Source: an uncultured virus (IMG/VR IMGVR_UViG_3300028173_000008) (lineage: Duplodnaviria; Heunggongvirae; Uroviricota; Caudoviricetes). Taken from it: a stretch of DNA of 64,000 nt. The notes beneath the pieces are model-generated. The model saw only the letters and a list, made by a program, of their open reading frames with translations, searched no databases and was not told where the DNA came from. Numbering within the stretch: the stretch's first letter is position 1; each line of letters opens with the position of its first letter. The stretch is from IMG/VR virus record IMGVR_UViG_3300028173_000008; one strand, 5' to 3'. Positions 1 through 64,000 of the stretch are shown here, in pieces. Both the position numbers and the translations under genes were made by a program.

Positions 1-449
1 TCAGCGATCCCGGACGTGACCCCCGAGGCCCGGTCATCTCGACCGCCTACATGGGCCTCGTCCGCCCCAAGGACGTGACCGTCAAGGCGGACGACGACGC
101 CTCCGACGCCCGCTGGTTCGACGTGGGCGACCTTCCCGACATGGCCTTCGACCACAACAAGATCCTCGCAGAGGGCCTCAAGCGCCTGCGCTCCAAGCTC
201 CGCTGGCAACCCGTTGGCCTCGGCCTGTTGGACGAGGAGTTCACCCTGACCGAGTTGCAGACCGTGTACGAGATTATCCTCGGCCACCAACTCCACAAGG
301 CCAGCTTCCGCCGCAAGGTGGAGAAGCTGGAGGTGCTCATCGACACCGGCAAGACCCGCAAGGCAGGCCACCGGCCCGCCAAGGTCTACCGCTTTGACAC
401 CCCCGCCTACCTCCAACTGGAGGGGCAGGGCATCGAGTTTGAGGTGTGA
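1..449 (+). CDS. nrtR: NrtR-like Nudix/winged-helix regulator (5' partial)
   Basis: DDASDARWF..LP.MAFDH..IL Nudix end, then EEFTLTELQTVYE.ILG..L.KASFRRK..GHRPAKVYRF NrtR wHTH; next to nadD. Confidence 0.85.
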   Translation, partial: SDPGRDPRGPVISTAYMGLVRPKDVTVKADDDASDARWFDVGDLPDMAFDHNKILAEGLKRLRSKLRWQPVGLGLLDEEFTLTELQTVYEIILGHQLHKASFRRKVEKLEVLIDTGKTRKAGHRPAKVYRFDTPAYLQLEGQGIEFEV

Positions 450-450
450 C

Positions 451-690
451 ATGGGAGACGTCTGCTACCAGCCTTCGGGCAGCACCAAGCCCGCCTGCGG
501 CAACAAGGGCAACCAGACCACCTCGGACATGGGGCAGGCCACCTGTCCTGACTGCTACCGTGTGATGCGGGACGGCTACGACCGTACACAGCTACAGATG
601 GTGGACTACCGGGAGTACGGGGCTTCTCCGCCCACGCCCAGTGAGCCAGAGCCCGAATGGAGCTTCTTCAACCTCGACACGGTGCATTAG
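451..690 (+). CDS. small hypothetical protein (CxxC)
   Basis: ORF packed between neighbouring genes. Confidence 0.5.
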   Translation: MGDVCYQPSGSTKPACGNKGNQTTSDMGQATCPDCYRVMRDGYDRTQLQMVDYREYGASPPTPSEPEPEWSFFNLDTVH

Positions 691-960
691 ATGACTGGAC
701 AGGCAGGAACACCCGACGGCCCTGAGTGCGTGTGCTTGAACTGTGAGAGAGGCGTGCTCAGCAAGGTGTTCCTCCACGAGGAGCAGCAAGGGTTCGTCAT
801 CTTCGCCATGGAGGGGGAGACGGACGGCCTCATCGTCCAGCGTGACCCCCGTGACGGCAAGGCCAAGGTCATGATCGGGCCGGTACGCATCGAGACGCCG
901 CCTACCGTGACGGAAGACCCCGACTGCTACGAGATGGGCAGCTACGGAGGCACCGACTGA
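691..960 (+). CDS. hypothetical protein
   Basis: ORF abutting both neighbours. Confidence 0.55.
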   Translation: MTGQAGTPDGPECVCLNCERGVLSKVFLHEEQQGFVIFAMEGETDGLIVQRDPRDGKAKVMIGPVRIETPPTVTEDPDCYEMGSYGGTD

Positions 961-1532
961 TGTGGCGCTACGGGATCTTCGGGGGCGGCTTCAACCCGCC
1001 ACACCTTGCCCATGTCATGACGGCGGCCTACGCCATCGCACAGCGCAACCTCGAGATCCTGTACGTCAGCCCCTGCGGCCACCACGCCTTCGCCAAGAAC
1101 GACAAGCTGATCCCGTGGGAACACCGGGCCGAGATGTGCCGCAGGGCCTTCGAGGGCTTCGGAGGCACCGTCCGCATCCCCAAGTGGGAGGAGAAGGGCG
1201 ACTACACCTATACGGTCGATCTGCTCCGTGACGTAGCCCGCCACGGGGAACCCCACCTCATCATCGGATCGGACAACTGGGATCTCCGCCACCAGTGGAA
1301 GGGGTGGGACGAGATCCTCGACATCCTTGGCGGGGAGGAGCGCATCCTCGTGGTCCCCCGTCCCGATACCAAGATGGCCGAACAGTTGGGGTGGGCGATG
1401 CCCGACGTTTCATCCACCCGCCTCCGGGAATTGATCGCTGCGGGCAATACGGACGAGGTTCTTAAGTGGGTGCCCCCGTCTGTGGTCGCCTACATCAGAC
1501 ACCACGGTCTCTACGGACACACCACACGATAG
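960..1532 (+). CDS. nadD: nicotinate-nucleotide adenylyltransferase
   Basis: GIFGGGFNPPHLAH, IIGSDN..L.QW, DVSST..R, YIR.HGLY. Confidence 0.9.
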   Translation: MWRYGIFGGGFNPPHLAHVMTAAYAIAQRNLEILYVSPCGHHAFAKNDKLIPWEHRAEMCRRAFEGFGGTVRIPKWEEKGDYTYTVDLLRDVARHGEPHLIIGSDNWDLRHQWKGWDEILDILGGEERILVVPRPDTKMAEQLGWAMPDVSSTRLRELIAAGNTDEVLKWVPPSVVAYIRHHGLYGHTTR

Positions 1533-1575
1533 ACCCCCGACATCACACCAGATCCAACTTTTCTTCCCCGAAGTG

Positions 1576-1603
1576 GGCTTAGGCCCCTCCGGTTTCGGGT
1601 TGA
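1576..1603 (+). promoter_or_regulatory. phage bipartite promoter motif GGCTTAG-N14-GGGTTGA
   Basis: one of at least 15 intergenic copies with the same spacing. Confidence 0.7.
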
Positions 1604-1644
1604 GGGAAAGTAACGGGGAAAGTTCCCCGGCCTGAGAAAAACCC

Positions 1645-1673
1645 TTGACAGGGACCCAGGCTGCCGTTATTCC
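1645..1673 (+). promoter_or_regulatory. sigma70-type promoter of + tRNA operon
   Basis: TTGACA-17-TATTCC; context TGAGAAAA..CCTTGACAGG also found at the - operon. Confidence 0.6.
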
Positions 1674-1720
1674 TTTGAGCAAGTGCCGCCGAATGATCGG
1701 CGAGCGGAGGTTTTGGTTCC

Positions 1721-1879
1721 ATGTTGATCACGACGAAAAACGAACGCAGAAAGCGTCAAGCGCACGGGGCAACCCTGGCGTCGAAGCGCGACTCTCTGTT
1801 CGCAGCAGTCGTGAATCACCAGCCTGCCCCCGCCGCCATTGAGGGTTGTGATGACCCGATGGGGGCACCCGGCGAGTAA
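1721..1879 (+). CDS. 52-aa leader peptide (putative attenuator) MLITTKNERRKRQAHGATLASKRDSLFAAVVNHQPAPAAIEGCDDPMGAPGE
   Basis: GGAGG RBS, ATG 1721, TAA 1877-1879, terminator directly downstream. Confidence 0.75.
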   Translation: MLITTKNERRKRQAHGATLASKRDSLFAAVVNHQPAPAAIEGCDDPMGAPGE

Positions 1880-1903
1880 CCAAGCTCCATAAGTGGACTG
1901 GTG

Positions 1904-1938
1904 AAAGCCGGGTAACCGAAAGGTTCCCCGGCTTTTTT
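1904..1938 (+). terminator. intrinsic terminator (attenuator)
   Basis: AAGCCGGG-TAACC-GAAA-GGTT-CCCCGGCTT-TTTT. Confidence 0.85.
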
Positions 1939-1968
1939 GCTTCTTGGGCCTGAGTTGGAACGTAGGGC

Positions 1969-2014
1969 CTACCCGGTAGCACCGGGAGTTGCGGTCTTTG
2001 ACAACTGAATAGTA
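1969..2014 (+). promoter_or_regulatory. rrn-like boxB hairpin + boxA antitermination site
   Basis: hairpin CCCGGT-agc-ACCGGG then GGTCTTTGACAACTGAATAGTA. Confidence 0.75.
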
Positions 2015-2165
2015 CGTGAAAACGCACCAACGAGGGCAGGGCGGGTCTAGCCCACTCGTCCTGCCCTCATTTTCATAATGAACCCGTGCCCCGGTGGGCA
2101 CGGCCAATCCCCTAACGGGGCAAGGTCAAGCAGGCTCAACACCTGCCACGGGTTCCCATGTTCAT

Positions 2166-2242
2166 GGTGGACGTAGCTCAATAGGTAGAGCCCCGGGTTG
2201 TGATCCCGGTGGTTGCGGGTTCGAAGCCCGTCGTTCACCCCA
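2166..2242 (+). tRNA. tRNA-His(GTG)
   Basis: cloverleaf, G-1:C73, CCA. Confidence 0.9.
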
Positions 2243-2255
2243 TGAGAGGGGCTAA

Positions 2256-2337
2256 GGTCTGGTGTCCCGCACGGAGACGTGCAAAGGCAGCGTCGTCTAG
2301 GGTAGGCCACCCAACGATGACGGCGTTGTACTAGACC
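2256..2337 (+). ncRNA. unassigned structured RNA
   Basis: GGTCTGGT/ACTAGACC closing stem; 11-bp GCAGCGTCGTC/GACGGCGTTGT helix. Confidence 0.45.
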
Positions 2338-2410
2338 ACATTATTCCGGCGAAGCTCATCTGGTAGAGCGGGCGGTTGACAACCGAAGGGTCTTGCCTTA
2401 CTTTGAGGGC

Positions 2411-2821
2411 ATGAACAAGAGCCCTAAAACTATCGGCGAGCGCAGTGAAGGCATGGTGCTGGCAGCCCTCTTGAGGGCGGGCAAGGTTGTGTTGCAACCC
2501 TTCGGGGACAACCAACGGTACGACCTTGTGGTGGATGAGGATGGGAAATTCATCCGGGTCCAGTGCAAGACCGCCCGCTTGAAGAACGGCGCTTTGGCCT
2601 TCGATACATGCTCCTCTCAAACCCATCGGGGGAAGGGGAAGCAAGATTACAGGGGGCAAGCGGACTTGTTTGGGGTCTATTCTCCTGACAGGGACGCCGT
2701 GTACCTTGTACCCGTTGAGGATGTCGGGGTTACCCAAGCCCGACTCAGGCTGTCCAAACCTCGTAATGGCCAATCCAAAGGCGTCCGCTTTGCGGCGGAT
2801 TATCTTCTCGATCTGGGGTAG
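2411..2821 (+). CDS. PD-(D/E)XK endonuclease (I-Ssp6803I/PDDEXK_5-like)
   Basis: GERSE..V...L..PFGDNQRYDLVVD..RVQCKT..Y..ADLFGVY. Confidence 0.85.
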   Translation: MNKSPKTIGERSEGMVLAALLRAGKVVLQPFGDNQRYDLVVDEDGKFIRVQCKTARLKNGALAFDTCSSQTHRGKGKQDYRGQADLFGVYSPDRDAVYLVPVEDVGVTQARLRLSKPRNGQSKGVRFAADYLLDLG

Positions 2822-2884
2822 CTCAATAGGTAGAGCGCCGGTCTGTTAAATCGGTTGTTGAGGGTTCAAGTCCCTCCCCCAGAG
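2812..2884 (+). tRNA. tRNA-Asn(GTT), cassette cargo
   Basis: cloverleaf; ORF stop TAG = positions 8-10. Confidence 0.9.
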
Positions 2885-2931
2885 CTACAAGCTCCTCATG
2901 TTGTGGGTTCGAGTCCCACCGCCGGAGCTTG

Positions 2932-3431
2932 AAGGGCTGGCTGTTCCCTTTCGGGGGTTCAGTCTGTGACGGGCCGTATGGGGTCCGTAGGAAACATCGG
3001 AGCAATCCGGTGGAAGGGGAGTCCTTGTCACAGGCCCCCGCCAGTCACCTCTCGGGGTGGTTGGTCCGTCCATGCAAGCCGTAGGTAGCCCGGTCAGGGC
3101 GGGTCGTCCACCAAAGGCGGCTCTAGTCCCGAGTCTGGGGTTGGCCCCACCGACAGGTGGGTGAAGCATGGCCTGTCAGCGATGGCAGTCATGCGAAGGA
3201 TAGGCGGGGACGCCTTGAGCCAACCAATCCAACTGGACGAAGGAGGATTCCCAAGCGGCAGTCGGTCAGTTTGAGGGGTGGGAGCCCTGAAGGCGGTCGG
3301 CATGTAGAGGGGCGAAGGGTGAAATCCCCGGAGTCCTGAAGACAGGGTAAAGCCCGCCGGGGCGAATACCAGAGGACGTGTTGCATTCCCCTCCTCAAAA
3401 GGGAAGGGAACGACTGGCAGGGCACGCCCTT
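2932..3431 (+). ncRNA. large (~500 nt) structured non-coding RNA
   Basis: no credible ORF; AAGGGC/GCCCTT ends pair; UUCG/GNRA-type hairpins; flanked by tRNAs. Confidence 0.55.
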
Positions 3432-3437
3432 ATGACA

Positions 3438-3510
3438 TGCGAATTAGCTCAGTTGGTAGAGCGCATCCTTCGTAGGGATGAGGTCGTTGGTTCAAGTCCA
3501 ACCCTTGCAA
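3438..3510 (+). tRNA. tRNA-Thr(CGT), imperfect acceptor stem
   Basis: good D, anticodon and T arms; 2 acceptor mismatches. Confidence 0.6.
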
Positions 3511-3845
3511 ACAAAGGAAAGACCCTGCCGGTCTGTGTGGTAAGTGACCTAATCCCGTCCCCGCAAGGGAAGGCGGGCCGGTGAAGCCCCCAAGGTGGAG
3601 CCGGTTGGTGGGAAGCTGAAGCGTAGGGGCGGCCACCCCTGCCGGATGTGGAAAGCCGATGCAGCACAGGCGACGAGGGAAACGCCACCCTCCAACAAAG
3701 GCGGTCACGACTGGCTACCGGGGAGACCCGGTGGACACGGGGAGAACTTGGCGGGGGACCGTCAAGGTAATGCCCTGAGAGGCCGGTTATGAAAACGGGT
3801 AGTCTCACCGTTCCTCATTCTCCCCTCCCTTCGGGGCGGGGACTA
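3511..3845 (+). ncRNA. ~330 nt structured non-coding RNA
   Basis: CCCC-GCAA-GGGG, CCGGG-gaga-CCCGG, CCC-TTCG-GGG hairpins; between tRNAs. Confidence 0.45.
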
Positions 3846-3846
3846 T

Positions 3847-3923
3847 CGGAGAGTAGCGCAGCCTGGTAGCGCACCTGGTTCGGGACCAGGGGGTCGGGGG
3901 TTCGAATCCCCCCTCTCCGACCA
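3847..3923 (+). tRNA. tRNA-Pro(CGG)
   Basis: cloverleaf, CCA. Confidence 0.92.
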
Positions 3924-3955
3924 CGACAGAGACAGCCCGGAGAGACGGGCACCAT

Positions 3956-4029
3956 CGGGATGTGGCGCAGTCTGGCAGCGCACTTGGCTGGGGGCCAAGG
4001 GGCCGTCGGTTCGAATCCGACCATCCCGA
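3956..4029 (+). tRNA. tRNA-Pro(GGG)
   Basis: cloverleaf. Confidence 0.9.
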
Positions 4030-4037
4030 CTTTCAAT

Positions 4038-4108
4038 CCTGACCTAGCTCAATGGCAGAGCGCTCGGCTGTGGACCGGGAGATTCGGGTTCAACTCCCGG
4101 GGTTAGGA
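4038..4108 (+). tRNA. tRNA with GTG anticodon (atypical His, U-1:A73)
   Basis: cloverleaf CCTGACC/GGTTAGG. Confidence 0.7.
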
Positions 4109-4190
4109 CGGACAAGGGCTATGGGGTAGAGGCCGAAGTTGGACGAGGCACATTAGACTGGCTATACTCTCCTCATTAGTAGGAGGTAGC

Positions 4191-4811
4191 ATGTACAAGG
4201 AAGCCACGAAGCAAGAGGCCCTCCGCCTTCGCCAACAGCAGCGCCTTTCCCTTCGAGAGATCCAAGCCCAAACAGGGGTCTCTAAAGGAACCCTCTCCAA
4301 GTGGTTGCAGGGGATGCCGTTAGACAGGGAAGAGGTGCGGGCAAAACTCCGCCTCAATGGAACCAGCAAGGGACGAGCAAAAGCTGACCGGGTTGAATCT
4401 GCCTTACACCGCCGTTTCGGTGTTCCCATGAACAGCCACTACAAGGCTAAGATTGCAGAAGCAGCGATCCTTCTTCGGGCTGGCTTGTTGGGGGTGGATA
4501 CCTACCAGAGCCCCTTTGATGGAGACAAGGCCGACTGGGTGTTTGATGTGAAGGGACGCCTCCTTAAGGTGCAGGTGAAATGGGCGGCCACACCAGCCAA
4601 ACATGGGGCACCACAAGTGAAAGTACGATGTGCCGGGGGCCGTTCTGGACTCCGGTGCTACACGGAGGGGGAATTCGACATTCTTGTAGGATATGACCTT
4701 TACACCGACACTGCCTATGTGTGGACGTGGGATGAGGTGAAGGATTTCACCAGCACTGTTTCCTGTTGGGATGAAGCAGAGGAACGCTGGGACAAGATCA
4801 CGGTCTCATAG
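4191..4811 (+). CDS. HTH + PD-(D/E)XK endonuclease
   Basis: LSLREIQAQTGVSKGTLSKWL HTH; IAEAA..PFDGDKADW..KVQVK..Y.EGEFD. Confidence 0.85.
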   Translation: MYKEATKQEALRLRQQQRLSLREIQAQTGVSKGTLSKWLQGMPLDREEVRAKLRLNGTSKGRAKADRVESALHRRFGVPMNSHYKAKIAEAAILLRAGLLGVDTYQSPFDGDKADWVFDVKGRLLKVQVKWAATPAKHGAPQVKVRCAGGRSGLRCYTEGEFDILVGYDLYTDTAYVWTWDEVKDFTSTVSCWDEAEERWDKITVS

Positions 4812-4879
4812 GGGAGTCAGGAGTCCCCACCTGCCTGTCACGCAGGAGATCCCGGGTTCAAATCCCGGTGGGACCGCCA
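4802..4879 (+). tRNA. tRNA-Asp(GTC), cassette cargo
   Basis: cloverleaf, CCA; ORF stop TAG = positions 8-10. Confidence 0.9.
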
Positions 4880-5050
4880 GAGGAAGCGGGTTCGAGTCCC
4901 GTCTATCCCGCCAATCGCCGGGGGTGAAACCCGGAGGAACACAGTGGAAGCAGCAGGCTCCCCCTCGGGGGAGGCCGTGCAAGCGTAACTCCTGCCGTGG
5001 AAGCTGTGGAAAACCGGGCGAATCCCCACTTGGGACCTTGTGGACACGCA

Positions 5051-5138
5051 GGCTGGGTAGCTCCAATCGGCAGAGCGCTGGGCAACGCTTGCACGGCTTT
5101 GGGCCCAGAGGTAGGGGGTTCGAGTCCTTCCCTGGGTA
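5051..5138 (+). pseudogene. tRNA-like RNA with ~19-21 nt anticodon loop
   Basis: D and T arms intact, CTGGGC/GCCCAG stem, weak acceptor. Confidence 0.55.
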
Positions 5139-5179
5139 CACAAGAAGCGGGATGTCCAAGTTCCAACGGCGATTTTCAT

Positions 5180-5252
5180 GGGGGTGAGGTCTGCTGGGCG
5201 GACGCTGGCTTGTCAGGTCAGAACGGGGAGGGTTCGATTCCCTTCACTCCCG
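5180..5252 (+). tRNA. tRNA-Asp(GTC)
   Basis: cloverleaf. Confidence 0.75.
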
Positions 5253-5256
5253 CTTT

Positions 5257-5329
5257 GGGTCCGTAGTGTTAATGTAGCATCCCTGGCTCTTAACCAGGCG
5301 GGTGGCGGGTTCAAGTCCCCCCGGACTCA
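5257..5329 (+). tRNA. tRNA-Lys(CTT)
   Basis: cloverleaf, atypical D loop. Confidence 0.7.
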
Positions 5330-5344
5330 CTGAAGTGTTTTCAT

Positions 5345-5417
5345 CCCTCCGTGGCGCAATTGGTAGCGCAAACGGCTCTTAACCGTGAGGTTGAAGGTTC
5401 GATTCCTTCCGGGGGGA
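5345..5417 (+). tRNA. tRNA-Lys(CTT)
   Basis: cloverleaf. Confidence 0.88.
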
Positions 5418-5435
5418 CTAGCGTTTGTACTTTGT

Positions 5436-5512
5436 GACCCCGTCGTCTAGTTGGCTAGGACACCAGACTCTCAATCTGGAGATCGCCGGTTCAAACCCGG
5501 TCGGGGTTACCA
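5436..5512 (+). tRNA. tRNA-Glu(CTC)
   Basis: cloverleaf, CCA. Confidence 0.9.
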
Positions 5513-5513
5513 T

Positions 5514-5587
5514 CCTCCCGTAGCTCAGTAGGTAGAGCGGCGGCCCGATAAGCCGTGACAGCGAAGGTTCAATTCCTTTCGGGAGGA
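5514..5587 (+). tRNA. tRNA-Ile(GAT)
   Basis: cloverleaf (C33). Confidence 0.85.
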
Positions 5588-5614
5588 CTAGCAGAGGACT
5601 GTGGTGCTGGTTCA

Positions 5615-5687
5615 GCATAGATAGCTCAATTGGTTGAGCATCGGTCATTCAAACCGACGGTTACAGGTTCGATCCCTGTTCGTTTGC
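5615..5687 (+). pseudogene. degenerate tRNA (TTC loop)
   Basis: D, anticodon and T arms present; acceptor poorly paired; A33. Confidence 0.5.
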
Positions 5688-5721
5688 AACAGCCCGACAC
5701 CCGACCTTCCTCTGCTTCCCT

Positions 5722-5841
5722 CGAACAGTAGCTCAGTGTTGATGTACCCCCGCCAAGTTGCCGGTTGATGAAGCGGAAGGGCATCGATAGGGAGAGCGCC
5801 GGGACACTCGGAGGCCGCTGGTTCAAACCCAGCCTGTTCGA
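5722..5841 (+). ncRNA. tRNA-like RNA with ~53-nt D-loop hairpin insert and no anticodon loop
   Basis: CGAACAG/CTGTTCG acceptor, GCTC/GAGC D stem, CCGGG-ACA-CTCGG, GCTGG-TTCAAAC-CCAGC. Confidence 0.75.
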
Positions 5842-5845
5842 CTTT

Positions 5846-5917
5846 GCGGGCGTAGCTCAGTGGTAGAGCATCGGGTTGCCAATCCGAAGGTCGTGGGTTC
5901 GAATCCCATCGCCCGCT
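5846..5917 (+). tRNA. tRNA-Gly(GCC)
   Basis: cloverleaf. Confidence 0.92.
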
Positions 5918-5921
5918 CTAT

Positions 5922-5995
5922 GGTGTGGTCTTCTAATTGGCTAGGAAATCGGCCTTTCAAGCCGGGGAATGCGGGTTCGAATCCCGTCCACACTA
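5922..5995 (+). tRNA. tRNA-Glu(TTC)
   Basis: cloverleaf. Confidence 0.9.
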
Positions 5996-6168
5996 CAAGA
6001 AGTCCGGTAGCCACCGGACGCGGCCGGAGACACCCCCGGTCGTCAGTCAGGTTGGCATCTGACGAACAGGGTAGCCGATCCCCGGTAATGGGGCGTCGTC
6101 AGGGAGGCGAAAGTAGGGCAACCGAAGGACGGTCTGAAATACATCGTCCGGGTCTTACCCCTGATCAT

Positions 6169-6244
6169 GGGGCCTTAGCTCACTTGGGAGAGCGTCGGGA
6201 TGGCATTCCGAAGGTAGCGGGTTCGATCCCCGCAGGCTCCACCA
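6169..6244 (+). tRNA. tRNA-Ala(GGC)
   Basis: cloverleaf, G3:U70, CCA. Confidence 0.92.
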
Positions 6245-6273
6245 GGGCTTAGTTGCAGATCTATCTGCGTTGA

Positions 6274-6347
6274 TGGGGCGTCGTCCAAAGGCAGGACCCT
6301 GGGTTTTGGTCCCAGTGATGAGGGTTCGAATCCTTCCGCCTCAGCCA
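6274..6347 (+). tRNA. tRNA-Gln(TTG)
   Basis: cloverleaf, CCA. Confidence 0.9.
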
Positions 6348-6361
6348 TTCAAGGAGGTGTC

Positions 6362-7162
6362 ATGAGCAAGATAGTAAAAGGCACCTCCCGGAGCGGTGTA
6401 GGAACTACGTTGGTGGTTCCGCAGCACCGGCTGGTGTTCGACATGGGGGCTCCCCTGGTGGAGTCCTTGGGCGTCCGTAAGGTGTTCATCACCCACGGGC
6501 ACATGGATCACGCAGGGGCTCTGGTGTTCCACGCCAGCACACGGGGAATGATGGGAATGGGGCCGCCCCTGTTCCACGTCCCGGCCTGGATGGAAGCCGA
6601 CCTTCGGGTGATACTGAAGGCCGCCGCCCGCCTCAACGGTGGGGGAGTCCAGTTCGACATGGTCCCCATGGAAGCGGGCAAGAGTCACGATCTGGGAGGG
6701 CCTCGCAGAGTGGTGCCCTTCTACACCGACCACCGGCTACCGTGCCTCGGCTACAAGGTCTACCAGACCCGAAACAAGCTCCGGGATGAGTTCATAGGAC
6801 TTCCCGGAGAGGAGATCGGGCGGCTTCGGAAGGGTGGAACGGAAGTCACCCGTGAGGTAGAAGCCTTGGCACACACGCACGTAGGGGACAGCCGGGTGAC
6901 CGTGCTGGACAAACACCCCGAGGTGTTCCAGTCAGATGTGCTGGTGCTGGAGTGTACGTTCGTGGGCGACTACTCCTTGGAGGAGACCCACAGGCGGGGA
7001 CACACGCACCTGTCCGAACTGGCGGAACGTGCGGAACTGTTCAAGGACGTGAAGGCCGTTGTCCTGACACACTTCTCGATGCGACACAGCGAGAAGGAGG
7101 TCAAGGCGGAGGTCGCCAAGCTCCCCGAGTCCCTTCGGGACAAGATCCACCTCGTTTTCTAG
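6362..7162 (+). CDS. rnz: ribonuclease Z (MBL fold)
   Basis: FITHGHMDH, GDS, LECTF, RGHTH, LTHFSMRH, short exosite. Confidence 0.85.
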   Translation: MSKIVKGTSRSGVGTTLVVPQHRLVFDMGAPLVESLGVRKVFITHGHMDHAGALVFHASTRGMMGMGPPLFHVPAWMEADLRVILKAAARLNGGGVQFDMVPMEAGKSHDLGGPRRVVPFYTDHRLPCLGYKVYQTRNKLRDEFIGLPGEEIGRLRKGGTEVTREVEALAHTHVGDSRVTVLDKHPEVFQSDVLVLECTFVGDYSLEETHRRGHTHLSELAERAELFKDVKAVVLTHFSMRHSEKEVKAEVAKLPESLRDKIHLVF

Positions 7163-7246
7163 CCCCCTCTCGGGGGCATCATTGGGGCATAGCTCAATTG
7201 GTAGAGTACCGTTGAACTTTGTGCGCTTTACCCTTACACTAGAAGC

Positions 7247-7828
7247 ATGGGACGAAAGAGCCACATCTGGGACACACCCCCGGAACGCTTCCGCCAACTG
7301 GTACACACCCACACCACATGGAAAGGGCTCGCATTAGCCCTTGGGATGTCGATCTGTGGGGGGACATTCAAGACCATCCGTAAAAGGATCCAGCAAGATG
7401 GGTTGGACGATCATCATTTGCGAGAGGGGGCCTCAAAACGAGGTGGCCTTTTGGCCGCTAAGAAACAGGAGCAGCCCCTTTCAGAGATCATGGTGAAAGA
7501 TTCTTCCTACTCACGGTACCACCTAAAGGCCCGTCTACTGCGAGACAGGGTGTTGGAAAACAAGTGTGCCATGTGCGGTCTCGATCCTGTTTGGGAAGGA
7601 GATCCCCTCGTGATGGTTCTTGACCACATAAACGGGGAACCCCAAGACCACCGGGCAGGGAATCTGAGGTTGGTCTGCCCCAACTGCAACTCACAGCTTC
7701 CAACCTTTGCAGGTCGGAAAACGAAAAAGGGCGAGGTTCTTTGTGTGGACTGCGGGACACCCATCCACACAAGAAGTACCAGATGTCGTTCATGTAGCGG
7801 CAGGCATCGTTATTTTACTGGGGAGTAA
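7247..7828 (+). CDS. HNH endonuclease
   Basis: CAMCG..LDHING..D.R..NLRLVCPNCNSQ. Confidence 0.9.
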   Translation: MGRKSHIWDTPPERFRQLVHTHTTWKGLALALGMSICGGTFKTIRKRIQQDGLDDHHLREGASKRGGLLAAKKQEQPLSEIMVKDSSYSRYHLKARLLRDRVLENKCAMCGLDPVWEGDPLVMVLDHINGEPQDHRAGNLRLVCPNCNSQLPTFAGRKTKKGEVLCVDCGTPIHTRSTRCRSCSGRHRYFTGE

Positions 7829-7891
7829 CTCAACTGGCAGAGTGCCGTCCTCTGAAGGCGGATGTTGTGGGTTCGAGTCCCACCTCCCCAG
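7819..7891 (+). tRNA. tRNA-Gln(CTG), cassette cargo
   Basis: cloverleaf; ORF stop TAA = positions 8-10. Confidence 0.9.
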
Positions 7892-7962
7892 CCCATAGGT
7901 TGAAGGTTCAAGTCCTTCTGCCCCAGCTATGGCGGGACGCACAGGCAGTGCAGGCCGTCTAA

Positions 7963-8035
7963 CGCAGTGTAGCTCAACAGGTAGAGCGCTGGTCTCATAA
8001 GCCGGAGGTTCCCGGTTCAATTCCGGGCACTGCGA
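7963..8035 (+). tRNA. tRNA-Met(CAT)
   Basis: cloverleaf. Confidence 0.85.
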
Positions 8036-8050
8036 CTACAGCGGTACTAG

Positions 8051-8124
8051 GGCGACGTAGCCAAGTTGGTTAAAGCACTGGTCTGCAAAACCAGAGATCC
8101 CCGGTTCGAATCCGGGCGTCGCCT
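8051..8124 (+). tRNA. tRNA-Cys(GCA)
   Basis: cloverleaf, U73. Confidence 0.9.
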
Positions 8125-8197
8125 CTTTTCGGACGGTAGCTCAGTGGTAGAGCTTCGGTAGCTCTCCTATCAGGAGTCTCATGGTAGGAGGTGGGCT

Positions 8198-8545
8198 GTG
8201 ACAACCATCGTGAAATGTGAGCAGTGCGGCAGGGAGTACGTCCCGGACAGGAAAAAGGGACACCGTGGAACCCTTTGCAACTCTTGTGTGGTCAACACCA
8301 GGAGAGCAAGCGTAAAGGAAAAGGCAGTCTCCTACAAAGGAGGGGCGTGCGCCATCTGCGGTTACGACCGGTGTGCGAGAGCCTTGGGGTTCCACCATAA
8401 GGACCCTGCCAAGAAGGATTTTCCTCTTGGGGCCAACTACACGAGGTCGTGGGACAAACTGAAGGTGGAGTTGGATAAGTGCATCCTCCTCTGCGCCAAC
8501 TGTCACGCTGAAGTTCATGATGGGATGGTTGAACTCGGGGGGTAG
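8198..8545 (+). CDS. HNH endonuclease
   Basis: YKGGACAICGY..ALGFHHKDP..ELDKCILLCANCHAEVH. Confidence 0.9.
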   Translation: MTTIVKCEQCGREYVPDRKKGHRGTLCNSCVVNTRRASVKEKAVSYKGGACAICGYDRCARALGFHHKDPAKKDFPLGANYTRSWDKLKVELDKCILLCANCHAEVHDGMVELGG

Positions 8546-8608
8546 CTCAGTGGCTAGAGCGAACGGCTGATAACCGTTAGGGCGAGGGTTCGAGTCCCTC
8601 TCTCCCGA
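8536..8608 (+). tRNA. tRNA-Ile(GAT), cassette cargo
   Basis: cloverleaf; ORF stop TAG = positions 8-10. Confidence 0.9.
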
Positions 8609-8752
8609 CTTTTACTACCGTGGGGCCGGAGGTTCGAATCCTCCTCGTCCGACCAGTAGGGAAAGGTGGCGGTCTGAGAGCCTGCCGGGTTCTGCAAGGC
8701 CCAATGGTTCAACGTCTGTTGCAGCAGGCCCCGTGCGCCGCCCTGCGTTCAT

Positions 8753-8822
8753 GCCCTCGCCCGTGGATCGGGGCTTTGGTCTTCTAAACCGGAGGTCGAG
8801 GGTTCGATTCCTTCCGGGGGCG
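8753..8822 (+). tRNA. tRNA-Arg(TCT), shortened D arm
   Basis: acceptor, anticodon and T arms canonical. Confidence 0.7.
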
Positions 8823-8881
8823 CTAGTTTGTCTATGGGCAGGGGATGGTAGAGTGGATCGACTCCACGAGGAGATACCGTC

Positions 8882-10054
8882 ATGGGCTACAACGTCCCCG
8901 AACCTTACGCCTCGCTCCTTGCCACGTACCCCGACGTAGCGAACGTCAAGTACGTGTCCCCACCGGATGCTAACCATCTGGAGGGAACGGGGGACGGCTC
9001 ATTGGTCAACCCGTACAGGGGCATCCAGACGGCCATCGATGCTTTTCCGCCCACAGAGATGCCTCCGCCTGACCCGGCGGACATGGGCCCAGAGGATCTG
9101 GTCAACCTGTTCCGGTTCATCGTCGTCAATTCGGGTGTGTACGACGAGAGCCCCATTATCACAGAGGCAGGGCTCTGGTCCTTTCAATCAGCAGGGCAGG
9201 TCCTGCTGATCTCCCCTGTGGCTTTCGCTTACCTGTGGGATCCTGAGCACGAGCCGCCCCCGTCCATTGACGACATGCGGTTCTTCCACCTGAACCCGGA
9301 TGAAACCAAGCTTGACGCTTGGGGCATGTTCATCTTGGACATTCAGCCCCTCTACGGTGCCCCGAAAGACAAGATGATCGGCGGCATCGGCAGGAACGGC
9401 AGCACCGGGGGTCTGCAGATGTGGACCCTTATGGGCGGGATCGTCTACGAGGTGGAAGCACCCCTCGGTGGCTGGACGCACACCCCGTCGCCGTCCATTA
9501 GCTTGAAAGATGTCTACGGCCTGGTACTCGTCCCTGGAGAGAACGGGGATTGGGAAGCCGACATCAACATCGACTGTGACCGAGTCTCGTTCAACTACTT
9601 CGAAGTCCTGGGGCTGGAGAAGTACGACGTCGAGATCCTCAACTCCGCCTTCAGTGGCCTTGAGCAGTACTCTGGACCTGGTGCCCCTATCTACACGCAG
9701 ACCTGCCGGTTCTGGGCCAGCAACTGCAACATCACGGGCGACGTGTTCGTGGCAGACGCCGACATCGTGTTCGACCACGTTTCCATGAGCGGTGGAGACC
9801 TGATTTTCAGGACCTACTGGTCCATCCTGGACTGCAACCTGGACGTCAACGAGTGGGAACACACACAGTCCCCGTCGGGATCGGTCATCATCAACACCTA
9901 CTTCGACGTGAACTCGTGGGGTGCGGCCCTTCCCCTGAACGCCCTGAACGTCTGCGCCACCACCTGTGCGATGAGCAGTTCGGCCCTGTCCAGCTTGCCC
10001 GTCCCACATAGCAACTACGCATCAGTCACGAACAGCGTCGTGATCCCCCCGTAA
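8882..10054 (+). CDS. acidic hypothetical protein (possibly beta-helix/virion)
   Basis: 390-aa ORF with GGAG RBS; GDGSLVNPY..IQ.AIDA motif. Confidence 0.7.
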   Translation: MGYNVPEPYASLLATYPDVANVKYVSPPDANHLEGTGDGSLVNPYRGIQTAIDAFPPTEMPPPDPADMGPEDLVNLFRFIVVNSGVYDESPIITEAGLWSFQSAGQVLLISPVAFAYLWDPEHEPPPSIDDMRFFHLNPDETKLDAWGMFILDIQPLYGAPKDKMIGGIGRNGSTGGLQMWTLMGGIVYEVEAPLGGWTHTPSPSISLKDVYGLVLVPGENGDWEADINIDCDRVSFNYFEVLGLEKYDVEILNSAFSGLEQYSGPGAPIYTQTCRFWASNCNITGDVFVADADIVFDHVSMSGGDLIFRTYWSILDCNLDVNEWEHTQSPSGSVIINTYFDVNSWGAALPLNALNVCATTCAMSSSALSSLPVPHSNYASVTNSVVIPP

Positions 10055-10057
10055 CCT

Positions 10058-10130
10058 GCCCCAGTAGCTCAGTGGATAGAGCATCGGTCTCCTAAACCGA
10101 GGGCCGCAGGTTCGATTCCTGCTTGGGGCA
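10058..10130 (+). tRNA. tRNA-Arg(CCT)
   Basis: cloverleaf. Confidence 0.92.
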
Positions 10131-10164
10131 CTCCCTTCAACAGCACCGCAACAAGGAGAACACC

Positions 10165-10218
10165 ATGGTACTTCGTCTCAAACAGCCGCCGACCCCCATT
10201 CGTTTACTGGGCCGGTAG
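10165..10218 (+). CDS. 17-aa mini-ORF MVLRLKQPPTPIRLLGR ending inside tRNA-Lys
   Basis: AAGGAG RBS; TAG = tRNA positions 8-10. Confidence 0.45.
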   Translation: MVLRLKQPPTPIRLLGR

Positions 10219-10284
10219 CTCAACTGGATAGTCAGCAAGCGGCTTTTAACCGCTAGGTTCCGGGTTCAAGTCCCGGTCGGCCCA
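10209..10284 (+). tRNA. tRNA-Lys(TTT)
   Basis: cloverleaf. Confidence 0.88.
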
Positions 10285-10289
10285 CTATT

Positions 10290-10363
10290 GCGGACGTAGC
10301 CAAGAGGTAAGGCATCGGGCTTCCACCCCGTGAGCGCCGGTTCGATTCCGGTCGTCCGCTCCA
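10290..10363 (+). tRNA. tRNA-Gly(TCC)
   Basis: cloverleaf, CCA. Confidence 0.9.
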
Positions 10364-10404
10364 CCAACAGGGCTTAGGTAGTTCCTCTATTGCGTAGACA
10401 CCCA

Positions 10405-10772
10405 TGGGTAGGATGTCAGCCTCGGTGAAGCTGGGTACGCAGTGGAGGGGCACAAAACGACGCCTGCACCGCCCGTGAGATAGGCCCAAACGGGGAACCG
10501 TCAACCGGGGAGGGGGTGGAAGTCCTCTTGACCCGCCCGGAAGGGTCCTGCGTTGAGCCGTCATCTTGAGGGCGGCCTTGAAGGGCAGCGTAGGTACACC
10601 CCCTGAAGGACGCCCTTTGGCTGGTGCTTGGACTGGCCCCTGTGGATGAGGGTTTGTATCAACCAAGCTGGAAGCGGAGTACTCGTCCCCATTGTTGAAT
10701 CCCACCTTCGGGTGCGGTACTGGACGAGCCGGAAGTACCCCATGGCACGGCGTACTTCCGGCTGTGGGCGTG
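10405..10772 (+). ncRNA. ~370 nt structured non-coding RNA
   Basis: directly after a GGCTTAG promoter; 12-bp AGCCGGAAGTAC/GTACTTCCGGCT helix; no credible ORF. Confidence 0.5.
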
Positions 10773-10773
10773 A

Positions 10774-10845
10774 GGGCGTATAACTCAGCGGAAGAGTGCC
10801 GTCTTGACAAGGCGGAAGTCCCTGGTTCAATCCCAGGTACGCCCA
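10774..10845 (+). tRNA. tRNA-Val(GAC)
   Basis: cloverleaf. Confidence 0.9.
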
Positions 10846-10862
10846 CTGAATCGGAGGGCTAG

Positions 10863-11048
10863 GTGACGAACAAGGACAAGTGGTTCGCAACCTGTATGGT
10901 GTTGATGCTTGTGACAGGCTTCGGTCTTGTGGGGCTTGGCCTCGACTCAACGCTGGCATCGATCTTTGAGGTGGCCGCAGCCGCCATCTGGCTCTTTGGA
11001 GTTCCGAAAGTCAGCCGTAGAGCACACCAGTACATCTACGGCAGGTAG
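10863..11048 (+). CDS. small membrane protein
   Basis: GGAGG RBS, two hydrophobic segments. Confidence 0.6.
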   Translation: MTNKDKWFATCMVLMLVTGFGLVGLGLDSTLASIFEVAAAAIWLFGVPKVSRRAHQYIYGR

Positions 11049-11054
11049 TTTTGG

Positions 11055-11126
11055 CGCGGGGTAGGGAAGTGGCATCCTCCTTGGCTCATAACCAAGGGAT
11101 CGGCGGTTCAAGTCCGCCCCCCGCAA
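11055..11126 (+). tRNA. tRNA-fMet(CAT)
   Basis: CGCGGGG start, C1:A72 mismatch. Confidence 0.8.
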
Positions 11127-11273
11127 CCTCTCGGGCAATCTGACTCGGCCCGTAAGCCCGCCCCACGTCCCCGTCAGGGTGACGAGCACCCGAAAGGGTA
11201 GGGCAACAGGAGCAGACCGTGGGAAGACGCTTTGTACAGCGTCGGAATGCGTCCCGGAGGGACGCCCCACCGT

Positions 11274-11345
11274 GCGGGTGTAGTTCAGGGGTAGAACGTC
11301 AGCTTCCCAAGCTGGATGTCGTGGGTTCGAATCCCATCACCCGCT
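11274..11345 (+). tRNA. tRNA-Gly(CCC)
   Basis: cloverleaf. Confidence 0.92.
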
Positions 11346-11349
11346 CTAT

Positions 11350-11422
11350 GGGGCCTTAGCTCACTTGGGAGAGCGCCGCTTTTGCAAGGCGGAGGTAGCC
11401 GGTTCGATCCCGGCAGGCTCCA
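11350..11422 (+). tRNA. tRNA-Ala(TGC)
   Basis: cloverleaf, G3:U70. Confidence 0.92.
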
Positions 11423-11425
11423 CTA

Positions 11426-11480
11426 TGGGGAGGGCGGGGTGGTCAGGCCCGAAAGGGAGCAGCCATCCTGACCCTACCCA
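11426..11480 (+). ncRNA. ffs: minimal SRP (4.5S) RNA, helix 8 domain
   Basis: GGTCAGGCCC-GAAA-GGGAGCAGCC matches helix-8 GGUCAGGUCCGGAAGGAAGCAGCC; closed by TGGG..CCCA. Confidence 0.85.
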
Positions 11481-11534
11481 CCAGGCTTAGCCTCCCGTTC
11501 ACCTGTGTTGAAGAGGTGGACGACGGAGGACGAC

Positions 11535-11981
11535 ATGAGCGTTACATTTTGGTGCCCCGAAGCTCCCCGAGAGGCCATCGAGACCCCTTGCTGGGGCGAG
11601 TGCGACGAAACCTGCCCCATGTGTCACGGCACCAACGTGACCACGGAACAGGTCAGCCCGCACGAGATGAACCTCGCCAACGCCAACGCCTACAACATCC
11701 TCCTCGCCTTGGGTGTCCAGAGTGACGAATCCATGTGCGGCGGGTGGGAGACCCCCGAGGACATCCGCACCATCAGGGCGGCGATCCTCAAGGCCCGCAA
11801 CGTGACAGGCCGCAGGGAAGGGGCACACCGAGACGCCGAATCCTACGGCGGGCCGGGAACTGGAACCTGCCGGGTCGTTTCGCAGGGCTACACCGACGAG
11901 CAGGTACTCGACCGGCTGACCCGGTTGGACAAGCTCCTCGCCTACGCTTTGGAGAACAGTCACCGGGTGGTTTGGGGATGA
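11535..11981 (+). CDS. hypothetical protein (Zn ribbon)
   Basis: GGAGG RBS, CxxC motifs. Confidence 0.7.
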   Translation: MSVTFWCPEAPREAIETPCWGECDETCPMCHGTNVTTEQVSPHEMNLANANAYNILLALGVQSDESMCGGWETPEDIRTIRAAILKARNVTGRREGAHRDAESYGGPGTGTCRVVSQGYTDEQVLDRLTRLDKLLAYALENSHRVVWG

Positions 11982-12556
11982 GTGCTCACCGTGAGCGTGT
12001 GAAAATGCTCAAGCGGGTCAACGCCCACCAGCAAGTCAACGACCCCTTCTGGTTGTCCGGCTACACCGACGGAAGCCACCATCCCGACACAGGGAAGGGC
12101 GGCGTGGGCCTGTGGGTACGGGACAACGAGACCCGAATCCTCAAGGCTATACCGACCCCTCCGTGGGCTGTGAACTCCAACCTCGTGGAACTGTTCGGGG
12201 TCTGCGCCGCCATTGAGACGGCCCTGACGGAACTCACACAGGAAGCCAACATCCTCGTCATCAAGACGGACAGCCAGAGCACGGCCAACTGGTTCGGCTG
12301 GCAGGGCAACAAGTCCGTACCGAAGCAGCCTGAAGCCCTCGAGATGATGCAGCACGTCCTAGAGCTTGCCACCGACCGCCGAGTGAAGGTGGTCGTCAAG
12401 TGGGTGAAGGGACACCAAGGCACGGGCAGCGTCGTGGGCTACTTGAACAACCGGGTCGACAAGATGGCCCGTGATGCACGACTGAAAGGTGTACCCTCTC
12501 GCTGGTCCTGCCGGGTCAACGAGGAACGCAAGCAAGGGCCTGTAGCTCAACGGTAG
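11978..12556 (+). CDS. rnhA: ribonuclease HI
   Basis: YTDGS, NSNLVEL, KTDSQ, KWVKGH, NNRVDKMA. Confidence 0.85.
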   Translation: MSAHRERVKMLKRVNAHQQVNDPFWLSGYTDGSHHPDTGKGGVGLWVRDNETRILKAIPTPPWAVNSNLVELFGVCAAIETALTELTQEANILVIKTDSQSTANWFGWQGNKSVPKQPEALEMMQHVLELATDRRVKVVVKWVKGHQGTGSVVGYLNNRVDKMARDARLKGVPSRWSCRVNEERKQGPVAQR

Positions 12557-12608
12557 AGCCTCCCGCTCATAACGGGACGGTCGACGGGTTCGACTCCCTC
12601 CGGGCCCA
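12536..12608 (+). tRNA. tRNA(CAT), probably Ile2
   Basis: GGGCCTG acceptor typical of Ile2; overlaps rnhA end. Confidence 0.75.
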
Positions 12609-12658
12609 CTAGCCCCTAAACAGCAAGCAGCAGGGTAGGATAAGGCAGGAGGTGCCTC

Positions 12659-12898
12659 ATGCCGGATCTACCCTACGTGATGCTCACTGGACTCATCCTC
12701 ATGCTGGTCGGTGTTCCCCTCTGGATGTACCGCTCAGAGAAGAAGAAGGTGGAGGCCGGGTGTTGCGGGAAGCCGTGGATCTCCTACTGCCGTGACTCAC
12801 AGGGCGGCATCGGCTTGAACTGTCAGGAGTGCGACAACGGCACTTGGGTATCCTACTACCGCAAGGGCTTCGTTGAGGGCGAACAGCAACCATTCTAG
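12659..12898 (+). CDS. small membrane-anchored protein
   Basis: GGAGG RBS, N-terminal TM. Confidence 0.6.
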   Translation: MPDLPYVMLTGLILMLVGVPLWMYRSEKKKVEAGCCGKPWISYCRDSQGGIGLNCQECDNGTWVSYYRKGFVEGEQQPF

Positions 12899-12968
12899 GC
12901 TCGTAGCTCAGTGGGAGAGCGCCTGCTTCACACGCAGGAAGTCCCCGGTTCAAAACCGGGCGGGCCTA
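12897..12968 (+). tRNA. tRNA-Val(CAC)
   Basis: cloverleaf. Confidence 0.9.
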
Positions 12969-12986
12969 CTTTGAAGGAGGGCTAAC

Positions 12987-13514
12987 ATGGAAAGCACACG
13001 CAGAGGGTTCCTTGCAGGAGCCGCTGGAGTCACAGGTTGGCTCCTGTTCGGCAAGGGTGCCGAAGCCGCAGCGAAGGCCGAGGGCAACCGTGTCCTGCGG
13101 GAGTTCGATGAGGACGTTGAGGGGTTTCCGCATCACGTCATCGAGATGCAGTTGACCTACGACAACCCGATGCTCCAGTTCGACGTGCCACTGCCGGACT
13201 CGGACTTCGATGGCCTACAGATCAGCATCCCAAGGCGTCAGACGGTGGGCCGCCACACGGCGACGGAGCTTGTGGACTACCACAAGCGGAGCCAACCCGA
13301 CGGTGACATCTGGGGGATCATCCGCCAGCGTGTACCCCAGATGGCACAGGCGAGGGTGAAGAATCCCGCCTACGGCGACCACAAGATGCACATCGCCACG
13401 GTGGTGTGCCACTGCCCGAGCGGGATCGAGGTGGGCATGACGGTGTTGCCCGTAGGCGTGACCGTCGAGGACATGCACCTGACCATCCCGGCAACGCTGT
13501 TGCCGCAGTCCTGA
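12987..13514 (+). CDS. hypothetical protein with Tat-like signal
   Basis: STRRGFLAG. Confidence 0.7.
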   Translation: MESTRRGFLAGAAGVTGWLLFGKGAEAAAKAEGNRVLREFDEDVEGFPHHVIEMQLTYDNPMLQFDVPLPDSDFDGLQISIPRRQTVGRHTATELVDYHKRSQPDGDIWGIIRQRVPQMAQARVKNPAYGDHKMHIATVVCHCPSGIEVGMTVLPVGVTVEDMHLTIPATLLPQS

Positions 13515-13532
13515 CAACGCACAAGGCTCCAA

Positions 13533-13608
13533 GGGCGAGTAGCGCAGTGGAAGTAGCACCGGCTTTACAAGCCGTAGGTCGTGGGTTCAATCCCCACCTC
13601 GCCCACCA
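13533..13608 (+). tRNA. tRNA-Val(TAC)
   Basis: cloverleaf, CCA. Confidence 0.85.
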
Positions 13609-13647
13609 TTCAGGCTTAGCCGGACGCCCGTCCGTGTAGAGAACCTC

Positions 13648-13953
13648 ATGAAGCAGGAAACCCAAGAGTGCCCCCTGTGCCACCGTGACTGCCCACAGGC
13701 GATCATGACGGAGCACCACTTGAAGACCCGCAGGGTGGACAAGGACGACACGGCGATGCTGTGCCGGGAGTGCCACAAGACGGTACACGGGCTCTTTGAC
13801 AACAAGGAACTACGGGACTCGTCCAGAGGGCTGGACACGGTCGAGGGGCTGCTTGCAGACCCCTTGATCCGAAAGGCCCTCTCCCACATCAGGAAGCTCC
13901 CGCCCGGTCAGTTCATGCGGATGTATCGGGCCGGACGCCGCAAGAAGCGCTAG
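13648..13953 (+). CDS. small HNH-like protein
   Basis: CPLCHR..TEHHL..LCRECHKTVH. Confidence 0.75.
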   Translation: MKQETQECPLCHRDCPQAIMTEHHLKTRRVDKDDTAMLCRECHKTVHGLFDNKELRDSSRGLDTVEGLLADPLIRKALSHIRKLPPGQFMRMYRAGRRKKR

Positions 13954-13969
13954 ACACCAATCCAAACAT

Positions 13970-14043
13970 GCCCCGGTAGCTCAGTGGATTAGAGCACACC
14001 CCTGCGGAGGGTGGGGTCGGAGGTTCGAATCCTCTCCGGGGTA
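13970..14043 (+). tRNA. tRNA-Arg(GCG)
   Basis: cloverleaf. Confidence 0.88.
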
Positions 14044-14103
14044 CTTGTGCGCCCGTAGCTTTATGGTTTCTCCTCCGGTATTATCCGGGCAACAGGAGGA
14101 ACC

Positions 14104-14616
14104 ATGCCAACCTGCAAGAAATGTGGTGTCTCATTCCCCAACAGGATAACGGTTGAGGGGGGCAGGCGAAACATCTCCAGACGGAAATTCTGCCTGACAT
14201 GTTCCCCTTGGGGGTCTCGAAACCGAAAAGACCTGAGTGCCCCCTCGATTACCAGCGGAGTGAAAACCTGCCCTCGGTGTGGGGACGTGAAGGAACTCAC
14301 TGAGTTCTACACCAGACGGAGAGGTAAGGAGTCCGAGCCTTCCTCCTACTGTAAGGCATGCGCCGCAGAGGAAGCACGGGGACGTATGCGGGCATTGAAA
14401 GCCCGTTGCGTTGAGTACAAGGGAGGCGGGTGCCGGGTTTGTGGGTACTCGAAAAGCCTCGCTGCGTTGGATTTCCATCACAGGGATCCCAAGGAGAAAG
14501 GTTACGGGATTTCGCAGATCCGAGGTTGGAAATTCGAACGGGTAAAGGAAGAATTAGATAAATGTGACCTTCTGTGTCGGAATTGCCACTCAGAGGTTCA
14601 TGACGAGGCCCTGTAA
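14104..14616 (+). CDS. HNH endonuclease
   Basis: YKGGGCRVCGY..ALDFHHRDP..ELDKCDLLCRNCHSEVH. Confidence 0.9.
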   Translation: MPTCKKCGVSFPNRITVEGGRRNISRRKFCLTCSPWGSRNRKDLSAPSITSGVKTCPRCGDVKELTEFYTRRRGKESEPSSYCKACAAEEARGRMRALKARCVEYKGGGCRVCGYSKSLAALDFHHRDPKEKGYGISQIRGWKFERVKEELDKCDLLCRNCHSEVHDEAL

Positions 14617-14679
14617 CCCAGTGGATAGGGTGCCTGACTTCGAATCAGGTTGTCGCAGGTTCGAGTCCTGCCAGGGCCA
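14607..14679 (+). tRNA. tRNA-Arg(TCG), cassette cargo
   Basis: cloverleaf; ORF stop TAA = positions 8-10. Confidence 0.9.
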
Positions 14680-14716
14680 TCAGGTTGGGAGTTCGAATCT
14701 CCCCGGGCGTTCTTTT

Positions 14717-14793
14717 CAGGGGGTAGCTCAGTCTGGCAGAGTCCCGGCCTTGGACGCCGGTTGTCGCGGGTTCGAATCCCGCCTCCCTGACCA
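14717..14793 (+). tRNA. tRNA-Pro(TGG)
   Basis: cloverleaf, CCA. Confidence 0.92.
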
Positions 14794-14893
14794 GCCGTAG
14801 GAAAAGCGTTGATCACGTATTGTTCAGATAGGAGTATGAGGGGGAGTGCCATGACCGGCATGTCGTAATCAACAACCCTCCGAGGAGGCGGAG

Positions 14894-15439
14894 ATGGAAA
14901 CCTTGGTTTTGAGTCAGAGTTACACGCCGATAAGCCGAGTCCCGTGGCAGAAGGCCATCACATGGGTCGTGCTGGATCGTGCCGAAGTCGTAGAAGAGTA
15001 CGACGAGGCCCAGATCCGCTCCGCCTACAAGGTCTTCCCGATGCCGTCGGTTATCCGTCTGCTCCACAACGTGACTGGCTTGTTCCGCAAGGGTGCGAAG
15101 TTCAACCGCAAGAACGTATGGCTCCGTGACAAGGGGAAGTGCCAGTACTGCGGGACCAAGGTCTCCATGTCTGACTTCACGTTCGACCACGTCGTGCCCC
15201 AGTCCAAGGGCGGGCGCACCAAGTGGGAGAACATCGTCGTGGCCTGCTACAAGTGCAACCAGCGGAAGGGTGACCTCACCTTGGAGAAGGCACGGATGCG
15301 CCTGCGTGTCCCGCCGGTAAAGCCGAGGTCGCTGCCCGGTATGGCGTTCCCGACGTTGACGTGGGGAGACAAGATGCCGGAGACGTGGAAGGACTACCTC
15401 GGCTCCTACAGCTACTGGAACCAGTCCCTCAAGGAATGA
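14894..15439 (+). CDS. HNH endonuclease (McrA-like)
   Basis: LRDKGKCQYCG..TFDHVVPQSKGG..WENIVVACYKCNQRKG. Confidence 0.9.
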   Translation: METLVLSQSYTPISRVPWQKAITWVVLDRAEVVEEYDEAQIRSAYKVFPMPSVIRLLHNVTGLFRKGAKFNRKNVWLRDKGKCQYCGTKVSMSDFTFDHVVPQSKGGRTKWENIVVACYKCNQRKGDLTLEKARMRLRVPPVKPRSLPGMAFPTLTWGDKMPETWKDYLGSYSYWNQSLKE

Positions 15440-15444
15440 CCTGG

Positions 15445-15477
15445 CCGGGGTCGGATTCGTCCGACCCCGGTTTCTTT
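15445..15477 (+). terminator. intrinsic terminator
   Basis: CCGGGGTCGGA-TTCG-TCCGACCCCGG-TTTCTTT. Confidence 0.8.
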
Positions 15478-15539
15478 CCTCTACTACCATCGGCTTAGCC
15501 GCCCTACTTCTAGGGTAGAGTCCCATGAGGAGGTGCTGC

Positions 15540-16115
15540 ATGGCCGGACACGATCAACTAGAACTCGACGTCGCCTATCACGGCGGACAGATCATCAACC
15601 TGACCCCCGACGCTGATTGGGTTTCTCTTCGCAAGATCGAGATCCCCTCCAAGAACATCGGATACGACTACGCCCACGAGGAGAAGTCCCGTGGACACAT
15701 CATCGCCGTGCTCCCCTTCAGGGTGTCCTACGTGAGTGGGAACCGTGAGTATCTCATCCGCTCCGAAGTGATCCCGCCGTGGGGCCTCGCTCCGCAAACG
15801 TGTGCCGTCACAGGCTCATGGGACAAGGAAGGCGAAACCTTCGATGAGGTAGCCGTTCGGGAGATGCTGGAGGAGACCGGGTTCACCGTGACCCTCGGCG
15901 AACTGATCGACTTGGGAACCTGCCGGGGCACCAAGGCGCTGGACACCGTCTACCACCTCTACGCCGTGGACACGTCCGGGAAGATCCCGGAGGAACCGAC
16001 AGGTGATGGTTCAGAGATGGAAGCCCTCGCCGGGATGCTTTGGGTAGAGTCGTTGGTGGACGTGGAGGATCCCCTGGTCCCCACGATGTTCCTTCGTCTT
16101 CAGTCCAAGGGGTAG
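15540..16115 (+). CDS. Nudix hydrolase
   Basis: G..DKEGET..EVAVREMLEETG. Confidence 0.85.
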   Translation: MAGHDQLELDVAYHGGQIINLTPDADWVSLRKIEIPSKNIGYDYAHEEKSRGHIIAVLPFRVSYVSGNREYLIRSEVIPPWGLAPQTCAVTGSWDKEGETFDEVAVREMLEETGFTVTLGELIDLGTCRGTKALDTVYHLYAVDTSGKIPEEPTGDGSEMEALAGMLWVESLVDVEDPLVPTMFLRLQSKG

Positions 16116-16118
16116 CGG

Positions 16119-16745
16119 ATGGCTCACAAGATCAAGCCCACAGATATCACCCTCGCCCACAGACGCCCTCCAACGTGGAAGGGCTGGATCCCAACCTTCA
16201 CCGGAGACGGGTTCAACGTCCTGAAACCCGAGGTAGACCAGATCCGATTGGAGGACCTGGCCCACGGCCTCGCCTTCAAGTTCCGGTACGCTGGACAGAC
16301 GACGCCCGTGACGGTCGCCGAGCACTCCATCATGGTTTCAAGGGTGATCGGGATTCTGTGGCCCGAGTCCAAAGAGATGGCGGGCGGCCTACTCCATGAC
16401 TCCTGCCAAGCGTACCTGCACGACATCCAGAGTCCCGTCCGGCGATACGCCCGCATGGATCTCCCCCACGGAGAGAGCATCCCGTGGGACAAGCTAGAGG
16501 CCAAGGTCAACGGGATCATCGCCAAGGCGTTGGGGCTGGAGCCCCGATTCTGGGCCACCGCTACGGTGAAGGCTGCGAACCTGCTGGCAGTAGTGATCGA
16601 ACGCAGGGACTGTGCGGTCCTCTCAAGGCAGACCCGCAAGGGCCTCCCCAAGCTGCCGGAGGAGATCGACCACCTGCATCTGTCCTACTTGTCGCCGGAG
16701 GATGCACAGGAAGCGTTCTTGGCCGAGTACAGCAGCCTGACCTAG
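16119..16745 (+). CDS. HD-domain 5'-deoxynucleotidase-like (YfdR)
   Basis: EDLAHGLA..RYAG..VAEHS..LLHD..AYLHDI.SP. Confidence 0.8.
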   Translation: MAHKIKPTDITLAHRRPPTWKGWIPTFTGDGFNVLKPEVDQIRLEDLAHGLAFKFRYAGQTTPVTVAEHSIMVSRVIGILWPESKEMAGGLLHDSCQAYLHDIQSPVRRYARMDLPHGESIPWDKLEAKVNGIIAKALGLEPRFWATATVKAANLLAVVIERRDCAVLSRQTRKGLPKLPEEIDHLHLSYLSPEDAQEAFLAEYSSLT

Positions 16746-16954
16746 TCCTCTTCCTCTGCCACGTCGACGGTGATCTCCTTCTCAGGGACCAACTCCAACA
16801 GGTCTTCCGCAATATCGCCGATCAGGTCAGCGTTCTCTGCCAGTTGTACCCGCTGAACCACGACGGTCTCTTCCGTCCCTGCGGTAGCGGCCTTCAACAA
16901 GGCCGAGAACTCTTTGAGGAGTGAGATCCTCTTGGCAAGCGCACGCTGGTTCAT
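16742..16954 (-). CDS. hypothetical protein
   Basis: ORF coupled to neighbour. Confidence 0.55.
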   Translation of the reverse strand: MNQRALAKRISLLKEFSALLKAATAGTEETVVVQRVQLAENADLIGDIAEDLLELVPEKEITVDVAEEED

Positions 16955-17409
16955 GGTTCCCCCGTAATGGCTCTGCACGCCGCCCTGAGTGCCCCCTGGA
17001 GCGTTTGCTCTGCGATGTGGGCATCGTCGGGCAGGAACGGCCCCTTGCAGCCCCAGCAGTCATTCTCGGGGCAATCAGGGTCCGTGTAGAACACAGGCTC
17101 GAGACTGAAGGCGTTGGCGTTGTCCAACAGGGCCTCTGCGTCGTTCGCCTCTACGAACAGGTCGGCGTAGGACTGGAGGAGCGTGGCCTTCAGGACAGGG
17201 TCCATGGTGAAGCCCGTCTCACAACACCCCGTGCGGAGGATGCCGAGGCGGCTGTCCCCGTTGTGCTTGCCGTGGATGTAGGAGTGCCGAGTGCAACGAC
17301 CCCACAGGGCGTGCAGGGACGGGAACTCTCCCCGCTTGCACAGGCCGCAGTGAGGCTTGATCTGGTAGCCTACATCCCGAAGGGTCTGGAACTTCATCTC
17401 GTCGGGCAT
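16951..17409 (-). CDS. Cys-rich hypothetical protein
   Basis: GAGGAG RBS. Confidence 0.6.
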   Translation of the reverse strand: MPDEMKFQTLRDVGYQIKPHCGLCKRGEFPSLHALWGRCTRHSYIHGKHNGDSRLGILRTGCCETGFTMDPVLKATLLQSYADLFVEANDAEALLDNANAFSLEPVFYTDPDCPENDCWGCKGPFLPDDAHIAEQTLQGALRAACRAITGEP

Positions 17410-17419
17410 GTTCTCCTCC

Positions 17420-17905
17420 TCAGTACAGGGCGAGCACCACGATAGGCCAGAGGAAGGCCAGATGCCATAGTTGGTCAATGACCAGCACGAGGGACGGGCG
17501 GAACAGGAGCGGGGTCGTGATGAATTCATAGTTGGGGAATATGTCGGTCGGGACTTGGACATCAGTGCCCGTGAAGCTGCCGTCGTCCTCCGGTATCCGC
17601 ATCGAAGTCATGCGGCGGAGGTACTTCGCCCACAGGAACACCACGAGGTAGGTGTCCCCGATGAAGTGGCTGACGTACAGGAGCAGGAAGCCCAACACCA
17701 TCTCCCACGACTCCAGCCCGTACAGGTAGAAAGCCGGGATGAACATCACGGAGTAAATCAGGCAGTGGAGCGCCAGAATCCCGAACTTGTGGGACTTGGC
17801 CTCCGCCATCTTCTCGGTCTGGGTCAGCCAGTCGGCCACGAAATGCCAGAACACGAGGGGGACGAACAGGCCACCCGCTAGTGCGATGGTTTCAAGGGTG
17901 ATCAT
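17420..17905 (-). CDS. membrane protein (DUF3307-like)
   Basis: HFVADW..Q, H..IY, SHF.GD, DQLWH. Confidence 0.75.
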   Translation of the reverse strand: MITLETIALAGGLFVPLVFWHFVADWLTQTEKMAEAKSHKFGILALHCLIYSVMFIPAFYLYGLESWEMVLGFLLLYVSHFIGDTYLVVFLWAKYLRRMTSMRIPEDDGSFTGTDVQVPTDIFPNYEFITTPLLFRPSLVLVIDQLWHLAFLWPIVVLALY

Positions 17906-18246
17906 GGTTTCTCCCTTGGGTGTTCCTCAACGACCACCCCGATGACAGACCCGCAGTAGGATGAGAACACACGCTTGACGTCGCCGTTCCCGAACTGCAT
18001 CAGGCCGTCCTTCAGGAAGATGGCAGGGCCCTGGTAGTGGGTGTCTTGGACGTAGCAGACGGAGGATTGCTCGAACCAGTCTACCCGAGGGTGGCTGGCG
18101 AACCGGACACGCAGGGTCTCCCCGGTGTTCGGGTGTTGGATAGTGGCCCACACATCCTCATCTGCCCGGAGCGCTCGTACCTTGTCCTGCGGCAGGGGGA
18201 AACACTGAGGTTTCTTGTGTCTCTTGTCGTGTCCGGGTTTGGGCAT
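17902..18246 (-). CDS. hypothetical protein
   Basis: ORF in operon. Confidence 0.6.
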   Translation of the reverse strand: MPKPGHDKRHKKPQCFPLPQDKVRALRADEDVWATIQHPNTGETLRVRFASHPRVDWFEQSSVCYVQDTHYQGPAIFLKDGLMQFGNGDVKRVFSSYCGSVIGVVVEEHPREKP

Positions 18247-18247
18247 G

Positions 18248-18976
18248 TCAGCCTCGTAGCTTGGCGAGGATGCCTGGTAGGTCACTCATGGGTCGGAAAG
18301 AGGGCTTCCCCATGCGGTGAGCCATGTAGTTGCAGCCGGGGTGGATCGGATTCGGCCCCACGGCAGGCTTGTCGTCCACGAACTGCCCCGTCCACCCGCA
18401 CTTGGTGCAGATGTACACGTCCAGGTCGGGACAGGCCAACAGGTCGCCCCTGTGGATGAAGTTCTCCGGGGTCTCTCCGTTCTCGAACAGCTTGGTCGCT
18501 GCCAGCACGGCCCAAGCCTTGTCGCTGGAGTGGATCTCCCCGTAGAAGGTCAGGAGGACGTCGGGCCGCACGACCTTCGAACCGTCAGGCAACTCCAGCG
18601 TGGGGTAGTCCCCGACGAAGAAGTCGATGGTCAGGCGGTACTCCGGGTGCTTCTTGTCGTCCACGACCCGCTCGTACCGGCGGAAGTCCTCTGCGCTGGG
18701 CAGGCGGTCGTACTTCGTATTGACCTTCTTGTACCCCAGGACGCTCAGGAGGCCCATGACGGTGCCTACTGCCTCCTTCGGGCAGTGTATGTCCACGTCC
18801 TTGTGATCGTGGGCGTGCTTGCGTTCAGCGTGGCCTGGGGGCGAGAGCAGGTGCCAAGCCCAACCGCCAGAGAACACGACGAAGGGCTTGAGAGGTTCCA
18901 TGTCCGTTGCATAGGCGTCGATCTTGTACTGGTGCCAGCACTCGCCGTACCGCTCAGGGTTGTGTGGATCAGCCAT
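18248..18976 (-). CDS. nucleotidyltransferase-fold protein
   Basis: VFSGGWA..HDHKDVDI..IDFF. Confidence 0.65.
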   Translation of the reverse strand: MADPHNPERYGECWHQYKIDAYATDMEPLKPFVVFSGGWAWHLLSPPGHAERKHAHDHKDVDIHCPKEAVGTVMGLLSVLGYKKVNTKYDRLPSAEDFRRYERVVDDKKHPEYRLTIDFFVGDYPTLELPDGSKVVRPDVLLTFYGEIHSSDKAWAVLAATKLFENGETPENFIHRGDLLACPDLDVYICTKCGWTGQFVDDKPAVGPNPIHPGCNYMAHRMGKPSFRPMSDLPGILAKLRG

Positions 18977-18979
18977 CTG

Positions 18980-19240
18980 TCAATCCTTATCAAACATGCG
19001 GTCGAGCGACCGGCTCATTGAATCCAAGGACTTCGACATCTCCGCCATGGACTCGTCGAACGCTGCGAGGGCCTTCTTGCCCTCCGGGCTCTCCGGGTCG
19101 ATGTCCTTGCCGTTGACACGCAGGACAGTCACCTCGCCGTTCTCTCGAACGACCTTGGTGGAGGTGGACTCGAAAACCTCCCGGTCGATGGGGTTTATGA
19201 CCCTCTTCAGGCGGCGGAAGGCTCGTCCAAGGGCACTCAT
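18980..19240 (-). CDS. hypothetical protein
   Basis: ORF in operon. Confidence 0.55.
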   Translation of the reverse strand: MSALGRAFRRLKRVINPIDREVFESTSTKVVRENGEVTVLRVNGKDIDPESPEGKKALAAFDESMAEMSKSLDSMSRSLDRMFDKD

Positions 19241-20172
19241 TTCAGGGCATCTCCGATCTCTTCCCAAAGGCCGTCGTCGTCCATCGAGGTGCCCGAAAGG
19301 GCGTCCCTCGTGTCCGAGATGACCTCAAGGTCGTCAATGACGGACACGTCTACGAGGTTGTCCACCGTGGTGTCGAGCAGCTTGCTGGACACGTCGGCCA
19401 TACCCGCCGACCGAACCTGCTGGTTCACCTTCTCGATGTGGTGGGCGATGCCTTCGGCCTGTGCCACGGCCAGCCCCTCACGGCGTTCCAGCTTGGGGAT
19501 CGACTCCACCTTGGACTTCAGGGTACGGAGGCGCTCGCTGATCACGATCCGGGTGCTGGGGTCGGCCTCTGCGGCCTGTTCCCGTAGACGCCCGAACTCC
19601 GTCCGCAGGCTGTCCTTGTCCATACGGAGGAGGGCGGCCTTGGCATCCTTGGCCGTGTTGTGCAGGGCCAGCCAGTTGTTGATCATCTCGTCCAGCTTCC
19701 TGATCTGGCTGGTGGAGATCGAACTCTTGCGAACGTCATGCAGCTTGCGGAGTTCGTGGACGACCTCGCACATCCGCAGGAACGTCCGCTTGTGCTCCAT
19801 CGTGCTGTCTTGGTTACGGACTCGCCGGTAACCGCTGTCCGGGTTCAGGTCTAGCTGGTGCCATGCCACGTCTACACCGAACACGGCACCGAGGAACCCA
19901 AGGGATTGATCAGGCTCCAACCCCCACAGGGAGCGGAGGTAGTACCAGCGCTGCTCATCCACGTCCTCGGTCTTGGCGGTCACCGTGAGGAACCGCTGGA
20001 CGAGGGCTAGGTCGGGAAGGATCCACAGGAAGGCGACCTCAATCCCGAGCACCACGAACAACCCCGTCATGCCACCCGAGGCGAGTCCGATGACAATGCC
20101 TCCTGCGAGGAATGACAGGTTGAGCCAATGCGTCAGGAAGGCCATCCGGTAGTTGGGGGTTTTATCGGACAC
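19237..20172 (-). CDS. membrane-anchored coiled-coil protein
   Basis: two N-terminal TMs, helical tail. Confidence 0.7.
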   Translation of the reverse strand: MSDKTPNYRMAFLTHWLNLSFLAGGIVIGLASGGMTGLFVVLGIEVAFLWILPDLALVQRFLTVTAKTEDVDEQRWYYLRSLWGLEPDQSLGFLGAVFGVDVAWHQLDLNPDSGYRRVRNQDSTMEHKRTFLRMCEVVHELRKLHDVRKSSISTSQIRKLDEMINNWLALHNTAKDAKAALLRMDKDSLRTEFGRLREQAAEADPSTRIVISERLRTLKSKVESIPKLERREGLAVAQAEGIAHHIEKVNQQVRSAGMADVSSKLLDTTVDNLVDVSVIDDLEVISDTRDALSGTSMDDDGLWEEIGDALK

Positions 20173-20181
20173 GGGGGCCTC

Positions 20182-21213
20182 CTAAACGCTGATGGTCAAC
20201 TCACCGCCACTGTCAGAAGCCTCTGAGGCGTCACTGATCAGGTGCAGGATCTTGGCTTCCAGACCGGCATACTCCGGCGTGTGCTTCCAGTCCTCCGGCC
20301 TGTTCGCAGGCAGTCGGATGTCGCCAGCGATGGTAGCCGGTCGGGTGGAGAGCACGATGATGCGGTCGGCCAGATCGAGGGCACGGCGCACGTTGTGCGT
20401 CACGAACAGGATAAGGCAGGGGTACTTGTCCCGCAAGCGCACGATGATCTCTTGCATCGCCTTGCTGGACGTCGGGTCGAGGGCGCTGAACGGCTCGTCC
20501 ATGCACAGGATCTTGGGCTCAACGACCAGCGAGGTAGCGAGGCTACACCGCTGCTTCATCCCACCCGAAAGCTGATGCGGGAACTGGTGAAGGGAGTCAC
20601 CCAACCCGACCTCTTTCAGCAGGGTGATGGCCTTGGCCTCGATCTCCTTGTAGGGATCCGAACACGGGATCTTCAGGCGGGTGGCCTCAAAGCGGTCACC
20701 GATGGCCGCTACGAAGTCCTGCGCCACCTCCCAGGGCCAACGGGGCCGGGGGCCGAACAGGAACGGCTTGAAGGAGAGCATGACGTTGCCCAACACGGAC
20801 AGCCACGGGACCAGCACAGGGCTCTGGAACACCGTGACGACGTCGTCGTGCGGGGTCAGCACGGCCTCTCCGTTGATGCAGCACTCGCCCACCGTCGGCA
20901 TCCGAATGCCTCTGGGGTGCATGCCGGACACCATCCGCAGGAGGGTGGACTTGCCGCAGCCGGACGGCCCGAGGATGGCGATGGTCTGGTTGCCCTCCAC
21001 CGTGAAGGTGATGTCCTTGACCACCTCGACCAGTTCGCCGTCGTTCCTGAAGGTCTGCCCGCAGCCCTTGAAGTCCAGCTTCAGGTCGCTGCCCTTGGCC
21101 GCCACGGGGGCGGGAACGGGAGCCGGGGTAGCCGCCACAGGGGCAGCGGGTGCGGCGAAAGCCTCGTCGATGGAGACGTGTCCGTCTCCGGTGTTGTCCG
21201 CTGTGCCGCTCAT
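20182..21213 (-). CDS. ABC transporter ATPase (NitT/TauT family)
   Basis: GPSGCGKST, LSGGMKQR, MDEPFSALD, VTH. Confidence 0.92.
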   Translation of the reverse strand: MSGTADNTGDGHVSIDEAFAAPAAPVAATPAPVPAPVAAKGSDLKLDFKGCGQTFRNDGELVEVVKDITFTVEGNQTIAILGPSGCGKSTLLRMVSGMHPRGIRMPTVGECCINGEAVLTPHDDVVTVFQSPVLVPWLSVLGNVMLSFKPFLFGPRPRWPWEVAQDFVAAIGDRFEATRLKIPCSDPYKEIEAKAITLLKEVGLGDSLHQFPHQLSGGMKQRCSLATSLVVEPKILCMDEPFSALDPTSSKAMQEIIVRLRDKYPCLILFVTHNVRRALDLADRIIVLSTRPATIAGDIRLPANRPEDWKHTPEYAGLEAKILHLISDASEASDSGGELTISV

Positions 21214-22088
21214 GCTTCGCTCCCTTGGTTCAACATCGGGACGACCTTCTTGATGACCCGGAACAGGTAGTCGGAAAGCACCCCGAGGATCAGGATAATG
21301 AGGATCGCAGCGTAGACCCTCGGTGTATTTTGGAACCGCTGTGCGTTGGCTTCCATAGCCCCGAGGCCGGTGGTGACGTTCATCACCTCCGCTGCTACGA
21401 GGTACGTCCACGCTACGCCCGTACACAGGCGGATGCCGTCCCACAGACGGGGCAGCGCTGACGGCAGGACGTAGTACCAGAGCGTTCCCATGGGGCGGAA
21501 CCCCATGTCGACCGCCTTGTCGATGATCAGGGGCGGCACGTTCCTCACGGCGTCAAACGCCGCAGGGATAATGAACACGATGGTGCCGAAGGCGAGGAAG
21601 CTGATCTTCATCTGCTCCTCGATCCCGTAGATCAGGATGAACAGCGGGGCGAAGGCCATGATCGGGGCGTTCCGCATGGGCATCACGAGGGCCTGTAGCA
21701 GACTCTCAAACCACCCGAAGGCCCCCATGAAGATCCCGATGGGGATCCCGAACAGGCACGCCCAAAACAACGCCAAGAAGATGCGCTTCAAGCTGAAGCC
21801 CGCCCCTTGGATTGCGCTGGAGTGGACGAAGGTGTCCCACCCCGGCTGGATGTCCCGCCATTCGCCCTTGGTCCCCTCCACGAGTGTCTGCGGGGGTGCG
21901 TCCACGAACGCTTCCGCCAGCGCCCCGAAGGTTGCCTTGGGGGAAGGGAGGAAGTTGGGATTCACCAGTTCAAGCTTGGTCACGGCTACCCATGCCAGCA
22001 GGAACAGGACAAGCCCCGCGACCGGGAGCACATAGCGCATGCTCCCGGTCGTAGGCGTGCAGATGTACTTCGCAGAGTGGGCCGACAT
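21210..22088 (-). CDS. ABC transporter permease (NitT/TauT)
   Basis: FLPSP, P..AFAPLFI, AWTYLVAAE, GLG. Confidence 0.9.
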   Translation of the reverse strand: MSAHSAKYICTPTTGSMRYVLPVAGLVLFLLAWVAVTKLELVNPNFLPSPKATFGALAEAFVDAPPQTLVEGTKGEWRDIQPGWDTFVHSSAIQGAGFSLKRIFLALFWACLFGIPIGIFMGAFGWFESLLQALVMPMRNAPIMAFAPLFILIYGIEEQMKISFLAFGTIVFIIPAAFDAVRNVPPLIIDKAVDMGFRPMGTLWYYVLPSALPRLWDGIRLCTGVAWTYLVAAEVMNVTTGLGAMEANAQRFQNTPRVYAAILIILILGVLSDYLFRVIKKVVPMLNQGSEA

Positions 22089-22098
22089 GATCGCCCTC

Positions 22099-23784
22099 CT
22101 AGTTGGCCGAAACGAACAGGATCTCGGTGCGGCGGTTCCGTGAACGGCAGTCGGGGGTCTTCAGGTCGCAGAGCGGGTTGTCCTCGCCGTTGCCCTGTGC
22201 CGCAATACGGGCCGGGTCGATGCCCTGCGAGATCAGGTAGTCAACGACCGCCTGCGCCCGCTTGCCCGAGAGGGTCTTGTTGCCGCTGTCACTGCCCACG
22301 TCGTCGGTGTTGCCCTCGACACGGATGCTCATGGCCGTCGCCAGCATCAACTGCGGCAACACCTGACGCTTCAGGATCGAGCGGGACTGCGTGTCGATGG
22401 CGTAGGCACCCGTGTCGAAGTGGATGCTCACCGGCTTGACCAGCTTGGGTGCCGCCGTCTTGGCGACCTGCGGGTTGTAGACCGGCTTCGCCGCTGCCAC
22501 GGGAACCGCTGCCACACCGGACGAGGCGGCGACCTGCTGGCGTCGGGCCATCTCAGCGTCGTACAGGGGCTTCACGATGGCTGCGGTACGCAGACCGTGG
22601 GCGCTGAAGCGCTGCGAGAGGACCGGGGTGCCGTCAGGCTCCGTGTACTCCGACCAGATGCTGTCCGCCTGCTTGTAGACCGTGTCGAAGAGGGGCGCAG
22701 TCCCGCCGAGGCCGAAGAAGGACGTGTTGTCGCCGAGATCGTTCCAGCGGACCCAGTTGAGCGCCTTGAGGGTGCCCTCGTACTTGAGTTCGTCACGGAA
22801 ACGGGGCACGACCGTCGAGATCAGGCGGGCCGCTGCGGGCTTGTCCGCCGTACCTAGCTTGGCACCTTCCATGAAGATCTTCGCCACCTTGCGGGCGATC
22901 TCGGGCTGCTGCTGGAGGAAGTCCTTCTTACCGAGCAGCACGTCGGCGACCAGCGTGTCGGCGTCCTTGGTGCTGAACACACGGTGGGCACCGGGGCGGC
23001 ACTCAAGGGCGAGCGTCACGTCAGGCTCCCACAGGCATGCCACGTCGACCTGCTTCTGACAGAACAGGTTGCGCCCGAACTCCCATGAGTCCATCGAGAA
23101 CTTGGTCTGCTGGCGAAGCTGCCGCACTTCCTGCGGGTTCAGGTCGCTGTTGTTGATCCAGAACTCGTAGACCGTGTGGTCGGGGCTGAACTTCATCATG
23201 GCTGCGCCACGGCTGGCCAGCAGATCACGGGGCGTCTTCACGTTGGCCGCTGCCACACAGGCGTCACCGCCACGGGACCAGTCGATCTGGACGAACGCCT
23301 GCGCTTCGACGCCGGAGCGTGCGTAACCGGGCATGTTCAGGGGCATCTCGTCGACCACCTGCCAAGTGAAGTCGACCTCGCCGGACTGGAGGGCAGCGTT
23401 CTTCTTGTCCGGCTCCTCGATGAAGACGAACTCAAGCTGGATCCCCTCCTTGGCACAGATGGAACCCGGCTGCGTCGTCAGGCCGCCGCAGGCGATGATG
23501 CCCGCCATGTGACCGGGCCACTGCGACAGGGCCACCTTGTAGTGGGTCTTGGGCTGGACGCCGGTCGGCTTGATCGCCGCAGGGGCCTGGACACCCGCCA
23601 CCGCACCGGGGGTCGTCGTGGGGGTCACAGCCGCAGGCTGCGTCGTGGTGGCGGTCGCCGTCGCCGGAGCGGTGGCGGTCGCCGTCTCGGTCGTGGACTC
23701 GTGGAAGAACCCGAAGTACGCACCCGCCGCCGCTCCCGCGACGACTAGGACGAGCAGGATCTTTCCCATCGGCTTGAGCTTCAT
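22099..23784 (-). CDS. substrate-binding protein fused to OmpA C-terminal domain
   Basis: WPGH, DWSRGGD, WEP; FDTG..VEGNTD..N..LS.KRA..NRRTE. Confidence 0.88.
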   Translation of the reverse strand: MKLKPMGKILLVLVVAGAAAGAYFGFFHESTTETATATAPATATATTTQPAAVTPTTTPGAVAGVQAPAAIKPTGVQPKTHYKVALSQWPGHMAGIIACGGLTTQPGSICAKEGIQLEFVFIEEPDKKNAALQSGEVDFTWQVVDEMPLNMPGYARSGVEAQAFVQIDWSRGGDACVAAANVKTPRDLLASRGAAMMKFSPDHTVYEFWINNSDLNPQEVRQLRQQTKFSMDSWEFGRNLFCQKQVDVACLWEPDVTLALECRPGAHRVFSTKDADTLVADVLLGKKDFLQQQPEIARKVAKIFMEGAKLGTADKPAAARLISTVVPRFRDELKYEGTLKALNWVRWNDLGDNTSFFGLGGTAPLFDTVYKQADSIWSEYTEPDGTPVLSQRFSAHGLRTAAIVKPLYDAEMARRQQVAASSGVAAVPVAAAKPVYNPQVAKTAAPKLVKPVSIHFDTGAYAIDTQSRSILKRQVLPQLMLATAMSIRVEGNTDDVGSDSGNKTLSGKRAQAVVDYLISQGIDPARIAAQGNGEDNPLCDLKTPDCRSRNRRTEILFVSAN

Positions 23785-23850
23785 CTCGAACCTCCCTTGC
23801 GAATTGTCTGTCTCACCGTACCGGGGTCATTCCCGGCAGGCACCTTCGGC

Positions 23851-24567
23851 CTAGCCCTTCTGCTGGCCGAAGAAAGTCACGAGCTTGGTGTAACGGACGC
23901 CTTCCTTGGCCGCTGCGGCCTTGGCATCCTCGCCACGCTTGGTCACCGCTGCCGCCCTGTCCTTGGCCGAAACCTGAGACTCGGAGATGTCCTGCATCAC
24001 CTGCTCACGTTCGGACTGGAGGGCGGCGATCTGCGCCTCAAGCGCCTTGATGCGGTCATCGCTGCTGGTCTTCAGGCCCTCGAACTGGCTCTGGATCGCC
24101 GTACAGCGGGTGGCTACGTCCTTGTCGATGAAGGATCCGTACTGGCGCAGGACGTTGACACGCTTCTCAGCGTCCGCCTTGACCGTGGGCTCGTCCCATG
24201 CGTCGTCGGCGGCGTCCATCGCCCGGATCATGGCGAGGCGCTGCGGTTCGGGGAACTGTGCGAGGTTGTCCAGCAGGGTGAGGACGGTGTGGGCCGAGTT
24301 CGCCCCGGTGCCTACCTTGCCTGCGGCGAAGACCTCGTCGAGCGTCCAGTCCAACGCTGTCCGCTTGGGGGCCGGAGGCGCTGCCGGGGCGGCGGGTGCC
24401 GCCTCTACGGGTGCCGTTGGGGTAGCCGTGAAGGCTGCCAGCGGGTCATCGGACACCGCAGGAGCGGCGACCTCGGTCACGTCGGTCGCATCGTCGGGGG
24501 TCTCTTCCGTGTCGTAGTCCACGAACATGGACAGGAACCCGCCCTTCTTTTTCTCTTCACCGGCCAT
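23851..24567 (-). CDS. coiled-coil hypothetical protein
   Basis: GGAGG RBS, first gene after GGCTTAG promoter. Confidence 0.75.
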   Translation of the reverse strand: MAGEEKKKGGFLSMFVDYDTEETPDDATDVTEVAAPAVSDDPLAAFTATPTAPVEAAPAAPAAPPAPKRTALDWTLDEVFAAGKVGTGANSAHTVLTLLDNLAQFPEPQRLAMIRAMDAADDAWDEPTVKADAEKRVNVLRQYGSFIDKDVATRCTAIQSQFEGLKTSSDDRIKALEAQIAALQSEREQVMQDISESQVSAKDRAAAVTKRGEDAKAAAAKEGVRYTKLVTFFGQQKG

Positions 24568-24627
24568 CAGGCACCTCCTCTTGCTCTATCTCTACCCGAA
24601 CCACGAAAGGGCTAAGCCCCCCGAGGG

Positions 24628-25629
24628 TCAGGCATCTTCACTTTTGTCTTCATCAGGGGTGCTCTCGTGCCACCCCATGACATACCCACACGTCTTGCAG
24701 AACCCGTCCCCGTCGTCCTCACAGGCCGAGATCCAGTCCCCATTCATGGCATCATCGTTCTCGAAGGAGCCCTCGCACTTCTCGGGGGCCTCTGCCCTCT
24801 CGGTGCCGTCGTCGTGGTAGAAGAACCGGACGAGGCGGGCGAGTTCCATCAGAGCCGTTTCCCAGTCCGGGCCGCCACAGTCGAGGCGGATGTCGTGACA
24901 GGACTGCCAGCGGTTGTACTTGTTCCACCCCTCCTCCGGGATCATCTCGTTGTCGTCCTCGGAGCGGTCGTACCAGCCTCCGGCTTCGACCCAGACACGG
25001 GACGCATTGTTGCGGGGGTCGTCCACGCCGTCGGAAAGCTCGTCGTGGATGCGCTCCGCCAGCGGGTCGACGTGGTGGAAGGTGGTCTCAACGGACTCGT
25101 AGAACCCGCCGCCGATCCGGTGTACCTCGTCCTGCCAGTCCGGGCCGTCGAACAGCATGGGGACGGCCTTGAGCACGCCCTCCGAGTCCGGCTCCGCCGA
25201 AACGACCTTGTGGCCGGACTTGTCGACGTCCCCGATCTCAATGGGGTCCCCGAAGTAGCTGCCTCCCTCGGGCGGGCAGCGCATCTCGACAGGGTACGTC
25301 CACAGGGGGTGCTCCATCAGCCACTCGACCTCTGCCTTGCGGAGAGGGGCGTCCACGGGGAGCGGGGGAGCCGTCCGGTGGAACGGGAGTTCCTTGAACT
25401 GGAGGTGGGACAGGATGGTCTTCGCCAGACGTTCGGCGTCGTCCGACCGGAGGCCGAACCCCCGAACGGACTCGTCGAAGGACACCATGACGGAGCCCAA
25501 CGCAGGGTTCCATCCAATGGTCAGGTTGAACTGTTGCGGGGCGGCCTGTTTCGGAGCGCCGCCCATCTCAGGGAACAGGGTGATGATCTTGCCGTTCCCG
25601 TTCCCGTTCCCGTTACCCTTGTCCGTCAT
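24628..25629 (-). CDS. hypothetical protein
   Basis: 333-aa ORF. Confidence 0.7.
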   Translation of the reverse strand: MTDKGNGNGNGNGKIITLFPEMGGAPKQAAPQQFNLTIGWNPALGSVMVSFDESVRGFGLRSDDAERLAKTILSHLQFKELPFHRTAPPLPVDAPLRKAEVEWLMEHPLWTYPVEMRCPPEGGSYFGDPIEIGDVDKSGHKVVSAEPDSEGVLKAVPMLFDGPDWQDEVHRIGGGFYESVETTFHHVDPLAERIHDELSDGVDDPRNNASRVWVEAGGWYDRSEDDNEMIPEEGWNKYNRWQSCHDIRLDCGGPDWETALMELARLVRFFYHDDGTERAEAPEKCEGSFENDDAMNGDWISACEDDGDGFCKTCGYVMGWHESTPDEDKSEDA

Positions 25630-25630
25630 G

Positions 25631-25891
25631 CTAGTCTCCGTTTCGGATCCATCTCAGGAGCCGGGGTTCCACTAAACGCCACCAGAGGGTCATGGCTACG
25701 ATACCGAACAGGATGCCTCGGGCGTAATAGTACCGGGCCTCAAGGTTCTCGGACGCCATGTTGGTGTTCATGGTGATCTCGATCCCGGCCTCCGCACCAG
25801 CCATGAAGCCGGTGACGATCATGGCCAGCACCACACCGCACACAACTAGCCCGAACAGACAGGCGCAGGCCGTCCTTTGGAGTTTCGTCAT
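25631..25891 (-). CDS. small membrane protein
   Basis: two TMs. Confidence 0.6.
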   Translation of the reverse strand: MTKLQRTACACLFGLVVCGVVLAMIVTGFMAGAEAGIEITMNTNMASENLEARYYYARGILFGIVAMTLWWRLVEPRLLRWIRNGD

Positions 25892-25894
25892 CCG

Positions 25895-26095
25895 TCACCT
25901 CTGCTTGAAGGCTCTGCCCTTACCGCACAGGAACAGGAAGGTGTCCCCGTCCCGTTCTTGGATCATCAGGTCGAAGTGCAGAGCCAACTCCTCGATCTCG
26001 TGGTACTCAAAGCTCACGTACCCCTCACGGGGCGGAGCCTTCGGGTGGCCCTTCACCTCGGGCCACATCACGACTTTCAGACTGATGTCGTTCAT
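25895..26095 (-). CDS. hypothetical protein
   Basis: start overlaps rtcB stop (TAATG). Confidence 0.55.
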   Translation of the reverse strand: MNDISLKVVMWPEVKGHPKAPPREGYVSFEYHEIEELALHFDLMIQERDGDTFLFLCGKGRAFKQR

Positions 26096-27507
26096 TACTC
26101 CAGCCCCTTGAGGTTGGCGACCGGGAACAGGCGCAGGGTCATCTTGGCGATGCCCTCGTCCTCCAACACCCGGAGCACAGCGTTGAGATCCTTGTAGGCG
26201 TGGCCGCACTCGTCCAGCGGCGTCCGCTCCGAGTTCATGACGATGCCCTCGACGATGGTTCCGTCCGCGCAGACGACACGGGCGTCCCGCATCTCCTCGT
26301 CGATCTCATCGTGGATTGCCCGAAGCTCACGCTTGGCCTCCCCACGTCCCATGAGCCGTCCGGCCCCGTGGTTGACGGAGCAGCCCGTCTTCCTCGTCCC
26401 GGAGAGCGGGAACAGGATCGCAGCCCCGTCCTTCATGGAACCGGGGATCAAGCACGGGTGGCCCGTCTCAGCCCACTTCGTGCGGGCGAGATCCGGGTGT
26501 CCAGCCGGGAAGGCACGGGTCGCCCCCTTGCGGTGAACGAAGCCCTCCGTCAGCGAACCGTCCGGCAGGTAGATGCGCTCCTGCTGGATCAGGTTGTGGC
26601 TGATCTCGTACAGGGTCTCAGACTCAGCCCCTCCGAACACCGTCGCCGTGGCGTCCGCCAGCCCTCTGGCTATGACGTGCCTGTTGGCGATGGCGTAGTT
26701 GGCCGCCGAGTTGTGGTGCGCCCAATACTCCTTCCCGAGATCCTCGTCCATGCGGAGGTAGGACTCCTCCCGTCGCTTGGACTGGAGGCACCGCAATCGG
26801 GCACCCTCGTAGAAGTAGTGGTTGGCCGTGTGCCACCCGTACCCACGGGAGCCGCAGTGCAGCATCAGCCAGACAGAGGAGTCCGTCGGGTCTACCTGCA
26901 TCTCGATGAAGTGGTTCCCACCACCGAGGGATCCCATCTGCGGGACGGCCTTCGGCCACGCCCGGTCGATGCGGTTGGCCTTGAAGTGCGCCGTGTCCAC
27001 ACGCATGAAGACACGCTCGCACTCGTCCGCCGTGACACCCACCGGCTCTCCGCCGTGGGCAAGCATCTCCTGCACGTCCGTCCACCCGTAGGTCGGCATC
27101 TTGACCGGACGGTGCGAACCGAGGCCCGTGGCTACACGCTCCTCAACCGCATGAATCCACTCCAGCCGCTTGGCCGGATCGACGATGTCCGCCGCCTTGA
27201 GGCTCGTCTTCATGTAGAGGACGCCGCACGAGATGTCGTAGCCGGAGCCTGACTGGACCAGCGTGTCGTCGGTCACGATGACGCTGCCGATGGGAACCCC
27301 GAACCCGAAGTGGGTGTCCGGCATCAGGAAGGCGTGAGTCACACCCTTGTAGGATGCGGCCTGTACAGCCTGTGCCCAGAGCCCCTCTTCGGTGGCCTCC
27401 CATAGTTCCTTGGTGAGGAAAGCTGTGACGTCGCACCGCATCCCGGCCCGTGCGGGCAGGACACAGCAGTTGTCAGTCAGCCAGTGGATGTCGTACTTGT
27501 GAGACAT
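26095..27507 (-). CDS. rtcB: RNA 2',3'-cyclic phosphate ligase RtcB
   Basis: MPDTHFGFGVPIG, GYDISCG, LGGGNHFIE, HCGSRG, HN, HRKGAT, HGAGR, DE..HAYKD. Confidence 0.95.
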   Translation of the reverse strand: MSHKYDIHWLTDNCCVLPARAGMRCDVTAFLTKELWEATEEGLWAQAVQAASYKGVTHAFLMPDTHFGFGVPIGSVIVTDDTLVQSGSGYDISCGVLYMKTSLKAADIVDPAKRLEWIHAVEERVATGLGSHRPVKMPTYGWTDVQEMLAHGGEPVGVTADECERVFMRVDTAHFKANRIDRAWPKAVPQMGSLGGGNHFIEMQVDPTDSSVWLMLHCGSRGYGWHTANHYFYEGARLRCLQSKRREESYLRMDEDLGKEYWAHHNSAANYAIANRHVIARGLADATATVFGGAESETLYEISHNLIQQERIYLPDGSLTEGFVHRKGATRAFPAGHPDLARTKWAETGHPCLIPGSMKDGAAILFPLSGTRKTGCSVNHGAGRLMGRGEAKRELRAIHDEIDEEMRDARVVCADGTIVEGIVMNSERTPLDECGHAYKDLNAVLRVLEDEGIAKMTLRLFPVANLKGLE

Positions 27508-27556
27508 GAGTCCCTCCTCGGGTCATCTACACGGAAGCGGAGGGCACTAAGCCCGC

Positions 27557-28567
27557 TCAGGGCTCGACAGGCAAGAACTCAAGGGCAGCGAGGAGGTATT
27601 CGATCAGCTTGTCACGGCCCCATGCGTGGATCGTCATGGACTTGGCGTGGTCTTCGGGGCCCTGCCAGCGACCACTGGATTCGTAGGTCACCTTGTCCCG
27701 CTTCCCGAGATCCCGGAGGTGGTCCACGGCGAACAGGCGTTCCGACTTCATGGACAGGCTGATTACCCGCTTGCGGGGGCCGACCGTGAACTCGGTCTCG
27801 GCGTAGACGAACGTGTACCACGGCTCCGACTTCGTGCTGTCCCCGTAGTACTGGTTGGGGATCACGGTGGGTTCGAAGGTGCGGCCCGACTTGTCCTGCA
27901 CCTCCTTGAACACCCCGGCCCAGAACTCGTCGTGGTTGCGGCGGATCGGGTCAATGATCTCTTCGGTGCGGGCCTCTTCTCGGGGGACGTGCTTCCAGCC
28001 GCCCTCCGTCCCGAGGTAGACACGGAAGATCATTTCCGGCCAGAGCGGCGGGTTCTCGGGGGCGAGGAGCGTCCGGGGGTTGTACTGGACGTACCCGGCA
28101 CGGAACGCTTCGATCAGGGCCTTGCCGTCCACGGGGAGGCGGTTCCCCTCGTCGTCCTCGTACCACTCGCCCACCAGCTTGTGGTCGTCGTTGTACTCGG
28201 ACTTGTAGTGGTAGCCCTTGGCCGGGTCGAGGCCGAATGTCCCAGCGATGGCGTCGGCGTCTTCGTTCTCCTTGGCCTTCTTGAGGGGCATCCAGCCGTC
28301 CATCTCGTAGGCACGGGAAGCGGTGGCCAGCTTGGTGTTGAACCAATCGAACACCGGCTGGAGGAACGTCTCGGTAAAGTCGTCGGGGACGCCCTTCGGA
28401 CCATCCGGGAAGATGGAGAACGTGCTGTAGCCGTTGTTGCTGATCTCCAAGGCACGGAGGCCGCAGGGGCAGAAGTGATGGGCCGAGTAACCGGCTCCCA
28501 TCGTGCAGCCACCTTGTCGCCACTCGTTGCGGCCACAGGTGCAGTTGGGGAGTACTCGTTCAGTCAT
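27557..28567 (-). CDS. hypothetical protein
   Basis: AGGAGG RBS, 336 aa. Confidence 0.7.
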   Translation of the reverse strand: MTERVLPNCTCGRNEWRQGGCTMGAGYSAHHFCPCGLRALEISNNGYSTFSIFPDGPKGVPDDFTETFLQPVFDWFNTKLATASRAYEMDGWMPLKKAKENEDADAIAGTFGLDPAKGYHYKSEYNDDHKLVGEWYEDDEGNRLPVDGKALIEAFRAGYVQYNPRTLLAPENPPLWPEMIFRVYLGTEGGWKHVPREEARTEEIIDPIRRNHDEFWAGVFKEVQDKSGRTFEPTVIPNQYYGDSTKSEPWYTFVYAETEFTVGPRKRVISLSMKSERLFAVDHLRDLGKRDKVTYESSGRWQGPEDHAKSMTIHAWGRDKLIEYLLAALEFLPVEP

Positions 28568-28623
28568 GGGCTCCTCCTATTCAGGGATCCCACACGGAAC
28601 AGGAAGGGGCTAAGCCGGATCCG

Positions 28624-29106
28624 CTACTTGAAGTACACCCGAGGGGTGCCCTCTTTCACGTCCACCGCTTCAAGGACGGCATCCCGCTTGGCTTGATCAG
28701 CCCCGGCGACACGGGTAGCGAGGGTATCACGGGCCTTGTAGGTCACGACCGTGTCGAAGAAGCGGTCGAAGTCATCTCCCAGAATCCCCTTCAAGCCGTC
28801 CATGTCGGCGTCCTTGCGAACGACCGTGTTGGGCTTGGGGATCGAGACCGTACAGCGGGAGCCGTCGTTCCCATCGAAGTGCTCTGCGCCGGGATCTCCC
28901 GCACGGGCCTGTACGGCCAGTTCACGCAGCTTGCCCTTGATGGGTTCCAAGGCTTCCCCGGCCTCTTTGGAGATGCCCGCCAGCTTGTGCCCCAAGGCCA
29001 CAGCCTCCTCGTCCGGCATGGCGGTGAGGAGGCTGGGCAGGGCACGGCGGAGGTCTTCGATGGTACGGATAACCGTGATCAGGTCGGCAGTTTTCGGCGT
29101 GGGCAT
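28624..29106 (-). CDS. hypothetical protein
   Basis: ORF in operon. Confidence 0.65.
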   Translation of the reverse strand: MPTPKTADLITVIRTIEDLRRALPSLLTAMPDEEAVALGHKLAGISKEAGEALEPIKGKLRELAVQARAGDPGAEHFDGNDGSRCTVSIPKPNTVVRKDADMDGLKGILGDDFDRFFDTVVTYKARDTLATRVAGADQAKRDAVLEAVDVKEGTPRVYFK

Positions 29107-29948
29107 CAATCTTCCTCGTAGCAGTGAACGTGGTAGATGCCGGGTGGGCCTTGTGACGCATTCGCCGAGCGAATCCAGACAGCATCCTCACCCTTCGACA
29201 CCACGTTACCGCACTTCTTGCAGATGGCCTTCTGCTGACAGGTGATTCGTTGCGTTTCACCCGACATGCTCGTGGCACCACTCGTCGCCGGTCGGGCGGC
29301 GGGCTTTGAGGGCTTCACGGCAGGCCCCACGACGGTCGAGGGCTGTACCTGCTTGGCGGCAGCGGCGTCGATGTCCTCTTTGGCCAACAGGGTGGACAGC
29401 CGGGACAGGTGAGCCGCCATGGCGTTGAGGCAGCGGTTCTTCACCGCACAGTCGGTGCATACGTCCGACTTGTCCGAGTACGCCCCGTAACAGGGCGTCT
29501 GCTCGATGGCCAGCCCCCGAATGTAGGCGTCGTCGTGGTAATCGTTGCCCTCGTCGTGTCCGGGGGACACCGGCAAGGGCATCGAGGCTACCTGAGTTTT
29601 GTCACCGTCCACGCTGTCCTCCGAGGACTTGGCATCCCGTAGGGACTGTGCCTTGATTACTCCATCCGGGGTCAGCTTCCACGTACCCCGGCCTTCACGG
29701 GCGGCCCAACCCTCTGCGATGAGGGTCTTGAACGCCGCCTGCATCCAACGCACGGTGCTGAAAGCGTTGACCCCTGCGGGCTTTCCGAACTGGTCGATGG
29801 TGATGCCCATGTCCACACAGGTCGGATCGTAGGTGGCCTCGCTTTGGACGGGGACGTCCGGCTTGAACCCGGAGAGCTTCCCCAGAGTCAGGAGCAGCGG
29901 GCTAACGAAGCTCTTGGCGCTAACGGTGTGCTTGGGTGTGCCTCTCAT
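29106..29948 (-). CDS. winged-helix (Mrr_N-like) + Zn-finger protein
   Basis: GRGTWKLTPDG; CxxC pairs. Confidence 0.6.
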   Translation of the reverse strand: MRGTPKHTVSAKSFVSPLLLTLGKLSGFKPDVPVQSEATYDPTCVDMGITIDQFGKPAGVNAFSTVRWMQAAFKTLIAEGWAAREGRGTWKLTPDGVIKAQSLRDAKSSEDSVDGDKTQVASMPLPVSPGHDEGNDYHDDAYIRGLAIEQTPCYGAYSDKSDVCTDCAVKNRCLNAMAAHLSRLSTLLAKEDIDAAAAKQVQPSTVVGPAVKPSKPAARPATSGATSMSGETQRITCQQKAICKKCGNVVSKGEDAVWIRSANASQGPPGIYHVHCYEED

Positions 29949-29949
29949 C

Positions 29950-31188
29950 CTATCGGCCCCCCTTGAACCCGCCGACAGTGGATCCCGGAGGAGCCTTGCC
30001 AACGTCCAGCATGGAGATGTGGGGATCCATGATCTTGATCGCCGATTCCCGGTTCTCCTCGTCGGGTAGCCGGTCGAGCCACGAACGGGAGGCCAGCTTC
30101 AACAGGTTCTTCGGCACCTTGGCAGAGCCGTTGCACTCCAGCATGTCCTCTGCGTGCATCAGGATCGAGCACAGGCCACGGTGGGAGAACTCGCCGTACA
30201 GTTCGCCGTCGAGGATGGCCTCACGGAGCGACTTCGTCACCTTGCCCATCTTCTCGAACAGGGTGTCTCCGACCCGCTGTGCCAGCACCGGGAACTTGGC
30301 CCGGACAATGGACTCCTCGTCCCGCCAGTCCATCCAGCGGAACTGGAAGACCTTCTCAAAGCGGTCGAGCAGGGAGGCGTCGATGGGGTTGGCCGAGATC
30401 ATACGCCCACGTTCGTCGCCCGAACCCGCCGTGTTGCCTGTAGCGGCGACCAGCGTGCCGGGGAGTACCGGGTAGACCTTGCCAGCGGGGCCGTCGATGC
30501 GGCCTTGGATGGAGTCCGTGATGAGGCGGAGGTGTTCGGCCTGTTCCCGGTCGGCCCGGTCGAAGTCAGTGACCAGCATCATGTAAGGGATGCGTCGTCC
30601 GGTAGGGGTGACGAACCCGTCACGCAGGGCCTTGAGGGCCTCGCCCTCTTCCCAATGCGTGCCCGCCTCTGTGAACCCACGGCTGAAGAACCACGCCTCG
30701 ATGTCCGTGCCCGGTTTCACCTGCCGGATCATCGCCGGGGTGCGGGTCAGGTTGCTCCAAGCGTGGAACAGGGCGTCCTTCCCGCTACCGGGAAGCCCCC
30801 ACACGTAGATCGACCGCTTGAAGAACAGGGACACGACAGCGTGCTCCACGTCCTCCCCGAGCAGTCCGTACCGGGGGATCCGGTAATGGTCCGGCATGGG
30901 GAGGCAGTTTTCCACTGGCACGTCCACGTTGACCGGGAACTCGATCCGCCCAAACTTCACCTTCAGGGAGGTGGGCTTGGGCGGGTGCGCCCGCTTGCGG
31001 GGGTTCACAGTCTGCTGGAAGCGGGCATGGAGCCGCTGGCTGACGGTGCCCGCATCCGGGTACGTGTCGAGGTACTTTGATGCTGTCATGCCGTGGGCTT
31101 CCAAGAGGTGGTCCCCCAGGAAGTCCTGCTCTACGTGACCGCAGATCCGGCACTTGAGCCCATCAGGCTTGGTCTTGCTATCCGTCAC
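29950..31188 (-). CDS. MoxR/CobS-like AAA+ ATPase
   Basis: GLPGSGKD, TDFDRA, ATGNT, SLLDRF. Confidence 0.85.
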   Translation of the reverse strand: MTDSKTKPDGLKCRICGHVEQDFLGDHLLEAHGMTASKYLDTYPDAGTVSQRLHARFQQTVNPRKRAHPPKPTSLKVKFGRIEFPVNVDVPVENCLPMPDHYRIPRYGLLGEDVEHAVVSLFFKRSIYVWGLPGSGKDALFHAWSNLTRTPAMIRQVKPGTDIEAWFFSRGFTEAGTHWEEGEALKALRDGFVTPTGRRIPYMMLVTDFDRADREQAEHLRLITDSIQGRIDGPAGKVYPVLPGTLVAATGNTAGSGDERGRMISANPIDASLLDRFEKVFQFRWMDWRDEESIVRAKFPVLAQRVGDTLFEKMGKVTKSLREAILDGELYGEFSHRGLCSILMHAEDMLECNGSAKVPKNLLKLASRSWLDRLPDEENRESAIKIMDPHISMLDVGKAPPGSTVGGFKGGR

Positions 31189-31336
31189 TTGCCCCTCTCG
31201 GTGAGTAGGGTTTCTCGTCCGTCTGCCCCTTCTACCCGTTGCCCCCTTTCGCTAAGCCCCCCGAAGCGTGGGCTTAGGCTTTTCTCGTTCCGGGTAGAAT
31301 GGTCACCGGGTGGTAACTTGCGCCCCGTGAGGTGAC

Positions 31337-34000
31337 ATGGCCAAGCCAGCAGCGAAACAGGAACTCACCCCCGTTGTAAGGGGAGACCGCTACCGACGAA
31401 CCCACAGGGCCTCCGTGATCGGTGTCCTGGGCCGTCAGGCTCCTCCCGTTCTCAGCCGGGGATCCATGTTCTACAACCTTGACCGCTGGACTGCACGGGC
31501 GCTCGTGTCCGAGATGTGCCAGTGGGCCGGGAAGAACAGGGGCTGCACCCCCACAGCGAAGGACGTAGCCGACTGGGTCTCCAAGGCCAACAACATGACC
31601 GCCCCGGAGCGGTGCATCGTCATTGCCAACACACCCGACAAGCTGCCCCTCAAGGTAGCCCTTGGCCTGACCGGCGGGGCGTACCACGAGGCGTTCCACA
31701 CGAAGTACTCCTGCCGCAGACCACTACAGGTGAAGGAGTGCGTGAACTTCATCCTGCCCCGTTGGGCGCTGGTGAAGGACTGGAGTGGGCTCCACAAGGC
31801 CCTCCAAGAGTGGAACAACATCATCGAGGACATACGCATCGAGCGCCGGGGCCGTGAGGACTACGAGGGTTCGCACACGAAGCTGGCCGACTTGCAGGAC
31901 TTCATCCTCGACAAGGAGGCCGCAGGCGTCGAACAGGTGCGCTCCCACGGGGGCAAGCCGGGAGCCTTGTCTGTGATCGTCCGGGCGTTCCGTGACGTGG
32001 GTCTTGGGTACAACACCGAGCGCCAGCGTGAAGCCTTCGCCGAGTACAAGACGGACAACCCGGATGCCGTCGACCTTGTGATGACCGGCCCGCTGACCCC
32101 GATGCTTCAGGACACCATCGATCTGTCCGCCAAGGACGATCTCGGGTGCATCCGACTGGCGATGGACGTCGTTGCCAAGATCGGGGAGTTGGGCGGTATG
32201 GACGAGTCCGACGACAAGGCCCAGGACGGGCAGCACGGCGACGGGATGCAAACGTGCCCCGGTTGTGGCGCACCCGCCTCCAAGATCGTTGTACGGCCCC
32301 TCTCAGACGGCAAGGGAGGCAAGGTTCGGGGCAAGGGCCTCGCTACCTGCACGGCCTGTGGCCATCAGGAAGAGGTCGACGTCAAGAAGAAGTCTGCCGC
32401 CGATAAGGCCAAGGACAAGAAGGACAAGCAGGCGGGCAAGAAGTCCGCACCCGGCCCCAAGTTCGAAGGCTTCGACGAGGACGACTTCGACGATGAAGGC
32501 GACGGTGGGGGCGAAGGTGAGGCCGGTGACGGTCAGGGTGGCTCCGGTTCGTCCGGTGGCAAGTCTGACGGGGACGAGGACGGCGACGGTTCGTCCGGCT
32601 CCGGTGGAGACGAAGACGGCGATGACGACGGGGACGGCTCCGGGTCTGGGAAAGACGGCGATGAGGGTGACGAAGACGGCGACGGTTCCAAGGACGGCAG
32701 CGACAAGGATGGCGATGCTGCCGGTGGCGATGGTGGTGACGGAGACGGGGACGGGGACGACGAGGGCAAGGACGGCAAGGCCGGACAGGGAGCCAATCAG
32801 GGAAGCGCCAGCCAGCACCAAGGCATCGACCAGCCGGACATAGGCCCGGACGGGAGCGACCAGTCGGGCGGGGCCGGGGGGCACCACCACGCCCAAGGCC
32901 CCCACGCAGGCAACGATCACAAGTGGGAGGACGTCGCCGAGCAGGCGTTGAACGACGCACAGTCCGGCAAGGACACCCACGCCCTCGACAACAACAAGGC
33001 GCTGGAGAATGCGGTCAACGCTGCCGAGGACAAGGAAGACTCGGACACGGAGACCGGCGAGGCCCCGTGGAAGCCCTACAATCCGGGCCTCGATGAAGCG
33101 CTGCTGGTTCCTCATTCGGGCCGGGGCCGGGAACACGACATGGCCGAAGCCACGAAGCTGGTCAAGTCCGTTACGTCCGAGTCCGCCTACACGAGAGCCC
33201 GCCTGCGGAACATCGTCCGGGCACTGGAGATGACCAGCACTGTTCATGGCGTACAGCACGGGCGCAACCTGTCCACCCGCTACCTCGTGGACTCCAAGGC
33301 GTGCCTGCGGGGCGGGGAGATGCCGAAGCGTCCCTACTACCGCAAGGGCTTGCAGACGGACATGTCGATGGCGGCAGCGGTTGTCGTGGACGAGTCCGGT
33401 TCGATGAGCGGGTGGCTGGCCGACGCCGCCCGGATCATGATCGCCATCACGGAGCCTCTGGACGCCCTCAACTGCCCGACACTGGCCTTGGGATTCAGGG
33501 ACGGGCGTCGGGGAGGGCGGTACAACGACTACCGGACTGACCCGGACGAGGACGTCAAGAACCGCCTGTACCACCGCCATGAGGGCGTCATCTACGACAT
33601 CTTCAAGCAGTGGCACGAAGGATTCCGCACCGTGAAGTGGCGCTTCGCCAACACGAGGGCCACTGGCGGCACCCCGATGTCCGACGGGATCCAGTACGCC
33701 CTCAACGCCATCTCCCTGCGGAGCGAAGCTCACCGCTTCGTGTTCGTAGTCACGGACGGTTGCCCCAACTACGGGCACGAGGCCGTGATCAAGCGGCAGA
33801 TCCGCCTCGCCAAGCAGGCCAACATCCACGTCGTCGGGGTTGGGATGGGCTACGGAGCCAAGTACGTCGAGGCCCTGTTCGTGGACTCGGTCTACTCCGA
33901 CAAGATCCCCGAGATCCCCAAGGGGCTCGTCGCCAAGATGAACGAACTGGTCGATGCCCGCACGGGACGCCGGGGCATGGTCTACAAAGACAAGGGCTAG
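31337..34000 (+). CDS. CobT-like VWA protein with HExxH and D/G-rich linker
   Basis: HEAFH, NIIEDIRIE, DESGSM, GGTP, VTDG. Confidence 0.85.
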   Translation: MAKPAAKQELTPVVRGDRYRRTHRASVIGVLGRQAPPVLSRGSMFYNLDRWTARALVSEMCQWAGKNRGCTPTAKDVADWVSKANNMTAPERCIVIANTPDKLPLKVALGLTGGAYHEAFHTKYSCRRPLQVKECVNFILPRWALVKDWSGLHKALQEWNNIIEDIRIERRGREDYEGSHTKLADLQDFILDKEAAGVEQVRSHGGKPGALSVIVRAFRDVGLGYNTERQREAFAEYKTDNPDAVDLVMTGPLTPMLQDTIDLSAKDDLGCIRLAMDVVAKIGELGGMDESDDKAQDGQHGDGMQTCPGCGAPASKIVVRPLSDGKGGKVRGKGLATCTACGHQEEVDVKKKSAADKAKDKKDKQAGKKSAPGPKFEGFDEDDFDDEGDGGGEGEAGDGQGGSGSSGGKSDGDEDGDGSSGSGGDEDGDDDGDGSGSGKDGDEGDEDGDGSKDGSDKDGDAAGGDGGDGDGDGDDEGKDGKAGQGANQGSASQHQGIDQPDIGPDGSDQSGGAGGHHHAQGPHAGNDHKWEDVAEQALNDAQSGKDTHALDNNKALENAVNAAEDKEDSDTETGEAPWKPYNPGLDEALLVPHSGRGREHDMAEATKLVKSVTSESAYTRARLRNIVRALEMTSTVHGVQHGRNLSTRYLVDSKACLRGGEMPKRPYYRKGLQTDMSMAAAVVVDESGSMSGWLADAARIMIAITEPLDALNCPTLALGFRDGRRGGRYNDYRTDPDEDVKNRLYHRHEGVIYDIFKQWHEGFRTVKWRFANTRATGGTPMSDGIQYALNAISLRSEAHRFVFVVTDGCPNYGHEAVIKRQIRLAKQANIHVVGVGMGYGAKYVEALFVDSVYSDKIPEIPKGLVAKMNELVDARTGRRGMVYKDKG

Positions 34001-34034
34001 GGCTTAGCCCTTCTTCCAGACGGGTTGGGTATGT

Positions 34035-35255
34035 ATGGAAGCTGACACCCACATCCTGATCCAGTCCGTCTCCAAGGACCCAGTCGTACAGGCCCTGATC
34101 CGGGAGCACCTTGCCAAGAAGGTGAAGTCCCTCATGGGGATCCGTGAGAACTCGGACGACTTCGTTCGGGATCTCAAGGTGTACCTCGGCCCGCAAACCC
34201 TCGTGACGAAGGGCAAGGGTCGCTGGTGGGTATGGGAACTGGAGGGCCTCCGTGTCCGTGCCCGCAAGCAGGCGTGTGAGTTCCTCGTCCCCAAGGGTTC
34301 CAGCGTAGAGGAAGCCTTCAAGGCTTTGGAGGACATCCCTGTCCTCTGGCCCGACCACGACAAGGAACTGCTGACGTGGGATGAGAAGCTGGCCCTCCGC
34401 AAGTTAGGCCACAAGGCTCTCGGACGGTTCCGCCTGCGGATCGGATCTTACCCACAGGACGAACTGAAAGCGTTTGTCATGGGAGTCTGCAACCGGCAGA
34501 TCTGGACGGACAAGGACGTCCGTTCCGCACAGGACATGAGCCTCTGCTTCCCCCTGCTTGCGATGGGGGCACTCAGCATCTCCGACAAGAAGCGGGCGAA
34601 GATTGAGGCCCGTGGATTCCTGCCGCCCGAACCGGGCAAGGAGCCGGAGGAGCCTGAGAGTGACCCGCCCAAGATGCCAAAGCTGCCGACCGACCCTCCG
34701 AAGCCCGAACCACCGGAGCTTCAGGAAGAGGTGATCCTCGACCCGGAGGCCATGTCCGACATCGAACAGCGGATCGGCTGGCAACAGGCCCCGGACAACG
34801 CACGGGCCGAGTACGAGGGCAAGATCAAGCGGCAGAACGAGGTCATCCGGCACGCCAACGACAAGCTGATGCAGGCGTACAAGGAAGAGACCCTCGCTGC
34901 TTGGGAGGCGGCTTGTGCGGGTGTGTTCGACCAGATCAAACAGATCACGGCGGACCACGATAAAGCGGTCGCCGACTACCACACCAGCCGGGAACCTTTG
35001 ATGGCCGAGTACAAGGCCAAGCTGGCCAAGTGGGAACTGGTCAACGCCCGCAGGAGCGAGGCCGAGGGTGCCGCAAACATGCGGTACGCCGAGGACATCG
35101 GCTGCGTCTGGGATTGGTTCGACAAGTGCGCTCCCCGCTCCGTGAACGGGATGCCCATGTTCTTTTCCTTGCGGCTGATGAACCGGGCGGATTGGGAACG
35201 GGCACACAAGGCAATCATGGCTGAAATCAAGAGGCGGCAGTCGTTTACCGTTTGA
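34035..35255 (+). CDS. hypothetical protein
   Basis: 406-aa ORF. Confidence 0.7.
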   Translation: MEADTHILIQSVSKDPVVQALIREHLAKKVKSLMGIRENSDDFVRDLKVYLGPQTLVTKGKGRWWVWELEGLRVRARKQACEFLVPKGSSVEEAFKALEDIPVLWPDHDKELLTWDEKLALRKLGHKALGRFRLRIGSYPQDELKAFVMGVCNRQIWTDKDVRSAQDMSLCFPLLAMGALSISDKKRAKIEARGFLPPEPGKEPEEPESDPPKMPKLPTDPPKPEPPELQEEVILDPEAMSDIEQRIGWQQAPDNARAEYEGKIKRQNEVIRHANDKLMQAYKEETLAAWEAACAGVFDQIKQITADHDKAVADYHTSREPLMAEYKAKLAKWELVNARRSEAEGAANMRYAEDIGCVWDWFDKCAPRSVNGMPMFFSLRLMNRADWERAHKAIMAEIKRRQSFTV

Positions 35256-35338
35256 GGTGGGCTTAGGGCTGGCCGTTCTTGTGTAGAGAAGGTGAACGGG
35301 CCGAAAGGCCCCTGAAGGACGCTTACAAGGAGCACGAA

Positions 35339-35818
35339 ATGGACACCATCCTCACCCCCGAAGTTCGGCTGGCCATCGAGACCGGCATCAAGGACGGCCT
35401 CAAGCAGGTCGCCAAGGCCCAGGGCGACGCCAAGGACTCGGCCTCCCCCGACACGAAGACGAAGGGTCTCGTGATCAACCTCACGCTGGAAGTGGACGAG
35501 TTGGCCGTGGGCCACGACACCGACCGAGCGCCGACGTGCTCGATCCCCCTCCTGCCGACGCTGGCCCTCCTGACCAAGCGCATGGGTGCGACCCGCAAGG
35601 ACGCCCTCGCCATGATCAAGGACGCCATGACCGAGGCCCTCACGCTGGACAAGCCCGCCGCCGCCATCCTGCTCGAAGAGTTCGGCGTGGCCGAGGCCGA
35701 GGAAGCCATCAAGACGCAGGTCATCAACGAACTGCCCCGCACCCCGGTCAAGAAGACCGCCAAGGCCAAGGGCGTGACGATGACCGTGACCGGCGTGGCA
35801 ACCCGCCCGACGGAGTAG
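35339..35818 (+). CDS. hypothetical protein
   Basis: AAGGAG RBS. Confidence 0.7.
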   Translation: MDTILTPEVRLAIETGIKDGLKQVAKAQGDAKDSASPDTKTKGLVINLTLEVDELAVGHDTDRAPTCSIPLLPTLALLTKRMGATRKDALAMIKDAMTEALTLDKPAAAILLEEFGVAEAEEAIKTQVINELPRTPVKKTAKAKGVTMTVTGVATRPTE

Positions 35819-35821
35819 TTG

Positions 35822-36097
35822 ATGCGAGCCACCTACGAACGGGCGGCAGACAAGCGACGACTGATCCGGGTCATGTTCGAACGCCAGACGCCTGATGCCA
35901 GTGCGCCCGTCATCGAGGCGGTGTACGAGGTAAAGTACCCGGAGGACAACTTCATCTGTGATGACACGGCGGTCTTGATCCCCTTGTCCGTCACCCGGAC
36001 GGACACGAAGGAAACCGTTGTGCTCACCGACGAAGAACGGGACGATTGCCATCAGGCGGCAACCGAGAAGGCCGCAGCGATGGCCAACGAGGGGTAA
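35822..36097 (+). CDS. hypothetical protein
   Basis: ORF in operon. Confidence 0.6.
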   Translation: MRATYERAADKRRLIRVMFERQTPDASAPVIEAVYEVKYPEDNFICDDTAVLIPLSVTRTDTKETVVLTDEERDDCHQAATEKAAAMANEG

Positions 36098-36582
36098 TGG
36101 GCGACGGGCTCAAAAGGGTAGCCAAGAACTGCGGCGGCCTCATCGTGAACGACCCGGACGGCAACGTCACCCGGTACGACGCCCAAGGCCGTCTCTACGT
36201 GCGGGGATCCAAGCTCCGCCACATGATGGACAAACCCTCGACCCCCCTCTGGAACCTCACCTCTTACAGCACCGAACTACTGGCCTGCATGGACATTGTG
36301 ATGAGGGCACGGCACGCCTCCGGGCTGTCCAGCGTAGCCTTCCACAAGGAGCGCCTCGGCAAGCAGGACTTCTGTTGGACAAGCTCCAAGCGCCTGTACG
36401 TGTGGGAGTACATCGCCGCCGACGGGACGTTCCTCGGGCGTGTGTTCGCCTCCAAGGAGGGCACCTCACCGGAGGCCGCTACCGTACAGGGTGTGCCTTG
36501 GCCGTCCTTCACCCTTGAACGGGGCAGGCAATTCATGAGAGTCTACATGACCGCCCTTGGGCTGGAGTACCCTGATGCTTGA
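36097..36582 (+). CDS. hypothetical protein
   Basis: TAATG coupling. Confidence 0.6.
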   Translation: MGDGLKRVAKNCGGLIVNDPDGNVTRYDAQGRLYVRGSKLRHMMDKPSTPLWNLTSYSTELLACMDIVMRARHASGLSSVAFHKERLGKQDFCWTSSKRLYVWEYIAADGTFLGRVFASKEGTSPEAATVQGVPWPSFTLERGRQFMRVYMTALGLEYPDA

Positions 36583-36853
36583 GTTCCCGATGAACAAGTT
36601 CCCCAAGCTCTCTCAGGCCGAACTGATGATGGGGCTGCGGAACTGGGAGGATCTGGACGGGGCCGCCTACCTGTTGGGCAGGTCGATGGGGATGTTTGAT
36701 CCCGACGCCAGCTTCCAGACCGACCTGAAGTGGGTCTTCTGGTCCGCCAACCCGACCGGCGACTTCCTGTACCACATGATCTGTGGCCTTGTTGCGATGG
36801 GGATCTGGGAGCAGGACGAGGAAGGGGACAAGGTACGGTGGCACCATGACTGA
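36575..36853 (+). CDS. hypothetical protein
   Basis: ORF in operon. Confidence 0.55.
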   Translation: MLEFPMNKFPKLSQAELMMGLRNWEDLDGAAYLLGRSMGMFDPDASFQTDLKWVFWSANPTGDFLYHMICGLVAMGIWEQDEEGDKVRWHHD

Positions 36854-37259
36854 TCGAGGCTGGCCGAAACAGATCATCATCCTCCGCACCGACCTCGGCA
36901 TGCGGAAGGGCAAGATGGTCGCACAGGGAGCGCACGCCTCCTTGGGCGGGATTCTGGATCACTGCACAGAGGTCGGGGACGGCACCTTCGTGATCGGCCC
37001 CGGACACACAGGGTGGAATTGGGAAGCCGTCAAGCTGTGGCTCTCCGGCAAGTTCACCAAGATCGTGGTCGGGGTGGAGACCGAGCAGGAACTCCTCGAC
37101 CTATACGGTACGGCCCTGCGGGCCGGGATCGCCTGTTTCCTCTGCACCGACGCCGGGGACACTGAGTTCCACGGCGTACCTACGAACACTGCGGTCTGCA
37201 TCGGGCCGGATTTTCCAGACGTGATCGACCCTATCACCGGCCACTTGAGGCTCCTCTAA
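36846..37259 (+). CDS. pth2: peptidyl-tRNA hydrolase Pth2
   Basis: KQIIILRTDLGMRKGKMVAQGAHAS, KIVV, DAGDTE, IGP, ITGHLRLL. Confidence 0.92.
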   Translation: MTDRGWPKQIIILRTDLGMRKGKMVAQGAHASLGGILDHCTEVGDGTFVIGPGHTGWNWEAVKLWLSGKFTKIVVGVETEQELLDLYGTALRAGIACFLCTDAGDTEFHGVPTNTAVCIGPDFPDVIDPITGHLRLL

Positions 37260-37264
37260 CGAGG

Positions 37265-37290
37265 AAAGCCGGACATCGCTGTCCGGCTTT
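37265..37290. terminator. bidirectional terminator
   Basis: AAAGCCGGACA-tcgc-TGTCCGGCTTT between convergent pth2 and ssrA. Confidence 0.75.
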
Positions 37291-37298
37291 CAAGCACT

Positions 37299-37664
37299 TG
37301 GTGGAGGTGCGGGGAATCGAACCCCGGTCCTAAGATGCCTACGCCAACGCACTACGCTCATTTCCCGTGTTTATCCCGCACGGGCAAGGTGCTTCGATCC
37401 TCAACGCACATGCTGCTGTTAGTCATCGCCTTCAGGTAGCCGCCTGCCCGCTATCCTGAACGCCAACCCGTTTCTGCTGTAACCTCACGCCCCGAATCGG
37501 GTGCTCTGACGTGAGAATGAAGCACCAGCACAGTCTTTCGACTACGCTGCCGCCTGCATCGGAAGGGTCTCGTTGGCAATTAAGCCTTTGCCGTCTGTAA
37601 CGCCCGACAGCACTCGGAACGAACGTTTAGCCTCGTACACCCCAGTCGAAACCAGTACACCCCC
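37299..37664 (-). ncRNA. ssrA: tmRNA, tag ANETLPMQAAA*
   Basis: GGGGGTGTACTGGTTTCGAC 5' end; GGTTCGATTCCCCGCACCTCCACCA 3' end; tag at 37577-37542. Confidence 0.95.
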
Positions 37665-37784
37665 AAGTTTTCAAAGAACAGCGTGTCCTTCTATACCATC
37701 AACCCAATAGAAGGATCCTCTAAGCCTACTTCGTGTAGGTGCATGGCGTAGGCTCACGGGGTAGAGTGGATGAGGAGGACGCAC

Positions 37785-38783
37785 ATGAAGATCACATGCT
37801 TCGGTTCCCGAGGTTCGCTTCCGGCCCCGTCCCGTAAGGACTTCAGCACCGTGGAGTTTGGCGGCAACACCAACTGCTTCTTCATCGAGGCAGGGCCTTT
37901 CAAGATCATCGTCGGGTGCGGTTCTGGGGTTTCCATCCTGGGGGACGAACTGATGAAGCGTTGGGTGGAACAGGAGTTCCCCCATCAGCACTTCATCGTC
38001 CTGTTGACGCACTACCACTGGGACCACATCCAAGGGCTCCCGTTCTGCACCCCGTTCTACTTGGCCCACAACACGTTCCACTTCCACGGTCTCCGGCCTT
38101 CCGGTCACGAGGGCGGGGAACGGCTGGCGGACGGCTCGCACCCCAAGACGGTCGTGGAGACGATGCTGTCCCATCAGCAGTCCAACCCGCACTTCCCGGT
38201 GGCCCACGAGTCTCTCCCGGCCCACAAGGAGTACCAGAGCCATGACCGCCAGTTCAGCGAGGCGTTCTGGTACGCCCACGAATGGCACAGGGGTCAGGAG
38301 CAAGACGAGGCCACCCTGTTCCCCCACGGCCCCAGTACGGTGGGCGACAGGCCCGTTGGCGGCCCGGAGAACTGGATCAAGATCACGACCGTCCCGCTGG
38401 AGCACCCGAACGGCTGCCTCGGCTGGGTCATCGAGTACGAGGGCAAGAAGGCGGCGTTCTGCTACGACATGGAACCCTTGCGGTTCCCGAACCAGAAGGT
38501 CTCCAAGCTGGGCCACAACGCCGACCTGATGGTTCTGGACGGTGCCTACACGGAGCAGCAGCTTCAGGGCATGCAGCAAGGCTTCGGCCACGGTTCCCCT
38601 GAATCCTGCATCGAACAGGCCAAGGACTCCGACGCCAAGTTCTGCCTCATCCACCACCACGACCCCAAGCACGACGACGACAAGCTCCGGGAGATGGAAG
38701 CCCACGCACAGGACTATGCCCTTGGGGCGATGTTCCGGGGCCGGGTCGACTTCGCCCGTGAAGGCAACGTCTACGATCTCTGA
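37785..38783 (+). CDS. MBL-fold metallo-hydrolase
   Basis: GSRGSLP, GGNT.C, THYHWDHIQG, HPNG, GFGH, HHDP. Confidence 0.9.
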   Translation: MKITCFGSRGSLPAPSRKDFSTVEFGGNTNCFFIEAGPFKIIVGCGSGVSILGDELMKRWVEQEFPHQHFIVLLTHYHWDHIQGLPFCTPFYLAHNTFHFHGLRPSGHEGGERLADGSHPKTVVETMLSHQQSNPHFPVAHESLPAHKEYQSHDRQFSEAFWYAHEWHRGQEQDEATLFPHGPSTVGDRPVGGPENWIKITTVPLEHPNGCLGWVIEYEGKKAAFCYDMEPLRFPNQKVSKLGHNADLMVLDGAYTEQQLQGMQQGFGHGSPESCIEQAKDSDAKFCLIHHHDPKHDDDKLREMEAHAQDYALGAMFRGRVDFAREGNVYDL

Positions 38784-39320
38784 TCCCCTCACTTTTTAGA
38801 GGTTCACCACCATCACCACCACAACTACGGCAACACCTACGGCAACCCGTGGGGCACCCGCAGCCTCCTGGGTAGTAACAACACCCTCAGTAGCCACAGC
38901 CGCAGCCGTAGCGCCTCCAAGGGCATCGGCAGCGCCACGAAGGGTGCAGGCGGCCAGTCCGTAGACTACGGGTGTAACACCATCGGTGAGAGGAGCATGG
39001 ACTTCGTCGAGGACAGCCTCTGCTCCACCGAGTGTTCGGTGGCAGCGGCGTCGGCCAGCTTCGAGGACGAGGCACCCAGCAGGGGCATCCTCCGGGACGT
39101 CGGCACGAAGTACGGCCACGAGGTCTCTTTCCACACGACCGAGACCACGTTCACCAAGGCCACGGACGCCCCGGTACTCGTCTGCACGCTGCGCTACGCC
39201 ACCCGTGAGCGGCTGGAGACGTGGGGCGTGCCCCTCAAGCCCAAGTCGGGACCGGAAGCGCCCCAGGCGTTCCCTGCGTCCATGGACGGTTGCCCCGCCC
39301 CGAGCGGCTGGAACGGATAA
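38784..39320 (+). pseudogene. open frame in phase with the MBL gene; probable truncated gene
   Basis: no stop between TGA 38783 and 39320; His run; first ATG at 38997. Confidence 0.45.
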
Positions 39321-39373
39321 TCCCATCCTTCTCCCTCTTGCCCCCGGTACAATGGGGGTAGGAGGGAGCCCAC

Positions 39374-39697
39374 ATGTCCAAGTTCACCGTCGACTGTTTC
39401 ACCGAGAAGTCACTCCCGGAGCCGGGGTTCCCTGAGAACACCTACGAGGCGGCCACCGTGCTGGAGGCTGCGGCTGTTGTCCATAACTGCACCCGCAAGC
39501 AGGCCGGGATCAGGATGGTTCAGATCTGGATCGAAGAGCCGGACGACCGAGAGGCCGTCGACACGCTCAAGACGTGCCGGTGTGGGACGAAGGGATGCGA
39601 TACAAAGCGCATTGACCCTGACGAGGTAGCGAAGGCGCTGGGGGCGGAGAAGGCCGTGAAGCCGAAGAACCTGCCCCGCAGGCCGGGGACACGGTAG
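39374..39697 (+). CDS. hypothetical protein
   Basis: GGAGG RBS. Confidence 0.6.
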   Translation: MSKFTVDCFTEKSLPEPGFPENTYEAATVLEAAAVVHNCTRKQAGIRMVQIWIEEPDDREAVDTLKTCRCGTKGCDTKRIDPDEVAKALGAEKAVKPKNLPRRPGTR

Positions 39698-39784
39698 GCG
39701 GAAGCGGAGGGAGTCGAACCCTCAAGGCCGTAAAGCTCGCCTGTTTTCAAGACAGGTGCCGTCGCCACGTCGGCTGGCGCTTCC
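39697..39784 (-). tRNA. tRNA-Ser(TGA)
   Basis: cloverleaf, long variable arm. Confidence 0.9.
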
Positions 39785-39806
39785 AAGTTGAACAGTAGGT
39801 CTTCGT

Positions 39807-39897
39807 TGGCGGAAGGAGGGGGAGTCGAACCCCCAAGGCGCTCATCACGCTCGACCACTTTCCAAGCGGCTGCCATCACCAATTGGCTTGCCCTTCC
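39807..39897 (-). tRNA. tRNA-Ser(GGA)
   Basis: cloverleaf, CCA. Confidence 0.9.
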
Positions 39898-39901
39898 AAA
39901 G

Positions 39902-39988
39902 TGCGACCGGAGGGATTCGAACCCTCACGCCAGTCATTGTTGACACTGGCCCCTCAAGCCAGCGCGTCTACCATTCCGCCACGGTCGC
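39902..39988 (-). tRNA. tRNA-Leu(GAG)
   Basis: cloverleaf. Confidence 0.9.
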
Positions 39989-39993
39989 ATGAG

Positions 39994-40075
39994 TGCTGCC
40001 GGTGGGACTCGAACCCACACACCTCAAGGGCACGGGCCTCTCAGACCCGCATGTCTACCATTCCATCACGACAGC
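39994..40075 (-). tRNA. tRNA-Leu(GAG)
   Basis: cloverleaf. Confidence 0.88.
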
Positions 40076-40078
40076 ATA

Positions 40079-40200
40079 GAAAGCACCCCAGCACGTAGGG
40101 AACCACGGGTTGGTTACCGCTGGCCGCCCACTCCTCCCAGAAGTGCTGCTTCTCTGTGGTCTTGGACACCCCTGATCTACAGCCCCGGCTGGGGTGCCTT
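40079..40200 (-). ncRNA. unassigned ~120 nt hairpin RNA
   Basis: GGCACCCCAGC/GCTGGGGTGCT closing stem. Confidence 0.45.
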
Positions 40201-40290
40201 TGGCGGAAGGACGGGGAGTCGAACCCCGAAGGCCGGTTAAGGCTCGCTGGTTTTCGAAACCAGTGCAGTCGCCCATCTGCTTGCCCTTCC
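40201..40290 (-). tRNA. tRNA-Ser(CGA)
   Basis: cloverleaf, CCA. Confidence 0.9.
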
Positions 40291-40291
40291 A

Positions 40292-40367
40292 TGGAGCGCT
40301 CGCCCGGACTTGAACCGGGGACCACCGGCTTCGGAGGCCGGGACTCTATCCACTGAGCTACGAGCGC
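40292..40367 (-). tRNA. tRNA-Arg(CCG)
   Basis: cloverleaf, CCA. Confidence 0.92.
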
Positions 40368-40370
40368 AAA

Positions 40371-40523
40371 GGTGGGGGAGGTAGGAATCGAACCTACAAT
40401 GCCCTCTCGGGCGGTCTGCTTTACAGGCAGATGTCTATACCTTGCTGAAGTCGCAACAGAGTTCCCGACCGGGGTCAGGATAAGGTCGTCACAACGAGTA
40501 GCGTGACTTTTGACCACTCCCCC
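40371..40523 (-). tRNA. tRNA-Tyr(GTA) with ~68-nt structured D-loop insertion
   Basis: GGGGGAG/CTCCCCC acceptor, TCTGC-CTGTAAA-GCAGA, variable arm, T arm; insert 40442-40509. Confidence 0.8.
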
Positions 40524-40527
40524 ATAG

Positions 40528-40600
40528 AGCCAACGACGGGAATCGAACCCGTAACCCCTTGCTTACCATGCAAGTGCTCTACCGTTGGAGCTACGTTGGC
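40528..40600 (-). tRNA. tRNA-Thr(GGT)
   Basis: cloverleaf. Confidence 0.92.
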
Positions 40601-40618
40601 ATGCTTGAATCAGACAAG

Positions 40619-40690
40619 AGCCCAGTACCGGAGTCGAACCGATGTCAGCGGGTTACAAATCCGCTGCTCTGCCACTTGAGCTAACTGGGC
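40619..40690 (-). tRNA. tRNA-Thr(TGT)
   Basis: cloverleaf. Confidence 0.88.
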
Positions 40691-40723
40691 AAATCAGGTG
40701 CTCTACCGTTGAGCCACGCTAGC
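40691..40723 (-). pseudogene. orphan 5' half of a Thr-type tRNA
   Basis: GCTAGCG-TG-GCTCAACGGTAGAGC-A-CCTGA-TTT fused directly to tRNA-Thr(TGT). Confidence 0.75.
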
Positions 40724-40727
40724 AAAG

Positions 40728-40799
40728 AGCCGAAGGTCGGAATCGAACCGACAACCTGCCGCTTACGAAACGGCTGCTCTACCATTGAGCTACATCGGC
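40728..40799 (-). tRNA. tRNA-Thr(CGT)
   Basis: cloverleaf. Confidence 0.9.
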
Positions 40800-40854
40800 A
40801 AAGTGCGACCGGGGGGAGTCGAACCCCCACGCCTCAAAGGCACCGGATTCTAAG

Positions 40855-40934
40855 TGGCTGAGGTGGGAGTCGAACCCACACGCCCTAAGCGCCCGCCTCT
40901 AAAACGGGTGCGTCTACCGTTCCGCCACTCAGCC
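40855..40934 (-). tRNA. tRNA-Leu(TAG), cassette cargo
   Basis: cloverleaf; ORF stop TGA inside acceptor strand. Confidence 0.88.
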
Positions 40935-41429
40935 TTTTTCTTGTTTGGTCACGGAGGTCAACCCTTTGCTATTACACCACCCAGGTTGTTGGGAGTGGCA
41001 GTTAGGGCACAGGAATCGTAAGTTTTCAGGGCGGTTGTCTAACCAGTCTCGGTTGATGTGGTCCACCTGTAGCATGAGGGGTTTCCCGACCCACACTCCC
41101 TCGATCCCACAAGATTCGCACGCATAGGGCCGCCCACTGTCAAGGAGAGCCCTCCGTAAGCGGTACGCTGCGGTACGCCTCCCTGTGTCCTTCTTTGACA
41201 GGGTAGTTAGCCACGGAGTCTTTCCCGGGCCTCCCTTATGGGCTGTTCCCTTGTTGGATCCTTGACCGTGGAAATGGACTGTGTCGAGTCCGTATTCCCG
41301 TACCTTACGGGTGATGTGCGTTTGTGTCCCGCCCGCCTGTTTCACCCCCAAATCTCGAAGCACGCCCGCCATGGAAGTGTTCTGTTGAACAAGTGGGGCT
41401 AGGATCTCTTTTGTGTAACGTCGTCCCAT
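40929..41429 (-). CDS. HNH endonuclease
   Basis: CESCG..LQVDHINRDWLDNRPENLRFLCPNCHSQ. Confidence 0.9.
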   Translation of the reverse strand: MGRRYTKEILAPLVQQNTSMAGVLRDLGVKQAGGTQTHITRKVREYGLDTVHFHGQGSNKGTAHKGGPGKTPWLTTLSKKDTGRRTAAYRLRRALLDSGRPYACESCGIEGVWVGKPLMLQVDHINRDWLDNRPENLRFLCPNCHSQQPGWCNSKGLTSVTKQEKG

Positions 41430-41496
41430 ACACAGCTTACGGTATAGGCTAGCAACCGGAACCGGCGTGTCTACCGTTTCACCACGGTCGCAAAGG

Positions 41497-42341
41497 ATGA
41501 CCACCCGTAGCCGGGATCCTGTTTTATGGACACATTCATCTAGTGGCCCCTACCCGTCCGCATAGCGCTGCTCACCCGCTCTTGGCCCAACCCCGATGCC
41601 GAGAGCGTTGCCCTGAAAAGAGCTTCTGCATTCCTTGGCGTGTAAGGCCGTGACGTTGGCAGAACAGATTGAGGGACGGGGTCACTTCGTGTTCAGCCCC
41701 GTCAGGAGAACGGACTTTGGGGTAGGGCTGCTTCTTCTTAGTGCGGCTGATCGCCGCCTTTTCCGCTTCCGTTGGGGAAGCCTTCCGACCACCCGATCCC
41801 ACAGCGTTCTTATTGCCCCGCTGCAAAAGTGACAGGGCTTGCTTCGTTTCTTCTGTATGCTTGTAACCCAGGCTGTTGCCTGCTTCTGGGAGGATGTTGT
41901 ACTTCTTGGCTTTCGGGGTCTTGTCCAACCACTCCTGTTCCTTCTCCAAGAGCTTGTCGTGGGCCGCCTGAACAAGCACAAAGAAGCAAATGTCCTCTTC
42001 ACCCCTCTTGGCAAAGGCTCGTTGTAAGGGGGTGTTATGGTGGGTGCCTTTTCGAAGAAGCCTCCCATGTGCTGAGAACCTCTTGTAGAGATCCACTGCG
42101 GACCCGATGTAGAGCTTCCCCGAAGCCCTACTTCTGATGGCATAGACACCGCTCTTACCGTGTAGCGCAGAATAAGGGGTACCTTTCATGGAAGGGTCCA
42201 ATTTCATAGGCCAAAGATACCACGTTCCTGTTTGGGTTGCACCCTCGGAAGTGCGAACGGCCTACGGCCTCCTTCCTTCAGCAGTGGTGTCCCGAGCTTC
42301 CTCACATCCCTTGCGGGGTAGTGCGTGCCCTCAGTGGTCAT
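41497..42341 (-). ncRNA. rnpB: RNase P RNA (reduced), interrupted by GIY-YIG ORF
   Basis: P1 ATGACCAC/GTGGTCAT; P2 GGGCAC/GTGTCC; P4 GAGGA-AGC(U)CGGGA / ACAGGA-TCCCGGCT with bulged U; CGGGTAGG L15-like; CTAGATGAATG. Confidence 0.8.
41572..42207 (-). CDS. GIY-YIG homing endonuclease with NUMOD3-like motif
   Basis: SGVYAI..YIGSA..KRF..H, EKEQ.WLD, YN, HTEETK. Confidence 0.9.
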   Translation of the reverse strand: MKLDPSMKGTPYSALHGKSGVYAIRSRASGKLYIGSAVDLYKRFSAHGRLLRKGTHHNTPLQRAFAKRGEEDICFFVLVQAAHDKLLEKEQEWLDKTPKAKKYNILPEAGNSLGYKHTEETKQALSLLQRGNKNAVGSGGRKASPTEAEKAAISRTKKKQPYPKVRSPDGAEHEVTPSLNLFCQRHGLTRQGMQKLFSGQRSRHRGWAKSG

Positions 42342-42425
42342 GGTGCCAGAGGGGGGACTCGAACCCCCACGCCTCAAGGACAGACGGTTTTGAACCGACC
42401 GCGTCTACCATTCCGCCACTCTGGC
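42341..42425 (-). tRNA. tRNA-Leu(CAA)
   Basis: cloverleaf, CCA. Confidence 0.88.
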
Positions 42426-42433
42426 AAGTAAGT

Positions 42434-42522
42434 TGGTGGAGGAGGTGGGATTCGAACCCACTCACCGCAACGCGGACCAGATTTACAGTCTGGCGTGACT
42501 CTCCAACTTCAACCGCTCCTCC
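42434..42522 (-). tRNA. tRNA-Tyr(GTA)
   Basis: cloverleaf, CCA. Confidence 0.85.
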
Positions 42523-42526
42523 AAAG

Positions 42527-42598
42527 TGGAAAGGGGTGGAATCGAACCACCGACACGGGGATTTTCAGTCCCCTGCTCTACCTCTGAGCTACCCCTCC
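42527..42598 (-). tRNA. tRNA-Phe(GAA)
   Basis: cloverleaf. Confidence 0.9.
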
Positions 42599-42999
42599 AT
42601 GCGTTTCCAGTCCCCGAACTCCTCCTTGCCGCCCCTGCACCCCCAGTCCGAGTCGATGACCAGGCGGGACGAGATCCCGCCACGGGGCCGGAGGTCCGCT
42701 ACGAGGCGCAACCGGGCCGGTTCATAGACCGCCACGAGATCCTCGTAGATGACGTTGATGAGGCGTTCGTAGGAGATCACCTTGGACCTGAAGGCCACCA
42801 CGTACTCCTTGAGTGCCTTCAGTTCGATGATCCAGTCCGCCGGGTAGAAGACCAACGTCAGGTGACCGAAGTCCGGTTGCTGTTTGACGCCCATGAACGT
42901 CAACTCCGGGATCTCCATCCTGATCTCGTACCCGTCTGGGTCGGGGTTCGGCAGCCTCTTCAGCTTGTCCTTCTCCGACCACTTGTCATGCTTGCCCAT
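42589..42999 (-). CDS. queF: QueF-like T-fold protein lacking the catalytic Cys
   Basis: PELTFMGVKQQPDF, IELKALKEY, SYE, PRGGI. Confidence 0.8.
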   Translation of the reverse strand: MGKHDKWSEKDKLKRLPNPDPDGYEIRMEIPELTFMGVKQQPDFGHLTLVFYPADWIIELKALKEYVVAFRSKVISYERLINVIYEDLVAVYEPARLRLVADLRPRGGISSRLVIDSDWGCRGGKEEFGDWKRMEG

Positions 43000-43038
43000 G
43001 TCGTTCCCCCTTGTTGTCCGGGGAACTATACCGATCAG

Positions 43039-43112
43039 TGCCAAGGGGCGGGATCGAACCGCCGACACCCCGGATTTCACCCGAGTGCTCTACCTACCTG
43101 AGCTACCTTGGC
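43039..43112 (-). tRNA. tRNA-Phe(GAA)
   Basis: cloverleaf. Confidence 0.88.
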
Positions 43113-43116
43113 AGAA

Positions 43117-43190
43117 GGCAGAGGTAGTGGGAATCGAACCCACCCGACGGTCGGTTTTGGAGACCAACCCGCTTACCCAGAGCCACCTCT
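43117..43190 (-). tRNA. tRNA-Trp(CCA), short D arm
   Basis: AGAGGTG/TACCTCT, TTGGT-CTCCAAA-ACCGA. Confidence 0.75.
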
Positions 43191-43224
43191 ACAAGAATGT
43201 GCGGGGAATCGAACCGGGGCTTTG

Positions 43225-43680
43225 CTAGCGAATGAACTTGAGGGCTTGGGCGTTGACCATCTTCAGGATGTCACGGGGGGACATGGAGGCGAAGGAGGTC
43301 ATCGACATGGAGTGCGTGCTGGTTTCCTCGTCCTCGATCCCCTTTTCCTCTACATAGACGAACACCCACCACTGTACCTGGTTGCGTTGGAAGTCGGGGG
43401 TGAAGTACGCGATGACGTGGTCCTCACCCGGAGTCGAGGACTGGCTGGGGGAGGGGAGATTCGGGAAAGCGATCTCCACAGTCATCCCCTTCCTGTAAAT
43501 CTCGCCCACATGGTCGGCCTGCGTGGCCTTGCCGACCTTCTTCATCCACTGGAAGAATGCCTTGTGGAACAGACCGATAAGGTCACCCGTTGCCGCCTCT
43601 TTCCGCAGAAGGGGCAGGATGTGCTTGCGGGTTTCAGGTACTTCATGGGCCAGTCTGACCAGTTCGCTTTTAAGATCCAT
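43225..43680 (-). CDS. hypothetical (virion-type N-terminus LVRLAHEVPETRKHILPLLRKEAA)
   Basis: GGAGG RBS. Confidence 0.7.
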   Translation of the reverse strand: MDLKSELVRLAHEVPETRKHILPLLRKEAATGDLIGLFHKAFFQWMKKVGKATQADHVGEIYRKGMTVEIAFPNLPSPSQSSTPGEDHVIAYFTPDFQRNQVQWWVFVYVEEKGIEDEETSTHSMSMTSFASMSPRDILKMVNAQALKFIR

Positions 43681-43722
43681 GGGGTCCTCCTGTGTCCCTA
43701 ATGGAACCTTATAGCCCAAGTA

Positions 43723-43778
43723 GGTGCCAGAGGGGGGACTCGAACCCCCACGCCTCAAGGACAGACGGTTTTGAACCG
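43723..43778. repeat. 56-bp exact direct repeat of 42342-42397
   Basis: GGTGCCAGAGGGGGGACTC...TTTTGAACCG. Confidence 0.9.
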
Positions 43779-43807
43779 GATGCGGCTACCAGTTACGCCA
43801 TCCCGGC
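43723..43807 (-). pseudogene. chimeric tRNA-Leu
   Basis: 3' 56 nt identical to 42342-42397; 5' half does not pair properly with it. Confidence 0.75.
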
Positions 43808-43816
43808 GTATGAAAG

Positions 43817-43902
43817 TGGATGATCAAGGAATCGAACCTTGCTGCCGCGTCAGCGGACCGGGGTTACAGCCCAGCGCAAGCACCAGCTTGACCGTATCAT
43901 CC
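43817..43902 (-). tRNA. tRNA-Tyr(GTA)
   Basis: cloverleaf, atypical D arm. Confidence 0.75.
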
Positions 43903-43905
43903 AGA

Positions 43906-43994
43906 GGCGGAGGGAGAGGGAGTCGAACCCTCAAGGCCGATTAAGGCTCGTCCGGTTAGCAACCGGGTGCAGTCACCGATCTGCTTGCCCCTCC
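43906..43994 (-). tRNA. tRNA-Ser(GCT)
   Basis: cloverleaf. Confidence 0.9.
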
Positions 43995-44005
43995 GTGAAT
44001 TGGAC

Positions 44006-44115
44006 CGGGTCGCTCTTATCGTCTTCCTGGGGCGTTGCCACCCCGCAGACGTTTATCCACGACCAACCGCTGTACAAGCGGCTGCGCTATCCCCCGAGGG
44101 GGAGCCCAACGACCC
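44006..44115 (-). ncRNA. unassigned multibranch RNA
   Basis: GGGTCGTT/AGCGACCC closing stem; CCCCC-tc-GGGGG, CCGCT-tgtac-AGCGG and GGGGTG-gcaa-CGCCCC hairpins. Confidence 0.45.
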
Positions 44116-44119
44116 AAAG

Positions 44120-44202
44120 TGCTGCTGAAAGGAGTCGAACCTTCACGCCCCGAAGGACACTTGGACCTGAACCAAGCGCGTCTACCATTCCGCCACAGCA
44201 GC
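44120..44202 (-). tRNA. tRNA-Leu(CAG)
   Basis: cloverleaf. Confidence 0.92.
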
Positions 44203-44246
44203 AAAGAACGGTGCTGGAAGCTGGGCAACTCCCAGCACCGAAGACC

Positions 44247-44296
44247 TACTATTCAATTGTCAAAGACCCTCTGGCCGCCGCCCTGTGGCAGAGGCC
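44247..44296 (-). promoter_or_regulatory. boxB-like hairpin + boxA
   Basis: GGTCTTTGACAATTGAATAGTA, 21/22 identical to 1993-2014. Confidence 0.75.
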
Positions 44297-44304
44297 CTAA
44301 ACGC

Positions 44305-44338
44305 AAAAAGCCCGCTCCGGGTGTGTCCGGGCGGGCTT
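44305..44338 (-). terminator. intrinsic terminator (attenuator)
   Basis: AAGCCCGCCCGG-acacac-CCGGAGCGGGCTT-TTT. Confidence 0.85.
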
Positions 44339-44360
44339 CCAAGGTCAGCAGATGTTGTGC

Positions 44361-44459
44361 TTACCCCGTTACACCCTCCGGCGCACTCGTGGACAGATAC
44401 GACCAGCCGGTAAGGCTGACGTGCGTCCGCAAGCTGAAGGTTGTAAATAAGGTCTGCAT
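44361..44459 (-). CDS. 32-aa leader peptide (putative attenuator) MQTLFTTFSLRTHVSLTGWSYLSTSAPEGVTG
   Basis: AGGAG RBS, just after promoter, terminator ~22 nt after stop. Confidence 0.78.
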   Translation of the reverse strand: MQTLFTTFSLRTHVSLTGWSYLSTSAPEGVTG

Positions 44460-44483
44460 CTCGGTCTCTCCTGTTCGCCCCTG

Positions 44484-44512
44484 ACGCTAGAGGCCCTTTG
44501 GGCTCCTGTCAA
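44484..44512 (-). promoter_or_regulatory. sigma70-type promoter of - tRNA operon
   Basis: TTGACA-17-TAGCGT. Confidence 0.65.
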
Positions 44513-44554
44513 GGCTTTTCTCACGAAGATCCCCACAGGGGGGCTTCACGTCCG

Positions 44555-44582
44555 TCCACACAGAACAGGAAGGGCCTAAGCC
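44555..44582 (-). promoter_or_regulatory. phage promoter motif GGCTTAG-N14-GTGTGGA
   Basis: motif copy. Confidence 0.65.
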
Positions 44583-44634
44583 CCTTGCCGGTAGATTCGT
44601 TATGAGGCTACTCCAGTAGGACATGGAGGCCCGC

Positions 44635-45234
44635 ATGAGCAAGCACACGAACCGGGTAGCAGCCCGGTATATTAAGAGAGCCGCCAGCGAAGACCGCAAA
44701 CAGTTCGACATGGGCGTCAAGGCCATCGGGACATCGCTCCTGCGGATGAAGGACGTGGTCTTCCTCTGGACAGGGAGGGGAACACCCCCTCCGGGACACG
44801 GGGCAGAGGGCTACGAGTCCCTGGCTGACGTGTACGGCCCTGTGCAGCATGTCGTGAACAAGATCGAGGACCTTGAGAAAGCCTACATCAGCCTCAAGCG
44901 TGTTCGTGTGGCCTCCAAGCGGATGGACCCCAAGTTCAAGCGGGCCGTCATTCCGTTGTTCAAGCGGGCAGGCCTGGATGGCAACGGGCGGTTCAGGAAG
45001 CCCCAACACGGGTACTCCAAGGCGTTGGACATCCTCGCCAAGTTCGAGATCGAACTGGACGACGTCGTGTCGTCCCACCTGTTCAACGGGGACAGCGGGA
45101 CGATCCGGGCGGACCTGGCCTATTCGAACTCAGAGGACCCGTTCTCCCCTGAGTCGATTTCCAACTCGGTGCTGGTCATTTCGTTCACTAAGATGGCCAA
45201 GGACAGCTATGAGGTGCTGGCGTATCTGTCATGA
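44635..45234 (+). CDS. hypothetical (virion-type RVAARY motif)
   Basis: GGAGG RBS. Confidence 0.7.
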   Translation: MSKHTNRVAARYIKRAASEDRKQFDMGVKAIGTSLLRMKDVVFLWTGRGTPPPGHGAEGYESLADVYGPVQHVVNKIEDLEKAYISLKRVRVASKRMDPKFKRAVIPLFKRAGLDGNGRFRKPQHGYSKALDILAKFEIELDDVVSSHLFNGDSGTIRADLAYSNSEDPFSPESISNSVLVISFTKMAKDSYEVLAYLS

Positions 45235-45419
45235 AACGACTGGCCCCGAGGGTACTGGCCGCTATGAAGCAACACCCGGAGTTCAGAGAGTACAAGAAAG
45301 CCCTCATGGGTTGCTGTAGGGCACCGCAAGACAAGGTGATGCGCCGACGGCTGGTCGCCTTCAGTCTCCAGAATCCCAAGTTCCAGCCCATCATCACGGG
45401 GATCCTGGTCAATGCCTGA
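45231..45419 (+). CDS. hypothetical protein
   Basis: ATGA coupling. Confidence 0.55.
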   Translation: MKRLAPRVLAAMKQHPEFREYKKALMGCCRAPQDKVMRRRLVAFSLQNPKFQPIITGILVNA

Positions 45420-45585
45420 GCTTCACCTCTATGACTTCGACGGCACCCTGTTCCGGTCCCCAGAGGAACCGAAGTGGTGGAGCGACGTGTCGAAGAAGAA
45501 CTGGTGGACCTCCGCACCCTCCCTCGATGAGCCCTGTGTCCCCCGGCAGCCAAAGTTCAAGTACACGGGCAAGAACAAGCCCTAG
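45412..45585 (+). pseudogene. truncated HAD phosphatase (RNA-repair HAD-like)
   Basis: MPELHLYDFDGTLFRSP; only 57 aa. Confidence 0.6.
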
Positions 45586-45619
45586 CCCTCATGTCCCACG
45601 CTATCGGGTAGAATGAGGC

Positions 45620-47188
45620 ATGAAGAGCACGCCGAAACATATCAGGCACGGACTCACCGCCCGCAACCCCCTCCTCGAAGGAGCCCTCGCACTGGCCCGT
45701 GCGGTTGCCGTCACCTACGGTCCACATGGGCGTATCGCCTTGTTAGATAGATTCGCAGGGCTTCTCCCCACGAAAGATGGGGTCACAGTGGCGAGGGAGA
45801 TCCAGTTGGAAGGCCCGAGGGCTCTCGGGGCGGACATCCTTAAGTACTCCTGCATAGCCCTGAATGATAAGTGCGGGGACGGAACAACCACCGCCGCCAT
45901 CGTCAGCGCCGCCCTCCTTCGGGAAGGCCACAAGCGGATCGTGGCCGGGGTGGAACCGAGGACGGTTTGCAACGAGTTGCAAACCGCCTCCGAGAGAGCC
46001 ATCGAGGCCATCCGTGAGATGTCCGTCCGGGCCGACAACCAGAAGGACCTGGATCACGTAGCCCGCATCGCCAGCAACGGAGACGATGACGTGGCCCGGT
46101 GCCTCGCTGAAGGTGCCATGGCCGTCGGCAAGGACGGGACGATCTCCATCGAGGACGGCTATGGCACGGAGACCGTGTTGGAGTACAAGGACGGCTTCGA
46201 GTGTGACGCCCGCCTAGCCTCCCACCACTTCCAAGGCCCAGAGGGTGCCCTCAAGTTGGAAGGTGCCCTCGTGGCGGTGGTCAACCAGCCCATCCACCAG
46301 GTGACAGACGTGGTCTCCCTGTTGGAGGAAGCCTCCCAGTGGCCCAACAACCCGCTGCTGATCTTCGCCCCCTCGTTCAGCGGGATGGTCAACATGACCA
46401 TCGGCATGAACATCAAGGCGTCGAACGTCACGGCTTACCCGGTGCTGGCTCCGGGCGTCCACGTCCAGAAGGTCGAGTACCTGAAGGACATCGCCGCCAT
46501 GGCTGGGGCCGTGTTCATTGACCCGGAGGCGGGCCAGAGCGTTAGGAAGTGGCAGCCGGAGTGGTTCGGCTCCTTGCGCCGTGCGACCGTCGGCATGAAG
46601 TCCTCCCTGTTGGAAGGCTATGATGAGCCGGACAAGCAGGCAGCCCGTGACGCACGCATCCGGGAACTGGAGGGCTTGGAGCGCACTACCACCTCTGAGT
46701 TCGACCTGGACAGGATCAAGGAGCGCAAGGCCAAGCTCGCCGACGGCTTCGTGATCCTACGGGTGGGCGGCATCACCGAGTCCGCTATGAAGGAACGCCG
46801 TGCCCGTGTGGAAGACGCCTTTGGAGCCGTCAGGGCGGCCCTCAGAGAGGGCCTGGTTCCCGGTGGCGGCACAGTGTACCTCCGGGCCGCCGAAGCGCTC
46901 ACAGGGGAAGCACGGGGCACAGGGGGCGACATTCTCCGCAAAGCCCTCCAGGCCCCCGCACTGATGTTAGCTGGTAACGCGGGCCTCGACCCTCACGCTG
47001 TCCTGCACCAGATCGCTGAACACGATTCTCCGTGGGGCGGACTAGACGCCCGCACCGGACAAGTAAGGGACCTGTCACAGGACCCCAAGATAGTAGACCC
47101 CACAGCAGTAGCGGTTGAGGTGGTACGTGCCGCCGTGTCCGTTGCTGTAACTCTGCTGACGGTCGAGTGCTCCGTTGGCAAGGCTTAG
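45620..47188 (+). CDS. groL: chaperonin GroEL
   Basis: TYGPHGR, TKDGVTVAREI, GDGTTTA, RVEDA, GLVPGGG, IVDP. Confidence 0.95.
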   Translation: MKSTPKHIRHGLTARNPLLEGALALARAVAVTYGPHGRIALLDRFAGLLPTKDGVTVAREIQLEGPRALGADILKYSCIALNDKCGDGTTTAAIVSAALLREGHKRIVAGVEPRTVCNELQTASERAIEAIREMSVRADNQKDLDHVARIASNGDDDVARCLAEGAMAVGKDGTISIEDGYGTETVLEYKDGFECDARLASHHFQGPEGALKLEGALVAVVNQPIHQVTDVVSLLEEASQWPNNPLLIFAPSFSGMVNMTIGMNIKASNVTAYPVLAPGVHVQKVEYLKDIAAMAGAVFIDPEAGQSVRKWQPEWFGSLRRATVGMKSSLLEGYDEPDKQAARDARIRELEGLERTTTSEFDLDRIKERKAKLADGFVILRVGGITESAMKERRARVEDAFGAVRAALREGLVPGGGTVYLRAAEALTGEARGTGGDILRKALQAPALMLAGNAGLDPHAVLHQIAEHDSPWGGLDARTGQVRDLSQDPKIVDPTAVAVEVVRAAVSVAVTLLTVECSVGKA

Positions 47189-47373
47189 CCCAGTGTTTTC
47201 ACGGGTTGAAGAAGTAGGAGGTGGGAAATGGAAGCACTTGGTTTGACACTCGGAGCCCTTGTCATATTCGGCAAGGCTATCGGCCTGTTCCTGCTCATCT
47301 TCCTCCCCTGTTGGGTGCTGGCACGCCTCGGGAAGGGTTACAAGAGGTGGGAGCGCCGACAGAGGGAGAGCGA

Positions 47374-47814
47374 ATGGTCGATCAAGCTGATCCCGGACTG
47401 ACACCGCCCGCAGAACTGAAGCTCAAGGGCACGAACAACGAACACAAAACCATCGTGGTTGAGGTACGGATCTGCCAGAACCCGAACGGGATGATCTACT
47501 CCTCCCACAACCTACAGGACGCCGGGGACGAACGGGTGTCGAAGGGCATGCTGGGGCATGGCACACAGGCCATCGCTTACGGACTGCTGATCGAAGCCCT
47601 GCGCCGTGAGGCGTACCTGTCCACGCTGGCACAGTTGACCGGGGACAAGGATTTCCTCACCAAGTACAAGGATGGGGACGAGAAAACCCGTGAGGCGTTG
47701 GAGCGCAAGGTGGCCGAAACCCTCCGTCATGTCGTCAACTCCATCATCGAGAAGAACGGCACGGACATGTCGAAGGAAGTCCTGCACATGGCCCTGAAAC
47801 AGATCGGTCGCTAG
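47374..47814 (+). CDS. hypothetical protein
   Basis: GGAG RBS. Confidence 0.65.
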   Translation: MVDQADPGLTPPAELKLKGTNNEHKTIVVEVRICQNPNGMIYSSHNLQDAGDERVSKGMLGHGTQAIAYGLLIEALRREAYLSTLAQLTGDKDFLTKYKDGDEKTREALERKVAETLRHVVNSIIEKNGTDMSKEVLHMALKQIGR

Positions 47815-47862
47815 GTGCTCGCCCGTCAAGTTTCGGGTATCCTATGCAGGAGAGGTGATGTG

Positions 47863-48111
47863 ATGACCAAGTCGAGTGCTGCACTGGCGATCAAACGCCC
47901 GGTCCTGTTCAGGAAGTTCCGGGGCCTCAACGATGAGGATCCGCCTGACGTAGAGACCCCCACAGACCCGCAGGAGGCCATGGAGTTGGGCTACAAGCTC
48001 GGACTCAAGCGTGGGTGGGGCGAGGGACTAGCGGACGGCGTGGACGTTGGGTTGGATGTTGGCGTCGAGGTAGCAGCGGAAGCCGCAGAAGAACCCTTCG
48101 ACGTCAATTAG
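47863..48111 (+). CDS. hypothetical protein
   Basis: GAGG RBS. Confidence 0.55.
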   Translation: MTKSSAALAIKRPVLFRKFRGLNDEDPPDVETPTDPQEAMELGYKLGLKRGWGEGLADGVDVGLDVGVEVAAEAAEEPFDVN

Positions 48112-48374
48112 CCTTTCCTCAACCGTACTCCCCCCTTCAAACGAATAACCAACGACGACGGCACGACGACTCCGTCTTCCGGTCGGCCCATCGGCGGGAC
48201 AACTACTCGAGACTTCGTGCGGTGTGTTCGGAACACGCCCAAGGGGGTTCGGACGGAATCATCCTCTTCCAAGGACAGGAGTGCGTCTGGCAGGCAGAAC
48301 ATGACTGCCCGTACCTGTTCAGCGGGGACACCCGAAAACCGGGCGATCTTCTGTATCAAAAAATCGTATCTCAT
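48108..48374 (-). CDS. HU/IHF-like DNA-binding protein
   Basis: LIQKIA..SG....V.AV, V.TPLGVF, R....P. Confidence 0.65.
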   Translation of the reverse strand: MRYDFLIQKIARFSGVPAEQVRAVMFCLPDALLSLEEDDSVRTPLGVFRTHRTKSRVVVPPMGRPEDGVVVPSSLVIRLKGGVRLRKG

Positions 48375-48485
48375 CTGCACCCTTCCGTAGAGCCCGAGGG
48401 ACTCTCCTACCATACCCTTGGGTTCAATGATCGTCCTATGACGAGGCATAGGTAGAGCGCTCTACGGGACTCTCTGGAGGTCACT

Positions 48486-48935
48486 ATGCCCCAAGGCAAA
48501 CTGTTCAAGATGGCGAGTACGCTCGACGACGCCGTTCTTCGGACTGCCGCACAGGACGAAGATGCACGACGTTTCCTGCTTGCTCTCCACCGGCAGGCCA
48601 AGGGCTGGGACAAGCTCCCGAAGGGCTGGACGCAGGAGAGCGTCAAGAAGTTCTGGTCGTCCCTGACCGGGGACGTGAAGCACAAGGTTACGAAGTGCAT
48701 CAAGGAGATGGACGGGAAGTTCGACGACCCTGGTGCCTTCTGCGCTTCCCTGGCCGACATGGTGACCCCCGGCTGGCGCACCAAGAAGACCGCCTTCAAC
48801 AAGTACAACGCCCCCGAGGTGCTGGCCCAACTGTTCAAGGCCCTTTCCGCCGCCGGGTTGGATGACGCTGTGGCGAACCTCCGGCAACGGAAGGTCCCGC
48901 AGATCGTGGACAAGGCATGGAGGGATCGAGGGTGA
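48486..48935 (+). CDS. hypothetical virion-type protein
   Basis: GGAGG RBS; KMAS/RTAA/KTA motifs. Confidence 0.7.
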   Translation: MPQGKLFKMASTLDDAVLRTAAQDEDARRFLLALHRQAKGWDKLPKGWTQESVKKFWSSLTGDVKHKVTKCIKEMDGKFDDPGAFCASLADMVTPGWRTKKTAFNKYNAPEVLAQLFKALSAAGLDDAVANLRQRKVPQIVDKAWRDRG

Positions 48936-49855
48936 ACAAGCAAGCCGCAGCAGCCGTAGACCCCGTCCGCCAGCGGACTCAGTACACCTGCACTAAAGGG
49001 ATCAACTGGGACGATGCCCCTTTGGGCAAATTGTCTGATGGTGATGTGGCTCGCATGTATAAGGTCGCCCGTCCTGTGGTCTGTAATGCCCGCAATCGAA
49101 GAGGCATCCCGCCCTTCACGTCACGGTATGTAAATGTGGTGTGGGATGATGTTCCTCTTGGTGGTTTTCCAGATGCTGTGCTGGCAAAGGAGCTTGGAGT
49201 GTCCGAGCCCACGGTTTCACGGCATCGTAACCAGAAAGGCATATGCCCCTTCCAGTCAAGGTTCATCACCACTGAGGGGGAGGCTGCACAAAGCTACCCA
49301 GAAGCCCTCATCGATCTTTTTTGGCATGAACAGGACATTGCACATCAATTCCAAGTCCCAATCGGCCCCTACGTGGCTGATTGGGTGGTGGGAAACACCG
49401 TAGTTGAGTACGCAGGGTTCATCGAAAGCCGAACTTTTGGGGACAGGTACCGGGAGAGGCTCGCTGTCAAGGTCTCCTTCTACAAGTCGCAGGGGTGGCA
49501 TGTGCAGGTCATCTACCCCAATGACCTGGAATCTTTCAAGCCCAAAGGTTCGCCTGAAATGACACGGGACATCATCTCAGGAGGTGTTAATTGGTCAGGA
49601 CAACCTCTCGGGAAAATGACGGACATGGATCTTGCATCTCGTCTGGGTGTCGGACAGACGACGGTGTCCCGATGGAGAAACATCTTTGGGATTGCCCCCT
49701 ACAAGAAAAAGAAGCGGGACTGGACTCATGAGCCTCTCGGAAAGATGCCCGACCCGGCACTTGCAGCTCGTTTAGGGGTGAGCAAAGAAACTGTCCGACG
49801 TGCTCGTGTCATGTTCGGGATCCCGTCTTACAGGAGTGTCTGTCATGCAGCGTGA
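48932..49855 (+). CDS. Vsr/DUF559-like endonuclease with repeated HTH modules
   Basis: 4x PLG...D..(L)A HTH-like repeats; PE..FQVPIGPYVADW..VVEYAG; lower GC. Confidence 0.75.
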   Translation: MNKQAAAAVDPVRQRTQYTCTKGINWDDAPLGKLSDGDVARMYKVARPVVCNARNRRGIPPFTSRYVNVVWDDVPLGGFPDAVLAKELGVSEPTVSRHRNQKGICPFQSRFITTEGEAAQSYPEALIDLFWHEQDIAHQFQVPIGPYVADWVVGNTVVEYAGFIESRTFGDRYRERLAVKVSFYKSQGWHVQVIYPNDLESFKPKGSPEMTRDIISGGVNWSGQPLGKMTDMDLASRLGVGQTTVSRWRNIFGIAPYKKKKRDWTHEPLGKMPDPALAARLGVSKETVRRARVMFGIPSYRSVCHAA

Positions 49856-51443
49856 GGCCAAAGCAAACGTGACCCCTGTAAGGCAACGCACTCAATTTTC
49901 GTGCATGAGTTGCTCCATGATGATGTGCCTCAAGGCCAACGGGGTCGACACGAACGAGGACGAGGTGAACCGGGTCATGGGTGCCAAGCCCATGCAGGGT
50001 GCCGCCTGGGAGGAAGCCCTGGCCGCGGCCCAGCACTACGGCATGCGGGCTACCCTCACCGTTCCAGCTACCGTCCAGCAGTTGAAGAAGTGGACTGACC
50101 GGGGCGTCCCCGTGATGATCGCTTGGAACCCCGAAGGCCGGGACTGGTCCCACGCCTCTGTGGTGTTCGACGTGGACGAGGACCTCAACGTCTACGTGGC
50201 CGACCCCAACATCCCGGACCCCGATGAGACCGTCCGCATCGTTCCCAAGGCCGAGTTCTACGGCAAGTGGTACGAGAAGTGGCCGAACTACCTCGTGCGT
50301 CGGCCCGCGATGGCCGTCGAGCGTGAGGTGTCCCCCGAGGGTCGCCAGATGGTCGCCAGCAAGGTGCCCGCCGACGCTGAGCCCGTGAAGGGCACCAAGT
50401 TCTTCGTCTCGAAGAAGCCCTCGAAGAGCCCCTACCGTGGCCAGCCTGAGCAGTTCAAAATCTTCAACGAGCACGGCGGCGTGGTCGGGGGATATCCCGA
50501 CCGGGGTGAAGCCATCGCCAAGGCCAAGAAGATGAAGACGGCCAAGACCCTCATGCAGGTCAAAGTGAAAAACAAGGCCCCTCGTGACCCCGGCGCTGCA
50601 CGCCACGGGAAGCCGGGCGGAGCCGCAGGCGCTCACCACAACCGCGACCGCGACGTGTCCAAAGGGCGGAGCCGCAAGCCCAAGCACAAGAAGCCGATGG
50701 TGGAGCGTGAGGCGTCCCTGTTGGAGAAGCTGGCCCGGATCGACGAGAAGGACATGAACCGGGCCGCCCAACTCCTCCAGTACATGACTGAGAAGGAAGC
50801 GATGAAGCACCTCGTGAAGCAGGGGATGCATCGTCAAAACGCTTTCTTGGCGCTTAAGGCGGGCAAGATCCTCAACAAGGACCATAAGGGGCGCCTCGCC
50901 GCTTCCAAAGAGGCAGGCTACAAGGGGAACCCAGATGGCAAGGACATCTACCCAAACGAGATCGAACACGGGTACGGTGAGCCCATCGCTGGAGGAACTG
51001 ACGTGATGCGACAACTACAGAACAAGCTCATCCATGAACAGGGTGATGCAGTACCACAGCGGCCCGAGAGCCCCCGGATGGCCAGTCAGCTTTCCCTCTC
51101 CTCTGGTAAACCAGACCCCAAGATGACGGCTGCATTGAAGCAACGAGCCGAAAGGAAATTGCTCCGTTCCCGTAGCAAAGGTGATTTTGAGGGGGCATTG
51201 ATGTCGGCTGGTTTCCACGCGAGGAAACACAGCACGACCGCCTTCGTCTATGCAGGCAACAGCTACGGGGCCGGTGTGTGGCGTGTCTCTTTCAAGGCAG
51301 GGGAATACCTGAACCCCATCAACAACACAGGGGTCCGGGTACTGTCAGTGACCCCAGACCTCGACGTGACGGTCTTCCAAATCAAACAACGCCCCAGGAT
51401 GGCCGCCCGTGTGGCCCACCTGTACCTCAAGAGGAGCCAGTAA
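49845..51443 (+). CDS. C39-like cysteine peptidase domain + basic modules
   Basis: Q..QFSC, PVMIAW, HASVV, YVADPN. Confidence 0.75.
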   Translation: MQREAKANVTPVRQRTQFSCMSCSMMMCLKANGVDTNEDEVNRVMGAKPMQGAAWEEALAAAQHYGMRATLTVPATVQQLKKWTDRGVPVMIAWNPEGRDWSHASVVFDVDEDLNVYVADPNIPDPDETVRIVPKAEFYGKWYEKWPNYLVRRPAMAVEREVSPEGRQMVASKVPADAEPVKGTKFFVSKKPSKSPYRGQPEQFKIFNEHGGVVGGYPDRGEAIAKAKKMKTAKTLMQVKVKNKAPRDPGAARHGKPGGAAGAHHNRDRDVSKGRSRKPKHKKPMVEREASLLEKLARIDEKDMNRAAQLLQYMTEKEAMKHLVKQGMHRQNAFLALKAGKILNKDHKGRLAASKEAGYKGNPDGKDIYPNEIEHGYGEPIAGGTDVMRQLQNKLIHEQGDAVPQRPESPRMASQLSLSSGKPDPKMTAALKQRAERKLLRSRSKGDFEGALMSAGFHARKHSTTAFVYAGNSYGAGVWRVSFKAGEYLNPINNTGVRVLSVTPDLDVTVFQIKQRPRMAARVAHLYLKRSQ

Positions 51444-53710
51444 TGGCCGTCAAGCCCCTCACATGGTCCGTAAGCTGGCGGGAGATCGCCGAACGCATCC
51501 TGCTCACCTACGACCTGACCCCCACAGGGAACGGATTGTACCGGGTGAACCTTGATGGCCATTGTTACGGGTCAGCCACCAAAGACAAGGCGGTGGCATG
51601 GGCGCTGGCCGATTTCACGAAGAAGTTGGAGACGGTGATGAAGTCCGTCGCCAAGTCTGCAAGGAGTGATCAGATGAAGAACGCGATGCAGGAACTCCGG
51701 GATCTCGCCGCCAGGTTCACTGAGGGCGAGTCTGTAGACGTGGCCAAGTACCTCCGTGACCACGGCAACCCCGAGGCCGCCGACAAGTGGGAAGCCATGA
51801 ACGAAGAGTACGGCGACCTGCTCAAGAAGGCCGCTAAGAAGCCCCGCCCGGAAGAATACGGCATCGACCCCAGGAAGCATTACGTCTGGGCTGTGGATGA
51901 GGGCGATGCATATGGCCCCTTCAACCCGAAGGATGCCCGGACATTTTTGGACAAGGTCCAGTCGCTGGGGTACAGCGTCCTGATCAAGACCGGCAAGGAA
52001 CTCTTCGACTCCCTGGTGTTCCACAACCGCCTCGACCAAACGACGATCTACCCTCTCCGGGAAGCCCTGAAGAAGTACCGCATCAGGCTCGCTACCGCCT
52101 CTCTAGAGAAGATGGCCTCCTCGATGGAAGAGGGTAAGCTCTACCACTCCACGAAGGTGTCCAGTGACATCGAGGGGTCGTGGTTCTACGCCATCGAGCG
52201 GATGAAGAACGGCAAAATGAAAGGCGTCGTTGTCCACCAAGATGCGGGCCGCAAAGTACCCAACAAGGCGAAGAGCTACATCATCGACAGCCAGTGGGCG
52301 AGCACCGCATGGAAAGAGACCGCCTCCTCCAAGGTCCCTTCCAATGTCATATCCAAGCTCAAGGGTTCGGGCAAGATGGCCTCCGACGTCACCGTCATGT
52401 TAGCGGAGAAGGACGGCAAGCATGTGATGCACAACCTTGCGATGGAAACCCTGGGGAAAATGGCTGCTCTGCTCACAGCCGCCAAGAACACCGAGGGTGA
52501 GTACTGGGGCCGCCGTGCGAAGGACAGTAAGCACGTCAAGATGAAGCCCGCAGAGGCCAAGAAGGTCATCAAGCAGAAGAAAGGGGACGGGAAAGACTGG
52601 CTCGCCGTTTGGTTGGTGCCTCCCGAGTACGTAGACGCCAAGGAGCAGGATTACCGTATCAAGCAGGGTTGGATCAATCCTGTCTGGGAATGGAACCTCG
52701 GTCCTCAGAAGGGTGGGGTCAAGGGACGCACAGCAGCAGCGTCCAACCCACTTCGATGGTCCGTAGACTGGCAAGAGATCGTTGACCGCATCATGGACAC
52801 GTATCCCATTCATCTCACAGGACCGCGTTCCTACGCTGTAGAGAGCCCGTTTGGGTCCGGTGTTCATACACCAGACCTGAATGGAGCTAAGATGTGGGCC
52901 GTAGAAGACTTCGTGAAGCACCTGATGCAAGTGGCCAAGCGAACTCGTGTCAAGCTGGGTAGCACGGCGATGAAGGAACTGGAGAGGATGGCCGACTGGA
53001 AGCCCGGTGAGGTCGACCCTGAAGGTTCGTGGACCGAAGGCGAAGTGTTCACCGACGAAGAGGAGCCCAAACCCGAAGGTTCTATGATCCCCGGTCTGGA
53101 AGAGCGCATGGCCGCCCTGGTCAAGACAGCAGCGGCCCCGTCTGGCCTTTACGGCTACACCAAGCGGGTTCAGGCCGACTGTGAGTCCGCAACCCGCAAG
53201 ATCGCCAAGCGTGCCCTCCTCATCGCCAAGAACGCCTACCGCAAGGATGAGAGGGTGGCGCAGTTCCTGGCCATGCACGCCAAGCGGGCCAAAAGCTCCT
53301 CCGCCCGCATCATCCTGACCGCCCTCAAGGAAATGGCCCCCAAGGTCGCCTCCTACAACGACGACGAAGCCTCGTGGCCCCACATCGCAACGGACAGCCG
53401 GGACGTGATCCTTCAGGCCAAGCGGGCCGGGGTGAGGTCCTACGGGCTGTACGGGTTCCCCACGAAGACTGCCAGCCTCGGCCTGTCCGCCTGCACGCAA
53501 CTCCGTGAGGCCGCAGGGCACGTAGCCTCCGACATGCACGTCCGCCGTGCGGCCAAGCACGCCCTCTACACGGGCTTCCTCAAGCAGCACAGCAAGGAGG
53601 CCAAGTGTCATTACGCACGGCTCCTCCACGCCAGCTACCCGGAGGCCAACACGAAGGTCGCCGCAACCGCACCTTCGACCGTGGCCGGTTGGCTGTCCCA
53701 CGACGAGTAG
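51443..53710 (+). CDS. modular virion-type protein with internal repeats
   Basis: PLTWSVSWREI/PLRWSVDWQEI and GLYGY/GLYGF duplications. Confidence 0.75.
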   Translation: MAVKPLTWSVSWREIAERILLTYDLTPTGNGLYRVNLDGHCYGSATKDKAVAWALADFTKKLETVMKSVAKSARSDQMKNAMQELRDLAARFTEGESVDVAKYLRDHGNPEAADKWEAMNEEYGDLLKKAAKKPRPEEYGIDPRKHYVWAVDEGDAYGPFNPKDARTFLDKVQSLGYSVLIKTGKELFDSLVFHNRLDQTTIYPLREALKKYRIRLATASLEKMASSMEEGKLYHSTKVSSDIEGSWFYAIERMKNGKMKGVVVHQDAGRKVPNKAKSYIIDSQWASTAWKETASSKVPSNVISKLKGSGKMASDVTVMLAEKDGKHVMHNLAMETLGKMAALLTAAKNTEGEYWGRRAKDSKHVKMKPAEAKKVIKQKKGDGKDWLAVWLVPPEYVDAKEQDYRIKQGWINPVWEWNLGPQKGGVKGRTAAASNPLRWSVDWQEIVDRIMDTYPIHLTGPRSYAVESPFGSGVHTPDLNGAKMWAVEDFVKHLMQVAKRTRVKLGSTAMKELERMADWKPGEVDPEGSWTEGEVFTDEEEPKPEGSMIPGLEERMAALVKTAAAPSGLYGYTKRVQADCESATRKIAKRALLIAKNAYRKDERVAQFLAMHAKRAKSSSARIILTALKEMAPKVASYNDDEASWPHIATDSRDVILQAKRAGVRSYGLYGFPTKTASLGLSACTQLREAAGHVASDMHVRRAAKHALYTGFLKQHSKEAKCHYARLLHASYPEANTKVAATAPSTVAGWLSHDE

Positions 53711-53718
53711 GAGGTGCC

Positions 53719-56700
53719 GTGACAGCGACAGATCAGATCCTCCGGCGGGCGGTTGAAGAAGCCGTTGACCTGGAGAAAGAACTCAAGAAAGCGGAGTCCC
53801 TGGTCCCTCAGTCCGTGTGGCTGAAGCTCCGCAAGGCGTTTACCCCCAGGGGTTTGCCGTTCTTCGAGTTCTACATCCTCCTCAAGAGGATCGAGATGGG
53901 CGAAGATGTCCCGGACGACATCCGCAGGATGTTCATGCGGGCCGCCAACCGGCTCCTTCAGATCACCTCCCCCGTAGACGGACGCAACGTCTCTCCGGCC
54001 ATCGCCAATCAGATCGCTGAGATCCGCCCGGAGATGAACATGCTCCTCGGGCGGCTCCTAATGGGCCGGACAGAGGACAACACGACCTGGCGCAAGATCA
54101 CGGAGTTGTTCGTCCCGCTGTTCGTCGCCGTGGCACGGGACAAAGAGGTCTACATCAAGGCCCGCCCCTACGGCCCGAGGCGTTGGGGGATCATCCGCAG
54201 GATGACAGGGAAGCAGGAGAGCGTAGAGAAGCTGCGGGACAACGATCCCGAAGCCTACGCCCTAACCAAAAAGTACAATGCCACGCTGGCCGAGATCGAT
54301 GAGGGCGTCAAAGTACTCATCACCCGTCAGGGCCTGGAACCTGAGACGGGCTTCATCATGGGCCGCCCCGTCCAGTACGGGATCAACCAGGAGACTGGCG
54401 AGAAGCTCATATTCGACCGGGATGGCGACGTCCTGACTCAGGATGAGTATGTCACCAAGCGCCGGGAGAACGCAGAGGCCCGCAAGAAGATGGCGCTCAT
54501 CCCCACCCGCACGGAGGTCCCTGTTCGGGATCTCCTCCGGTTGGACCCCAACGACACTGACCAGCTTCTGGGTGAGATGGAGTGGGTGTCCCTTACAGAT
54601 GACAAGGCCAAACAGGGACGTCTAACCCGCATCTTCCCGGTCAAGCAGAAGCCCACCTTCATCGTGGACGAGGACGGTGACACAGAGGCTCAGTACCACC
54701 CGGTCATCGTGTCCGGGCGGTTCAAGGGCGTCTACCTCGACGACATGGTGAACTCACAGGGCCGCCTCATTGAAGGCACGGCCTACACGTACAGCGCCAC
54801 CACGGGGCACGGCGGTAAGGTCCCCGTCCGCATCGATCCCGCTGACAGGGAGCCCTACGTGACTGTGGCCGACGTGACCACGGTGCGGACGTTCAAAGGC
54901 CGCAAGCTCCGCCAGAAGTCACAGAAGCTCTTCTTGAAGGTGCCCGGGTCCAAGGACTACACGGTGCTCAGGAACGCCCTCAAGGAACTGGCCTGCAACG
55001 TGGGCCGCAAGCGAGGGTGCATCCCAAGCATCACCCACGAGAAGGTGGAGGGCAGCCGTGCGGCAGCCTTCTACCTCGACCCCAAGGACTTCGGCGTCGT
55101 CATGGAGACCCTCCAAGGGATGTCGCTGTCAGCGTCCGCCCTGGAACTGGTCAAGTCCTACTACAAGGACCTCTCCAACGCAGAGGCGGCCACGGCGGAG
55201 GATAACCTTACCAATTACACTGCGGGCAACCTTGGCGGCTTCGTGACCCGCAAGACGGACAGGGAGACGGGCCTCATCAAGCCCTTCGACCTGAACGTGA
55301 TCCAGAAGCAGGCACTGGCCTGGATGGACGCCAACGGCGGGAACGGGGTTCTGGCACCGGAGACGGGCGTGGGTAAGACCCTCATCGCCATCGCAGGGAT
55401 GCAGAAGCTCATCCGGGACGGGCTGGCCGACGAGGATGCCTCCTACACCCGGCCCGACGGCAAAGAGATCCAGACTAACGGACGGTTCCTCTTCGTGTGC
55501 CCGCCTGCCCTCAAGGGCAACCTCCCGAAAGAGATCCGGGCGTTCATCTCGGACTCCAAGGAACTCCGGGCACGGGTAGACATCATCTCGTACTCAGAGT
55601 TCTCCGGGTCGTCCAAGACAGGCAAGCCGCCCTCCCACATCGCTAAGTACTGGAAGCGTCGTCGGTGGAACACGGCCCTCTACGTGGCCATCTACTTCGA
55701 CGAGGCCCACAAGATGCGGAACAGGGAGGCAGGCGCTGCGTCGGCAGCCCTGGACCTGTGGCACCCCCGCAAGATCTGCCTGACCGCCAGCCCTATGGAC
55801 AAGCGCCCCATGGACGCCTACGTCCTGACAGCGATCACGAACAACACGCCCCTGAACGGCCCCTCCATTGAGGCCAAGGACAACCGCAAGGAGATGCGGC
55901 GGTTCAAGGAGCGGTTCTGTGAGACCATCGGTGGCCGCATCGTTGGGGTGAAGACCGACCCCCTCGTCCGCAGGGACCTGCACACATGGGTAAAGCGGAA
56001 CATCTACTACGCCGATAAGCGGAACACAGGGGACGAGCTACCCCCCCTCCAGGCTGAGAACATGGTCGCCGTGATGCCGCCCCAGGTGGAAGACGCCTAC
56101 AGGGCGGTCACCGACCAGTTCGCCTACATGATGAAAGGGCTCGCCACCAGGTTCAAAGACAGGGAGAAAGCGGGGATCTCAGGCCGCCATCCCGACGTAG
56201 AGCGCATCTTCGGCAAGGCGTTCAAGCCCGTCGTCAAGCTGCTCAACGACCTGGCGAACCACCCCGAGATCGCCCTGACGGACATCGCCCACATGATGCG
56301 GACGGAGACGCTCCCCTACCCGGACAAGTTGGGGGACCCGATCCCGCTCCCGCACCAGTTCAAGAGGGCACTCAAGGTCTGGGCTACCAGGTTCTCCCCG
56401 GAGGAGTTGGAGGCGGAGGCCGAACACATCCAGAGTCCGAAGCTCCTGGTGGCCGAAGAGGTCATCCGGGACAAGGTCGATGCCACGGACGGAGCCAGCC
56501 GTGCCCTCCTGTTCACGGACGACACCAGGCTCATCTGGTCGGCGGCCCGTCACATGGCGAAGAAGATCACCGGCTGGCACGCTGTAGCCCTCAAAGACGA
56601 GATCCACTTCATGGACGGGGACGCCCCTATCCAGAAGATCACGTTTGAGATGCCGAGGGACCTCCTGGCCAAGATGAAGCCGGAGAAGCGTGACCAGGTA

Positions 56701-57279
56701 CTCGCCGAGACAGGGGGCGTAACAACGCACACGCTGCCTTTCCATAAGAAGACGTACCGTAGGCACCCCCTGCTCCCTGCGGGCCCCGACAACGTCCATT
56801 ACAAGGCCGACAACTGGCAACAGTTCGTCCTCAAGGAGATCATCACGCCCGACAGGCGGATCAGGACGTTGGCGTTGTACGGCCCGACCTATCAGTACGG
56901 GCACAACCTCCAGGCCTTCGACACGGTCATTCACCTCGACCGGGACGGTTGGAACTCTGAGTCCATGAAGCAGCGGACAGCGAGGGCGTGGCGTCAGGGG
57001 CAAGACCAGCCGGTCGACGAGATCACCATCGACGCAGTCTACGACCCGAACACCCCGGAGGCTCAGACGGAACTTGATGGCACGCTGGACGAGATCCGCA
57101 GGTACTTCCAGGAGATGGACGCTGACGTGTTCAACGCCATCATGCGGGAGGCACAGGGACTGGACCTGGGCGGTGAGTGGGAGGGCCTTGCCCGTCACGA
57201 GTCCTCCAAGACCAGGCTGAACCAGGACATCATGGAACTCATGACTTCGCCCTACGTGGGCCGGGTGAGGGGAGTCTAA
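53719..57279 (+). CDS. SNF2-family helicase-like protein
   Basis: APETGVGKT, DEAH, LTASP, GHNLQ, QRTARAWRQGQ. Confidence 0.88.
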   Translation: MTATDQILRRAVEEAVDLEKELKKAESLVPQSVWLKLRKAFTPRGLPFFEFYILLKRIEMGEDVPDDIRRMFMRAANRLLQITSPVDGRNVSPAIANQIAEIRPEMNMLLGRLLMGRTEDNTTWRKITELFVPLFVAVARDKEVYIKARPYGPRRWGIIRRMTGKQESVEKLRDNDPEAYALTKKYNATLAEIDEGVKVLITRQGLEPETGFIMGRPVQYGINQETGEKLIFDRDGDVLTQDEYVTKRRENAEARKKMALIPTRTEVPVRDLLRLDPNDTDQLLGEMEWVSLTDDKAKQGRLTRIFPVKQKPTFIVDEDGDTEAQYHPVIVSGRFKGVYLDDMVNSQGRLIEGTAYTYSATTGHGGKVPVRIDPADREPYVTVADVTTVRTFKGRKLRQKSQKLFLKVPGSKDYTVLRNALKELACNVGRKRGCIPSITHEKVEGSRAAAFYLDPKDFGVVMETLQGMSLSASALELVKSYYKDLSNAEAATAEDNLTNYTAGNLGGFVTRKTDRETGLIKPFDLNVIQKQALAWMDANGGNGVLAPETGVGKTLIAIAGMQKLIRDGLADEDASYTRPDGKEIQTNGRFLFVCPPALKGNLPKEIRAFISDSKELRARVDIISYSEFSGSSKTGKPPSHIAKYWKRRRWNTALYVAIYFDEAHKMRNREAGAASAALDLWHPRKICLTASPMDKRPMDAYVLTAITNNTPLNGPSIEAKDNRKEMRRFKERFCETIGGRIVGVKTDPLVRRDLHTWVKRNIYYADKRNTGDELPPLQAENMVAVMPPQVEDAYRAVTDQFAYMMKGLATRFKDREKAGISGRHPDVERIFGKAFKPVVKLLNDLANHPEIALTDIAHMMRTETLPYPDKLGDPIPLPHQFKRALKVWATRFSPEELEAEAEHIQSPKLLVAEEVIRDKVDATDGASRALLFTDDTRLIWSAARHMAKKITGWHAVALKDEIHFMDGDAPIQKITFEMPRDLLAKMKPEKRDQVLAETGGVTTHTLPFHKKTYRRHPLLPAGPDNVHYKADNWQQFVLKEIITPDRRIRTLALYGPTYQYGHNLQAFDTVIHLDRDGWNSESMKQRTARAWRQGQDQPVDEITIDAVYDPNTPEAQTELDGTLDEIRRYFQEMDADVFNAIMREAQGLDLGGEWEGLARHESSKTRLNQDIMELMTSPYVGRVRGV

Positions 57280-57521
57280 TGGGCGACCGCTTACCCGAAA
57301 CCATGGCCGAGTGGCAGGAATACATCGATGGGCTACGGGGAGCCGCCTTGTGGTCCAAGGCGGTCAACGCCAACACGCAACTCTTCGCCGACATCTTGCT
57401 GGCGGAAGGTTTCAAGATGGATGACGTGAGGGGCATCGTCACGATGTTCGCCGAACGTCTACTGGTCGATGACCAGCGCCTCCCCGAACACGGGGCCTAC
57501 GACATGCGGTCCCTCGTCTAG
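57279..57521 (+). CDS. hypothetical protein
   Basis: TAATG coupling. Confidence 0.6.
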   Translation: MGDRLPETMAEWQEYIDGLRGAALWSKAVNANTQLFADILLAEGFKMDDVRGIVTMFAERLLVDDQRLPEHGAYDMRSLV

Positions 57522-58882
57522 CACATCAACAGGGAATCCGAACCAGCCTCTTTCACACAGCGGCGGGCCTCCGCCACGATAGAAGCCGCACGGTGGGGGC
57601 TGACGCCCTCCTCGTGAGCGATCTCCTTGACGGTGAACCCACAGACCCGCATGCGGATGATGCCGACGTAGCGCATCCACGCCTTCGGCTTCTTCTCCCG
57701 CACGATGTCCTCGATCCGCTCCATGATCCCTTCGAACTGGATCCAGTCGTCTACGGCGTTGGGGGCGTCCAAGGGTTCAGAGGCGATGTCCATCATTTCG
57801 CCTGCGTGCCCGTCATCGCCACGCTGCCACACGATCCGGGGGTCGGACATGGGAGCCGTAACGACGCCGTGCTGACGCTCCGACTGAGTCCGTGCCCCGT
57901 ACAGTTCCCGTGCGACGGGGTCTTTCCCCTCGTCCCGGATGTCCGTGTAACCGGCCCGGACAGCGTAGGTGGACAGCAGGGAGTCGGGGATCTTCTTGCC
58001 TGCCAGAATCCGCTCTCTCAGGCTGTCACGCTGGATCAACCGCAGGAGACAGTTCTGGACGTGGTCCTCGACCCGGTTCGTGCGGGCTGAGATAGGGAGC
58101 TTCTTCGCCACGGCACCGGCCATCATCTTCATCAGGTCGCCCTGGTGGCCGCCGGTCTCCTTGATCCGCTGACCCAGGAACTCGCCCGTGAGGTTGGCCT
58201 TCTTGGCTCCGGTGAGGCGGCGGGCCTCCTCGATCCCTGCGGTGGTCAGCCGCCACTTGCCGTGTCCGGCCTTTTCCACGTAGGGGATGGCCCGGTCACA
58301 GAGGTTCTTCATGGCCCAACGGGCACGCTCCGGGGCCAGCAGGGTGCCATTGGAAGTCTTCACGTCCCAGCCACGAGGGAGGGCCGCCAAGTCGTACCCC
58401 AGAACCTGGAACACGTCCGGGAGAATCTCCTTGAAACTCAAGGGGTCAGGCTCGTAGTCGGTGGCCTGACCCAGCGCCTTGAGGATGGGTTCGTGGAATA
58501 GGGCGGGGGACGGAGCGGGGAGGGGACGGGGGCACAGCTTCTCGGCGAGGGCTACCCCTGCATCGGTGAGTCCCCACTTGCCACGGTGGCCGGTCAAGAC
58601 CATCGGATTCTGGGAACGCCAGTGGAGGCGACGGTACGAGTACCAGATGCGCCGGTCGAAGCCGTTGGGCTTGTCCCGACCGGGGCGCTGCCAGCCGTCC
58701 TTCGGGTCGCCGTACTGACTGAGGTTGTCCGGGTCGTACCCGGCGTCACGGATCACGTCGGGGAGGATGTCCGCACTAGAGACCAGAATCCCGCTTTTGA
58801 AGTCGGTGGCCTTGCCTAGCTGCTTGATCAGGTGGGGCGTGAACTGTTGGGGAGACGGGAGACAGGGATTCACATTGGTCAT
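57518..58882 (-). CDS. ECF-like sigma factor with two N-terminal winged-helix (Mrr_N-like) domains
   Basis: GKWGLT..G/GKWRLT..G repeats; VEDHVQ region 2; GFTVKEIA..EGVS....SIV..AR region 4. Confidence 0.7.
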   Translation of the reverse strand: MTNVNPCLPSPQQFTPHLIKQLGKATDFKSGILVSSADILPDVIRDAGYDPDNLSQYGDPKDGWQRPGRDKPNGFDRRIWYSYRRLHWRSQNPMVLTGHRGKWGLTDAGVALAEKLCPRPLPAPSPALFHEPILKALGQATDYEPDPLSFKEILPDVFQVLGYDLAALPRGWDVKTSNGTLLAPERARWAMKNLCDRAIPYVEKAGHGKWRLTTAGIEEARRLTGAKKANLTGEFLGQRIKETGGHQGDLMKMMAGAVAKKLPISARTNRVEDHVQNCLLRLIQRDSLRERILAGKKIPDSLLSTYAVRAGYTDIRDEGKDPVARELYGARTQSERQHGVVTAPMSDPRIVWQRGDDGHAGEMMDIASEPLDAPNAVDDWIQFEGIMERIEDIVREKKPKAWMRYVGIIRMRVCGFTVKEIAHEEGVSPHRAASIVAEARRCVKEAGSDSLLMC

Positions 58883-59127
58883 CCGGGGTTCCTCCTTAGG
58901 CAATCGCTCTTTCGAGCATGAGCCTTGGCTGGGTTTCGACCACCAACTTGAACGGGCTTTCTTACGAGCAGGTTGCGGTGGTGGCCTGTGCCTTGAATGT
59001 ACCACGCTCCTGTTGCCTGTCAAGGAAAACGCCATCCTAGATTCTGGAATGATAACAAGAACTTGCACGTCGCTCGGTGTTCGTTCTATACTGGTGTCGT
59101 GGTAGACAGTGCTGAAAGGAAGCCAGC

Positions 59128-60312
59128 ATGACGCTGAACACATTGAAAAGAGACCTGGTGGCCCTCAACCGTGTTGCCCGGGATCTAGCATCCCGTGAGG
59201 CCGCTGCGGTCACCGATACGGACAAGCTGACACACAGGGTGGCCTCCCGCTGGGTGTCCGGTGCGTCCGGTGCCATGCGCCGTGAGTACGACATCATGCT
59301 TCGCCTCCAGACGCTAGAGGGTGCGGCCAACGTCAAGGACGGCATCTGGTGGAAGAAGGGCAAGCGCGGCCTTCCTCTGGCACAGGCGGCGTTTGAGAAG
59401 GCCACAGTAGACCCCGAGTGGTTCTCCACCGGCTACACCCGCATGTATGAGGCGGTCGAGGCCAACGTGGCCCGTACCATCTCGTCGATGGGCCTGCCGG
59501 TCGAGGCGGACGAACTCATCAATCTGACCCTGATGGGCCAGTCGTTGACGAAGGAGGACAAGGCGGCCACGCCGATCCCCCGGTCAGCAGGCAAGACCTT
59601 GAAGAGCGGGATCCTGTCCGGCAAGGAGTCCCCTGTCATGGTCGGCAAGGGTGTCATCGCCTCGTGGATCAAGCAGAAGCTCATTACCCTCAAGCGTGAC
59701 GCCCCTCCCGAACAGGAGATGCCCACGGACGAGGACGGCAAGGACTACGAGTTCGCTGCCCCGAGTGATGAGCCGGAGCCCGAATACAGCACCCCGCATG
59801 AGTTCCTGTCAGCCATCACCTACCGTAAGATGGGTGACCCGTTGGGCAAGAAGTTCCGTGCCTTGATGAAGAAGGCGTTTACCAACAACCGGGACTGGTC
59901 CCCCGCCATGCTGTACTGGCTGGAGCAGGCCGAGAAGGGCCGCTTCGTGCAGAGGAACCAGATGGCCGATTGGGCGAACATCTCACCCGGCAGCTTCTCC
60001 GTGAACTACTGGAAGGCCGCTTGGGCGGCGTTCTTCAAGGAACTGTGGGCCGACAAGAGCCTCCTCAAGGAGATCAAGAAGCGCCTACAGGCCGAGGAAT
60101 TGTTCGACGAGATCGTCAAGCCCGACCTGACCAAGCTCAAGGACGGCAACCCGCTGTCCATCATCCTCCCCCGCAACCGGAACCGTAAAAAGAAGAAGGC
60201 CGACAGGGACATGGTCGAGCACGTCACCACCCGGTGGATGGACGGCAGCATCATCGAGAAAGTCGTCCACCGTCATGTCGCCGAAAGGCCCGACAGCGTC
60301 CCGGTTTCCTGA
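59128..60312 (+). CDS. hypothetical (RVASRW motif)
   Basis: 394-aa ORF. Confidence 0.7.
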   Translation: MTLNTLKRDLVALNRVARDLASREAAAVTDTDKLTHRVASRWVSGASGAMRREYDIMLRLQTLEGAANVKDGIWWKKGKRGLPLAQAAFEKATVDPEWFSTGYTRMYEAVEANVARTISSMGLPVEADELINLTLMGQSLTKEDKAATPIPRSAGKTLKSGILSGKESPVMVGKGVIASWIKQKLITLKRDAPPEQEMPTDEDGKDYEFAAPSDEPEPEYSTPHEFLSAITYRKMGDPLGKKFRALMKKAFTNNRDWSPAMLYWLEQAEKGRFVQRNQMADWANISPGSFSVNYWKAAWAAFFKELWADKSLLKEIKKRLQAEELFDEIVKPDLTKLKDGNPLSIILPRNRNRKKKKADRDMVEHVTTRWMDGSIIEKVVHRHVAERPDSVPVS

Positions 60313-61035
60313 ACCCCACTCATCCTGCCCCCTTACAGCCCCCTCTGTTTCCTTGACGTCGTGCCCTAACGGCGACTACCCTTTGTACTTGGTTCGACCG
60401 ACCGACCTGATCTCTGAAAATGAGACGTACTGTTGCCGCTCCGGTGCCGTTGAGTACTGGTCCCCTTGGGGATCGTGGAAAGCCACTGGAGGCAGAGAGT
60501 CATAGTCCTAATGACTTGGCAGGTATCCGGGTAACCGGAGGGGAAGCCATTGAGCTTTGAGAGCGCCCCCACAGGACGGTCTGTTCTTTGAACATGTCGA
60601 ACCTCGTCATCTGCGGGACTCCTTGGTCCCCTCGATGGTGAAGGTGATTTGAGGTTTGCCCTTTCCGTATGGGAGAGGGCCTGGATGGGAGCCTTCAGGT
60701 GTAACGAGGAACGCACCTGACCCCGGGTAGCCCATCACGGACTGCGGTAGAATGACCCTGACTCTCAGGACCATGATGAGAGAAAAGGGCGTCCGTAGGA
60801 CGACCGGATGATGAGTAGGGATAGCGGTTAAGATTCCAGTGCTTGTTCTCGTCAACGTAGTAGCGACTGCAACGGCAGCCGGAAAATCCAGCGCAGGTTA
60901 CCCCTAGTGGGGCTTGGGCGACGTGTATTAAAAACTCCCAAGTTTGCCTCTCCGCCAAAGTTCCACCCCAATAGTTTCAAGTTTAGACCCCGGCCTCGGT
61001 ATTCTGTGTCTACGGGACCTCTGTAGGAGGGTGCT

Positions 61036-61593
61036 GTGACGATCAGGACATCAGAGTACGAACGCTTCGACACCCGCAAGATGGCTGTGGGCTGCCTGCA
61101 TATCCTGTTAAGCCGTGCTCATGCGGACTTCCCTGGGACTACAAGGGCTGCTCCTGCACGTTGGGTGGTTGTTCAGTTGGCCCCTGGAGGGCCTCTAGCT
61201 CCCGCCTACAAGGGCTACTTCCCCTACAAGGTCATCTGGTACGTCTGGCAAAACGTGGTCGTTCCTGTGCTGGAAGACCCGACCTACCAGATCGTGACAG
61301 AGGACACGACGTCCCTGCGTGTGTCGTTGAACCAAGCCCTGATTGAGGAGGGTGACTACAAGGGGGTGACCGACAAGATCGAAGCAGCCCTGATCGTCCG
61401 TCTCAAGGAACAGGGTATGGTACAACCGGATGCAGAACCGGAGTCGTCCAGCACGCTGGTTGATCCTGTTGCACCCGGGGAGCCTATCGTCCTGCCTGAC
61501 ACAGACCCCATGGACACGGGGGACTCCCTTGTGTGGCCGGAGGGGCACCCCAAGTTGACGTACCCCGAAGTGGATGGAGGCCCCAATGGCTGA
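61036..61593 (+). CDS. hypothetical protein
   Basis: AGGAGG RBS. Confidence 0.65.
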   Translation: MTIRTSEYERFDTRKMAVGCLHILLSRAHADFPGTTRAAPARWVVVQLAPGGPLAPAYKGYFPYKVIWYVWQNVVVPVLEDPTYQIVTEDTTSLRVSLNQALIEEGDYKGVTDKIEAALIVRLKEQGMVQPDAEPESSSTLVDPVAPGEPIVLPDTDPMDTGDSLVWPEGHPKLTYPEVDGGPNG

Positions 61594-61804
61594 CGAGAAG
61601 AAAAAGGTTCCTGTCCCCAAGACGCTCTGGATCAAGTGCCGTGCGAGTGAGAAGTGTGAGGGCAACCAGGCCGAGATCATCATGCAGCGGGCACAGAAGC
61701 CCATGGGTCGTGCTGGGGGAGCCTTCAACCTGGCGGAGCGGGCCGGAAAGCTCATCAGATATCGCTGTACGACCTGCAAGGGCATCTTCCAGATCGGTCA
61801 GTAG
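61586..61804 (+). CDS. small Zn-ribbon protein
   Basis: C..C and CxxC. Confidence 0.6.
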   Translation: MADEKKKVPVPKTLWIKCRASEKCEGNQAEIIMQRAQKPMGRAGGAFNLAERAGKLIRYRCTTCKGIFQIGQ

Positions 61805-61852
61805 GCTCCTCGCCCGCTTTCCTCGGGTAAGATTCCCTTACAGGAGGTAAGC

Positions 61853-62515
61853 GTGGCATCCTGCATATTGCTCCACGGGCCTGGTGCCCGACAAGCCGCA
61901 TACAGCAAGGCCATCGAGGTCGGTCACCTGTCAGGTGATTTCGGGGACACTGAGGAGAAGCGGGCCAAGCCCAAGAAGGACCAGACCCTCTTCTCCCTGA
62001 ATGTCGCCGAAGCCCGTGAAGCGATGGCCCTACTGTTGGACACCCCCCTCTATGACTCCGTCGGTTGCGTCGTCATAGGCCCCGTGGACGAGGCACAAGC
62101 CAAGGCGACCGACGTCCTGCTCAAAGGGATCGAGGAGTTCGCTGAAGGCGTCGTGCAGCCGATCCTGTGGGCCTACGACTATGGCTCAGTGTCCGCTACC
62201 GTGCGCTCCCGGTGCATGGAACAGTGGGTGCCGGGAGCGGGCGAGTCCGACGAGGATGAAGACCTTGTGGCCACGGCGTGGGTCGCGGTGGACAACGCCC
62301 TGTCCGGTGACGTCCACCTAATCCCGTCTGATGTCCAGAAGTTCGCCAAGAAGACCCGGGATGTGCTGTCCTTCTTGAAGGCGTCGGCTGATGCGGTCAG
62401 TACAGACCTGGACTGCCCCAAGAGACGGGCGCTGTGGGAACGGCTACGCAAGGTGGCCTCGCACTACAACCCGACGCCGACGGAGTTGATCTCCGCCTTG
62501 ATGGGGGTGGGCTGA
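61853..62515 (+). CDS. clamp loader delta'-like subunit
   Basis: LLHGPG, ATDVLLKGIEE, TVRSRC. Confidence 0.7.
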   Translation: MASCILLHGPGARQAAYSKAIEVGHLSGDFGDTEEKRAKPKKDQTLFSLNVAEAREAMALLLDTPLYDSVGCVVIGPVDEAQAKATDVLLKGIEEFAEGVVQPILWAYDYGSVSATVRSRCMEQWVPGAGESDEDEDLVATAWVAVDNALSGDVHLIPSDVQKFAKKTRDVLSFLKASADAVSTDLDCPKRRALWERLRKVASHYNPTPTELISALMGVG

Positions 62516-63510
62516 TGGCCAAAGAGAAGAAGGCACCCCCGAAGCTGGTTGCCATCGCAGGCACTGACGGGTTCAACCGTCGCCGTGCCCTCCGTAAGAC
62601 CATCCTCGATCAGGAGAAGGTCGGGTGGCGTGTGTCCTACGCTGACGCCACCGACCCTATGTCCATTTGGGACGCCGCTGCGGCGGACGTGATGTTCGAA
62701 GCCCCGGTGCTGGTGGTCGTAGAGAAGCCCCACAAGGGGAAGCTCGATCTGTACCGTGAGTTCATGAAGCGGGATGAGGGCGAGTCCGTCCTGTTGCTGT
62801 ACGTGGACGGGAAGCTGGACACACGGACCAAGGCGGGCAAAGCGTTCGCCGAGTTCCTGAAGAAAGAGGTGAAGGCCAAACAGATATACGACGAGGCCGA
62901 GTCCCCGTGGAAGCGTGAGGAACTGGCCGTCGAGTTCGTGATCATGGAGGCCAAGGACACCTTCGATAAGAAGATCTCGTTCCCCCTCGCCAGTGGGATC
63001 GTCCAGAGGGTCGGGACAGACAAGGGGCTCATCCACTACGAGTTGCTCAAGATGGCCGAACTGGCCTCCCTGGACGGGTCCACCACCATAGACGGCACGC
63101 ACGTCAAAGGTGGCCTCGCACCTCTAGGGGTGGCCCTCACTACGCCCCTGACGAACGCCCTGTCCCGCAAGGATGGCGTGAAGGTGGCCAAGGTCCTGGA
63201 CCGCATCAAGAAGACGAACAAGGGTGACCCCACGATCTACATCTGCCGGTTGCTGGCCTCCACAGTCTACAGGTGGCTGGGTCCGCTCAGGATGAAGGCG
63301 GAGGGGATCGGGTTCAAGGAGGCCGCCCTCCGGCTGAACATCAACGAGTGGTACTACAAGAACAAGCTCGCCCCACAATCCGCCATGTGGACTCAAGGCG
63401 ACGTGCAGGCTCTGATCGGCAAGCTGGCCCTCACCGAAAGAGACCTTTTGACCGGTGCCTTGAACCCCTGGATGAGTCTGACTGCTCGGCTTCTGGCCTT
63501 CTGTGGGTAG
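62515..63510 (+). CDS. clamp loader delta (HolA)-like subunit
   Basis: KLDTRTK, VGTDKGLIHYELLK; adjacent to delta'. Confidence 0.7.
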   Translation: MAKEKKAPPKLVAIAGTDGFNRRRALRKTILDQEKVGWRVSYADATDPMSIWDAAAADVMFEAPVLVVVEKPHKGKLDLYREFMKRDEGESVLLLYVDGKLDTRTKAGKAFAEFLKKEVKAKQIYDEAESPWKREELAVEFVIMEAKDTFDKKISFPLASGIVQRVGTDKGLIHYELLKMAELASLDGSTTIDGTHVKGGLAPLGVALTTPLTNALSRKDGVKVAKVLDRIKKTNKGDPTIYICRLLASTVYRWLGPLRMKAEGIGFKEAALRLNINEWYYKNKLAPQSAMWTQGDVQALIGKLALTERDLLTGALNPWMSLTARLLAFCG

Positions 63511-63648
63511 GGTGATGCGGAGGGGGTTCGTTTTCCCTTCTATGAGCCCTACTCTGATGGAGTCCATGATGAAAACCCACCCCTCTAATACAGGGTGGTG
63601 CTCGTGCCACCCCCTTGCCCGAGGCGTCTTCGTAGGAGTAGTCACACA

Positions 63649-64000
63649 ATGATTTTCAGTCAGGCTGCCGGTGACCGAAAGGTCCGTGCTTTTTCCTTGT
63701 CCAGTTCGTTCCTTGAGGAGTTCCACGGCAAGCAGCCCAACTGGGGTCCGGTAGGCTATTTCACGTTCAAGCGAACCTACGCCCGTGAGCTACCCGAGGG
63801 TGGCACGGAGGAGTTCTGGCAGACGTGTAAGCGGGTCGTCGAGGGTTGCTTCCAGATCCAGAAGATCCACTGCCGCCGGATGGCCCTCCCGTGGAATGAG
63901 GCCAAGGGCCAGAACTCGGCGCAGGAGATGTTCCGCCGCATGTTCGATTTCAAGTTCACGCCACCGGGGCGTGGCCTGTGGATGATGGGCACGGACGTCG
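63649..64000 (+). CDS. nrdJ: class II ribonucleotide reductase (3' partial)
   Basis: GYFTFKRTYAR..EEFWQTCKRVVEG..FKFTPPGRGLWMMGT. Confidence 0.9.
   Translation, partial: MIFSQAAGDRKVRAFSLSSSFLEEFHGKQPNWGPVGYFTFKRTYARELPEGGTEEFWQTCKRVVEGCFQIQKIHCRRMALPWNEAKGQNSAQEMFRRMFDFKFTPPGRGLWMMGTDV

Follow-up and report, generated by a model that had tools for sequence, protein, structure and literature searches.

The two tRNA arrays of this phage are probably controlled by attenuators that sense tRNA shortage and feed transcripts resembling rRNA precursors. Each array is headed by a codon-matched leader ORF, a predicted terminator and a boxA, and the phage therefore likely makes more of a set of tRNAs when that set is short. 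In a fuller form of this reading, the two operons split the genetic code between them, each with its own codon-resolved gauge in which the leader samples almost all tRNAs that its operon provides, and are then transcribed and processed by the host rRNA machinery; this form stands at about even chances. The window analysed here comprises bases 1-64000 of a 75,956-base virus record, which is estimated to be 14% complete. It contains 51 tRNA genes and one tmRNA gene. An earlier note on this DNA had described the same order of control elements at 1576-2014 (+) and 44582-44247 (-), and every part that it listed was found in order at both sites (Table 1).

Table 1. Coordinates of the two tRNA arrays and of the elements proposed to control them.
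Feature	Position	Strand	Remarks
Array A	2167..14793	+	34 tRNA genes, GOLLD RNA, interspersed ORFs
GGCTTAG-N14-GNGT(A/T)GA promoter-like motif, array A	1576..1603	+	Motif conservation; putative promoter
Sigma70-type promoter candidate, array A	1645..1673	+	TTGACA, 17 nt, weak -10; like element in G001
Shine-Dalgarno-like GGAGG	1706..1710	+	10 nt upstream of leader A start; by sequence
Leader ORF A	1721..1879	+	52 codons, 36 distinct; homologous ORF in G001
Antiterminator 5' arm A, predicted	1867..1873	+	Last codons of leader A; pairs with 1907-1913
Intrinsic terminator A, predicted	1905..1938	+	Hairpin of -20.1 kcal/mol, 6 T
boxA 22-mer, array A	1993..2014	+	Identical to bacterial rrn spacer/leader sequence
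5' arm, predicted long-range helix A	2004..2025	+	20 pairs with 14806-14827, -29.3 kcal/mol
15-bp hairpin with T-rich tail after boxA A	2032..2068	+	Hairpins at the same position in G001 and L302
3' arm, predicted long-range helix A	14806..14827	+	13 nt beyond last tRNA
Array B	39697..44202	-	17 tRNA genes, 19 at relaxed threshold
GGCTTAG-N14 promoter-like motif, array B	44555..44582	-	Motif conservation
Sigma70-type promoter candidate, array B	44484..44512	-	TTGACA, 17 nt, TAGCGT; TTGACA kept in L302
Shine-Dalgarno-like AGGAG	44468..44472	-	8 nt upstream of leader B start; by sequence
Leader ORF B	44361..44459	-	32 codons, 27 distinct; homologous ORF in L302
Intrinsic terminator B, predicted	44305..44338	-	Hairpin of -22.9 kcal/mol, 5 T; 5' arm can pair with leader B end
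boxA 22-mer, array B	44247..44268	-	Exact rrn matches
5' arm, predicted long-range helix B	44239..44256	-	18/18 pairs with 39788-39805, -29.7 kcal/mol
14-bp hairpin with T-rich tail	44209..44240	-	Directly before first tRNA of array B; L302 hairpin there has no T run
3' arm, predicted long-range helix B	39788..39805	-	Between last two tRNA-Ser genes
Third, shorter unit	37665..37726	-	GGCTTAG motif and boxA-like sequence directly before tmRNA gene; no leader ORF

The amino acids are divided between the two arrays. Array A carries tRNAs for His, Asn, Thr, Pro, Asp, Lys, Glu, Ile, Gly, Ala, Gln, Met, Cys, Arg and Val, and array B carries tRNAs for Leu, Ser, Thr, Phe, Tyr and Trp together with Arg-CCG. 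ACG is the only codon read by both. The genes downstream of the leaders are tRNAs, GOLLD and nucleases, with no amino-acid biosynthesis or synthetase operon among them. ATG-started ORFs of at least 100 aa cover 52% of array A and 45% of array B (an upper bound), so that the multi-kilobase RNA, which had been described as largely untranslated, was overstated in this respect.

Each leader ORF is spelled in the codons of the tRNAs of its own array. The match is strong in leader B and modest in leader A. Leader B is rich in Leu, Ser, Thr, Phe, Tyr and Trp, and it has CGG, the sole Arg codon read by array B. Twenty of its 31 codons are read by array B tRNAs (background 0.28; binomial P 2.6e-5), and it uses 13 of the 15 array B anticodons (maximum in gene windows, 11). 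Each of these two scores was matched by 0 of 9383 same-length windows from 26 phage ORFs. Base composition does not account for leader B, because both measures were equalled in only 2 of 20000 dinucleotide shuffles and the other two frames of the region gave 6 and 8 of 30. Leader A contains all 15 amino acids of array A and lacks Tyr and Trp. Array A tRNAs read 42 of its 51 codons (background 0.72; P 0.057 against phage genes), and its use of 23 of the 28 array A anticodons was equalled by 28 of 8863 gene windows; both measures were equalled in 278 of 20000 dinucleotide shuffles. Leader A has 40 A-only and 7 B-only codons, and leader B has 9 and 17, respectively (Fisher P 1.9e-5). Against Rfam, neither leader gave a match near the gathering score to a T-box or other cis-regulator. 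By folding, leader ORF and terminator have the geometry of an attenuator at both arrays, as the earlier note had proposed; that note assigned the attenuators no signal and missed the codon match of the leaders.

The tRNA-Leu gene at 43723-43807 (-) in array B has the anticodon CAA and shares its anticodon arm with the Leu gene at 42341. At the 43723 site, where this contig has its second Leu-CAA, Leu-TAA is found in three near-identical assemblies (L298-L300). That Leu-TAA would serve the single TTA codon of leader B, the one Leu codon left unserved. The second Leu-CAA may be the product of assembly collapse or gene conversion.

The leaders were also compared with those of other phages. G001 is syntenic with this phage at 28-62% protein identity (its neighbouring NadD is 38% identical) and keeps leader A. 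The leader ORF and its ribosome-binding motif are kept both in G001 and in L302, which was found through a neighbouring protein. In G001, Arg-CCG lies in the A-type array and the leader of that array has a CGG codon, which leader A of this phage lacks; Glu-CTC lies in the other block, and the A-type leader has no GAG. The B-type array of L302 also holds Cys and two Glu tRNAs, and its 28-codon leader has two Cys and three Glu codons. In this leader 21 of 27 residues are served by the array (P 1.5e-5), a value reached by 0 of 3530 windows. The unrelated G004, found through boxA alone, has four sub-arrays with a matching leader each, serving 10/16, 20/28, 21/26 and 21/33 residues by hand counts without a background; the leader matches in G001, G002 and G003 are likewise hand counts. 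How widespread is this arrangement? A tRNA lies downstream within the flank at 18 of 116 viral loci with an 18-nt boxA core, and four of the 18 are this phage. Sixteen tRNA-near loci were inspected: three are this phage, four have such a leader and nine have none within the flank. The remaining 98 of the 116 loci (L001-L116) have no tRNA within the downstream flank and no rRNA motif. Two of five arrays in family relatives showed no such leader by eye. A terminator-based pattern search for relatives returned 33 loci, with tRNAs only in G005 and G001, and NadD-based searches found no relative beyond these two.

Both leader terminators of the earlier note fold as a hairpin with a T run, but neither is on the list of a simple consensus scanner. 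The pairing predicted for antiterminator A was equalled by 5 of 5000 shuffles and by 4 of 10844 genome windows. G001 keeps this helix, with one A-U pair replaced by G-C (a compensatory change). The duplex energy of antiterminator B was equalled by 1426 of 5000 shuffles and is not above chance. The switch was modelled with the ribosome footprint as unpaired bases and the 3' arm of the terminator withheld; transcription starts were assumed from the promoter candidates. In this footprint model, the terminator arm in A and in G001 is held at 0.99, falling to 0.67 in A and 0.48 in G001 once the ribosome comes close to the stop codon. In the same model leader B would act as a four-segment attenuator of the classical kind: without a ribosome the arm is held at 0.28, with a ribosome early or midway at 0.71 and 0.70, and with a ribosome at the stop codon at 0.03. 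In L302 the modelled shift is only from 0.87 to 0.50. A protector (1:2) hairpin is predicted in B, as reflected in its value without a ribosome, and none is predicted in A, G001 or L302. Without this hairpin, A and G001 would read through in the absence of any ribosome, with the modelled value at 0.99. Under full-equilibrium folding, the terminator forms at 0.94-1.0 at all ribosome positions but two (0.60 and 0.80). Equilibrium folding was uninformative as a test of the switch; because it nearly always favours the terminator, the switch would have to be kinetic, with an outcome that depends on timing.

Two types of promoter candidate precede each leader. The GGCTTAG sequence occurs in 16 copies in the window against 4.5 expected. 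It represents a real two-part motif, because G, G and T stand at +21, +23 and +24 in 17 of 17 copies of the whole contig. Four further motifs lie inside array A, at 6246, 10371, 11484 and 13613, and array B has no internal one. As putative promoters, these internal motifs could feed distal array A regardless of the leader. G001 (L118-L122) has a variant, GGATCAT-N14-GAGTAGA, in four copies with the same spacing, one of them before its array, and the variant first half hints at a sigma factor with altered -35 specificity. For a phage-coded sigma factor as the possible reader of GGCTTAG, Sigma70_r2 gave no match in this 14%-complete contig, in G001 or in G005 (all fragments), and two phage sigma factors were found in the unrelated G002. 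The sigma70-type promoters had also been proposed earlier. A perfect TTGACA is present at both sites, but the -10 boxes are weak, with 3 of 6 consensus bases and, in A, no final T, and a consensus scanner called neither candidate. GGGCCT sits where the proposed order places it at both sites, but it looks incidental and was rejected as an element of the layout: the contig has 110 copies, and G001 and L302 lack it at the corresponding place. A third CCTTGACAGG promoter candidate, at 58995-59025 (-), has a better -10 box and precedes a 541-aa ORF of no Pfam family. Directly 5' of leader A lie a cytidylyltransferase (NadD-like) gene and an NrtR-like regulator, as in G001.

The 22-mer is an rrn boxA by its sequence match to bacteria at large, and it may not be that of the host. 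The two near-identical 22-mers reported earlier are the only two in the window at up to three mismatches, and 0 of 100 shuffles gave a match. Among 91 metagenome contigs that match either 22-mer exactly, 85 have it 71-157 nt before 23S (83) or 16S (2), which upholds the earlier assignment to rrn-type boxA, although the boxA of the host itself may differ. The other six are four matches to the arrays of this phage, one contig cut short and one of something else. For the 18-nt core in genomes, 61 of 123 among the matches listed lie in rrn leaders or spacers by motif, 3 lie in tRNA clusters and 59 have no assignment, some being cut by contig ends. In the bacterial assemblies L179, L199 and L256, the core heads or sits in tRNA clusters, which may be integrated elements. 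Five bacterial rrn operons, picked for close matches, have the boxA motif at both leader and spacer. Among the matches listed, the closest boxA sequences come from records whose titles read uncultured delta proteobacterium or proteobacterium. At each phage site a hairpin stands before boxA (boxB position), and the two have no sequence in common. The hairpins that follow boxA were considered as second terminators: the scanner flags both, but the L302 counterpart has no T run. The TTGACA inside boxA was considered as a -35 box and rejected, as no -10 box was seen by eye 17 nt downstream at either site.

Folding predicts a helix between the bases after each boxA and the far end of the same array, as in rRNA precursors; the earlier note had missed this pairing. 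The partners of helices A and B are each the best of 7592 windows on their own strand, and cross-array pairing of the arms is poor (-11.5 and -13.7 kcal/mol versus about -29). The helix does not include the first 11 to 12 bases of the 22-mer. It begins with the 3' half of the 22-mer, so that part of the conservation of this sequence would be explained without Nus factors. The 3' arm of helix B has 12 nt in common with the flank behind the 23S gene of the bacterial genome G008. At three of the five other phage sites, in G001, G003 and G004, the boxA extension differs in sequence and yet has a partner beyond the array. Two of the seven boxA sites tested (G002 and L302) gave no long-range partner, and no convincing partner helix was found within 850 nt for the boxA-like sequence before the tmRNA gene. 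For the leader extension, the best pairing site lies behind 16S in all five bacterial operons; the spacer extension has its best match in the region behind 23S in three, its second best in one and none in one. In rRNA, such leader/spacer-trailer stems are sites of RNase III.

How could these parts work together? The proposed mechanism starts from two arrays that divide the amino acids and from leaders that each follow their own array. The prediction is that the final codons of the leader, when no ribosome covers them, pair with the 5' arm of the terminator. A ribosome keeping pace would reach the leader end, upon which the terminator would form and transcription would stop. A ribosome delayed at a sampled codon, its tRNA being cut, uncharged or scarce, would instead let the polymerase read on. 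The terminator precedes boxA, so that boxA could act only on polymerase that has read through. The recruitment of NusB/NusE by boxA and the blocking of Rho are established for E. coli (PMC13753749 and PMC12360218). By analogy with rrn biology, the phage boxA would load host NusB/NusE and shield the multi-kilobase transcript from Rho. The pairing of the post-boxA bases with the far end of the array would then likely provide a processing stem of the RNase III type. As new tRNAs became available, the leader would be translated faster and the array would close again, which would constitute a feedback loop on tRNA supply.

Other explanations were weighed against this mechanism. Could the leaders be general translation-speed sensors, such that the arrays open upon slow translation of whatever cause and the codon match is a by-product or serves tuning only? 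Switch A, with no protector hairpin, is predicted to read through whenever its last codons are free of ribosomes. In G002, L317 and L320, where the arrays are mixed, the leaders draw on 20, 20 and 18 amino acids, and the Anabaena trn operon was found to be induced by general translational stress (PMC8421152). A general sensor needs no codon split between two leaders, yet the split is present at the Fisher P given above. Nor does it need a leader to change when tRNA genes switch arrays, yet this is seen in G001 and L302. A general sensor is considered unlikely. It is quite unlikely that the attenuators work but that the boxA-like sequence owes its conservation solely to its place at the start of a processing stem, with no Nus complex formed. 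The position of the 3' half of the 22-mer within the predicted helix, likewise found in bacterial rrn operons, would fit such a role, as would possible protection by ribosomes on the ORFs, which occupy about half of each array. Furthermore, boxA can promote Rho termination in some contexts (PMC12360218). Yet the bases that precede the helix match rrn boxA exactly in both arrays, and a boxA-like core for which no partner was found stands before the tmRNA gene and in L302. A similar boxA sequence of B. subtilis has also been shown to bind NusB (PMC13753749).

It was also considered that the terminators are fixed dampers or the ends of short RNAs, that the ORFs are chance frames and that the arrays are transcribed mainly from internal or upstream promoters. 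The near-constant terminator under equilibrium folding, the weak -10 boxes of the sigma70-type candidates and the putative internal GGCTTAG promoters of array A are all in line with this. No RNA contig among those listed, from four runs of one marine study, covers the leader ORFs. However, ORF, ribosome-binding motif and rival pairing are kept in place in L302 and in G001 despite the divergence of its NadD, array B lacks an internal GGCTTAG motif, and the codon statistics of leader B speak against chance frames. This account is regarded as very unlikely. Attenuators that respond to tRNA shortage remain the preferred reading.

The RNA contigs of the same marine study indicate presence in RNA libraries only and cannot show transcript starts, ends or strand. 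They match the phage over about 2950-3810 with few differences, and in one run the stretch 1982-2262 is represented by two contigs of low depth. An Rfam match to GOLLD at 3371-3811 (+) encloses a tRNA-Thr gene at 3438-3510. In the GOLLD region at 2950-3811 (+), RNA contigs of 848 and 882 nt begin near 2950-2970, which suggests a longer RNA. Also within array A, a Small SRP RNA-like match at 11412-11499 (+) scored 33.6 bits against a cut-off of 40. Sequences shaped like tRNAs with enlarged arms or inserts, uncalled by ARAGORN at its default threshold, lie at 5051-5138 (+), 5722-5842 (+) and 40370-40523 (-). Accessory protein genes near or in the arrays (51-1532, 6362-7162, 26095-27507, 42589-43080 and 45620-47188) include those for the NrtR-like regulator, a metallo-beta-lactamase-fold protein, an RtcB ligase, a QueF-like protein and GroEL.

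New here are the complementary pair of leaders in one genome and the leader content that follows tRNA genes moving between arrays. If the codon-resolved gauge is true, the loss of any one tRNA, for example to a host anticodon nuclease, would open the matching operon only, and leaders would evolve together with array content as tRNA genes pass from one operon to the other. The A/B pair would provide a built-in specificity control, and leader codons would also predict which tRNAs a phage monitors. It has long been argued whether the tRNA genes of large phages compensate for codon usage or refill a pool depleted by the host (PMC10264068). A tRNA-shortage sensor would favour refilling. The borrowing of boxA together with an rRNA-type closing helix would go beyond the rRNA, CRISPR and suhB contexts described in the sources considered. 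No report of leader-peptide control or of a boxA framing of phage tRNA arrays was found in a search that lay largely outside subscription journals.

The phage arrangement would work like a multivalent leader-peptide attenuator joined to an rrn leader. The phage leaders resemble such attenuators in combining a short ORF with a ribosome-binding motif, biased codons and a predicted intrinsic terminator; rival hairpins are predicted as well, although the duplex in B is not above chance. The leader-peptide transcription attenuators of thr, ilvGMEDA and pheST have codons biased to the sensed species. Unlike in thr, ilvGMEDA, trp, his and pheST, the controlled genes here are tRNA genes rather than enzymes and lie in a phage; the phage leaders are thus not strict members of the amino-acid operon attenuators (trp, his, thr, ilv). 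Classical attenuators use runs of codons, whereas the phage leaders sample 7 to 15 amino acids with one or two codons each. Switch A differs further in having no predicted protector hairpin. The hisL leader has been described as sensing charged tRNA-His (PMC12360218).

A parallel is found among stress-induced bacterial tRNA L-arrays in the Anabaena trn operon, a long and mobile array that impaired translation switches on (PMC8421152 and PMC10272220). Its control by the repressor protein TrcR is unlike that proposed for the phage arrays (PMC8421152), and the words attenuat-, terminator and boxA are absent from the main text of PMC8421152. Phage tRNAs are described as offsetting host defences that cut tRNAs, including PARIS, retron Ec78/Eco7, PrrC and VapC (PMC10264068, PMC11464382 and PMC11555353). 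The portions of these three studies considered here treat the tRNAs and not a sensor gating tRNA transcription. This body of work suggests the refilling of a depleted tRNA pool as the likely purpose of the phage arrays (PMC10264068).

With rrn operons the phage arrays share an identical 22-mer, there before 16S or 23S, and an extension predicted to pair with the trailer. The antitermination complex of rrn operons comprises NusA, NusB, NusE/S10, NusG, SuhB and S4. Unlike in rrn operons, no rRNA lies between the arms of the phage helices, which enclose tRNA, ncRNA and protein genes over 12.8 and 4.5 kb, and the phage boxA stands behind an attenuator with two upstream promoters of different types. 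The lambda nut site is likewise a phage RNA with a boxA that recruits host Nus factors (PMC12360218). In lambda, boxA is combined with boxB and the N protein. The hairpins after the phage boxA are long and dissimilar to each other, and the sequence here copies the rrn boxA together with its helix.

Follow-up and report, generated by a model that had tools for sequence, protein, structure and literature searches.

In a huge marine phage, the region that leads into the plus-strand tRNA operon, at positions 1631-2068 of the 64,000-nucleotide stretch of DNA analysed here (the window), is probably a leader-peptide attenuator driven by shortage of the tRNAs encoded downstream of it. An attenuator at this site had been proposed in an earlier note on the same DNA, and the sequence comparisons described below support that reading, in which the phage's output of plus-array tRNAs probably rises when the matching codons are decoded slowly. 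It is built on the anatomy of the module and its conservation, on two competing helices that covary, on a boxA element identified by its position in rRNA operons, and on the match between leader codons and tRNA arrays. The plus-strand module comprises the following features:

1631..1673, plus strand: candidate promoter of leader and array, with an A-rich tract (gagaaaaaccc), a -35 box TTGACA (1645-1650), a 17-nt spacer and a candidate -10 box TATTCC (1668-1673)
1706-1710, plus strand: Shine-Dalgarno sequence GGAGG, 10 nt upstream of the ATG at 1721
1721..1879, plus strand: leader ORF of 52 sense codons with TAA at 1877-1879, encoding the peptide MLITTKNERRKRQAHGATLASKRDSLFAAVVNHQPAPAAIEGCDDPMGAPGE
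1861..1873, plus strand: region 2, the antiterminator 5′ strand (core ACCCGGC, 1867-1873), within the last five ORF codons, with the stop one codon further on
1906..1938, plus strand: predicted intrinsic terminator, with 5′ arm 1906-1917 (region 3), GAAA loop 1918-1921, 3′ arm 1922-1933 (region 4) and T6 tract 1933-1938
1995..2012, plus strand: boxA-type element TCTTTGACAACTGAATAG inside a conserved block (1993-2017), the presumed NusB/NusE loading site for processive antitermination
2032..2068, plus strand: second hairpin, with 15 pairs and ATTTTCAT on its 3′ side, situated between boxA and the first tRNA gene
2167..14793, plus strand: tRNA array of 34 tRNA genes (His, Asn, Pro, Asp, Lys, Glu, Ile, Gly, Ala, Gln, Met, Cys, Arg, Val and one Thr-CGU)

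Anatomy and conservation of the leader

The candidate promoter is situated between the NMNAT gene and the leader ORF, and would serve both the leader and the plus array. It is not listed by a consensus promoter scan because its -10 box lacks the final T; a consensus TTGACA after an A-tract is found upstream of all eight plus-type and all three minus-type leaders. The GGAGG ribosome-binding site and the 52-codon ORF that the earlier note had described were recovered both by direct reading and by script, and the script also bore out its statement that Lys (AAA, AAG) and Arg (CGC, AGA, CGT, never CGG) occur in the earlier part of the ORF. The ORF had been said to end 24 nt before a strong terminator; the hairpin with its T6 tract is indeed present, but the gap from the stop to the first paired base is 26 nt. 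The terminator stem (1906-1933; AGCCGGGTAACC / GAAA / GGTTCCCCGGCT) forms 11 pairs at -19.3 kcal/mol with one T.C mismatch, because of which a simple terminator scan missed it. Hairpins similar to the one at 2032..2068 are also found 3′ of boxA in L012, L013, L059 and the minus module of the window, and within the 12.6-kb plus array endonuclease ORFs and a GOLLD RNA lie among the tRNA genes. An RNA-library contig spans 1982-2132, with boxA and the second hairpin inside it, and another spans 2112-2262; the library contigs (X18-X20) have zero coverage from 1200 to 1981, which carries no implication for termination, as contigs cannot show absence.

Eight plus-type sequences were compared, namely the window, L012, L013, L014, L197, L201, L204 and L206. 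All of them share the same order of elements: A-tract/TTGACA promoter, Shine-Dalgarno sequence, ORF, hairpin, boxA and a tRNA array with His, Asn, Pro and Asp first. The homologous leader ORFs of the seven relatives have 46-58 codons, and frame, length and Shine-Dalgarno sequence are kept in all eight leaders, the relatives having GGAG- or GAGGA-type sites 5-11 nt before the start (in L197 and L201 at an internal ATG). The leader peptides themselves are poorly conserved overall (23-30% identity), and the flanking NMNAT proteins of L012-L014 are 36-42% identical to that of the window. The position of the stop is fixed 0-1 codon beyond region 2 in 8/8 leaders, at a distance of 26-34 nt from the hairpin.

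In total, 15 leader-type peptides were found in databases. A metagenome pattern scan aimed at the plus-type leader gave 27 matches, 11 of which differ in the leader region from the window, L012 and L014; it yielded four new relatives in six loci, and 15 loci (nine distinct sequences) were dropped as unrelated. Among GenBank phages, megablast and blastn found no relative, the sole match being to one tRNA, and locus searches with a single protein (NMNAT or the leader peptide) confirmed none.

Two competing helices at the end of the ORF

The heptamer ACCCGGC at 1867-1873 is complementary to GCCGGGT at 1907-1913 in the terminator 5′ arm, and both were located where the earlier note had placed them. 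In the window taken alone this 7-nt complement is suggestive only. The heptamer occurs 23 times, both strands counted, against 18.3 expected; the odds of one copy falling within a given 30-nt stretch are about 0.4% and reach a few percent if any 7-mer from the arm is allowed. Stretches of 25 residues lacking L/S/T/F/Y/W are found in 45 of 33,528 windows taken from long ORFs of the same record. The features of the window exceed chance only once the relatives and the minus-strand twin are added.

The helix between the ORF end and the terminator 5′ arm is present in 8/8 leaders and is longer in the relatives (9-11 bp) than in the window (7 bp). The antiterminator duplex is predicted at -18.4 kcal/mol in the window and at -16.6 to -25.1 over the eight leaders, whose terminator hairpins range from -16.5 to -23.2 kcal/mol. 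The matching of ORF ends to their own arms is equalled or beaten by only 56 of 40,320 permutations. In alignment A3, pairing extends to 85.9% of the antiterminator cells, compared with 22-55% for slid partners, and the covariation score of this helix (0.195) was reached by 1 of 500 shuffles; the pair 24-78 is GC in five leaders, UA in two and AU in one. For the terminator helix, 84.9% of cells are paired, the score is 0.199 (again reached by 1/500 shuffles) and four pairs carry compensatory changes. Thus, the antiterminator helix covaries as well as the terminator helix, and the pairing proposed in the earlier note gains computational support from being both kept and covarying in eight diverged leaders. 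In addition, the RNA pairing is retained despite loss of the peptide motif VPG in L206 (ASSG), L204 (VLGM) and L201 (VPRF).

When region 4 is forbidden, the 2:3 helix is in the minimum-energy fold of seven of the eight leaders, and in naked-RNA folds the terminator is favoured in 7/8. With a mid-ORF segment masked by a ribosome, only two leaders (L204 and L013) have the antiterminator as their minimum-energy fold, and the model therefore requires kinetic, co-transcriptional folding. No conserved anti-antiterminator (region 1) was found among the eight; in the predicted pre-terminator folds region 2 is partly paired upstream, with partners that differ from sequence to sequence. Four to nine T residues directly follow the GC-rich stem in the window, L013, L206 and L204. 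The U-tract is short in the other four leaders (a single T and then CTCACG in L012; TT and then CG in L014, L197 and L201), whose hairpins may terminate poorly.

The minus-strand twin, codon content and boxA

A twin module heads the tRNA array on the other strand of the window:

44249..44512, minus strand: twin module of the minus array, with a -35 box TTGACA (44512-44507), a -10 box TAGCGT (44489-44484) and the Shine-Dalgarno sequence AGGAGA
44459-44361, minus strand: leader ORF, encoding MQTLFTTFSLRTHVSLTGWSYLSTSAPEGVTG
44336-44305, minus strand: predicted terminator of the twin module
44266-44249, minus strand: boxA, a copy of the 18-mer ahead of the minus array
39697..44202, minus strand: tRNA array (Leu, Ser, Thr, Phe, Tyr and Arg-CCG, plus tRNA-Trp and a Tyr-like gene)

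The last two genes, tRNA-Trp (43119-43191) and the Tyr-like gene (43818-43902), had been missed by ARAGORN. The minus leader is rich in Leu/Ser/Thr/Phe/Tyr/Trp, and homologous leaders are found in L059 and L062. Further minus-type leaders were sought in three ways: alignment of flanking proteins returned only window-like contigs and G001, a profile search returned only the window's own peptide, and a DNA pattern returned seven loci, of which three were already known and four, having neither tRNA nor ORF, were taken as chance matches.

The partition of tRNAs between the two arrays is conserved in three phages, and the idea that the two leaders divide the codons much as the arrays do holds in all three phages with both arrays known. 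When plus-only and minus-only codons are compared between the two leaders, the Fisher p-values are 4.7e-5 for the window and 9.6e-7 and 7.5e-6 for the relatives. In the window, 42 of the 51 codons of the plus ORF are readable only by plus-array tRNAs, and the bias of the twin is opposite. All anticodon species of the respective arrays are represented in the minus leaders (15/15, 14/14 and 17/17; random-codon null, p < 5e-5, 4.5e-4 and 5e-5), and the plus leaders touch 26/28 (window), 18/20 and 28/29 (p = 0.055, 0.063 and 0.020). On its own, the composition bias of the plus leader is marginal: minus-array codons make up 7/51 of the whole ORF, a depletion at p = 0.035. The seven early codons that plus-array tRNAs cannot read are exactly TTG, ACC, CTG, TCG, TCT, CTG and TTC, in agreement with the number noted before. 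Resampling of synonymous codons gave p = 0.34, 0.034 and 0.37 for the plus leaders, so codon-level tuning is unsupported in two of the three, and p = 0.037, 0.083 and 0.115 for the minus leaders, which is suggestive only. The plus leader of the window contains no tandem run of any one codon.

Within the plus-type leaders the bias is concentrated towards the stop. As had been observed before, the last 25 residues of the window's peptide (AAVVNHQPAPAAIEGCDDPMGAPGE) use 12 amino acids and none of L/S/T/F/Y/W, but such a complete absence is found in only two of the eight leaders (the window and L197). Comparison of the diverged leaders, a check that the earlier note had recommended, does reveal depletion of these residues, which number 46/195 in the N-terminal parts against 15/200 in the last 25 residues (Fisher p = 1.1e-5; the eight leaders share descent, so that this and the other p-values overstate independence), even though six relatives carry 1-4 of them there.

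Beyond the terminator lies the element that ties these modules to rRNA operons. The 18-mer at 1995-2012 occurs at no fewer than 123 bacterial loci and, in 11 of the 20 tested, precedes 16S or 23S rRNA in the sense orientation; its core matches the E. coli rrn boxA ugcucuuuaacaa, as printed in PMC2724277, at 10 of 13 positions. It occurs exactly twice in each of G001 and G002, once ahead of each array, just as the window's minus array also has its copy. The conserved 25-mer that contains this core was considered as a second promoter on account of its own TTGACA. No -10 box stands at the right spacing, and only 3 nt separate the end of the motif from the tRNA that follows it in L004. Judged by sequence and by its position in rRNA operons, the conserved post-terminator motif is an rRNA-type boxA and not a promoter, so that array transcripts would have to start upstream and pass the terminator. 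This is underlined by L062, in which boxA lies about 21 nt 3′ of the terminator, leaving no room for a separate promoter. In bacteria, boxA is found upstream of 16S and 23S genes and counters Rho-dependent termination, as outlined in PMC4807359. By analogy, the boxA of the module would bind NusB/NusE and make polymerase resistant to termination.

Proposed mechanism, rival explanations and known systems

The proposed model interconnects these elements as follows. A strong rRNA-like promoter (A-tract plus TTGACA) would produce an RNA that starts with the translated 52-codon ORF. Region 2, in the last ORF codons, can pair with region 3; otherwise regions 3 and 4 would form the intrinsic terminator, and the position of the ribosome would decide between the two folds. 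A ribosome that keeps pace and sits at the stop codon would cover region 2, allowing the terminator to fold and transcription to end at about 1938. On the other hand, a slow codon would leave a lagging ribosome, region 2 would pair with region 3 and polymerase would continue, transcribing boxA, presumably becoming termination-resistant via host Nus factors and then proceeding through the 12.6-kb array. As the codons of the ORF are mostly those of its own array and the codons of the twin those of the other, the likely signal is a scarcity of those tRNA species that the downstream genes encode; tRNA synthesis would then follow demand. A broader and more tentative proposal, possible but rather less than even in our estimation, is that the two leaders act as complementary 'codon-census' devices that together sample nearly all tRNA species of the phage, each gating its half of a near-complete set through a switch placed before a borrowed rRNA-operon boxA, with replacement tRNAs supplied only when the host pool fails. 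If so, the phage would gauge decoding speed codon by codon and respond to triggers such as host shut-off or the firing of a tRNA-cleaving defence.

The unit might instead be a small protein-coding phage gene of the ordinary kind, equipped with a promoter and a terminator of its own; the array would then be expressed by incidental leak-through, and the composition would reflect the job of the peptide. This agrees with a unit that is complete with promoter, Shine-Dalgarno sequence and terminator, and with the C-terminal motif NG.DP..VPG, whose amino acids most members have in common and which could reflect peptide function. We nevertheless regard it as unlikely, since the RNA pairing outlasts the peptide motif in L206, L204 and L201, covariation links the ORF end to the terminator 5′ arm, the stop is fixed relative to the helix in 8/8, three phages have a twin of opposite composition ahead of the other array, boxA comes next (in L062 without space for another promoter), and a Pfam search with the plus and minus leader peptides returned no family match. 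The competing helices, the best-supported feature of all, together with peptides only 23-30% identical, would also suit an untranslated RNA leader with an incidental ORF and a helix switch under the control of a protein, small molecule or directly bound tRNA. Such a leader would give no role to the codon-to-array match; moreover, a 46-58-codon frame, a Shine-Dalgarno sequence and the stop position are kept in 8/8 despite about 25% identity, and a search of 1-16000 against Rfam (E ≤ 1) detected in the leader neither a T-box nor any other known cis-regulatory family, making this explanation quite improbable.

The rRNA-like features of the region raise another alternative, in which constitutive transcription from the upstream promoter supplies the array, and the hairpin is a boxB-like or processing stem-loop belonging to a leader of the rRNA antitermination type. 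The promoter is indeed rRNA-like (A-tract, TTGACA), the U-tract is weak in 4/8 leaders, and boxB, boxA and boxC follow one another in that order in rRNA leaders, as laid out in PMC10250234 and PMC2724277. Against this, the GC-rich stem in the window, L013, L206 and L204 has a run of T right after it, and the covarying second helix, the fixed stop position and the codon match would be left unexplained, so that we give it little credence. The least probable explanation by far is that a chance ORF happens to lie beside the terminator of an upstream NMNAT operon. GC-rich DNA gives many spurious ORFs (69 of at least 30 aa overlap 1-5000), and a heptamer complement is by itself not rare. However, the ORF has its own candidate promoter in the space after the NMNAT gene, and the comparative data already contradict this explanation, as the module is conserved in eight sequences, with a twin, and the peptide identity of about 25% excludes the relatives being assembly copies.

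To our knowledge, the regulation of phage tRNA arrays is essentially unknown, and the abstracts of the literature searched contain no description of a leader-peptide attenuator for tRNA genes. Why phages carry such genes at all is still debated, the proposals including codon compensation and the replacement of tRNAs cut by host defences (PMC10264068 and PMC11555353). If true, an attenuator ahead of tRNA genes would constitute direct feedback from decoding speed to tRNA supply, a logic known for amino-acid synthesis, and a natural multi-codon translation sensor. It would also offer a phage example of attenuation joined to the host rRNA antitermination system, and a testable reason for the sorting of tRNAs into two arrays. 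As the module is short and self-contained, it is amenable to cell-free testing.

The closest counterparts are the leaders of enterobacterial amino-acid operons (trpL, hisL, thrL, ilvGMEDA, ilvBN), textbook leader-peptide transcription attenuators of the multivalent kind; published abstracts cover pheL and trpL. As proposed for the phage module, a short translated ORF separates the promoter from their structural genes, and their terminator 5′ arm pairs alternatively with a segment at the ORF end, which is masked by a ribosome at the stop codon and freed by slow decoding. Unlike them, the phage module would regulate tRNA genes and not biosynthetic enzymes, samples 12-14 amino acids (26/28 anticodon species) in place of a tandem run of one codon, has a boxA antitermination site 3′ of the terminator, shows no conserved 1:2 hairpin, and is phage-borne in two complementary copies. 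In E. coli, the pheST operon, with its pheM leader and run of Phe codons, is an operon of the translation apparatus under attenuation. There too a leader peptide senses tRNA charging and controls genes of the translation machinery, as we propose for the phage, but pheST controls a synthetase and senses one amino acid, whereas the phage output would be the tRNAs themselves and the input many amino acids. As far as PMC4807359 and PMC2724277 describe it, the rRNA operon leader, whose boxA is bound by the NusB/NusE/NusA/NusG/SuhB complex, likewise opens a long untranslated stable-RNA operon, with boxA placed 3′ of a strong promoter. The phage 18-mer is identical to motifs upstream of 16S/23S rRNA in many bacteria. 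rRNA leaders have neither a translated ORF nor an intrinsic terminator ahead of boxA, unlike the phage module, in which boxA sits behind the terminator and only escaping polymerases would therefore be modified. Finally, T-box riboswitches are tRNA-sensing leaders of aminoacyl-tRNA synthetase genes and, like the phage module, report tRNA status through a choice between terminator and antiterminator; the T-box binds uncharged tRNA directly and without translation, whereas the sensor in the phage would be the ribosome on the leader ORF.

Leader modules in the window and its relatives

Apart from the length of one gap, all the sequence features that the earlier note listed for the plus leader are located in the window. 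GGAGG is found at 1706-1710 and the 52-codon ORF at 1721-1879, ACCCGGC (1867-1873) is complementary to GCCGGGT (1907-1913), and the terminator hairpin (1906-1933, -19.3 kcal/mol) contains one T.C mismatch and ends in a T6 run; the gap between stop and hairpin had been given as 24 nt and is 26 nt. The last 25 residues of the ORF comprise 12 different amino acids and none of L/S/T/F/Y/W, as had been described, and this absence extends to the leader of one relative (L197) but not to those of the other six plus-type leaders. In the long ORFs of the record, 25-residue stretches devoid of these amino acids start at 45 of 33,528 positions, and codons of the other array are depleted across the whole plus ORF (7/51, p = 0.035). 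The heptamer count in the window is 23 versus 18.3 expected. By themselves, the features of the window's leader are only suggestive. A 64-residue database version of this leader (P0045), known from one 1.9-kb contig, has Tyr in place of TAA and ends inside the 5′ arm of the terminator; it is either a variant or a gene-calling artefact.

Self-comparison and the minus-strand sequence revealed that the parts ahead of the minus array follow the same order as those ahead of the plus array:

Minus strand, promoter-like element: A-tract and TTGACA, then TAGCGT 17 nt on
Minus strand, motif in Shine-Dalgarno position: AGGAGA
44459-44361, minus: leader ORF of 32 codons, MQTLFTTFSLRTHVSLTGWSYLSTSAPEGVTG
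44336-44305, minus: hairpin followed by T5
44268-44244, minus: conserved block, 92% match to the plus block (1993-2017)
2032-2068, plus, and 44240-44205, minus: second long GC-rich hairpin with T-rich run, between the conserved block (boxA) and the first tRNA

Nothing similar was found among GenBank phages. Alignment of homologues of the NMN/NaMN adenylyltransferase (NMNAT), encoded upstream of the leader (960-1532) together with an NrtR-like gene, brought up three huge-phage contigs that are syntenic: L012 (381 kb), L013 (436 kb, carrying terminal repeats) and L014 (188 kb). Their NMNATs are 36-42% identical to that of the window, a tRNA array begins downstream, and the leader module is present in all three. 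In addition, a metagenome pattern combining terminator and conserved block matched 27 loci (16 distinct). Six were the same as the window, L012 or L014 in the module region, 15 (9 distinct sequences) were left out as unrelated, and four new relatives emerged (L197, L201/L203, L204 and L206/L210), each with His/Asn/Pro/Asp tRNAs after the module. A leader-peptide profile search returned 15 family peptides, 8 of them new variants. The minus-type sample consists of three sequences only (the window, L059 and L062), three additional searches having returned no further minus-type leaders. In the 436-kb relative, an ORF with Cys/His motifs resembling, by eye, an HNH endonuclease is inserted between the leader terminator (T9) and boxA (L013 7363-7760).

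Division of tRNAs and codons between two arrays

The virus record holding the window comprises 106,830 bases with a CheckV completeness of about 20%, so that the phage genome would be roughly 500 kb; its DNA occurs in marine and seawater metagenomes. The tRNA-related genes are as follows:

2167-14793, plus: plus array, 34 tRNA genes
39697-44202, minus: minus array, 17 tRNA genes, then tmRNA
37299-37664, minus: tmRNA after the Leu/Ser/Thr array; likewise in the 436-kb relative (L218 6089-6449)
43119-43191, minus: tRNA-Trp, CCA anticodon by eye, found by Rfam and missed by ARAGORN
43818-43902, minus: long-arm Tyr-like tRNA gene, GUA by eye, found by Rfam and missed by ARAGORN

Both Rfam matches came via the tRNA-Sec model (40-41 bits). 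PD-(D/E)XK endonuclease ORFs lie between tRNA genes at 2393-2821 and 4191-4811 (both plus; Pfam PDDEXK_5, E = 7e-37 and 1.5e-11) and are flanked by what appear, by eye, to be tRNA-gene halves (2342-2385, 2886-2928, 4880-4915); the tRNAs around them are possibly disrupted by introns or homing endonucleases. Beside tRNA-Ala, 11412-11499 (plus) gives a sub-threshold match to the bacterial small SRP RNA (33.6 bits versus a gathering score of 40). The window and the genome record differ at 30 positions, clustered at 1589-1656, 4879-4912, 6949-7039, 30931, 43762-43773 and 61945-61951. The cluster at 43762-43773 falls within the anticodon loop of a tRNA-Leu (43723-43807), whose anticodon is CAA in the window versus UAA in two near-identical contigs (L010, L011); the minus leader has one TTA codon.

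How the tRNAs are sorted is conserved across all three phages in which both arrays are known (the window's and two others, G001 and G002). The plus-type array holds His, Asn, Pro, Asp, Lys, Glu, Ile, Met, Ala, Val, Gly, Gln, Cys and most Arg, and the other array Leu, Ser, Thr, Phe, Tyr, Trp and Arg-CCG. The exceptions are Thr-CGU (window), Ser-UGA (G001) and Leu-GAG (G002) in the plus array and Glu-CUC in the other array of G002. With codons assigned to arrays by simple wobble pairing, the plus and minus leaders within each phage proved sharply unlike in which array reads their codons, the p-values of these and the following codon tests not being independent because the sequences share ancestry.

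Table. Codons read only by the plus or only by the minus array (plus-only/minus-only), compared by Fisher test.
Window: plus leader 42/7; minus leader 10/16; p 4.7e-5
G001: plus leader 32/6; minus leader 9/25; p 9.6e-7
G002: plus leader 39/9; minus leader 8/20; p 7.5e-6

The minus leaders touch every anticodon species of their array (15/15, 14/14 and 17/17; random-codon null p < 5e-5, 4.5e-4 and 5e-5; synonymous resampling p = 0.037, 0.083 and 0.115), and the plus leaders touch 26/28, 18/20 and 28/29 (p = 0.055, 0.063 and 0.020; synonymous resampling 0.34, 0.034 and 0.37). All 14 "plus" amino acids are present in 6 of the 8 plus-type leaders, with a chance per leader of 0.10-0.22. Moreover, 46 of 195 N-terminal residues in these leaders are L/S/T/F/Y/W, compared with 15 of 200 among the final 25 positions (Fisher p = 1.1e-5), a depletion consistent with a control zone close to the switch.

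The boxA element, the probable promoter and the transcripts

The 18-mer at 1995-2012, TCTTTGACAAYTGAATAG, matches at least 123 bacterial loci from many phyla. Rfam was applied to 20 of these: 11 carry the motif upstream of an rRNA gene in the sense strand (2 before 16S and 9 before 23S, in the spacer), 3 lie near a pemK RNA motif and 6 are without an RNA match. It is known that rRNA operons carry boxA both upstream of 16S and in the spacer before 23S. The genomes of G001 and G002 contain exactly two such motifs each, one before each array. The core of the 18-mer equals E. coli boxA, ugcucuuuaacaa, at 10 of 13 positions (E. coli sequence from an excerpt of PMC2724277), and boxA is described, in an excerpt of PMC4807359, as the NusB/NusE site countering Rho-dependent termination. 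Judged by its sequence, the conserved block is a boxA; its reading as a promoter was rejected, since the 18-mer sits where rRNA operons have boxA.

As boxA acts as RNA, the promoter has to be upstream of it, and in L062 the terminator T-run and boxA are only about 21 nt apart. TTGACA with an A-tract, present upstream of the leader ORF in 8/8 plus-type and 3/3 minus-type leaders, is the sole conserved promoter-like element; array RNA therefore most likely starts there and would have to pass the hairpin. The second hairpin could be a terminator passable only by boxA-modified polymerase, or a processing stem. Further TTGACA sites lie within both arrays, at 13793-13812 (plus) and 41143 (minus); the site at 13796, TTTGACAAC, resembles the start of boxA and is possibly an internal boxA or a promoter. 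In an unrelated huge phage of lower GC content (318-kb contig; L004 2501-2519, minus), the same boxA, as a 19-mer, lies inside the tRNA array and stops 3 nt short of a tRNA-Lys, an arrangement shared by L005 and L007.

Expression data are contigs from three RNA libraries, which leave the leader uncovered, an uninformative gap as contigs cannot show absence. In one run, 151-nt contigs cover 1982-2132 and 2112-2262, from boxA to tRNA-His. Further into the array lie two overlapping features:

3371-3811, plus: GOLLD RNA (Rfam RF02032, 154.4 bits versus a gathering score of 150)
3438-3510, plus: tRNA-Thr(CGU), embedded in the GOLLD RNA

Two marine metatranscriptome runs each yielded one contig of about 850 nt here (2953-3797 and 2972-3812, depth 22-26), one of them flanked by adapter sequence at 2972, so the RNA from the GOLLD region is apparently abundant, with a length of about 840 nt.

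Competing helices and a putative attenuator

In all eight plus-type leaders, the codons at the ORF end resemble the 3′ arm of the terminator and are able to base-pair with the 5′ arm; this pairing is 7 bp long in the window, compared with 9-11 bp for the relatives. This duplex has predicted energies of -16.6 to -25.1 kcal/mol, and those of the terminator hairpins are -16.5 to -23.2. The total for matching each ORF end to its own arm was surpassed or equalled by just 56 of 40,320 permutations, a count inflated because two arms are identical. On the MAFFT alignment (A3) used for covariation tests, 85.9% of antiterminator cells are paired versus 22-55% with a slid partner, and one pair shows three pair types (GC:5, UA:2, AU:1). 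The terminator is 84.9% paired, and the covariation score of either helix was equalled by 1 of 500 shuffles; L206, whose 5′ arm is one column off, was scored unpaired for both. The stop codon falls 0-1 codon past the pairing segment in 8/8. The peptide ending VPG is altered to ASSG in L206, VLGM in L204 and VPRF in L201, and the pairing is retained in all three, with G.U pairs in L204, which argues that selection there would act on the RNA helix more than on the peptide.

The best-supported reading, to which we assign a moderately good probability, is that a putative ribosome-mediated attenuator gates entry to a tRNA operon protected by boxA, with slow decoding of codons read by the operon's own tRNAs as the likely signal. 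The leader might instead be a small-protein gene, with the array expressed by incidental leak-through, an account that covers fewer of the conserved features than attenuation does. Fewer are likewise explained by an untranslated RNA switch, and the same applies to a constitutive rRNA-like leader in which the hairpin would be a boxB-like stem. Full-text literature searches, judged by abstracts, returned no paper in which leader-peptide attenuation is connected to tRNA arrays or operons.

In predicted folds, naked full-length leaders adopt the terminator in 7/8, and the helix between ORF end and 5′ arm forms in 7/8 when the 3′ arm is forbidden. No conserved segment sequestering the ORF-end strand was found in the plus-type leaders. 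A ribosome mask over the stop gives the terminator fold in 8/8; when the mask ends 12 codons upstream of the stop, only 2/8 leaders have the antiterminator as their minimum-energy fold. The attenuator model thus depends on the order of co-transcriptional folding, as classical attenuators do.

Follow-up and report, generated by a model that had tools for sequence, protein, structure and literature searches.

In archaeal split and intron-containing tRNAs, the two halves lie apart in the DNA and pair through the acceptor stem, and a dedicated endonuclease and ligase join them at a bulge-helix-bulge motif into a working tRNA. The other systems closest to the present one involve endonuclease genes. 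SegB of phages T4 and T6 is a free-standing GIY-YIG homing endonuclease of the tRNA gene cluster, whose features include the cutting of tRNA genes, co-inheritance with neighbouring tRNA genes and tRNA-plus-nuclease rearrangements (PMC2330249, PMC13096335). I-Ssp6803I is a PD-(D/E)XK homing endonuclease of a 655-nt group I intron in Synechocystis tRNA-fMet (PMC1995217, PMC3384342), the founding member of this family being a tRNA-gene homing enzyme (PMC1995217). In 'fractured genes', a free-standing homing endonuclease gene splits a protein gene and split inteins rejoin the halves (PMC2677866). Among the protein genes found in the tRNA arrays of mycobacteriophages and in cyanobacterial L-arrays, those of HNH type are the most frequent, and a role in moving tRNA genes is ascribed to them (PMC5966550, PMC8421152); adjacent HNH genes have been implicated in the diversity of the tRNA repertoire (Pope et al. 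2014, J Virol 88:2461, cited in PMC5966550).

The tRNA gene cluster considered here belongs to a large marine phage (Caudoviricetes; IMG/VR IMGVR_UViG_3300028173_000008), analysed as a 64,000-nt window of a 106,830-bp contig. It holds six nuclease genes, each within a broken tRNA gene (the resident) and alongside a whole spare tRNA gene (the cargo). As in archaeal split tRNAs, the resident halves are separated and their acceptor strands pair, but in four of the six residents the anticodon arm is partly or wholly missing, with 10–30 nt or more lost, and the host is bacterial, since the contig carries a tmRNA. Like SegB, these are selfish nuclease genes without an intron inside a phage tRNA array; SegB, however, is intergenic and of a different nuclease family, and the available text mentions no split resident around a nuclease and a spare tRNA (PMC2330249, PMC13096335). 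I-Ssp6803I shares its protein family with ORF1 and ORF2 (PF11645, PDB 2OST), which likewise lie inside tRNA genes, close to the anticodon arm; one relative (L094) adjoins a group I intron match. The present loci, however, have no ribozyme, a whole tRNA gene occupies the place of the intron core and the interrupted tRNA is mostly not restorable. As with 'fractured genes', a nuclease gene breaks a host gene without any cis-splicing element and something else makes up for the cost; there the product is mended by protein trans-splicing, whereas here the gene appears to have been given up, with a carried copy in its place. The HNH genes of mycobacteriophages and L-arrays share the tRNA-array setting, and no nested layout is described in the available text (PMC5966550, PMC8421152). 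A search of the literature found no published description of a nuclease and a spare tRNA nested in a split tRNA.

Layout of the six loci

The order of elements is the same at all six loci, namely a 5′ tRNA piece, a nuclease ORF, a complete tRNA and a 3′ tRNA piece (Table 1), and the original prediction of six such instances was confirmed, coordinates included.

Table 1. Features of the six nested loci, in window coordinates (5′ and 3′ pieces are those of the resident).
Feature	Position	Strand	Content or evidence
1, 5′ piece	2345..2378	+	acceptor strand, D arm, anticodon-stem 5′ strand, first loop bases TTG
1, ORF1, 136 aa, I-Ssp6803I-like PD-(D/E)XK	2411..2821	+	PF11645 E 7e-37; PDB 2OST E 1e-7; phrog_5018
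1, complete cargo tRNA-Asn(GTT)	2812..2885	+	ARAGORN; Rfam 70.6 bits; contig's sole Asn gene
1, 3′ piece	2898..2927	+	variable loop, T arm, acceptor strand, G73
2, 5′ piece	4123..4150	+	acceptor strand, unusual long D region
2, ORF2, 206 aa, N-terminal helix-turn-helix and PD-(D/E)XK	4191..4811	+	PF11645 E 1.5e-11; HTH_23 E 3e-6; phrog_5018
2, complete cargo tRNA-Asp(GTC), CCA encoded	4802..4879	+	ARAGORN; Rfam 58.9 bits
2, 3′ piece	4886..4913	+	T arm, acceptor strand, G73, CCA
3, 5′ piece	7183..7213	+	tRNA positions 1-31
3, ORF3, 193 aa, HNH	7247..7828	+	phrog_10822 E 4e-40; weak Pfam HNH_3; 34% identity to ORF6
3, complete cargo tRNA-Gln(CTG)	7818..7895	+	ARAGORN; Rfam 62.7 bits; contig's sole CTG gene
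3, 3′ piece	7897..7926	+	variable loop, T arm, acceptor strand, G73
4, 5′ piece	8130..8159	+	runs through anticodon-stem 5′ strand
4, ORF4, 115 aa, HNH	8198..8545	+	phrog_2255 E 1e-28; no Pfam match; 40% identity to ORF5
4, complete cargo tRNA-Ile(GAT)	8536..8609	+	ARAGORN; Rfam 68.4 bits
4, 3′ piece	8610..8655	+	anticodon loop, 3′ stem strand, T arm, acceptor strand, A73, CCA
5, short 5′ piece	14049..14061	+	acceptor strand, positions 8-9, D-stem start
5, hairpin pairing ORF5 ribosome-binding site and start codon	14062..14109	+	-24 kcal/mol, z -4.5, equalled by 0/200 shuffles
5, ORF5, 170 aa, HNH	14104..14616	+	phrog_2255 E 2e-51; weak Pfam HNH
5, complete cargo tRNA-Arg(TCG)	14607..14679	+	ARAGORN; Rfam 73 bits; contig's sole TCG gene
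5, 3′ piece	14682..14711	+	variable loop, T arm, acceptor strand; pair 1-72 is G-U
6, 5′ piece of resident tRNA-Leu	41462..41491	-	positions 1-30
6, ORF6, 166 aa, HNH	40929..41429	-	phrog_10822 E 5e-48
6, complete cargo tRNA-Leu(TAG)	40854..40934	-	ARAGORN; Rfam 53.7 bits; contig's sole TAG gene
6, 3′ piece	40804..40853	-	whole anticodon loop (TAG), 3′ stem strand, long variable arm, T arm, acceptor strand, A73

The separated acceptor strands had been predicted to pair as TCCGGCG/CGCCGGA (2345/2920), GGGGTAG/CTATCCC (4123/4903), TGGGGCA/TGCCCCA (7183/7919), CGGACGG/TCGTCCG (8130/8645), GCGCCCG/CGGGCGT (14049/14704) and GCGACCG/CGGTCGC (41491/40805, minus strand), and they do so in a position-specific way: all six outer acceptor stems are intact, with 41 Watson-Crick pairs and one G-U among 42. 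Acceptor pairing by itself is weak evidence, as 31–83% of shuffled 3′ strands (618/1989 to 1645/1985) find a 7/7 partner when G-U is allowed and the partner may lie anywhere within the upstream 900 nt, and it is this abundance of 7-nt complements that speaks for a chance resemblance or an assembly chimera. The position-specific test is strong: in a 6x6 matrix of 5′ against 3′ pieces, 7/7 pairing occurs on the diagonal only (off-diagonal values 1–6), and permutations of each 3′ strand that kept its composition paired fully with their own 5′ strand in 1/140, 5/105, 1/210, 4/210, 3/105 and 1/140 cases. The paired strands are also bordered by canonical arms, with a T arm (5-bp stem, TTCRANY loop) preceding the 3′ acceptor strand at all six loci and positions 8-9 and a D arm following the 5′ acceptor strand at five, the instance 5 piece ending after about 13 nt. 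Contigs from an independent run span the junctions of instances 1 and 5 (X17 records 1, 2, 7 and 8), and five further public contig stretches of the same phage, each covering part of the array (L047, L084, L085, L086 and L087), are collinear with the window at 99.86–100% identity and with at most one 1-nt gap each. The layout is no assembly artefact, and the probability of a chimera or a chance resemblance is close to nil.

Nucleases, residents and spare tRNAs

All six ORFs encode nucleases, two of them I-Ssp6803I-like PD-(D/E)XK and four HNH, in three lineages of two; matches to Pfam, PDB and PHROG profiles bear out the claim that both types use the layout. By coordinates, ORF and tRNA together take up all but 32–46 nt of each insert. 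Searches for intron and self-cleaving ribozyme families gave no match, whether across the whole window at gathering score (Rfam) or across 2000–15000 at E<=5, and the earlier view that no group I intron core fits is upheld. A seventh nuclease ORF, of GIY-YIG type, stands free between tRNAs of the same array (41572–42207, minus strand).

Removal of the insert yields a full cloverleaf at two of the six loci: with long introns allowed, ARAGORN reads instance 4 (Ile cargo) as a cloverleaf at 8130–8655 with a 450-nt insert and instance 6 (Leu) as one at 40803–41491 with a 608-nt insert. The model it builds for instance 3 lacks credibility. In instances 3, 4 and 6 the 5′ junction comes after tRNA position 30-31, and inserts stop at the cargo 3′ end or at most 12 nt beyond it, with no gap between cargo and 3′ piece in instances 4 and 6 and one of 2 nt in instance 5; across all six, breakpoints vary. 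The losses from the other four residents reflect either imprecise events or decay of the pieces, and they make splicing unlikely. The residents might nonetheless still be made if RNase P and a 3′ endonuclease freed the inner tRNA and a phage RtcB joined the outer pieces held by their acceptor stem, which would amount to protein-dependent tRNA splicing or a split tRNA. The intact outer stems, the retention of every cloverleaf part in instances 4 and 6 and the 3′ pieces that abut or nearly abut the cargo would suit such a pathway, as would an RtcB encoded by the contig (289 bits; window 26104–27372, minus strand) and a metallo-beta-lactamase-fold ORF within the array (6362–7162). RtcB, however, is not known to join the ends left by RNase P and RNase Z, no ribozyme family that could make RtcB-type ends was matched in the searches above, the instance 4 loop is non-canonical in the ARAGORN register, and no tRNA is possible from the four residents that lack the anticodon loop or the whole arm; we regard this pathway as highly improbable.

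Residents had also been predicted to share the isotype of their cargo, which is established for Leu(TAG) alone. Both anticodons in that case are TAG, as claimed; another phage contig (L051) has an intact tRNA-Leu(TAG) that carries the resident anticodon arm in one piece, and the resident acceptor stem is that of the phage's own tRNA-Leu(GAG) (39901–39988), whereas the cargo acceptor stem differs. A shared isotype is plausible for Asn and Gln, U1-A72 and G73 in instances 1 and 3 being compatible with both, and doubtful for Asp and Ile: the 5′ piece of instance 2 has a D region of long-arm type, unlike the Asp cargo, and the instance 4 resident reads TTT or TTA in its anticodon loop against GAT in the cargo. 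Cargo and resident anticodon arms differ at 5–6 of 17 positions by eye, and the outer and cargo tRNAs are too dissimilar to be duplicates of each other. Four spare tRNAs, for Asn, Gln(CTG), Arg(TCG) and Leu(TAG), carry anticodons that are single-copy in the contig.

Relatives and the origin of the nesting

For two nuclease lineages, relatives in unrelated phage contigs adjoin the same tRNA type on either side. Among ORF1 relatives, a tRNA-Asn begins within about 25 nt past the ORF in eight of 18 viral loci and ends just upstream in a further two, and it lies upstream in 3/18 loci of cellular genomes; among the 12 near-full-length ORF6 relatives (exact copies excluded), a tRNA with a TAG anticodon follows the ORF in four and precedes it in three. 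ORF2 relatives (two loci) adjoin Gly and Val tRNAs, not Asp, and most ORF5 relatives have no tRNA linkage. The full nested layout recurs in one other contig, L010, from another phage, where ARAGORN reads a Lys(TTT) resident around an Asn cargo and removal of the insert again gives a full cloverleaf; L011 is nested with an extra ORF. Many relatives place the same nuclease beside an intact cognate tRNA, upstream or downstream, without pieces, so that nesting is not obligatory and the nuclease with its downstream tRNA is not always the unit, which would count against a strict cassette. Uninterrupted alleles, the check proposed with the original prediction, were found for none of the six instances: every other copy of the phage examined is collinear, and no joint removing an insert occurs among the contigs compared.

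These un-nested relatives would fit a rival view in which the six genes are ordinary SegB-like free-standing homing endonucleases, each beside an immune cognate tRNA and cutting tRNA genes, and the nesting is a chance scar left by break repair between tRNA genes that are paralogous or foreign; on this view the pieces would be dead debris rather than homology arms, and nuclease and tRNA no defined mobile unit. The varying breakpoints, the loss of sequence from four residents and the free-standing GIY-YIG-type ORF agree with this, as do reports that SegB cuts within tRNA genes and drives tRNA-plus-segB rearrangement via microhomology (PMC13096335, PMC2330249). In the array itself, the tRNA at 43723–43807 (minus strand) and tRNA-Leu(CAA) at 42341–42425 have an exact 56-nt 3′ part in common from position 30, which reads as a gene-conversion footprint at the anticodon stem. 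Accidents, however, are not expected to yield the same four-part order six times in three lineages and again in L010 and L011. Also against a scar are the residents exactly restored by insert removal (two here, one in L010), the inserts that end at or close to the cargo 3′ end and the outer and cargo tRNAs too unlike to be mutual duplicates. We consider a scar origin less likely than the cassette reading set out below.

We favour, at a probability of about 0.58, the reading that the six loci are ribozyme-less, intron-like homing cassettes that bring a replacement tRNA and do not splice. The element order and pairing at all six loci with a nuclease in each, and the simple-insertion footprint of instances 4 and 6 and L010, argue for it; so do the few residual nucleotides and lack of ribozyme matches in the inserts, the Leu(TAG) resident, the single-copy cargo anticodons, the conserved nuclease-tRNA link, the recurrence of nesting in L010 and L011 and the tRNA-gene homing enzyme that founded the PD-(D/E)XK family. 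Against it stand the missing empty allele, the four imprecise or decayed residents, an isotype identity limited to Leu, the un-nested relatives, the ORF2 and ORF5 relatives with other tRNA neighbours or mostly none, and the generality of ORF-tRNA overlap in this array. The homing-element interpretation first proposed holds in its layout, nuclease types, lack of a group I intron and Leu TAG anticodons, and only in part for the isotype match.

Under the cassette reading, each locus would have arisen when a site-specific nuclease gene, fused to a complete tRNA gene, was copied into a tRNA gene of the phage itself, in the part that encodes the anticodon arm. When a related phage with an intact, sensitive allele infects the same cell, the nuclease would cut that allele close to the anticodon-loop DNA, and repair would copy nuclease and tRNA from the cassette-bearing genome, with homology provided by both resident pieces and by the array around them. 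The broken resident would stay unrestored, while the spare tRNA, presumably escaping cutting because its anticodon arm differs, would keep the phage tRNA set complete. Such a layout looks like a route for nuclease genes to invade without a self-splicing RNA.

Cassette expression is probably kept low. The stop codon coincides with positions 8-10 of the spare tRNA in five of the six cassettes, as for ORF1 and tRNA-Asn(GTT), so that 5′ maturation of the tRNA would give a stop-less message, and the hairpin at ORF5, at least, may act as a brake by locking the ribosome-binding site. Overlap of an ORF with the tRNA after it is a general feature of the array, seen also in the QueF-like ORF at 42589–43080.

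Layout of the six interrupted tRNA genes

All six loci (instances 1 to 6) have the layout claimed in the original prediction: a 5′ piece of a resident tRNA gene, a nuclease ORF (ORF1 to ORF6, respectively), a complete cargo tRNA (Asn, Asp, Gln, Ile, Arg and Leu, in that order) and a 3′ piece of the resident gene. In every 3′ piece, a canonical T arm leads into a 7-nt acceptor strand with its discriminator base, and five of the six 5′ pieces extend through the D arm, that of instance 5 ending after approximately 13 nt. A 7-nt complement is found somewhere upstream for 31–83% of shuffled strands, so that such matches are not rare in this DNA. When the strands directly preceding the D arms are combined with the 3′ pieces, pairing at all seven positions is seen only within a locus, pieces of different loci reaching 1–6 of 7, and only 1/140 to 5/105 composition-preserving permutations pair equally well. 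The resident pieces are undetectable by the Rfam E-value search because it does not report partial tRNA matches, and a loose nested-halves script, which over-calls in G+C-rich DNA, served solely as a listing.

The complete cloverleaf is rebuilt by ARAGORN, with long introns allowed, in instances 4 and 6, whose inserts measure 450 and 608 nt, respectively, while instances 1, 2, 3 and 5 lack some or all of the anticodon arm. The 5′ junction falls after position 30–31 in instances 3, 4 and 6, at about 31–34 in instance 1 and within the D arm in instance 5. At the other end, the 3′ piece directly abuts the cargo in instances 4 and 6 and is separated from it by 1–2 nt in instances 3 and 5 and by 6–12 nt in instances 1 and 2. 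The simplest account is that a nuclease-plus-tRNA block was inserted at the anticodon arm of a resident tRNA gene, because the four-part order occurs six times and the resident is exactly restored in two loci here and one elsewhere. Such an insertion is similar to intron homing, except that no ribozyme is involved.

The two pieces could instead be rejoined at the RNA level. This is unlikely because four residents lack the anticodon arm in part or whole, although the contig does encode an RtcB RNA ligase; members of the RNA ligase family PF09414 were sought and not found. Unlike archaeal spliced or split tRNA genes, the pieces hold a complete tRNA in only two of the six cases, instances 4 and 6. 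No insert-removing joint was present among the joints listed (15 of 19, from contigs of two DNA and two RNA runs); those listed have sides of 18–25 nt and look like cross-matches, at 90% likeness, among tRNAs from other organisms. RNA-library contigs cover 7116–7372, 7262–7399 and 8210–8452 at a low depth that could reflect DNA carry-over, and therefore say nothing firm about transcription or splicing.

Elsewhere in the window, a tRNA-like gene with an enlarged D loop may be a decayed interrupted tRNA, and other tRNA-like genes are recognized by Rfam only (table).

Nucleases, inserts and cargo tRNAs

The claim that PD-(D/E)XK and HNH enzymes both use this layout holds. ORF1 and ORF2 match PF11645 (E 7e-37 and 1.5e-11), ORF1 also matching PDB 2OST (E 1e-7), and the other four ORFs are HNH nucleases. 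ORF3 (E 4e-40) and ORF6 (E 5e-48), which share 34% identity, match phrog_10822, an HNH family, and ORF4 (E 1e-28) and ORF5 (E 2e-51), which share 40% identity, match phrog_2255. Three nuclease lineages are thus each represented twice, with different tRNAs, and with six cassettes of three enzyme lineages in a single genome, the window is a good test bed.

The inserts are 450–735 nt long and contain the nuclease ORF and tRNA only, with 32–46 nt beyond these. As anticipated, they hold no group I intron: Intron_gpI gave no match at E≤5 or at the gathering score, and no other intron or self-cleaving ribozyme family matched the inserts, the same library having matched a group I intron beside an ORF1 relative in a cellular genome (L094). 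The characterized member of PF11645, I-Ssp6803I, is described (PMC1995217) as residing in a group I intron, 655 nt long, that interrupts a tRNA-fMet gene. ORF1 and ORF2 have the same PD-(D/E)XK fold; unlike that type, in which the ORF sits within a splicing group I ribozyme, the present inserts have no ribozyme around the ORF. They also differ from integrase-borne islands, which leave a repeat of the tRNA 3′ end at their far border: no integrase is present, and the displaced 5′ and 3′ pieces are not repeats of the cargo. The available portions of the literature on SegB, HNH genes in tRNA arrays, I-Ssp6803I and ‘fractured genes’ (e.g. PMC8421152, PMC3384342, PMC3943268, PMC1995217, PMC13096335, PMC5966550) contain no description of a nuclease and spare tRNA within a split tRNA gene.

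The stop codon of the nuclease ORF coincides with cargo tRNA positions 8–10 in five of the six cassettes and with positions 4–6 in the remaining one. This compactness is general to the array, since a QueF-like ORF overlaps tRNA-Phe in the same way. The phage also encodes a tmRNA, a noteworthy feature given that the nuclease messages would lose their stop codon when the cargo tRNAs mature; nuclease expression may be controlled through such stop-less messages. The ribosome-binding site and start codon of ORF5 lie within a strong hairpin (z −4.5), and the corresponding hairpins of ORF2 (z −1.5) and ORF4 (z −1.1) are not significant. A promoter of the cassette's own at the 5′ junctions, suggested by eye from −35/−10-like hexamers with an ATG 6 nt further on, was rejected: a consensus scan returned three sites against 2.7 expected, just one of them at a junction, that of instance 2.

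The cargo tRNAs score 53.7–73 bits against the Rfam tRNA model. For Asn(GTT), Gln(CTG), Arg(TCG) and Leu(TAG), the contig has no other gene with the anticodon; Asp(GTC) and Ile(GAT) are each encoded twice. The expectation that resident and cargo share an isotype was borne out for Leu, where both anticodons are TAG, and is doubtful for instance 4, whose resident loop reads TTA (ARAGORN) or TTT (other register), not GAT. The 3′ piece of instance 6 has a canonical loop with its anticodon and a long variable arm, and an intact tRNA-Leu(TAG) of another phage (L051) carries the D-arm end and anticodon arm of this resident without interruption. Its outer acceptor stem is that of the phage's own tRNA-Leu(GAG), the cargo having a different one, and by eye, as in all these outer-versus-cargo comparisons, 5–6 of 17 anticodon-arm positions differ between cargo and resident. 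Resident and cargo have U1–A72 and G73 in common in instances 1 and 3, and in the latter also the D arm and 5′ stem strand. The resident and Ile cargo of instance 4 are both C1–G72/A73, as are the phage's Pro, Lys and Met genes. The 5′ piece of instance 2 has a D region of the long-arm type, and that of instance 5 is too short for an isotype call.

Relatives, empty sites and the origin of the cassettes

The association of nuclease with tRNA is conserved in other genomes. ORF1 has 18 relatives in viral contigs (38–66% identity); a tRNA-Asn starts no more than about 25 nt downstream in eight and ends just upstream in two, and Gly or Ile(TAT) lies downstream in three. The full nested form, whose recurrence in other genomes was to be checked, is found in L010, a viral locus with a 502-nt insert of nuclease plus tRNA-Asn, where ARAGORN rebuilds an outer tRNA with an Asn-like acceptor end and a loop that reads Lys(TTT). 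L011 is also nested and has an additional small ORF, L001 has the 5′ piece only, and L013 and L018 have the nuclease between tRNA pieces without cargo. In cellular genomes, ORF1 relatives occur at 18 loci, with tRNA-Asn upstream in three and others near Ala, Val or Pro tRNAs. One of them, in a Mesorhizobium chromosome (L091), lies between the 5′ and 3′ pieces of an initiator-like tRNA with C1 opposite A72 and a CCA end; this locus has no spare tRNA and no ribozyme match.

ORF6 was matched at 28 loci, including 12 near-full-length relatives besides exact copies; a TAG-anticodon tRNA lies downstream in four of the 12 and upstream in three. ARAGORN found no nesting in the three loci L021, L022 and L024. 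The TAG tRNAs beside the ORF6 relatives of L021, L024, L026 and L042 are 74–76 nt long and, unlike bacterial tRNA-Leu, have no long variable arm. The two relatives of ORF2 adjoin Gly(GCC) and Val(GAC); at L052, a Gly(GCC) with a degenerate T loop lies upstream of the nuclease and a canonical Gly(GCC) downstream. Relatives of ORF5 are mostly without a tRNA link, and ORF3 has none in viral contigs.

The window corresponds to positions 30126–94125 of a 106,830-bp virus record (G+C 0.62; CheckV completeness 20%), which was found in marine and seawater metagenome runs from 17 studies, 18 DNA runs among them, and has no near relative in the named-phage collection. An independent run yielded contigs with the same arrangement across the junctions of instances 1 and 5, and five further contig stretches from this phage, each overlapping part of the array, also show it. 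All fetched copies of the phage are collinear with the window, and the 100% identical IMG/VR copies show zero differences across the overlap. The metallo-beta-lactamase-fold protein of the array has no relatives in viral contigs, and in metagenome contigs only at four loci, each 100% identical in protein and collinear with the window at 99.86–99.99% DNA identity. The uninterrupted alleles to be sought in related phages were not found among the phage copies fetched, at the contig joints listed or by exact-pattern searches, the latter giving no match for uninterrupted instance 4 in viral contigs or for instance 6 in metagenome contigs; empty alleles at low frequency would be visible only in raw reads. 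A shorter pattern had L051 as its sole match, which was rejected as an empty site, being an intact tRNA-Leu(TAG) in an unrelated phage and not syntenic.

The main rival explanation is that the loci are scars left by free-standing nucleases such as SegB. In its favour are the existence of un-nested relatives, the imprecise breakpoints and a gene-conversion footprint in another tRNA-Leu: from position 30 onwards, two tRNA-Leu genes have an identical 56-nt 3′ part, and their first 29 nt differ, a pattern suggestive of gene conversion initiated by a break in the anticodon stem. Like SegB-type enzymes, the six ORFs have no enclosing self-splicing intron or intein, and a seventh nuclease ORF lies between genes, as in that type; the six themselves each lie between the pieces of one tRNA gene. 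Under block insertion, the nuclease would cut intact alleles, the tRNA pieces would provide homology, and the carried tRNA, immune to cutting, would take on the resident's job. We give roughly even odds to the broader proposal that such ‘break-and-replace’ cassettes are a third route by which homing endonucleases persist in essential-type genes, breaking a tRNA gene and carrying a cleavage-immune replacement, and that, used independently by PD-(D/E)XK and HNH enzymes, they promote the turnover and horizontal spread of tRNA genes widely among large phages.

Homing endonuclease genes are not known to survive within genes unless the product is freed of them by an intron or intein; in these cassettes, the carried spare gene would bear that cost instead, with no splicing. 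If true, this would account for the fact that, among the protein genes of phage tRNA arrays, those for nucleases are the most common, for the gain, loss and exchange of tRNA genes in such arrays and for the tRNA fragments strewn through them, and would provide a set of natural nucleases specific for tRNA genes, together with the resistant targets that match them.

Other features of the arrays

The two arrays comprise 51 tRNA genes and the tmRNA, with one further tRNA elsewhere in the contig. The metallo-beta-lactamase-fold protein encoded there is possibly a tRNA 3′ processing enzyme.

Coordinates of features in the window and of ORF1 relatives in other genomes
Feature	Coordinates	Strand	Observation
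GOLLD RNA	3371–3811		Rfam 154.4 bits (gathering score 150)
tRNA-Thr(CGT)	3438–3510		Enclosed by the GOLLD RNA
Promoter-consensus site	4140–4168		At the instance 2 junction
tRNA-like gene	5051–5138	+	Rfam only, 27.7 bits; extra nt in anticodon region
tRNA-like gene	5615–5688	+	Rfam only, 46.9 bits; A at expected U33
tRNA-like gene	5724–5841	+	Paired acceptor stem, D-stem halves and T arm; about 50 extra nt in D loop; no normal anticodon arm, no internal ORF
Metallo-beta-lactamase-fold protein gene	6362–7162		Inside array
Small SRP RNA-like match (bacterial)	11412–11499	+	Below threshold: 33.6 bits (gathering score 40), E 6e-4; directly 3′ of tRNA-Ala(TGC)
RNase H-like protein gene	11735–12556		Inside array
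RtcB RNA ligase gene	26104–27372	−	PF01139, 289 bits; open frame of 475 aa; same contig as arrays
tmRNA	37299–37664	−	Tag ANETLPMQAAA
Seventh nuclease ORF	41572–42207	−	211 aa; PHROG homing endonuclease families, including GIY-YIG; free-standing among tRNAs, between tRNA-Leu(CAA) and instance 6
tRNA-Leu	42341–42425	−	Shares 56-nt 3′ part with next tRNA-Leu
QueF/GTP-cyclohydrolase-like gene	42589–43080	−	tRNA-Phe gene on each side
tRNA-Leu	43723–43807	−	Shares 56-nt 3′ part with preceding tRNA-Leu
ORF1 relative, L091	1150–1620		57% identical
ORF1 relative, L093	862–1155		Directly 3′ of permuted alpha-proteobacterial tmRNA gene
ORF1 relative, L094	1645–1903		Directly 5′ of group I intron match, 67 bits

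Contigs from two metatranscriptome runs span 2953–3797 and 2972–3812 at depths of 26 and 23, respectively, and, because they extend further than the Rfam match, the GOLLD RNA may exceed that match, probably covering about 2950–3812.
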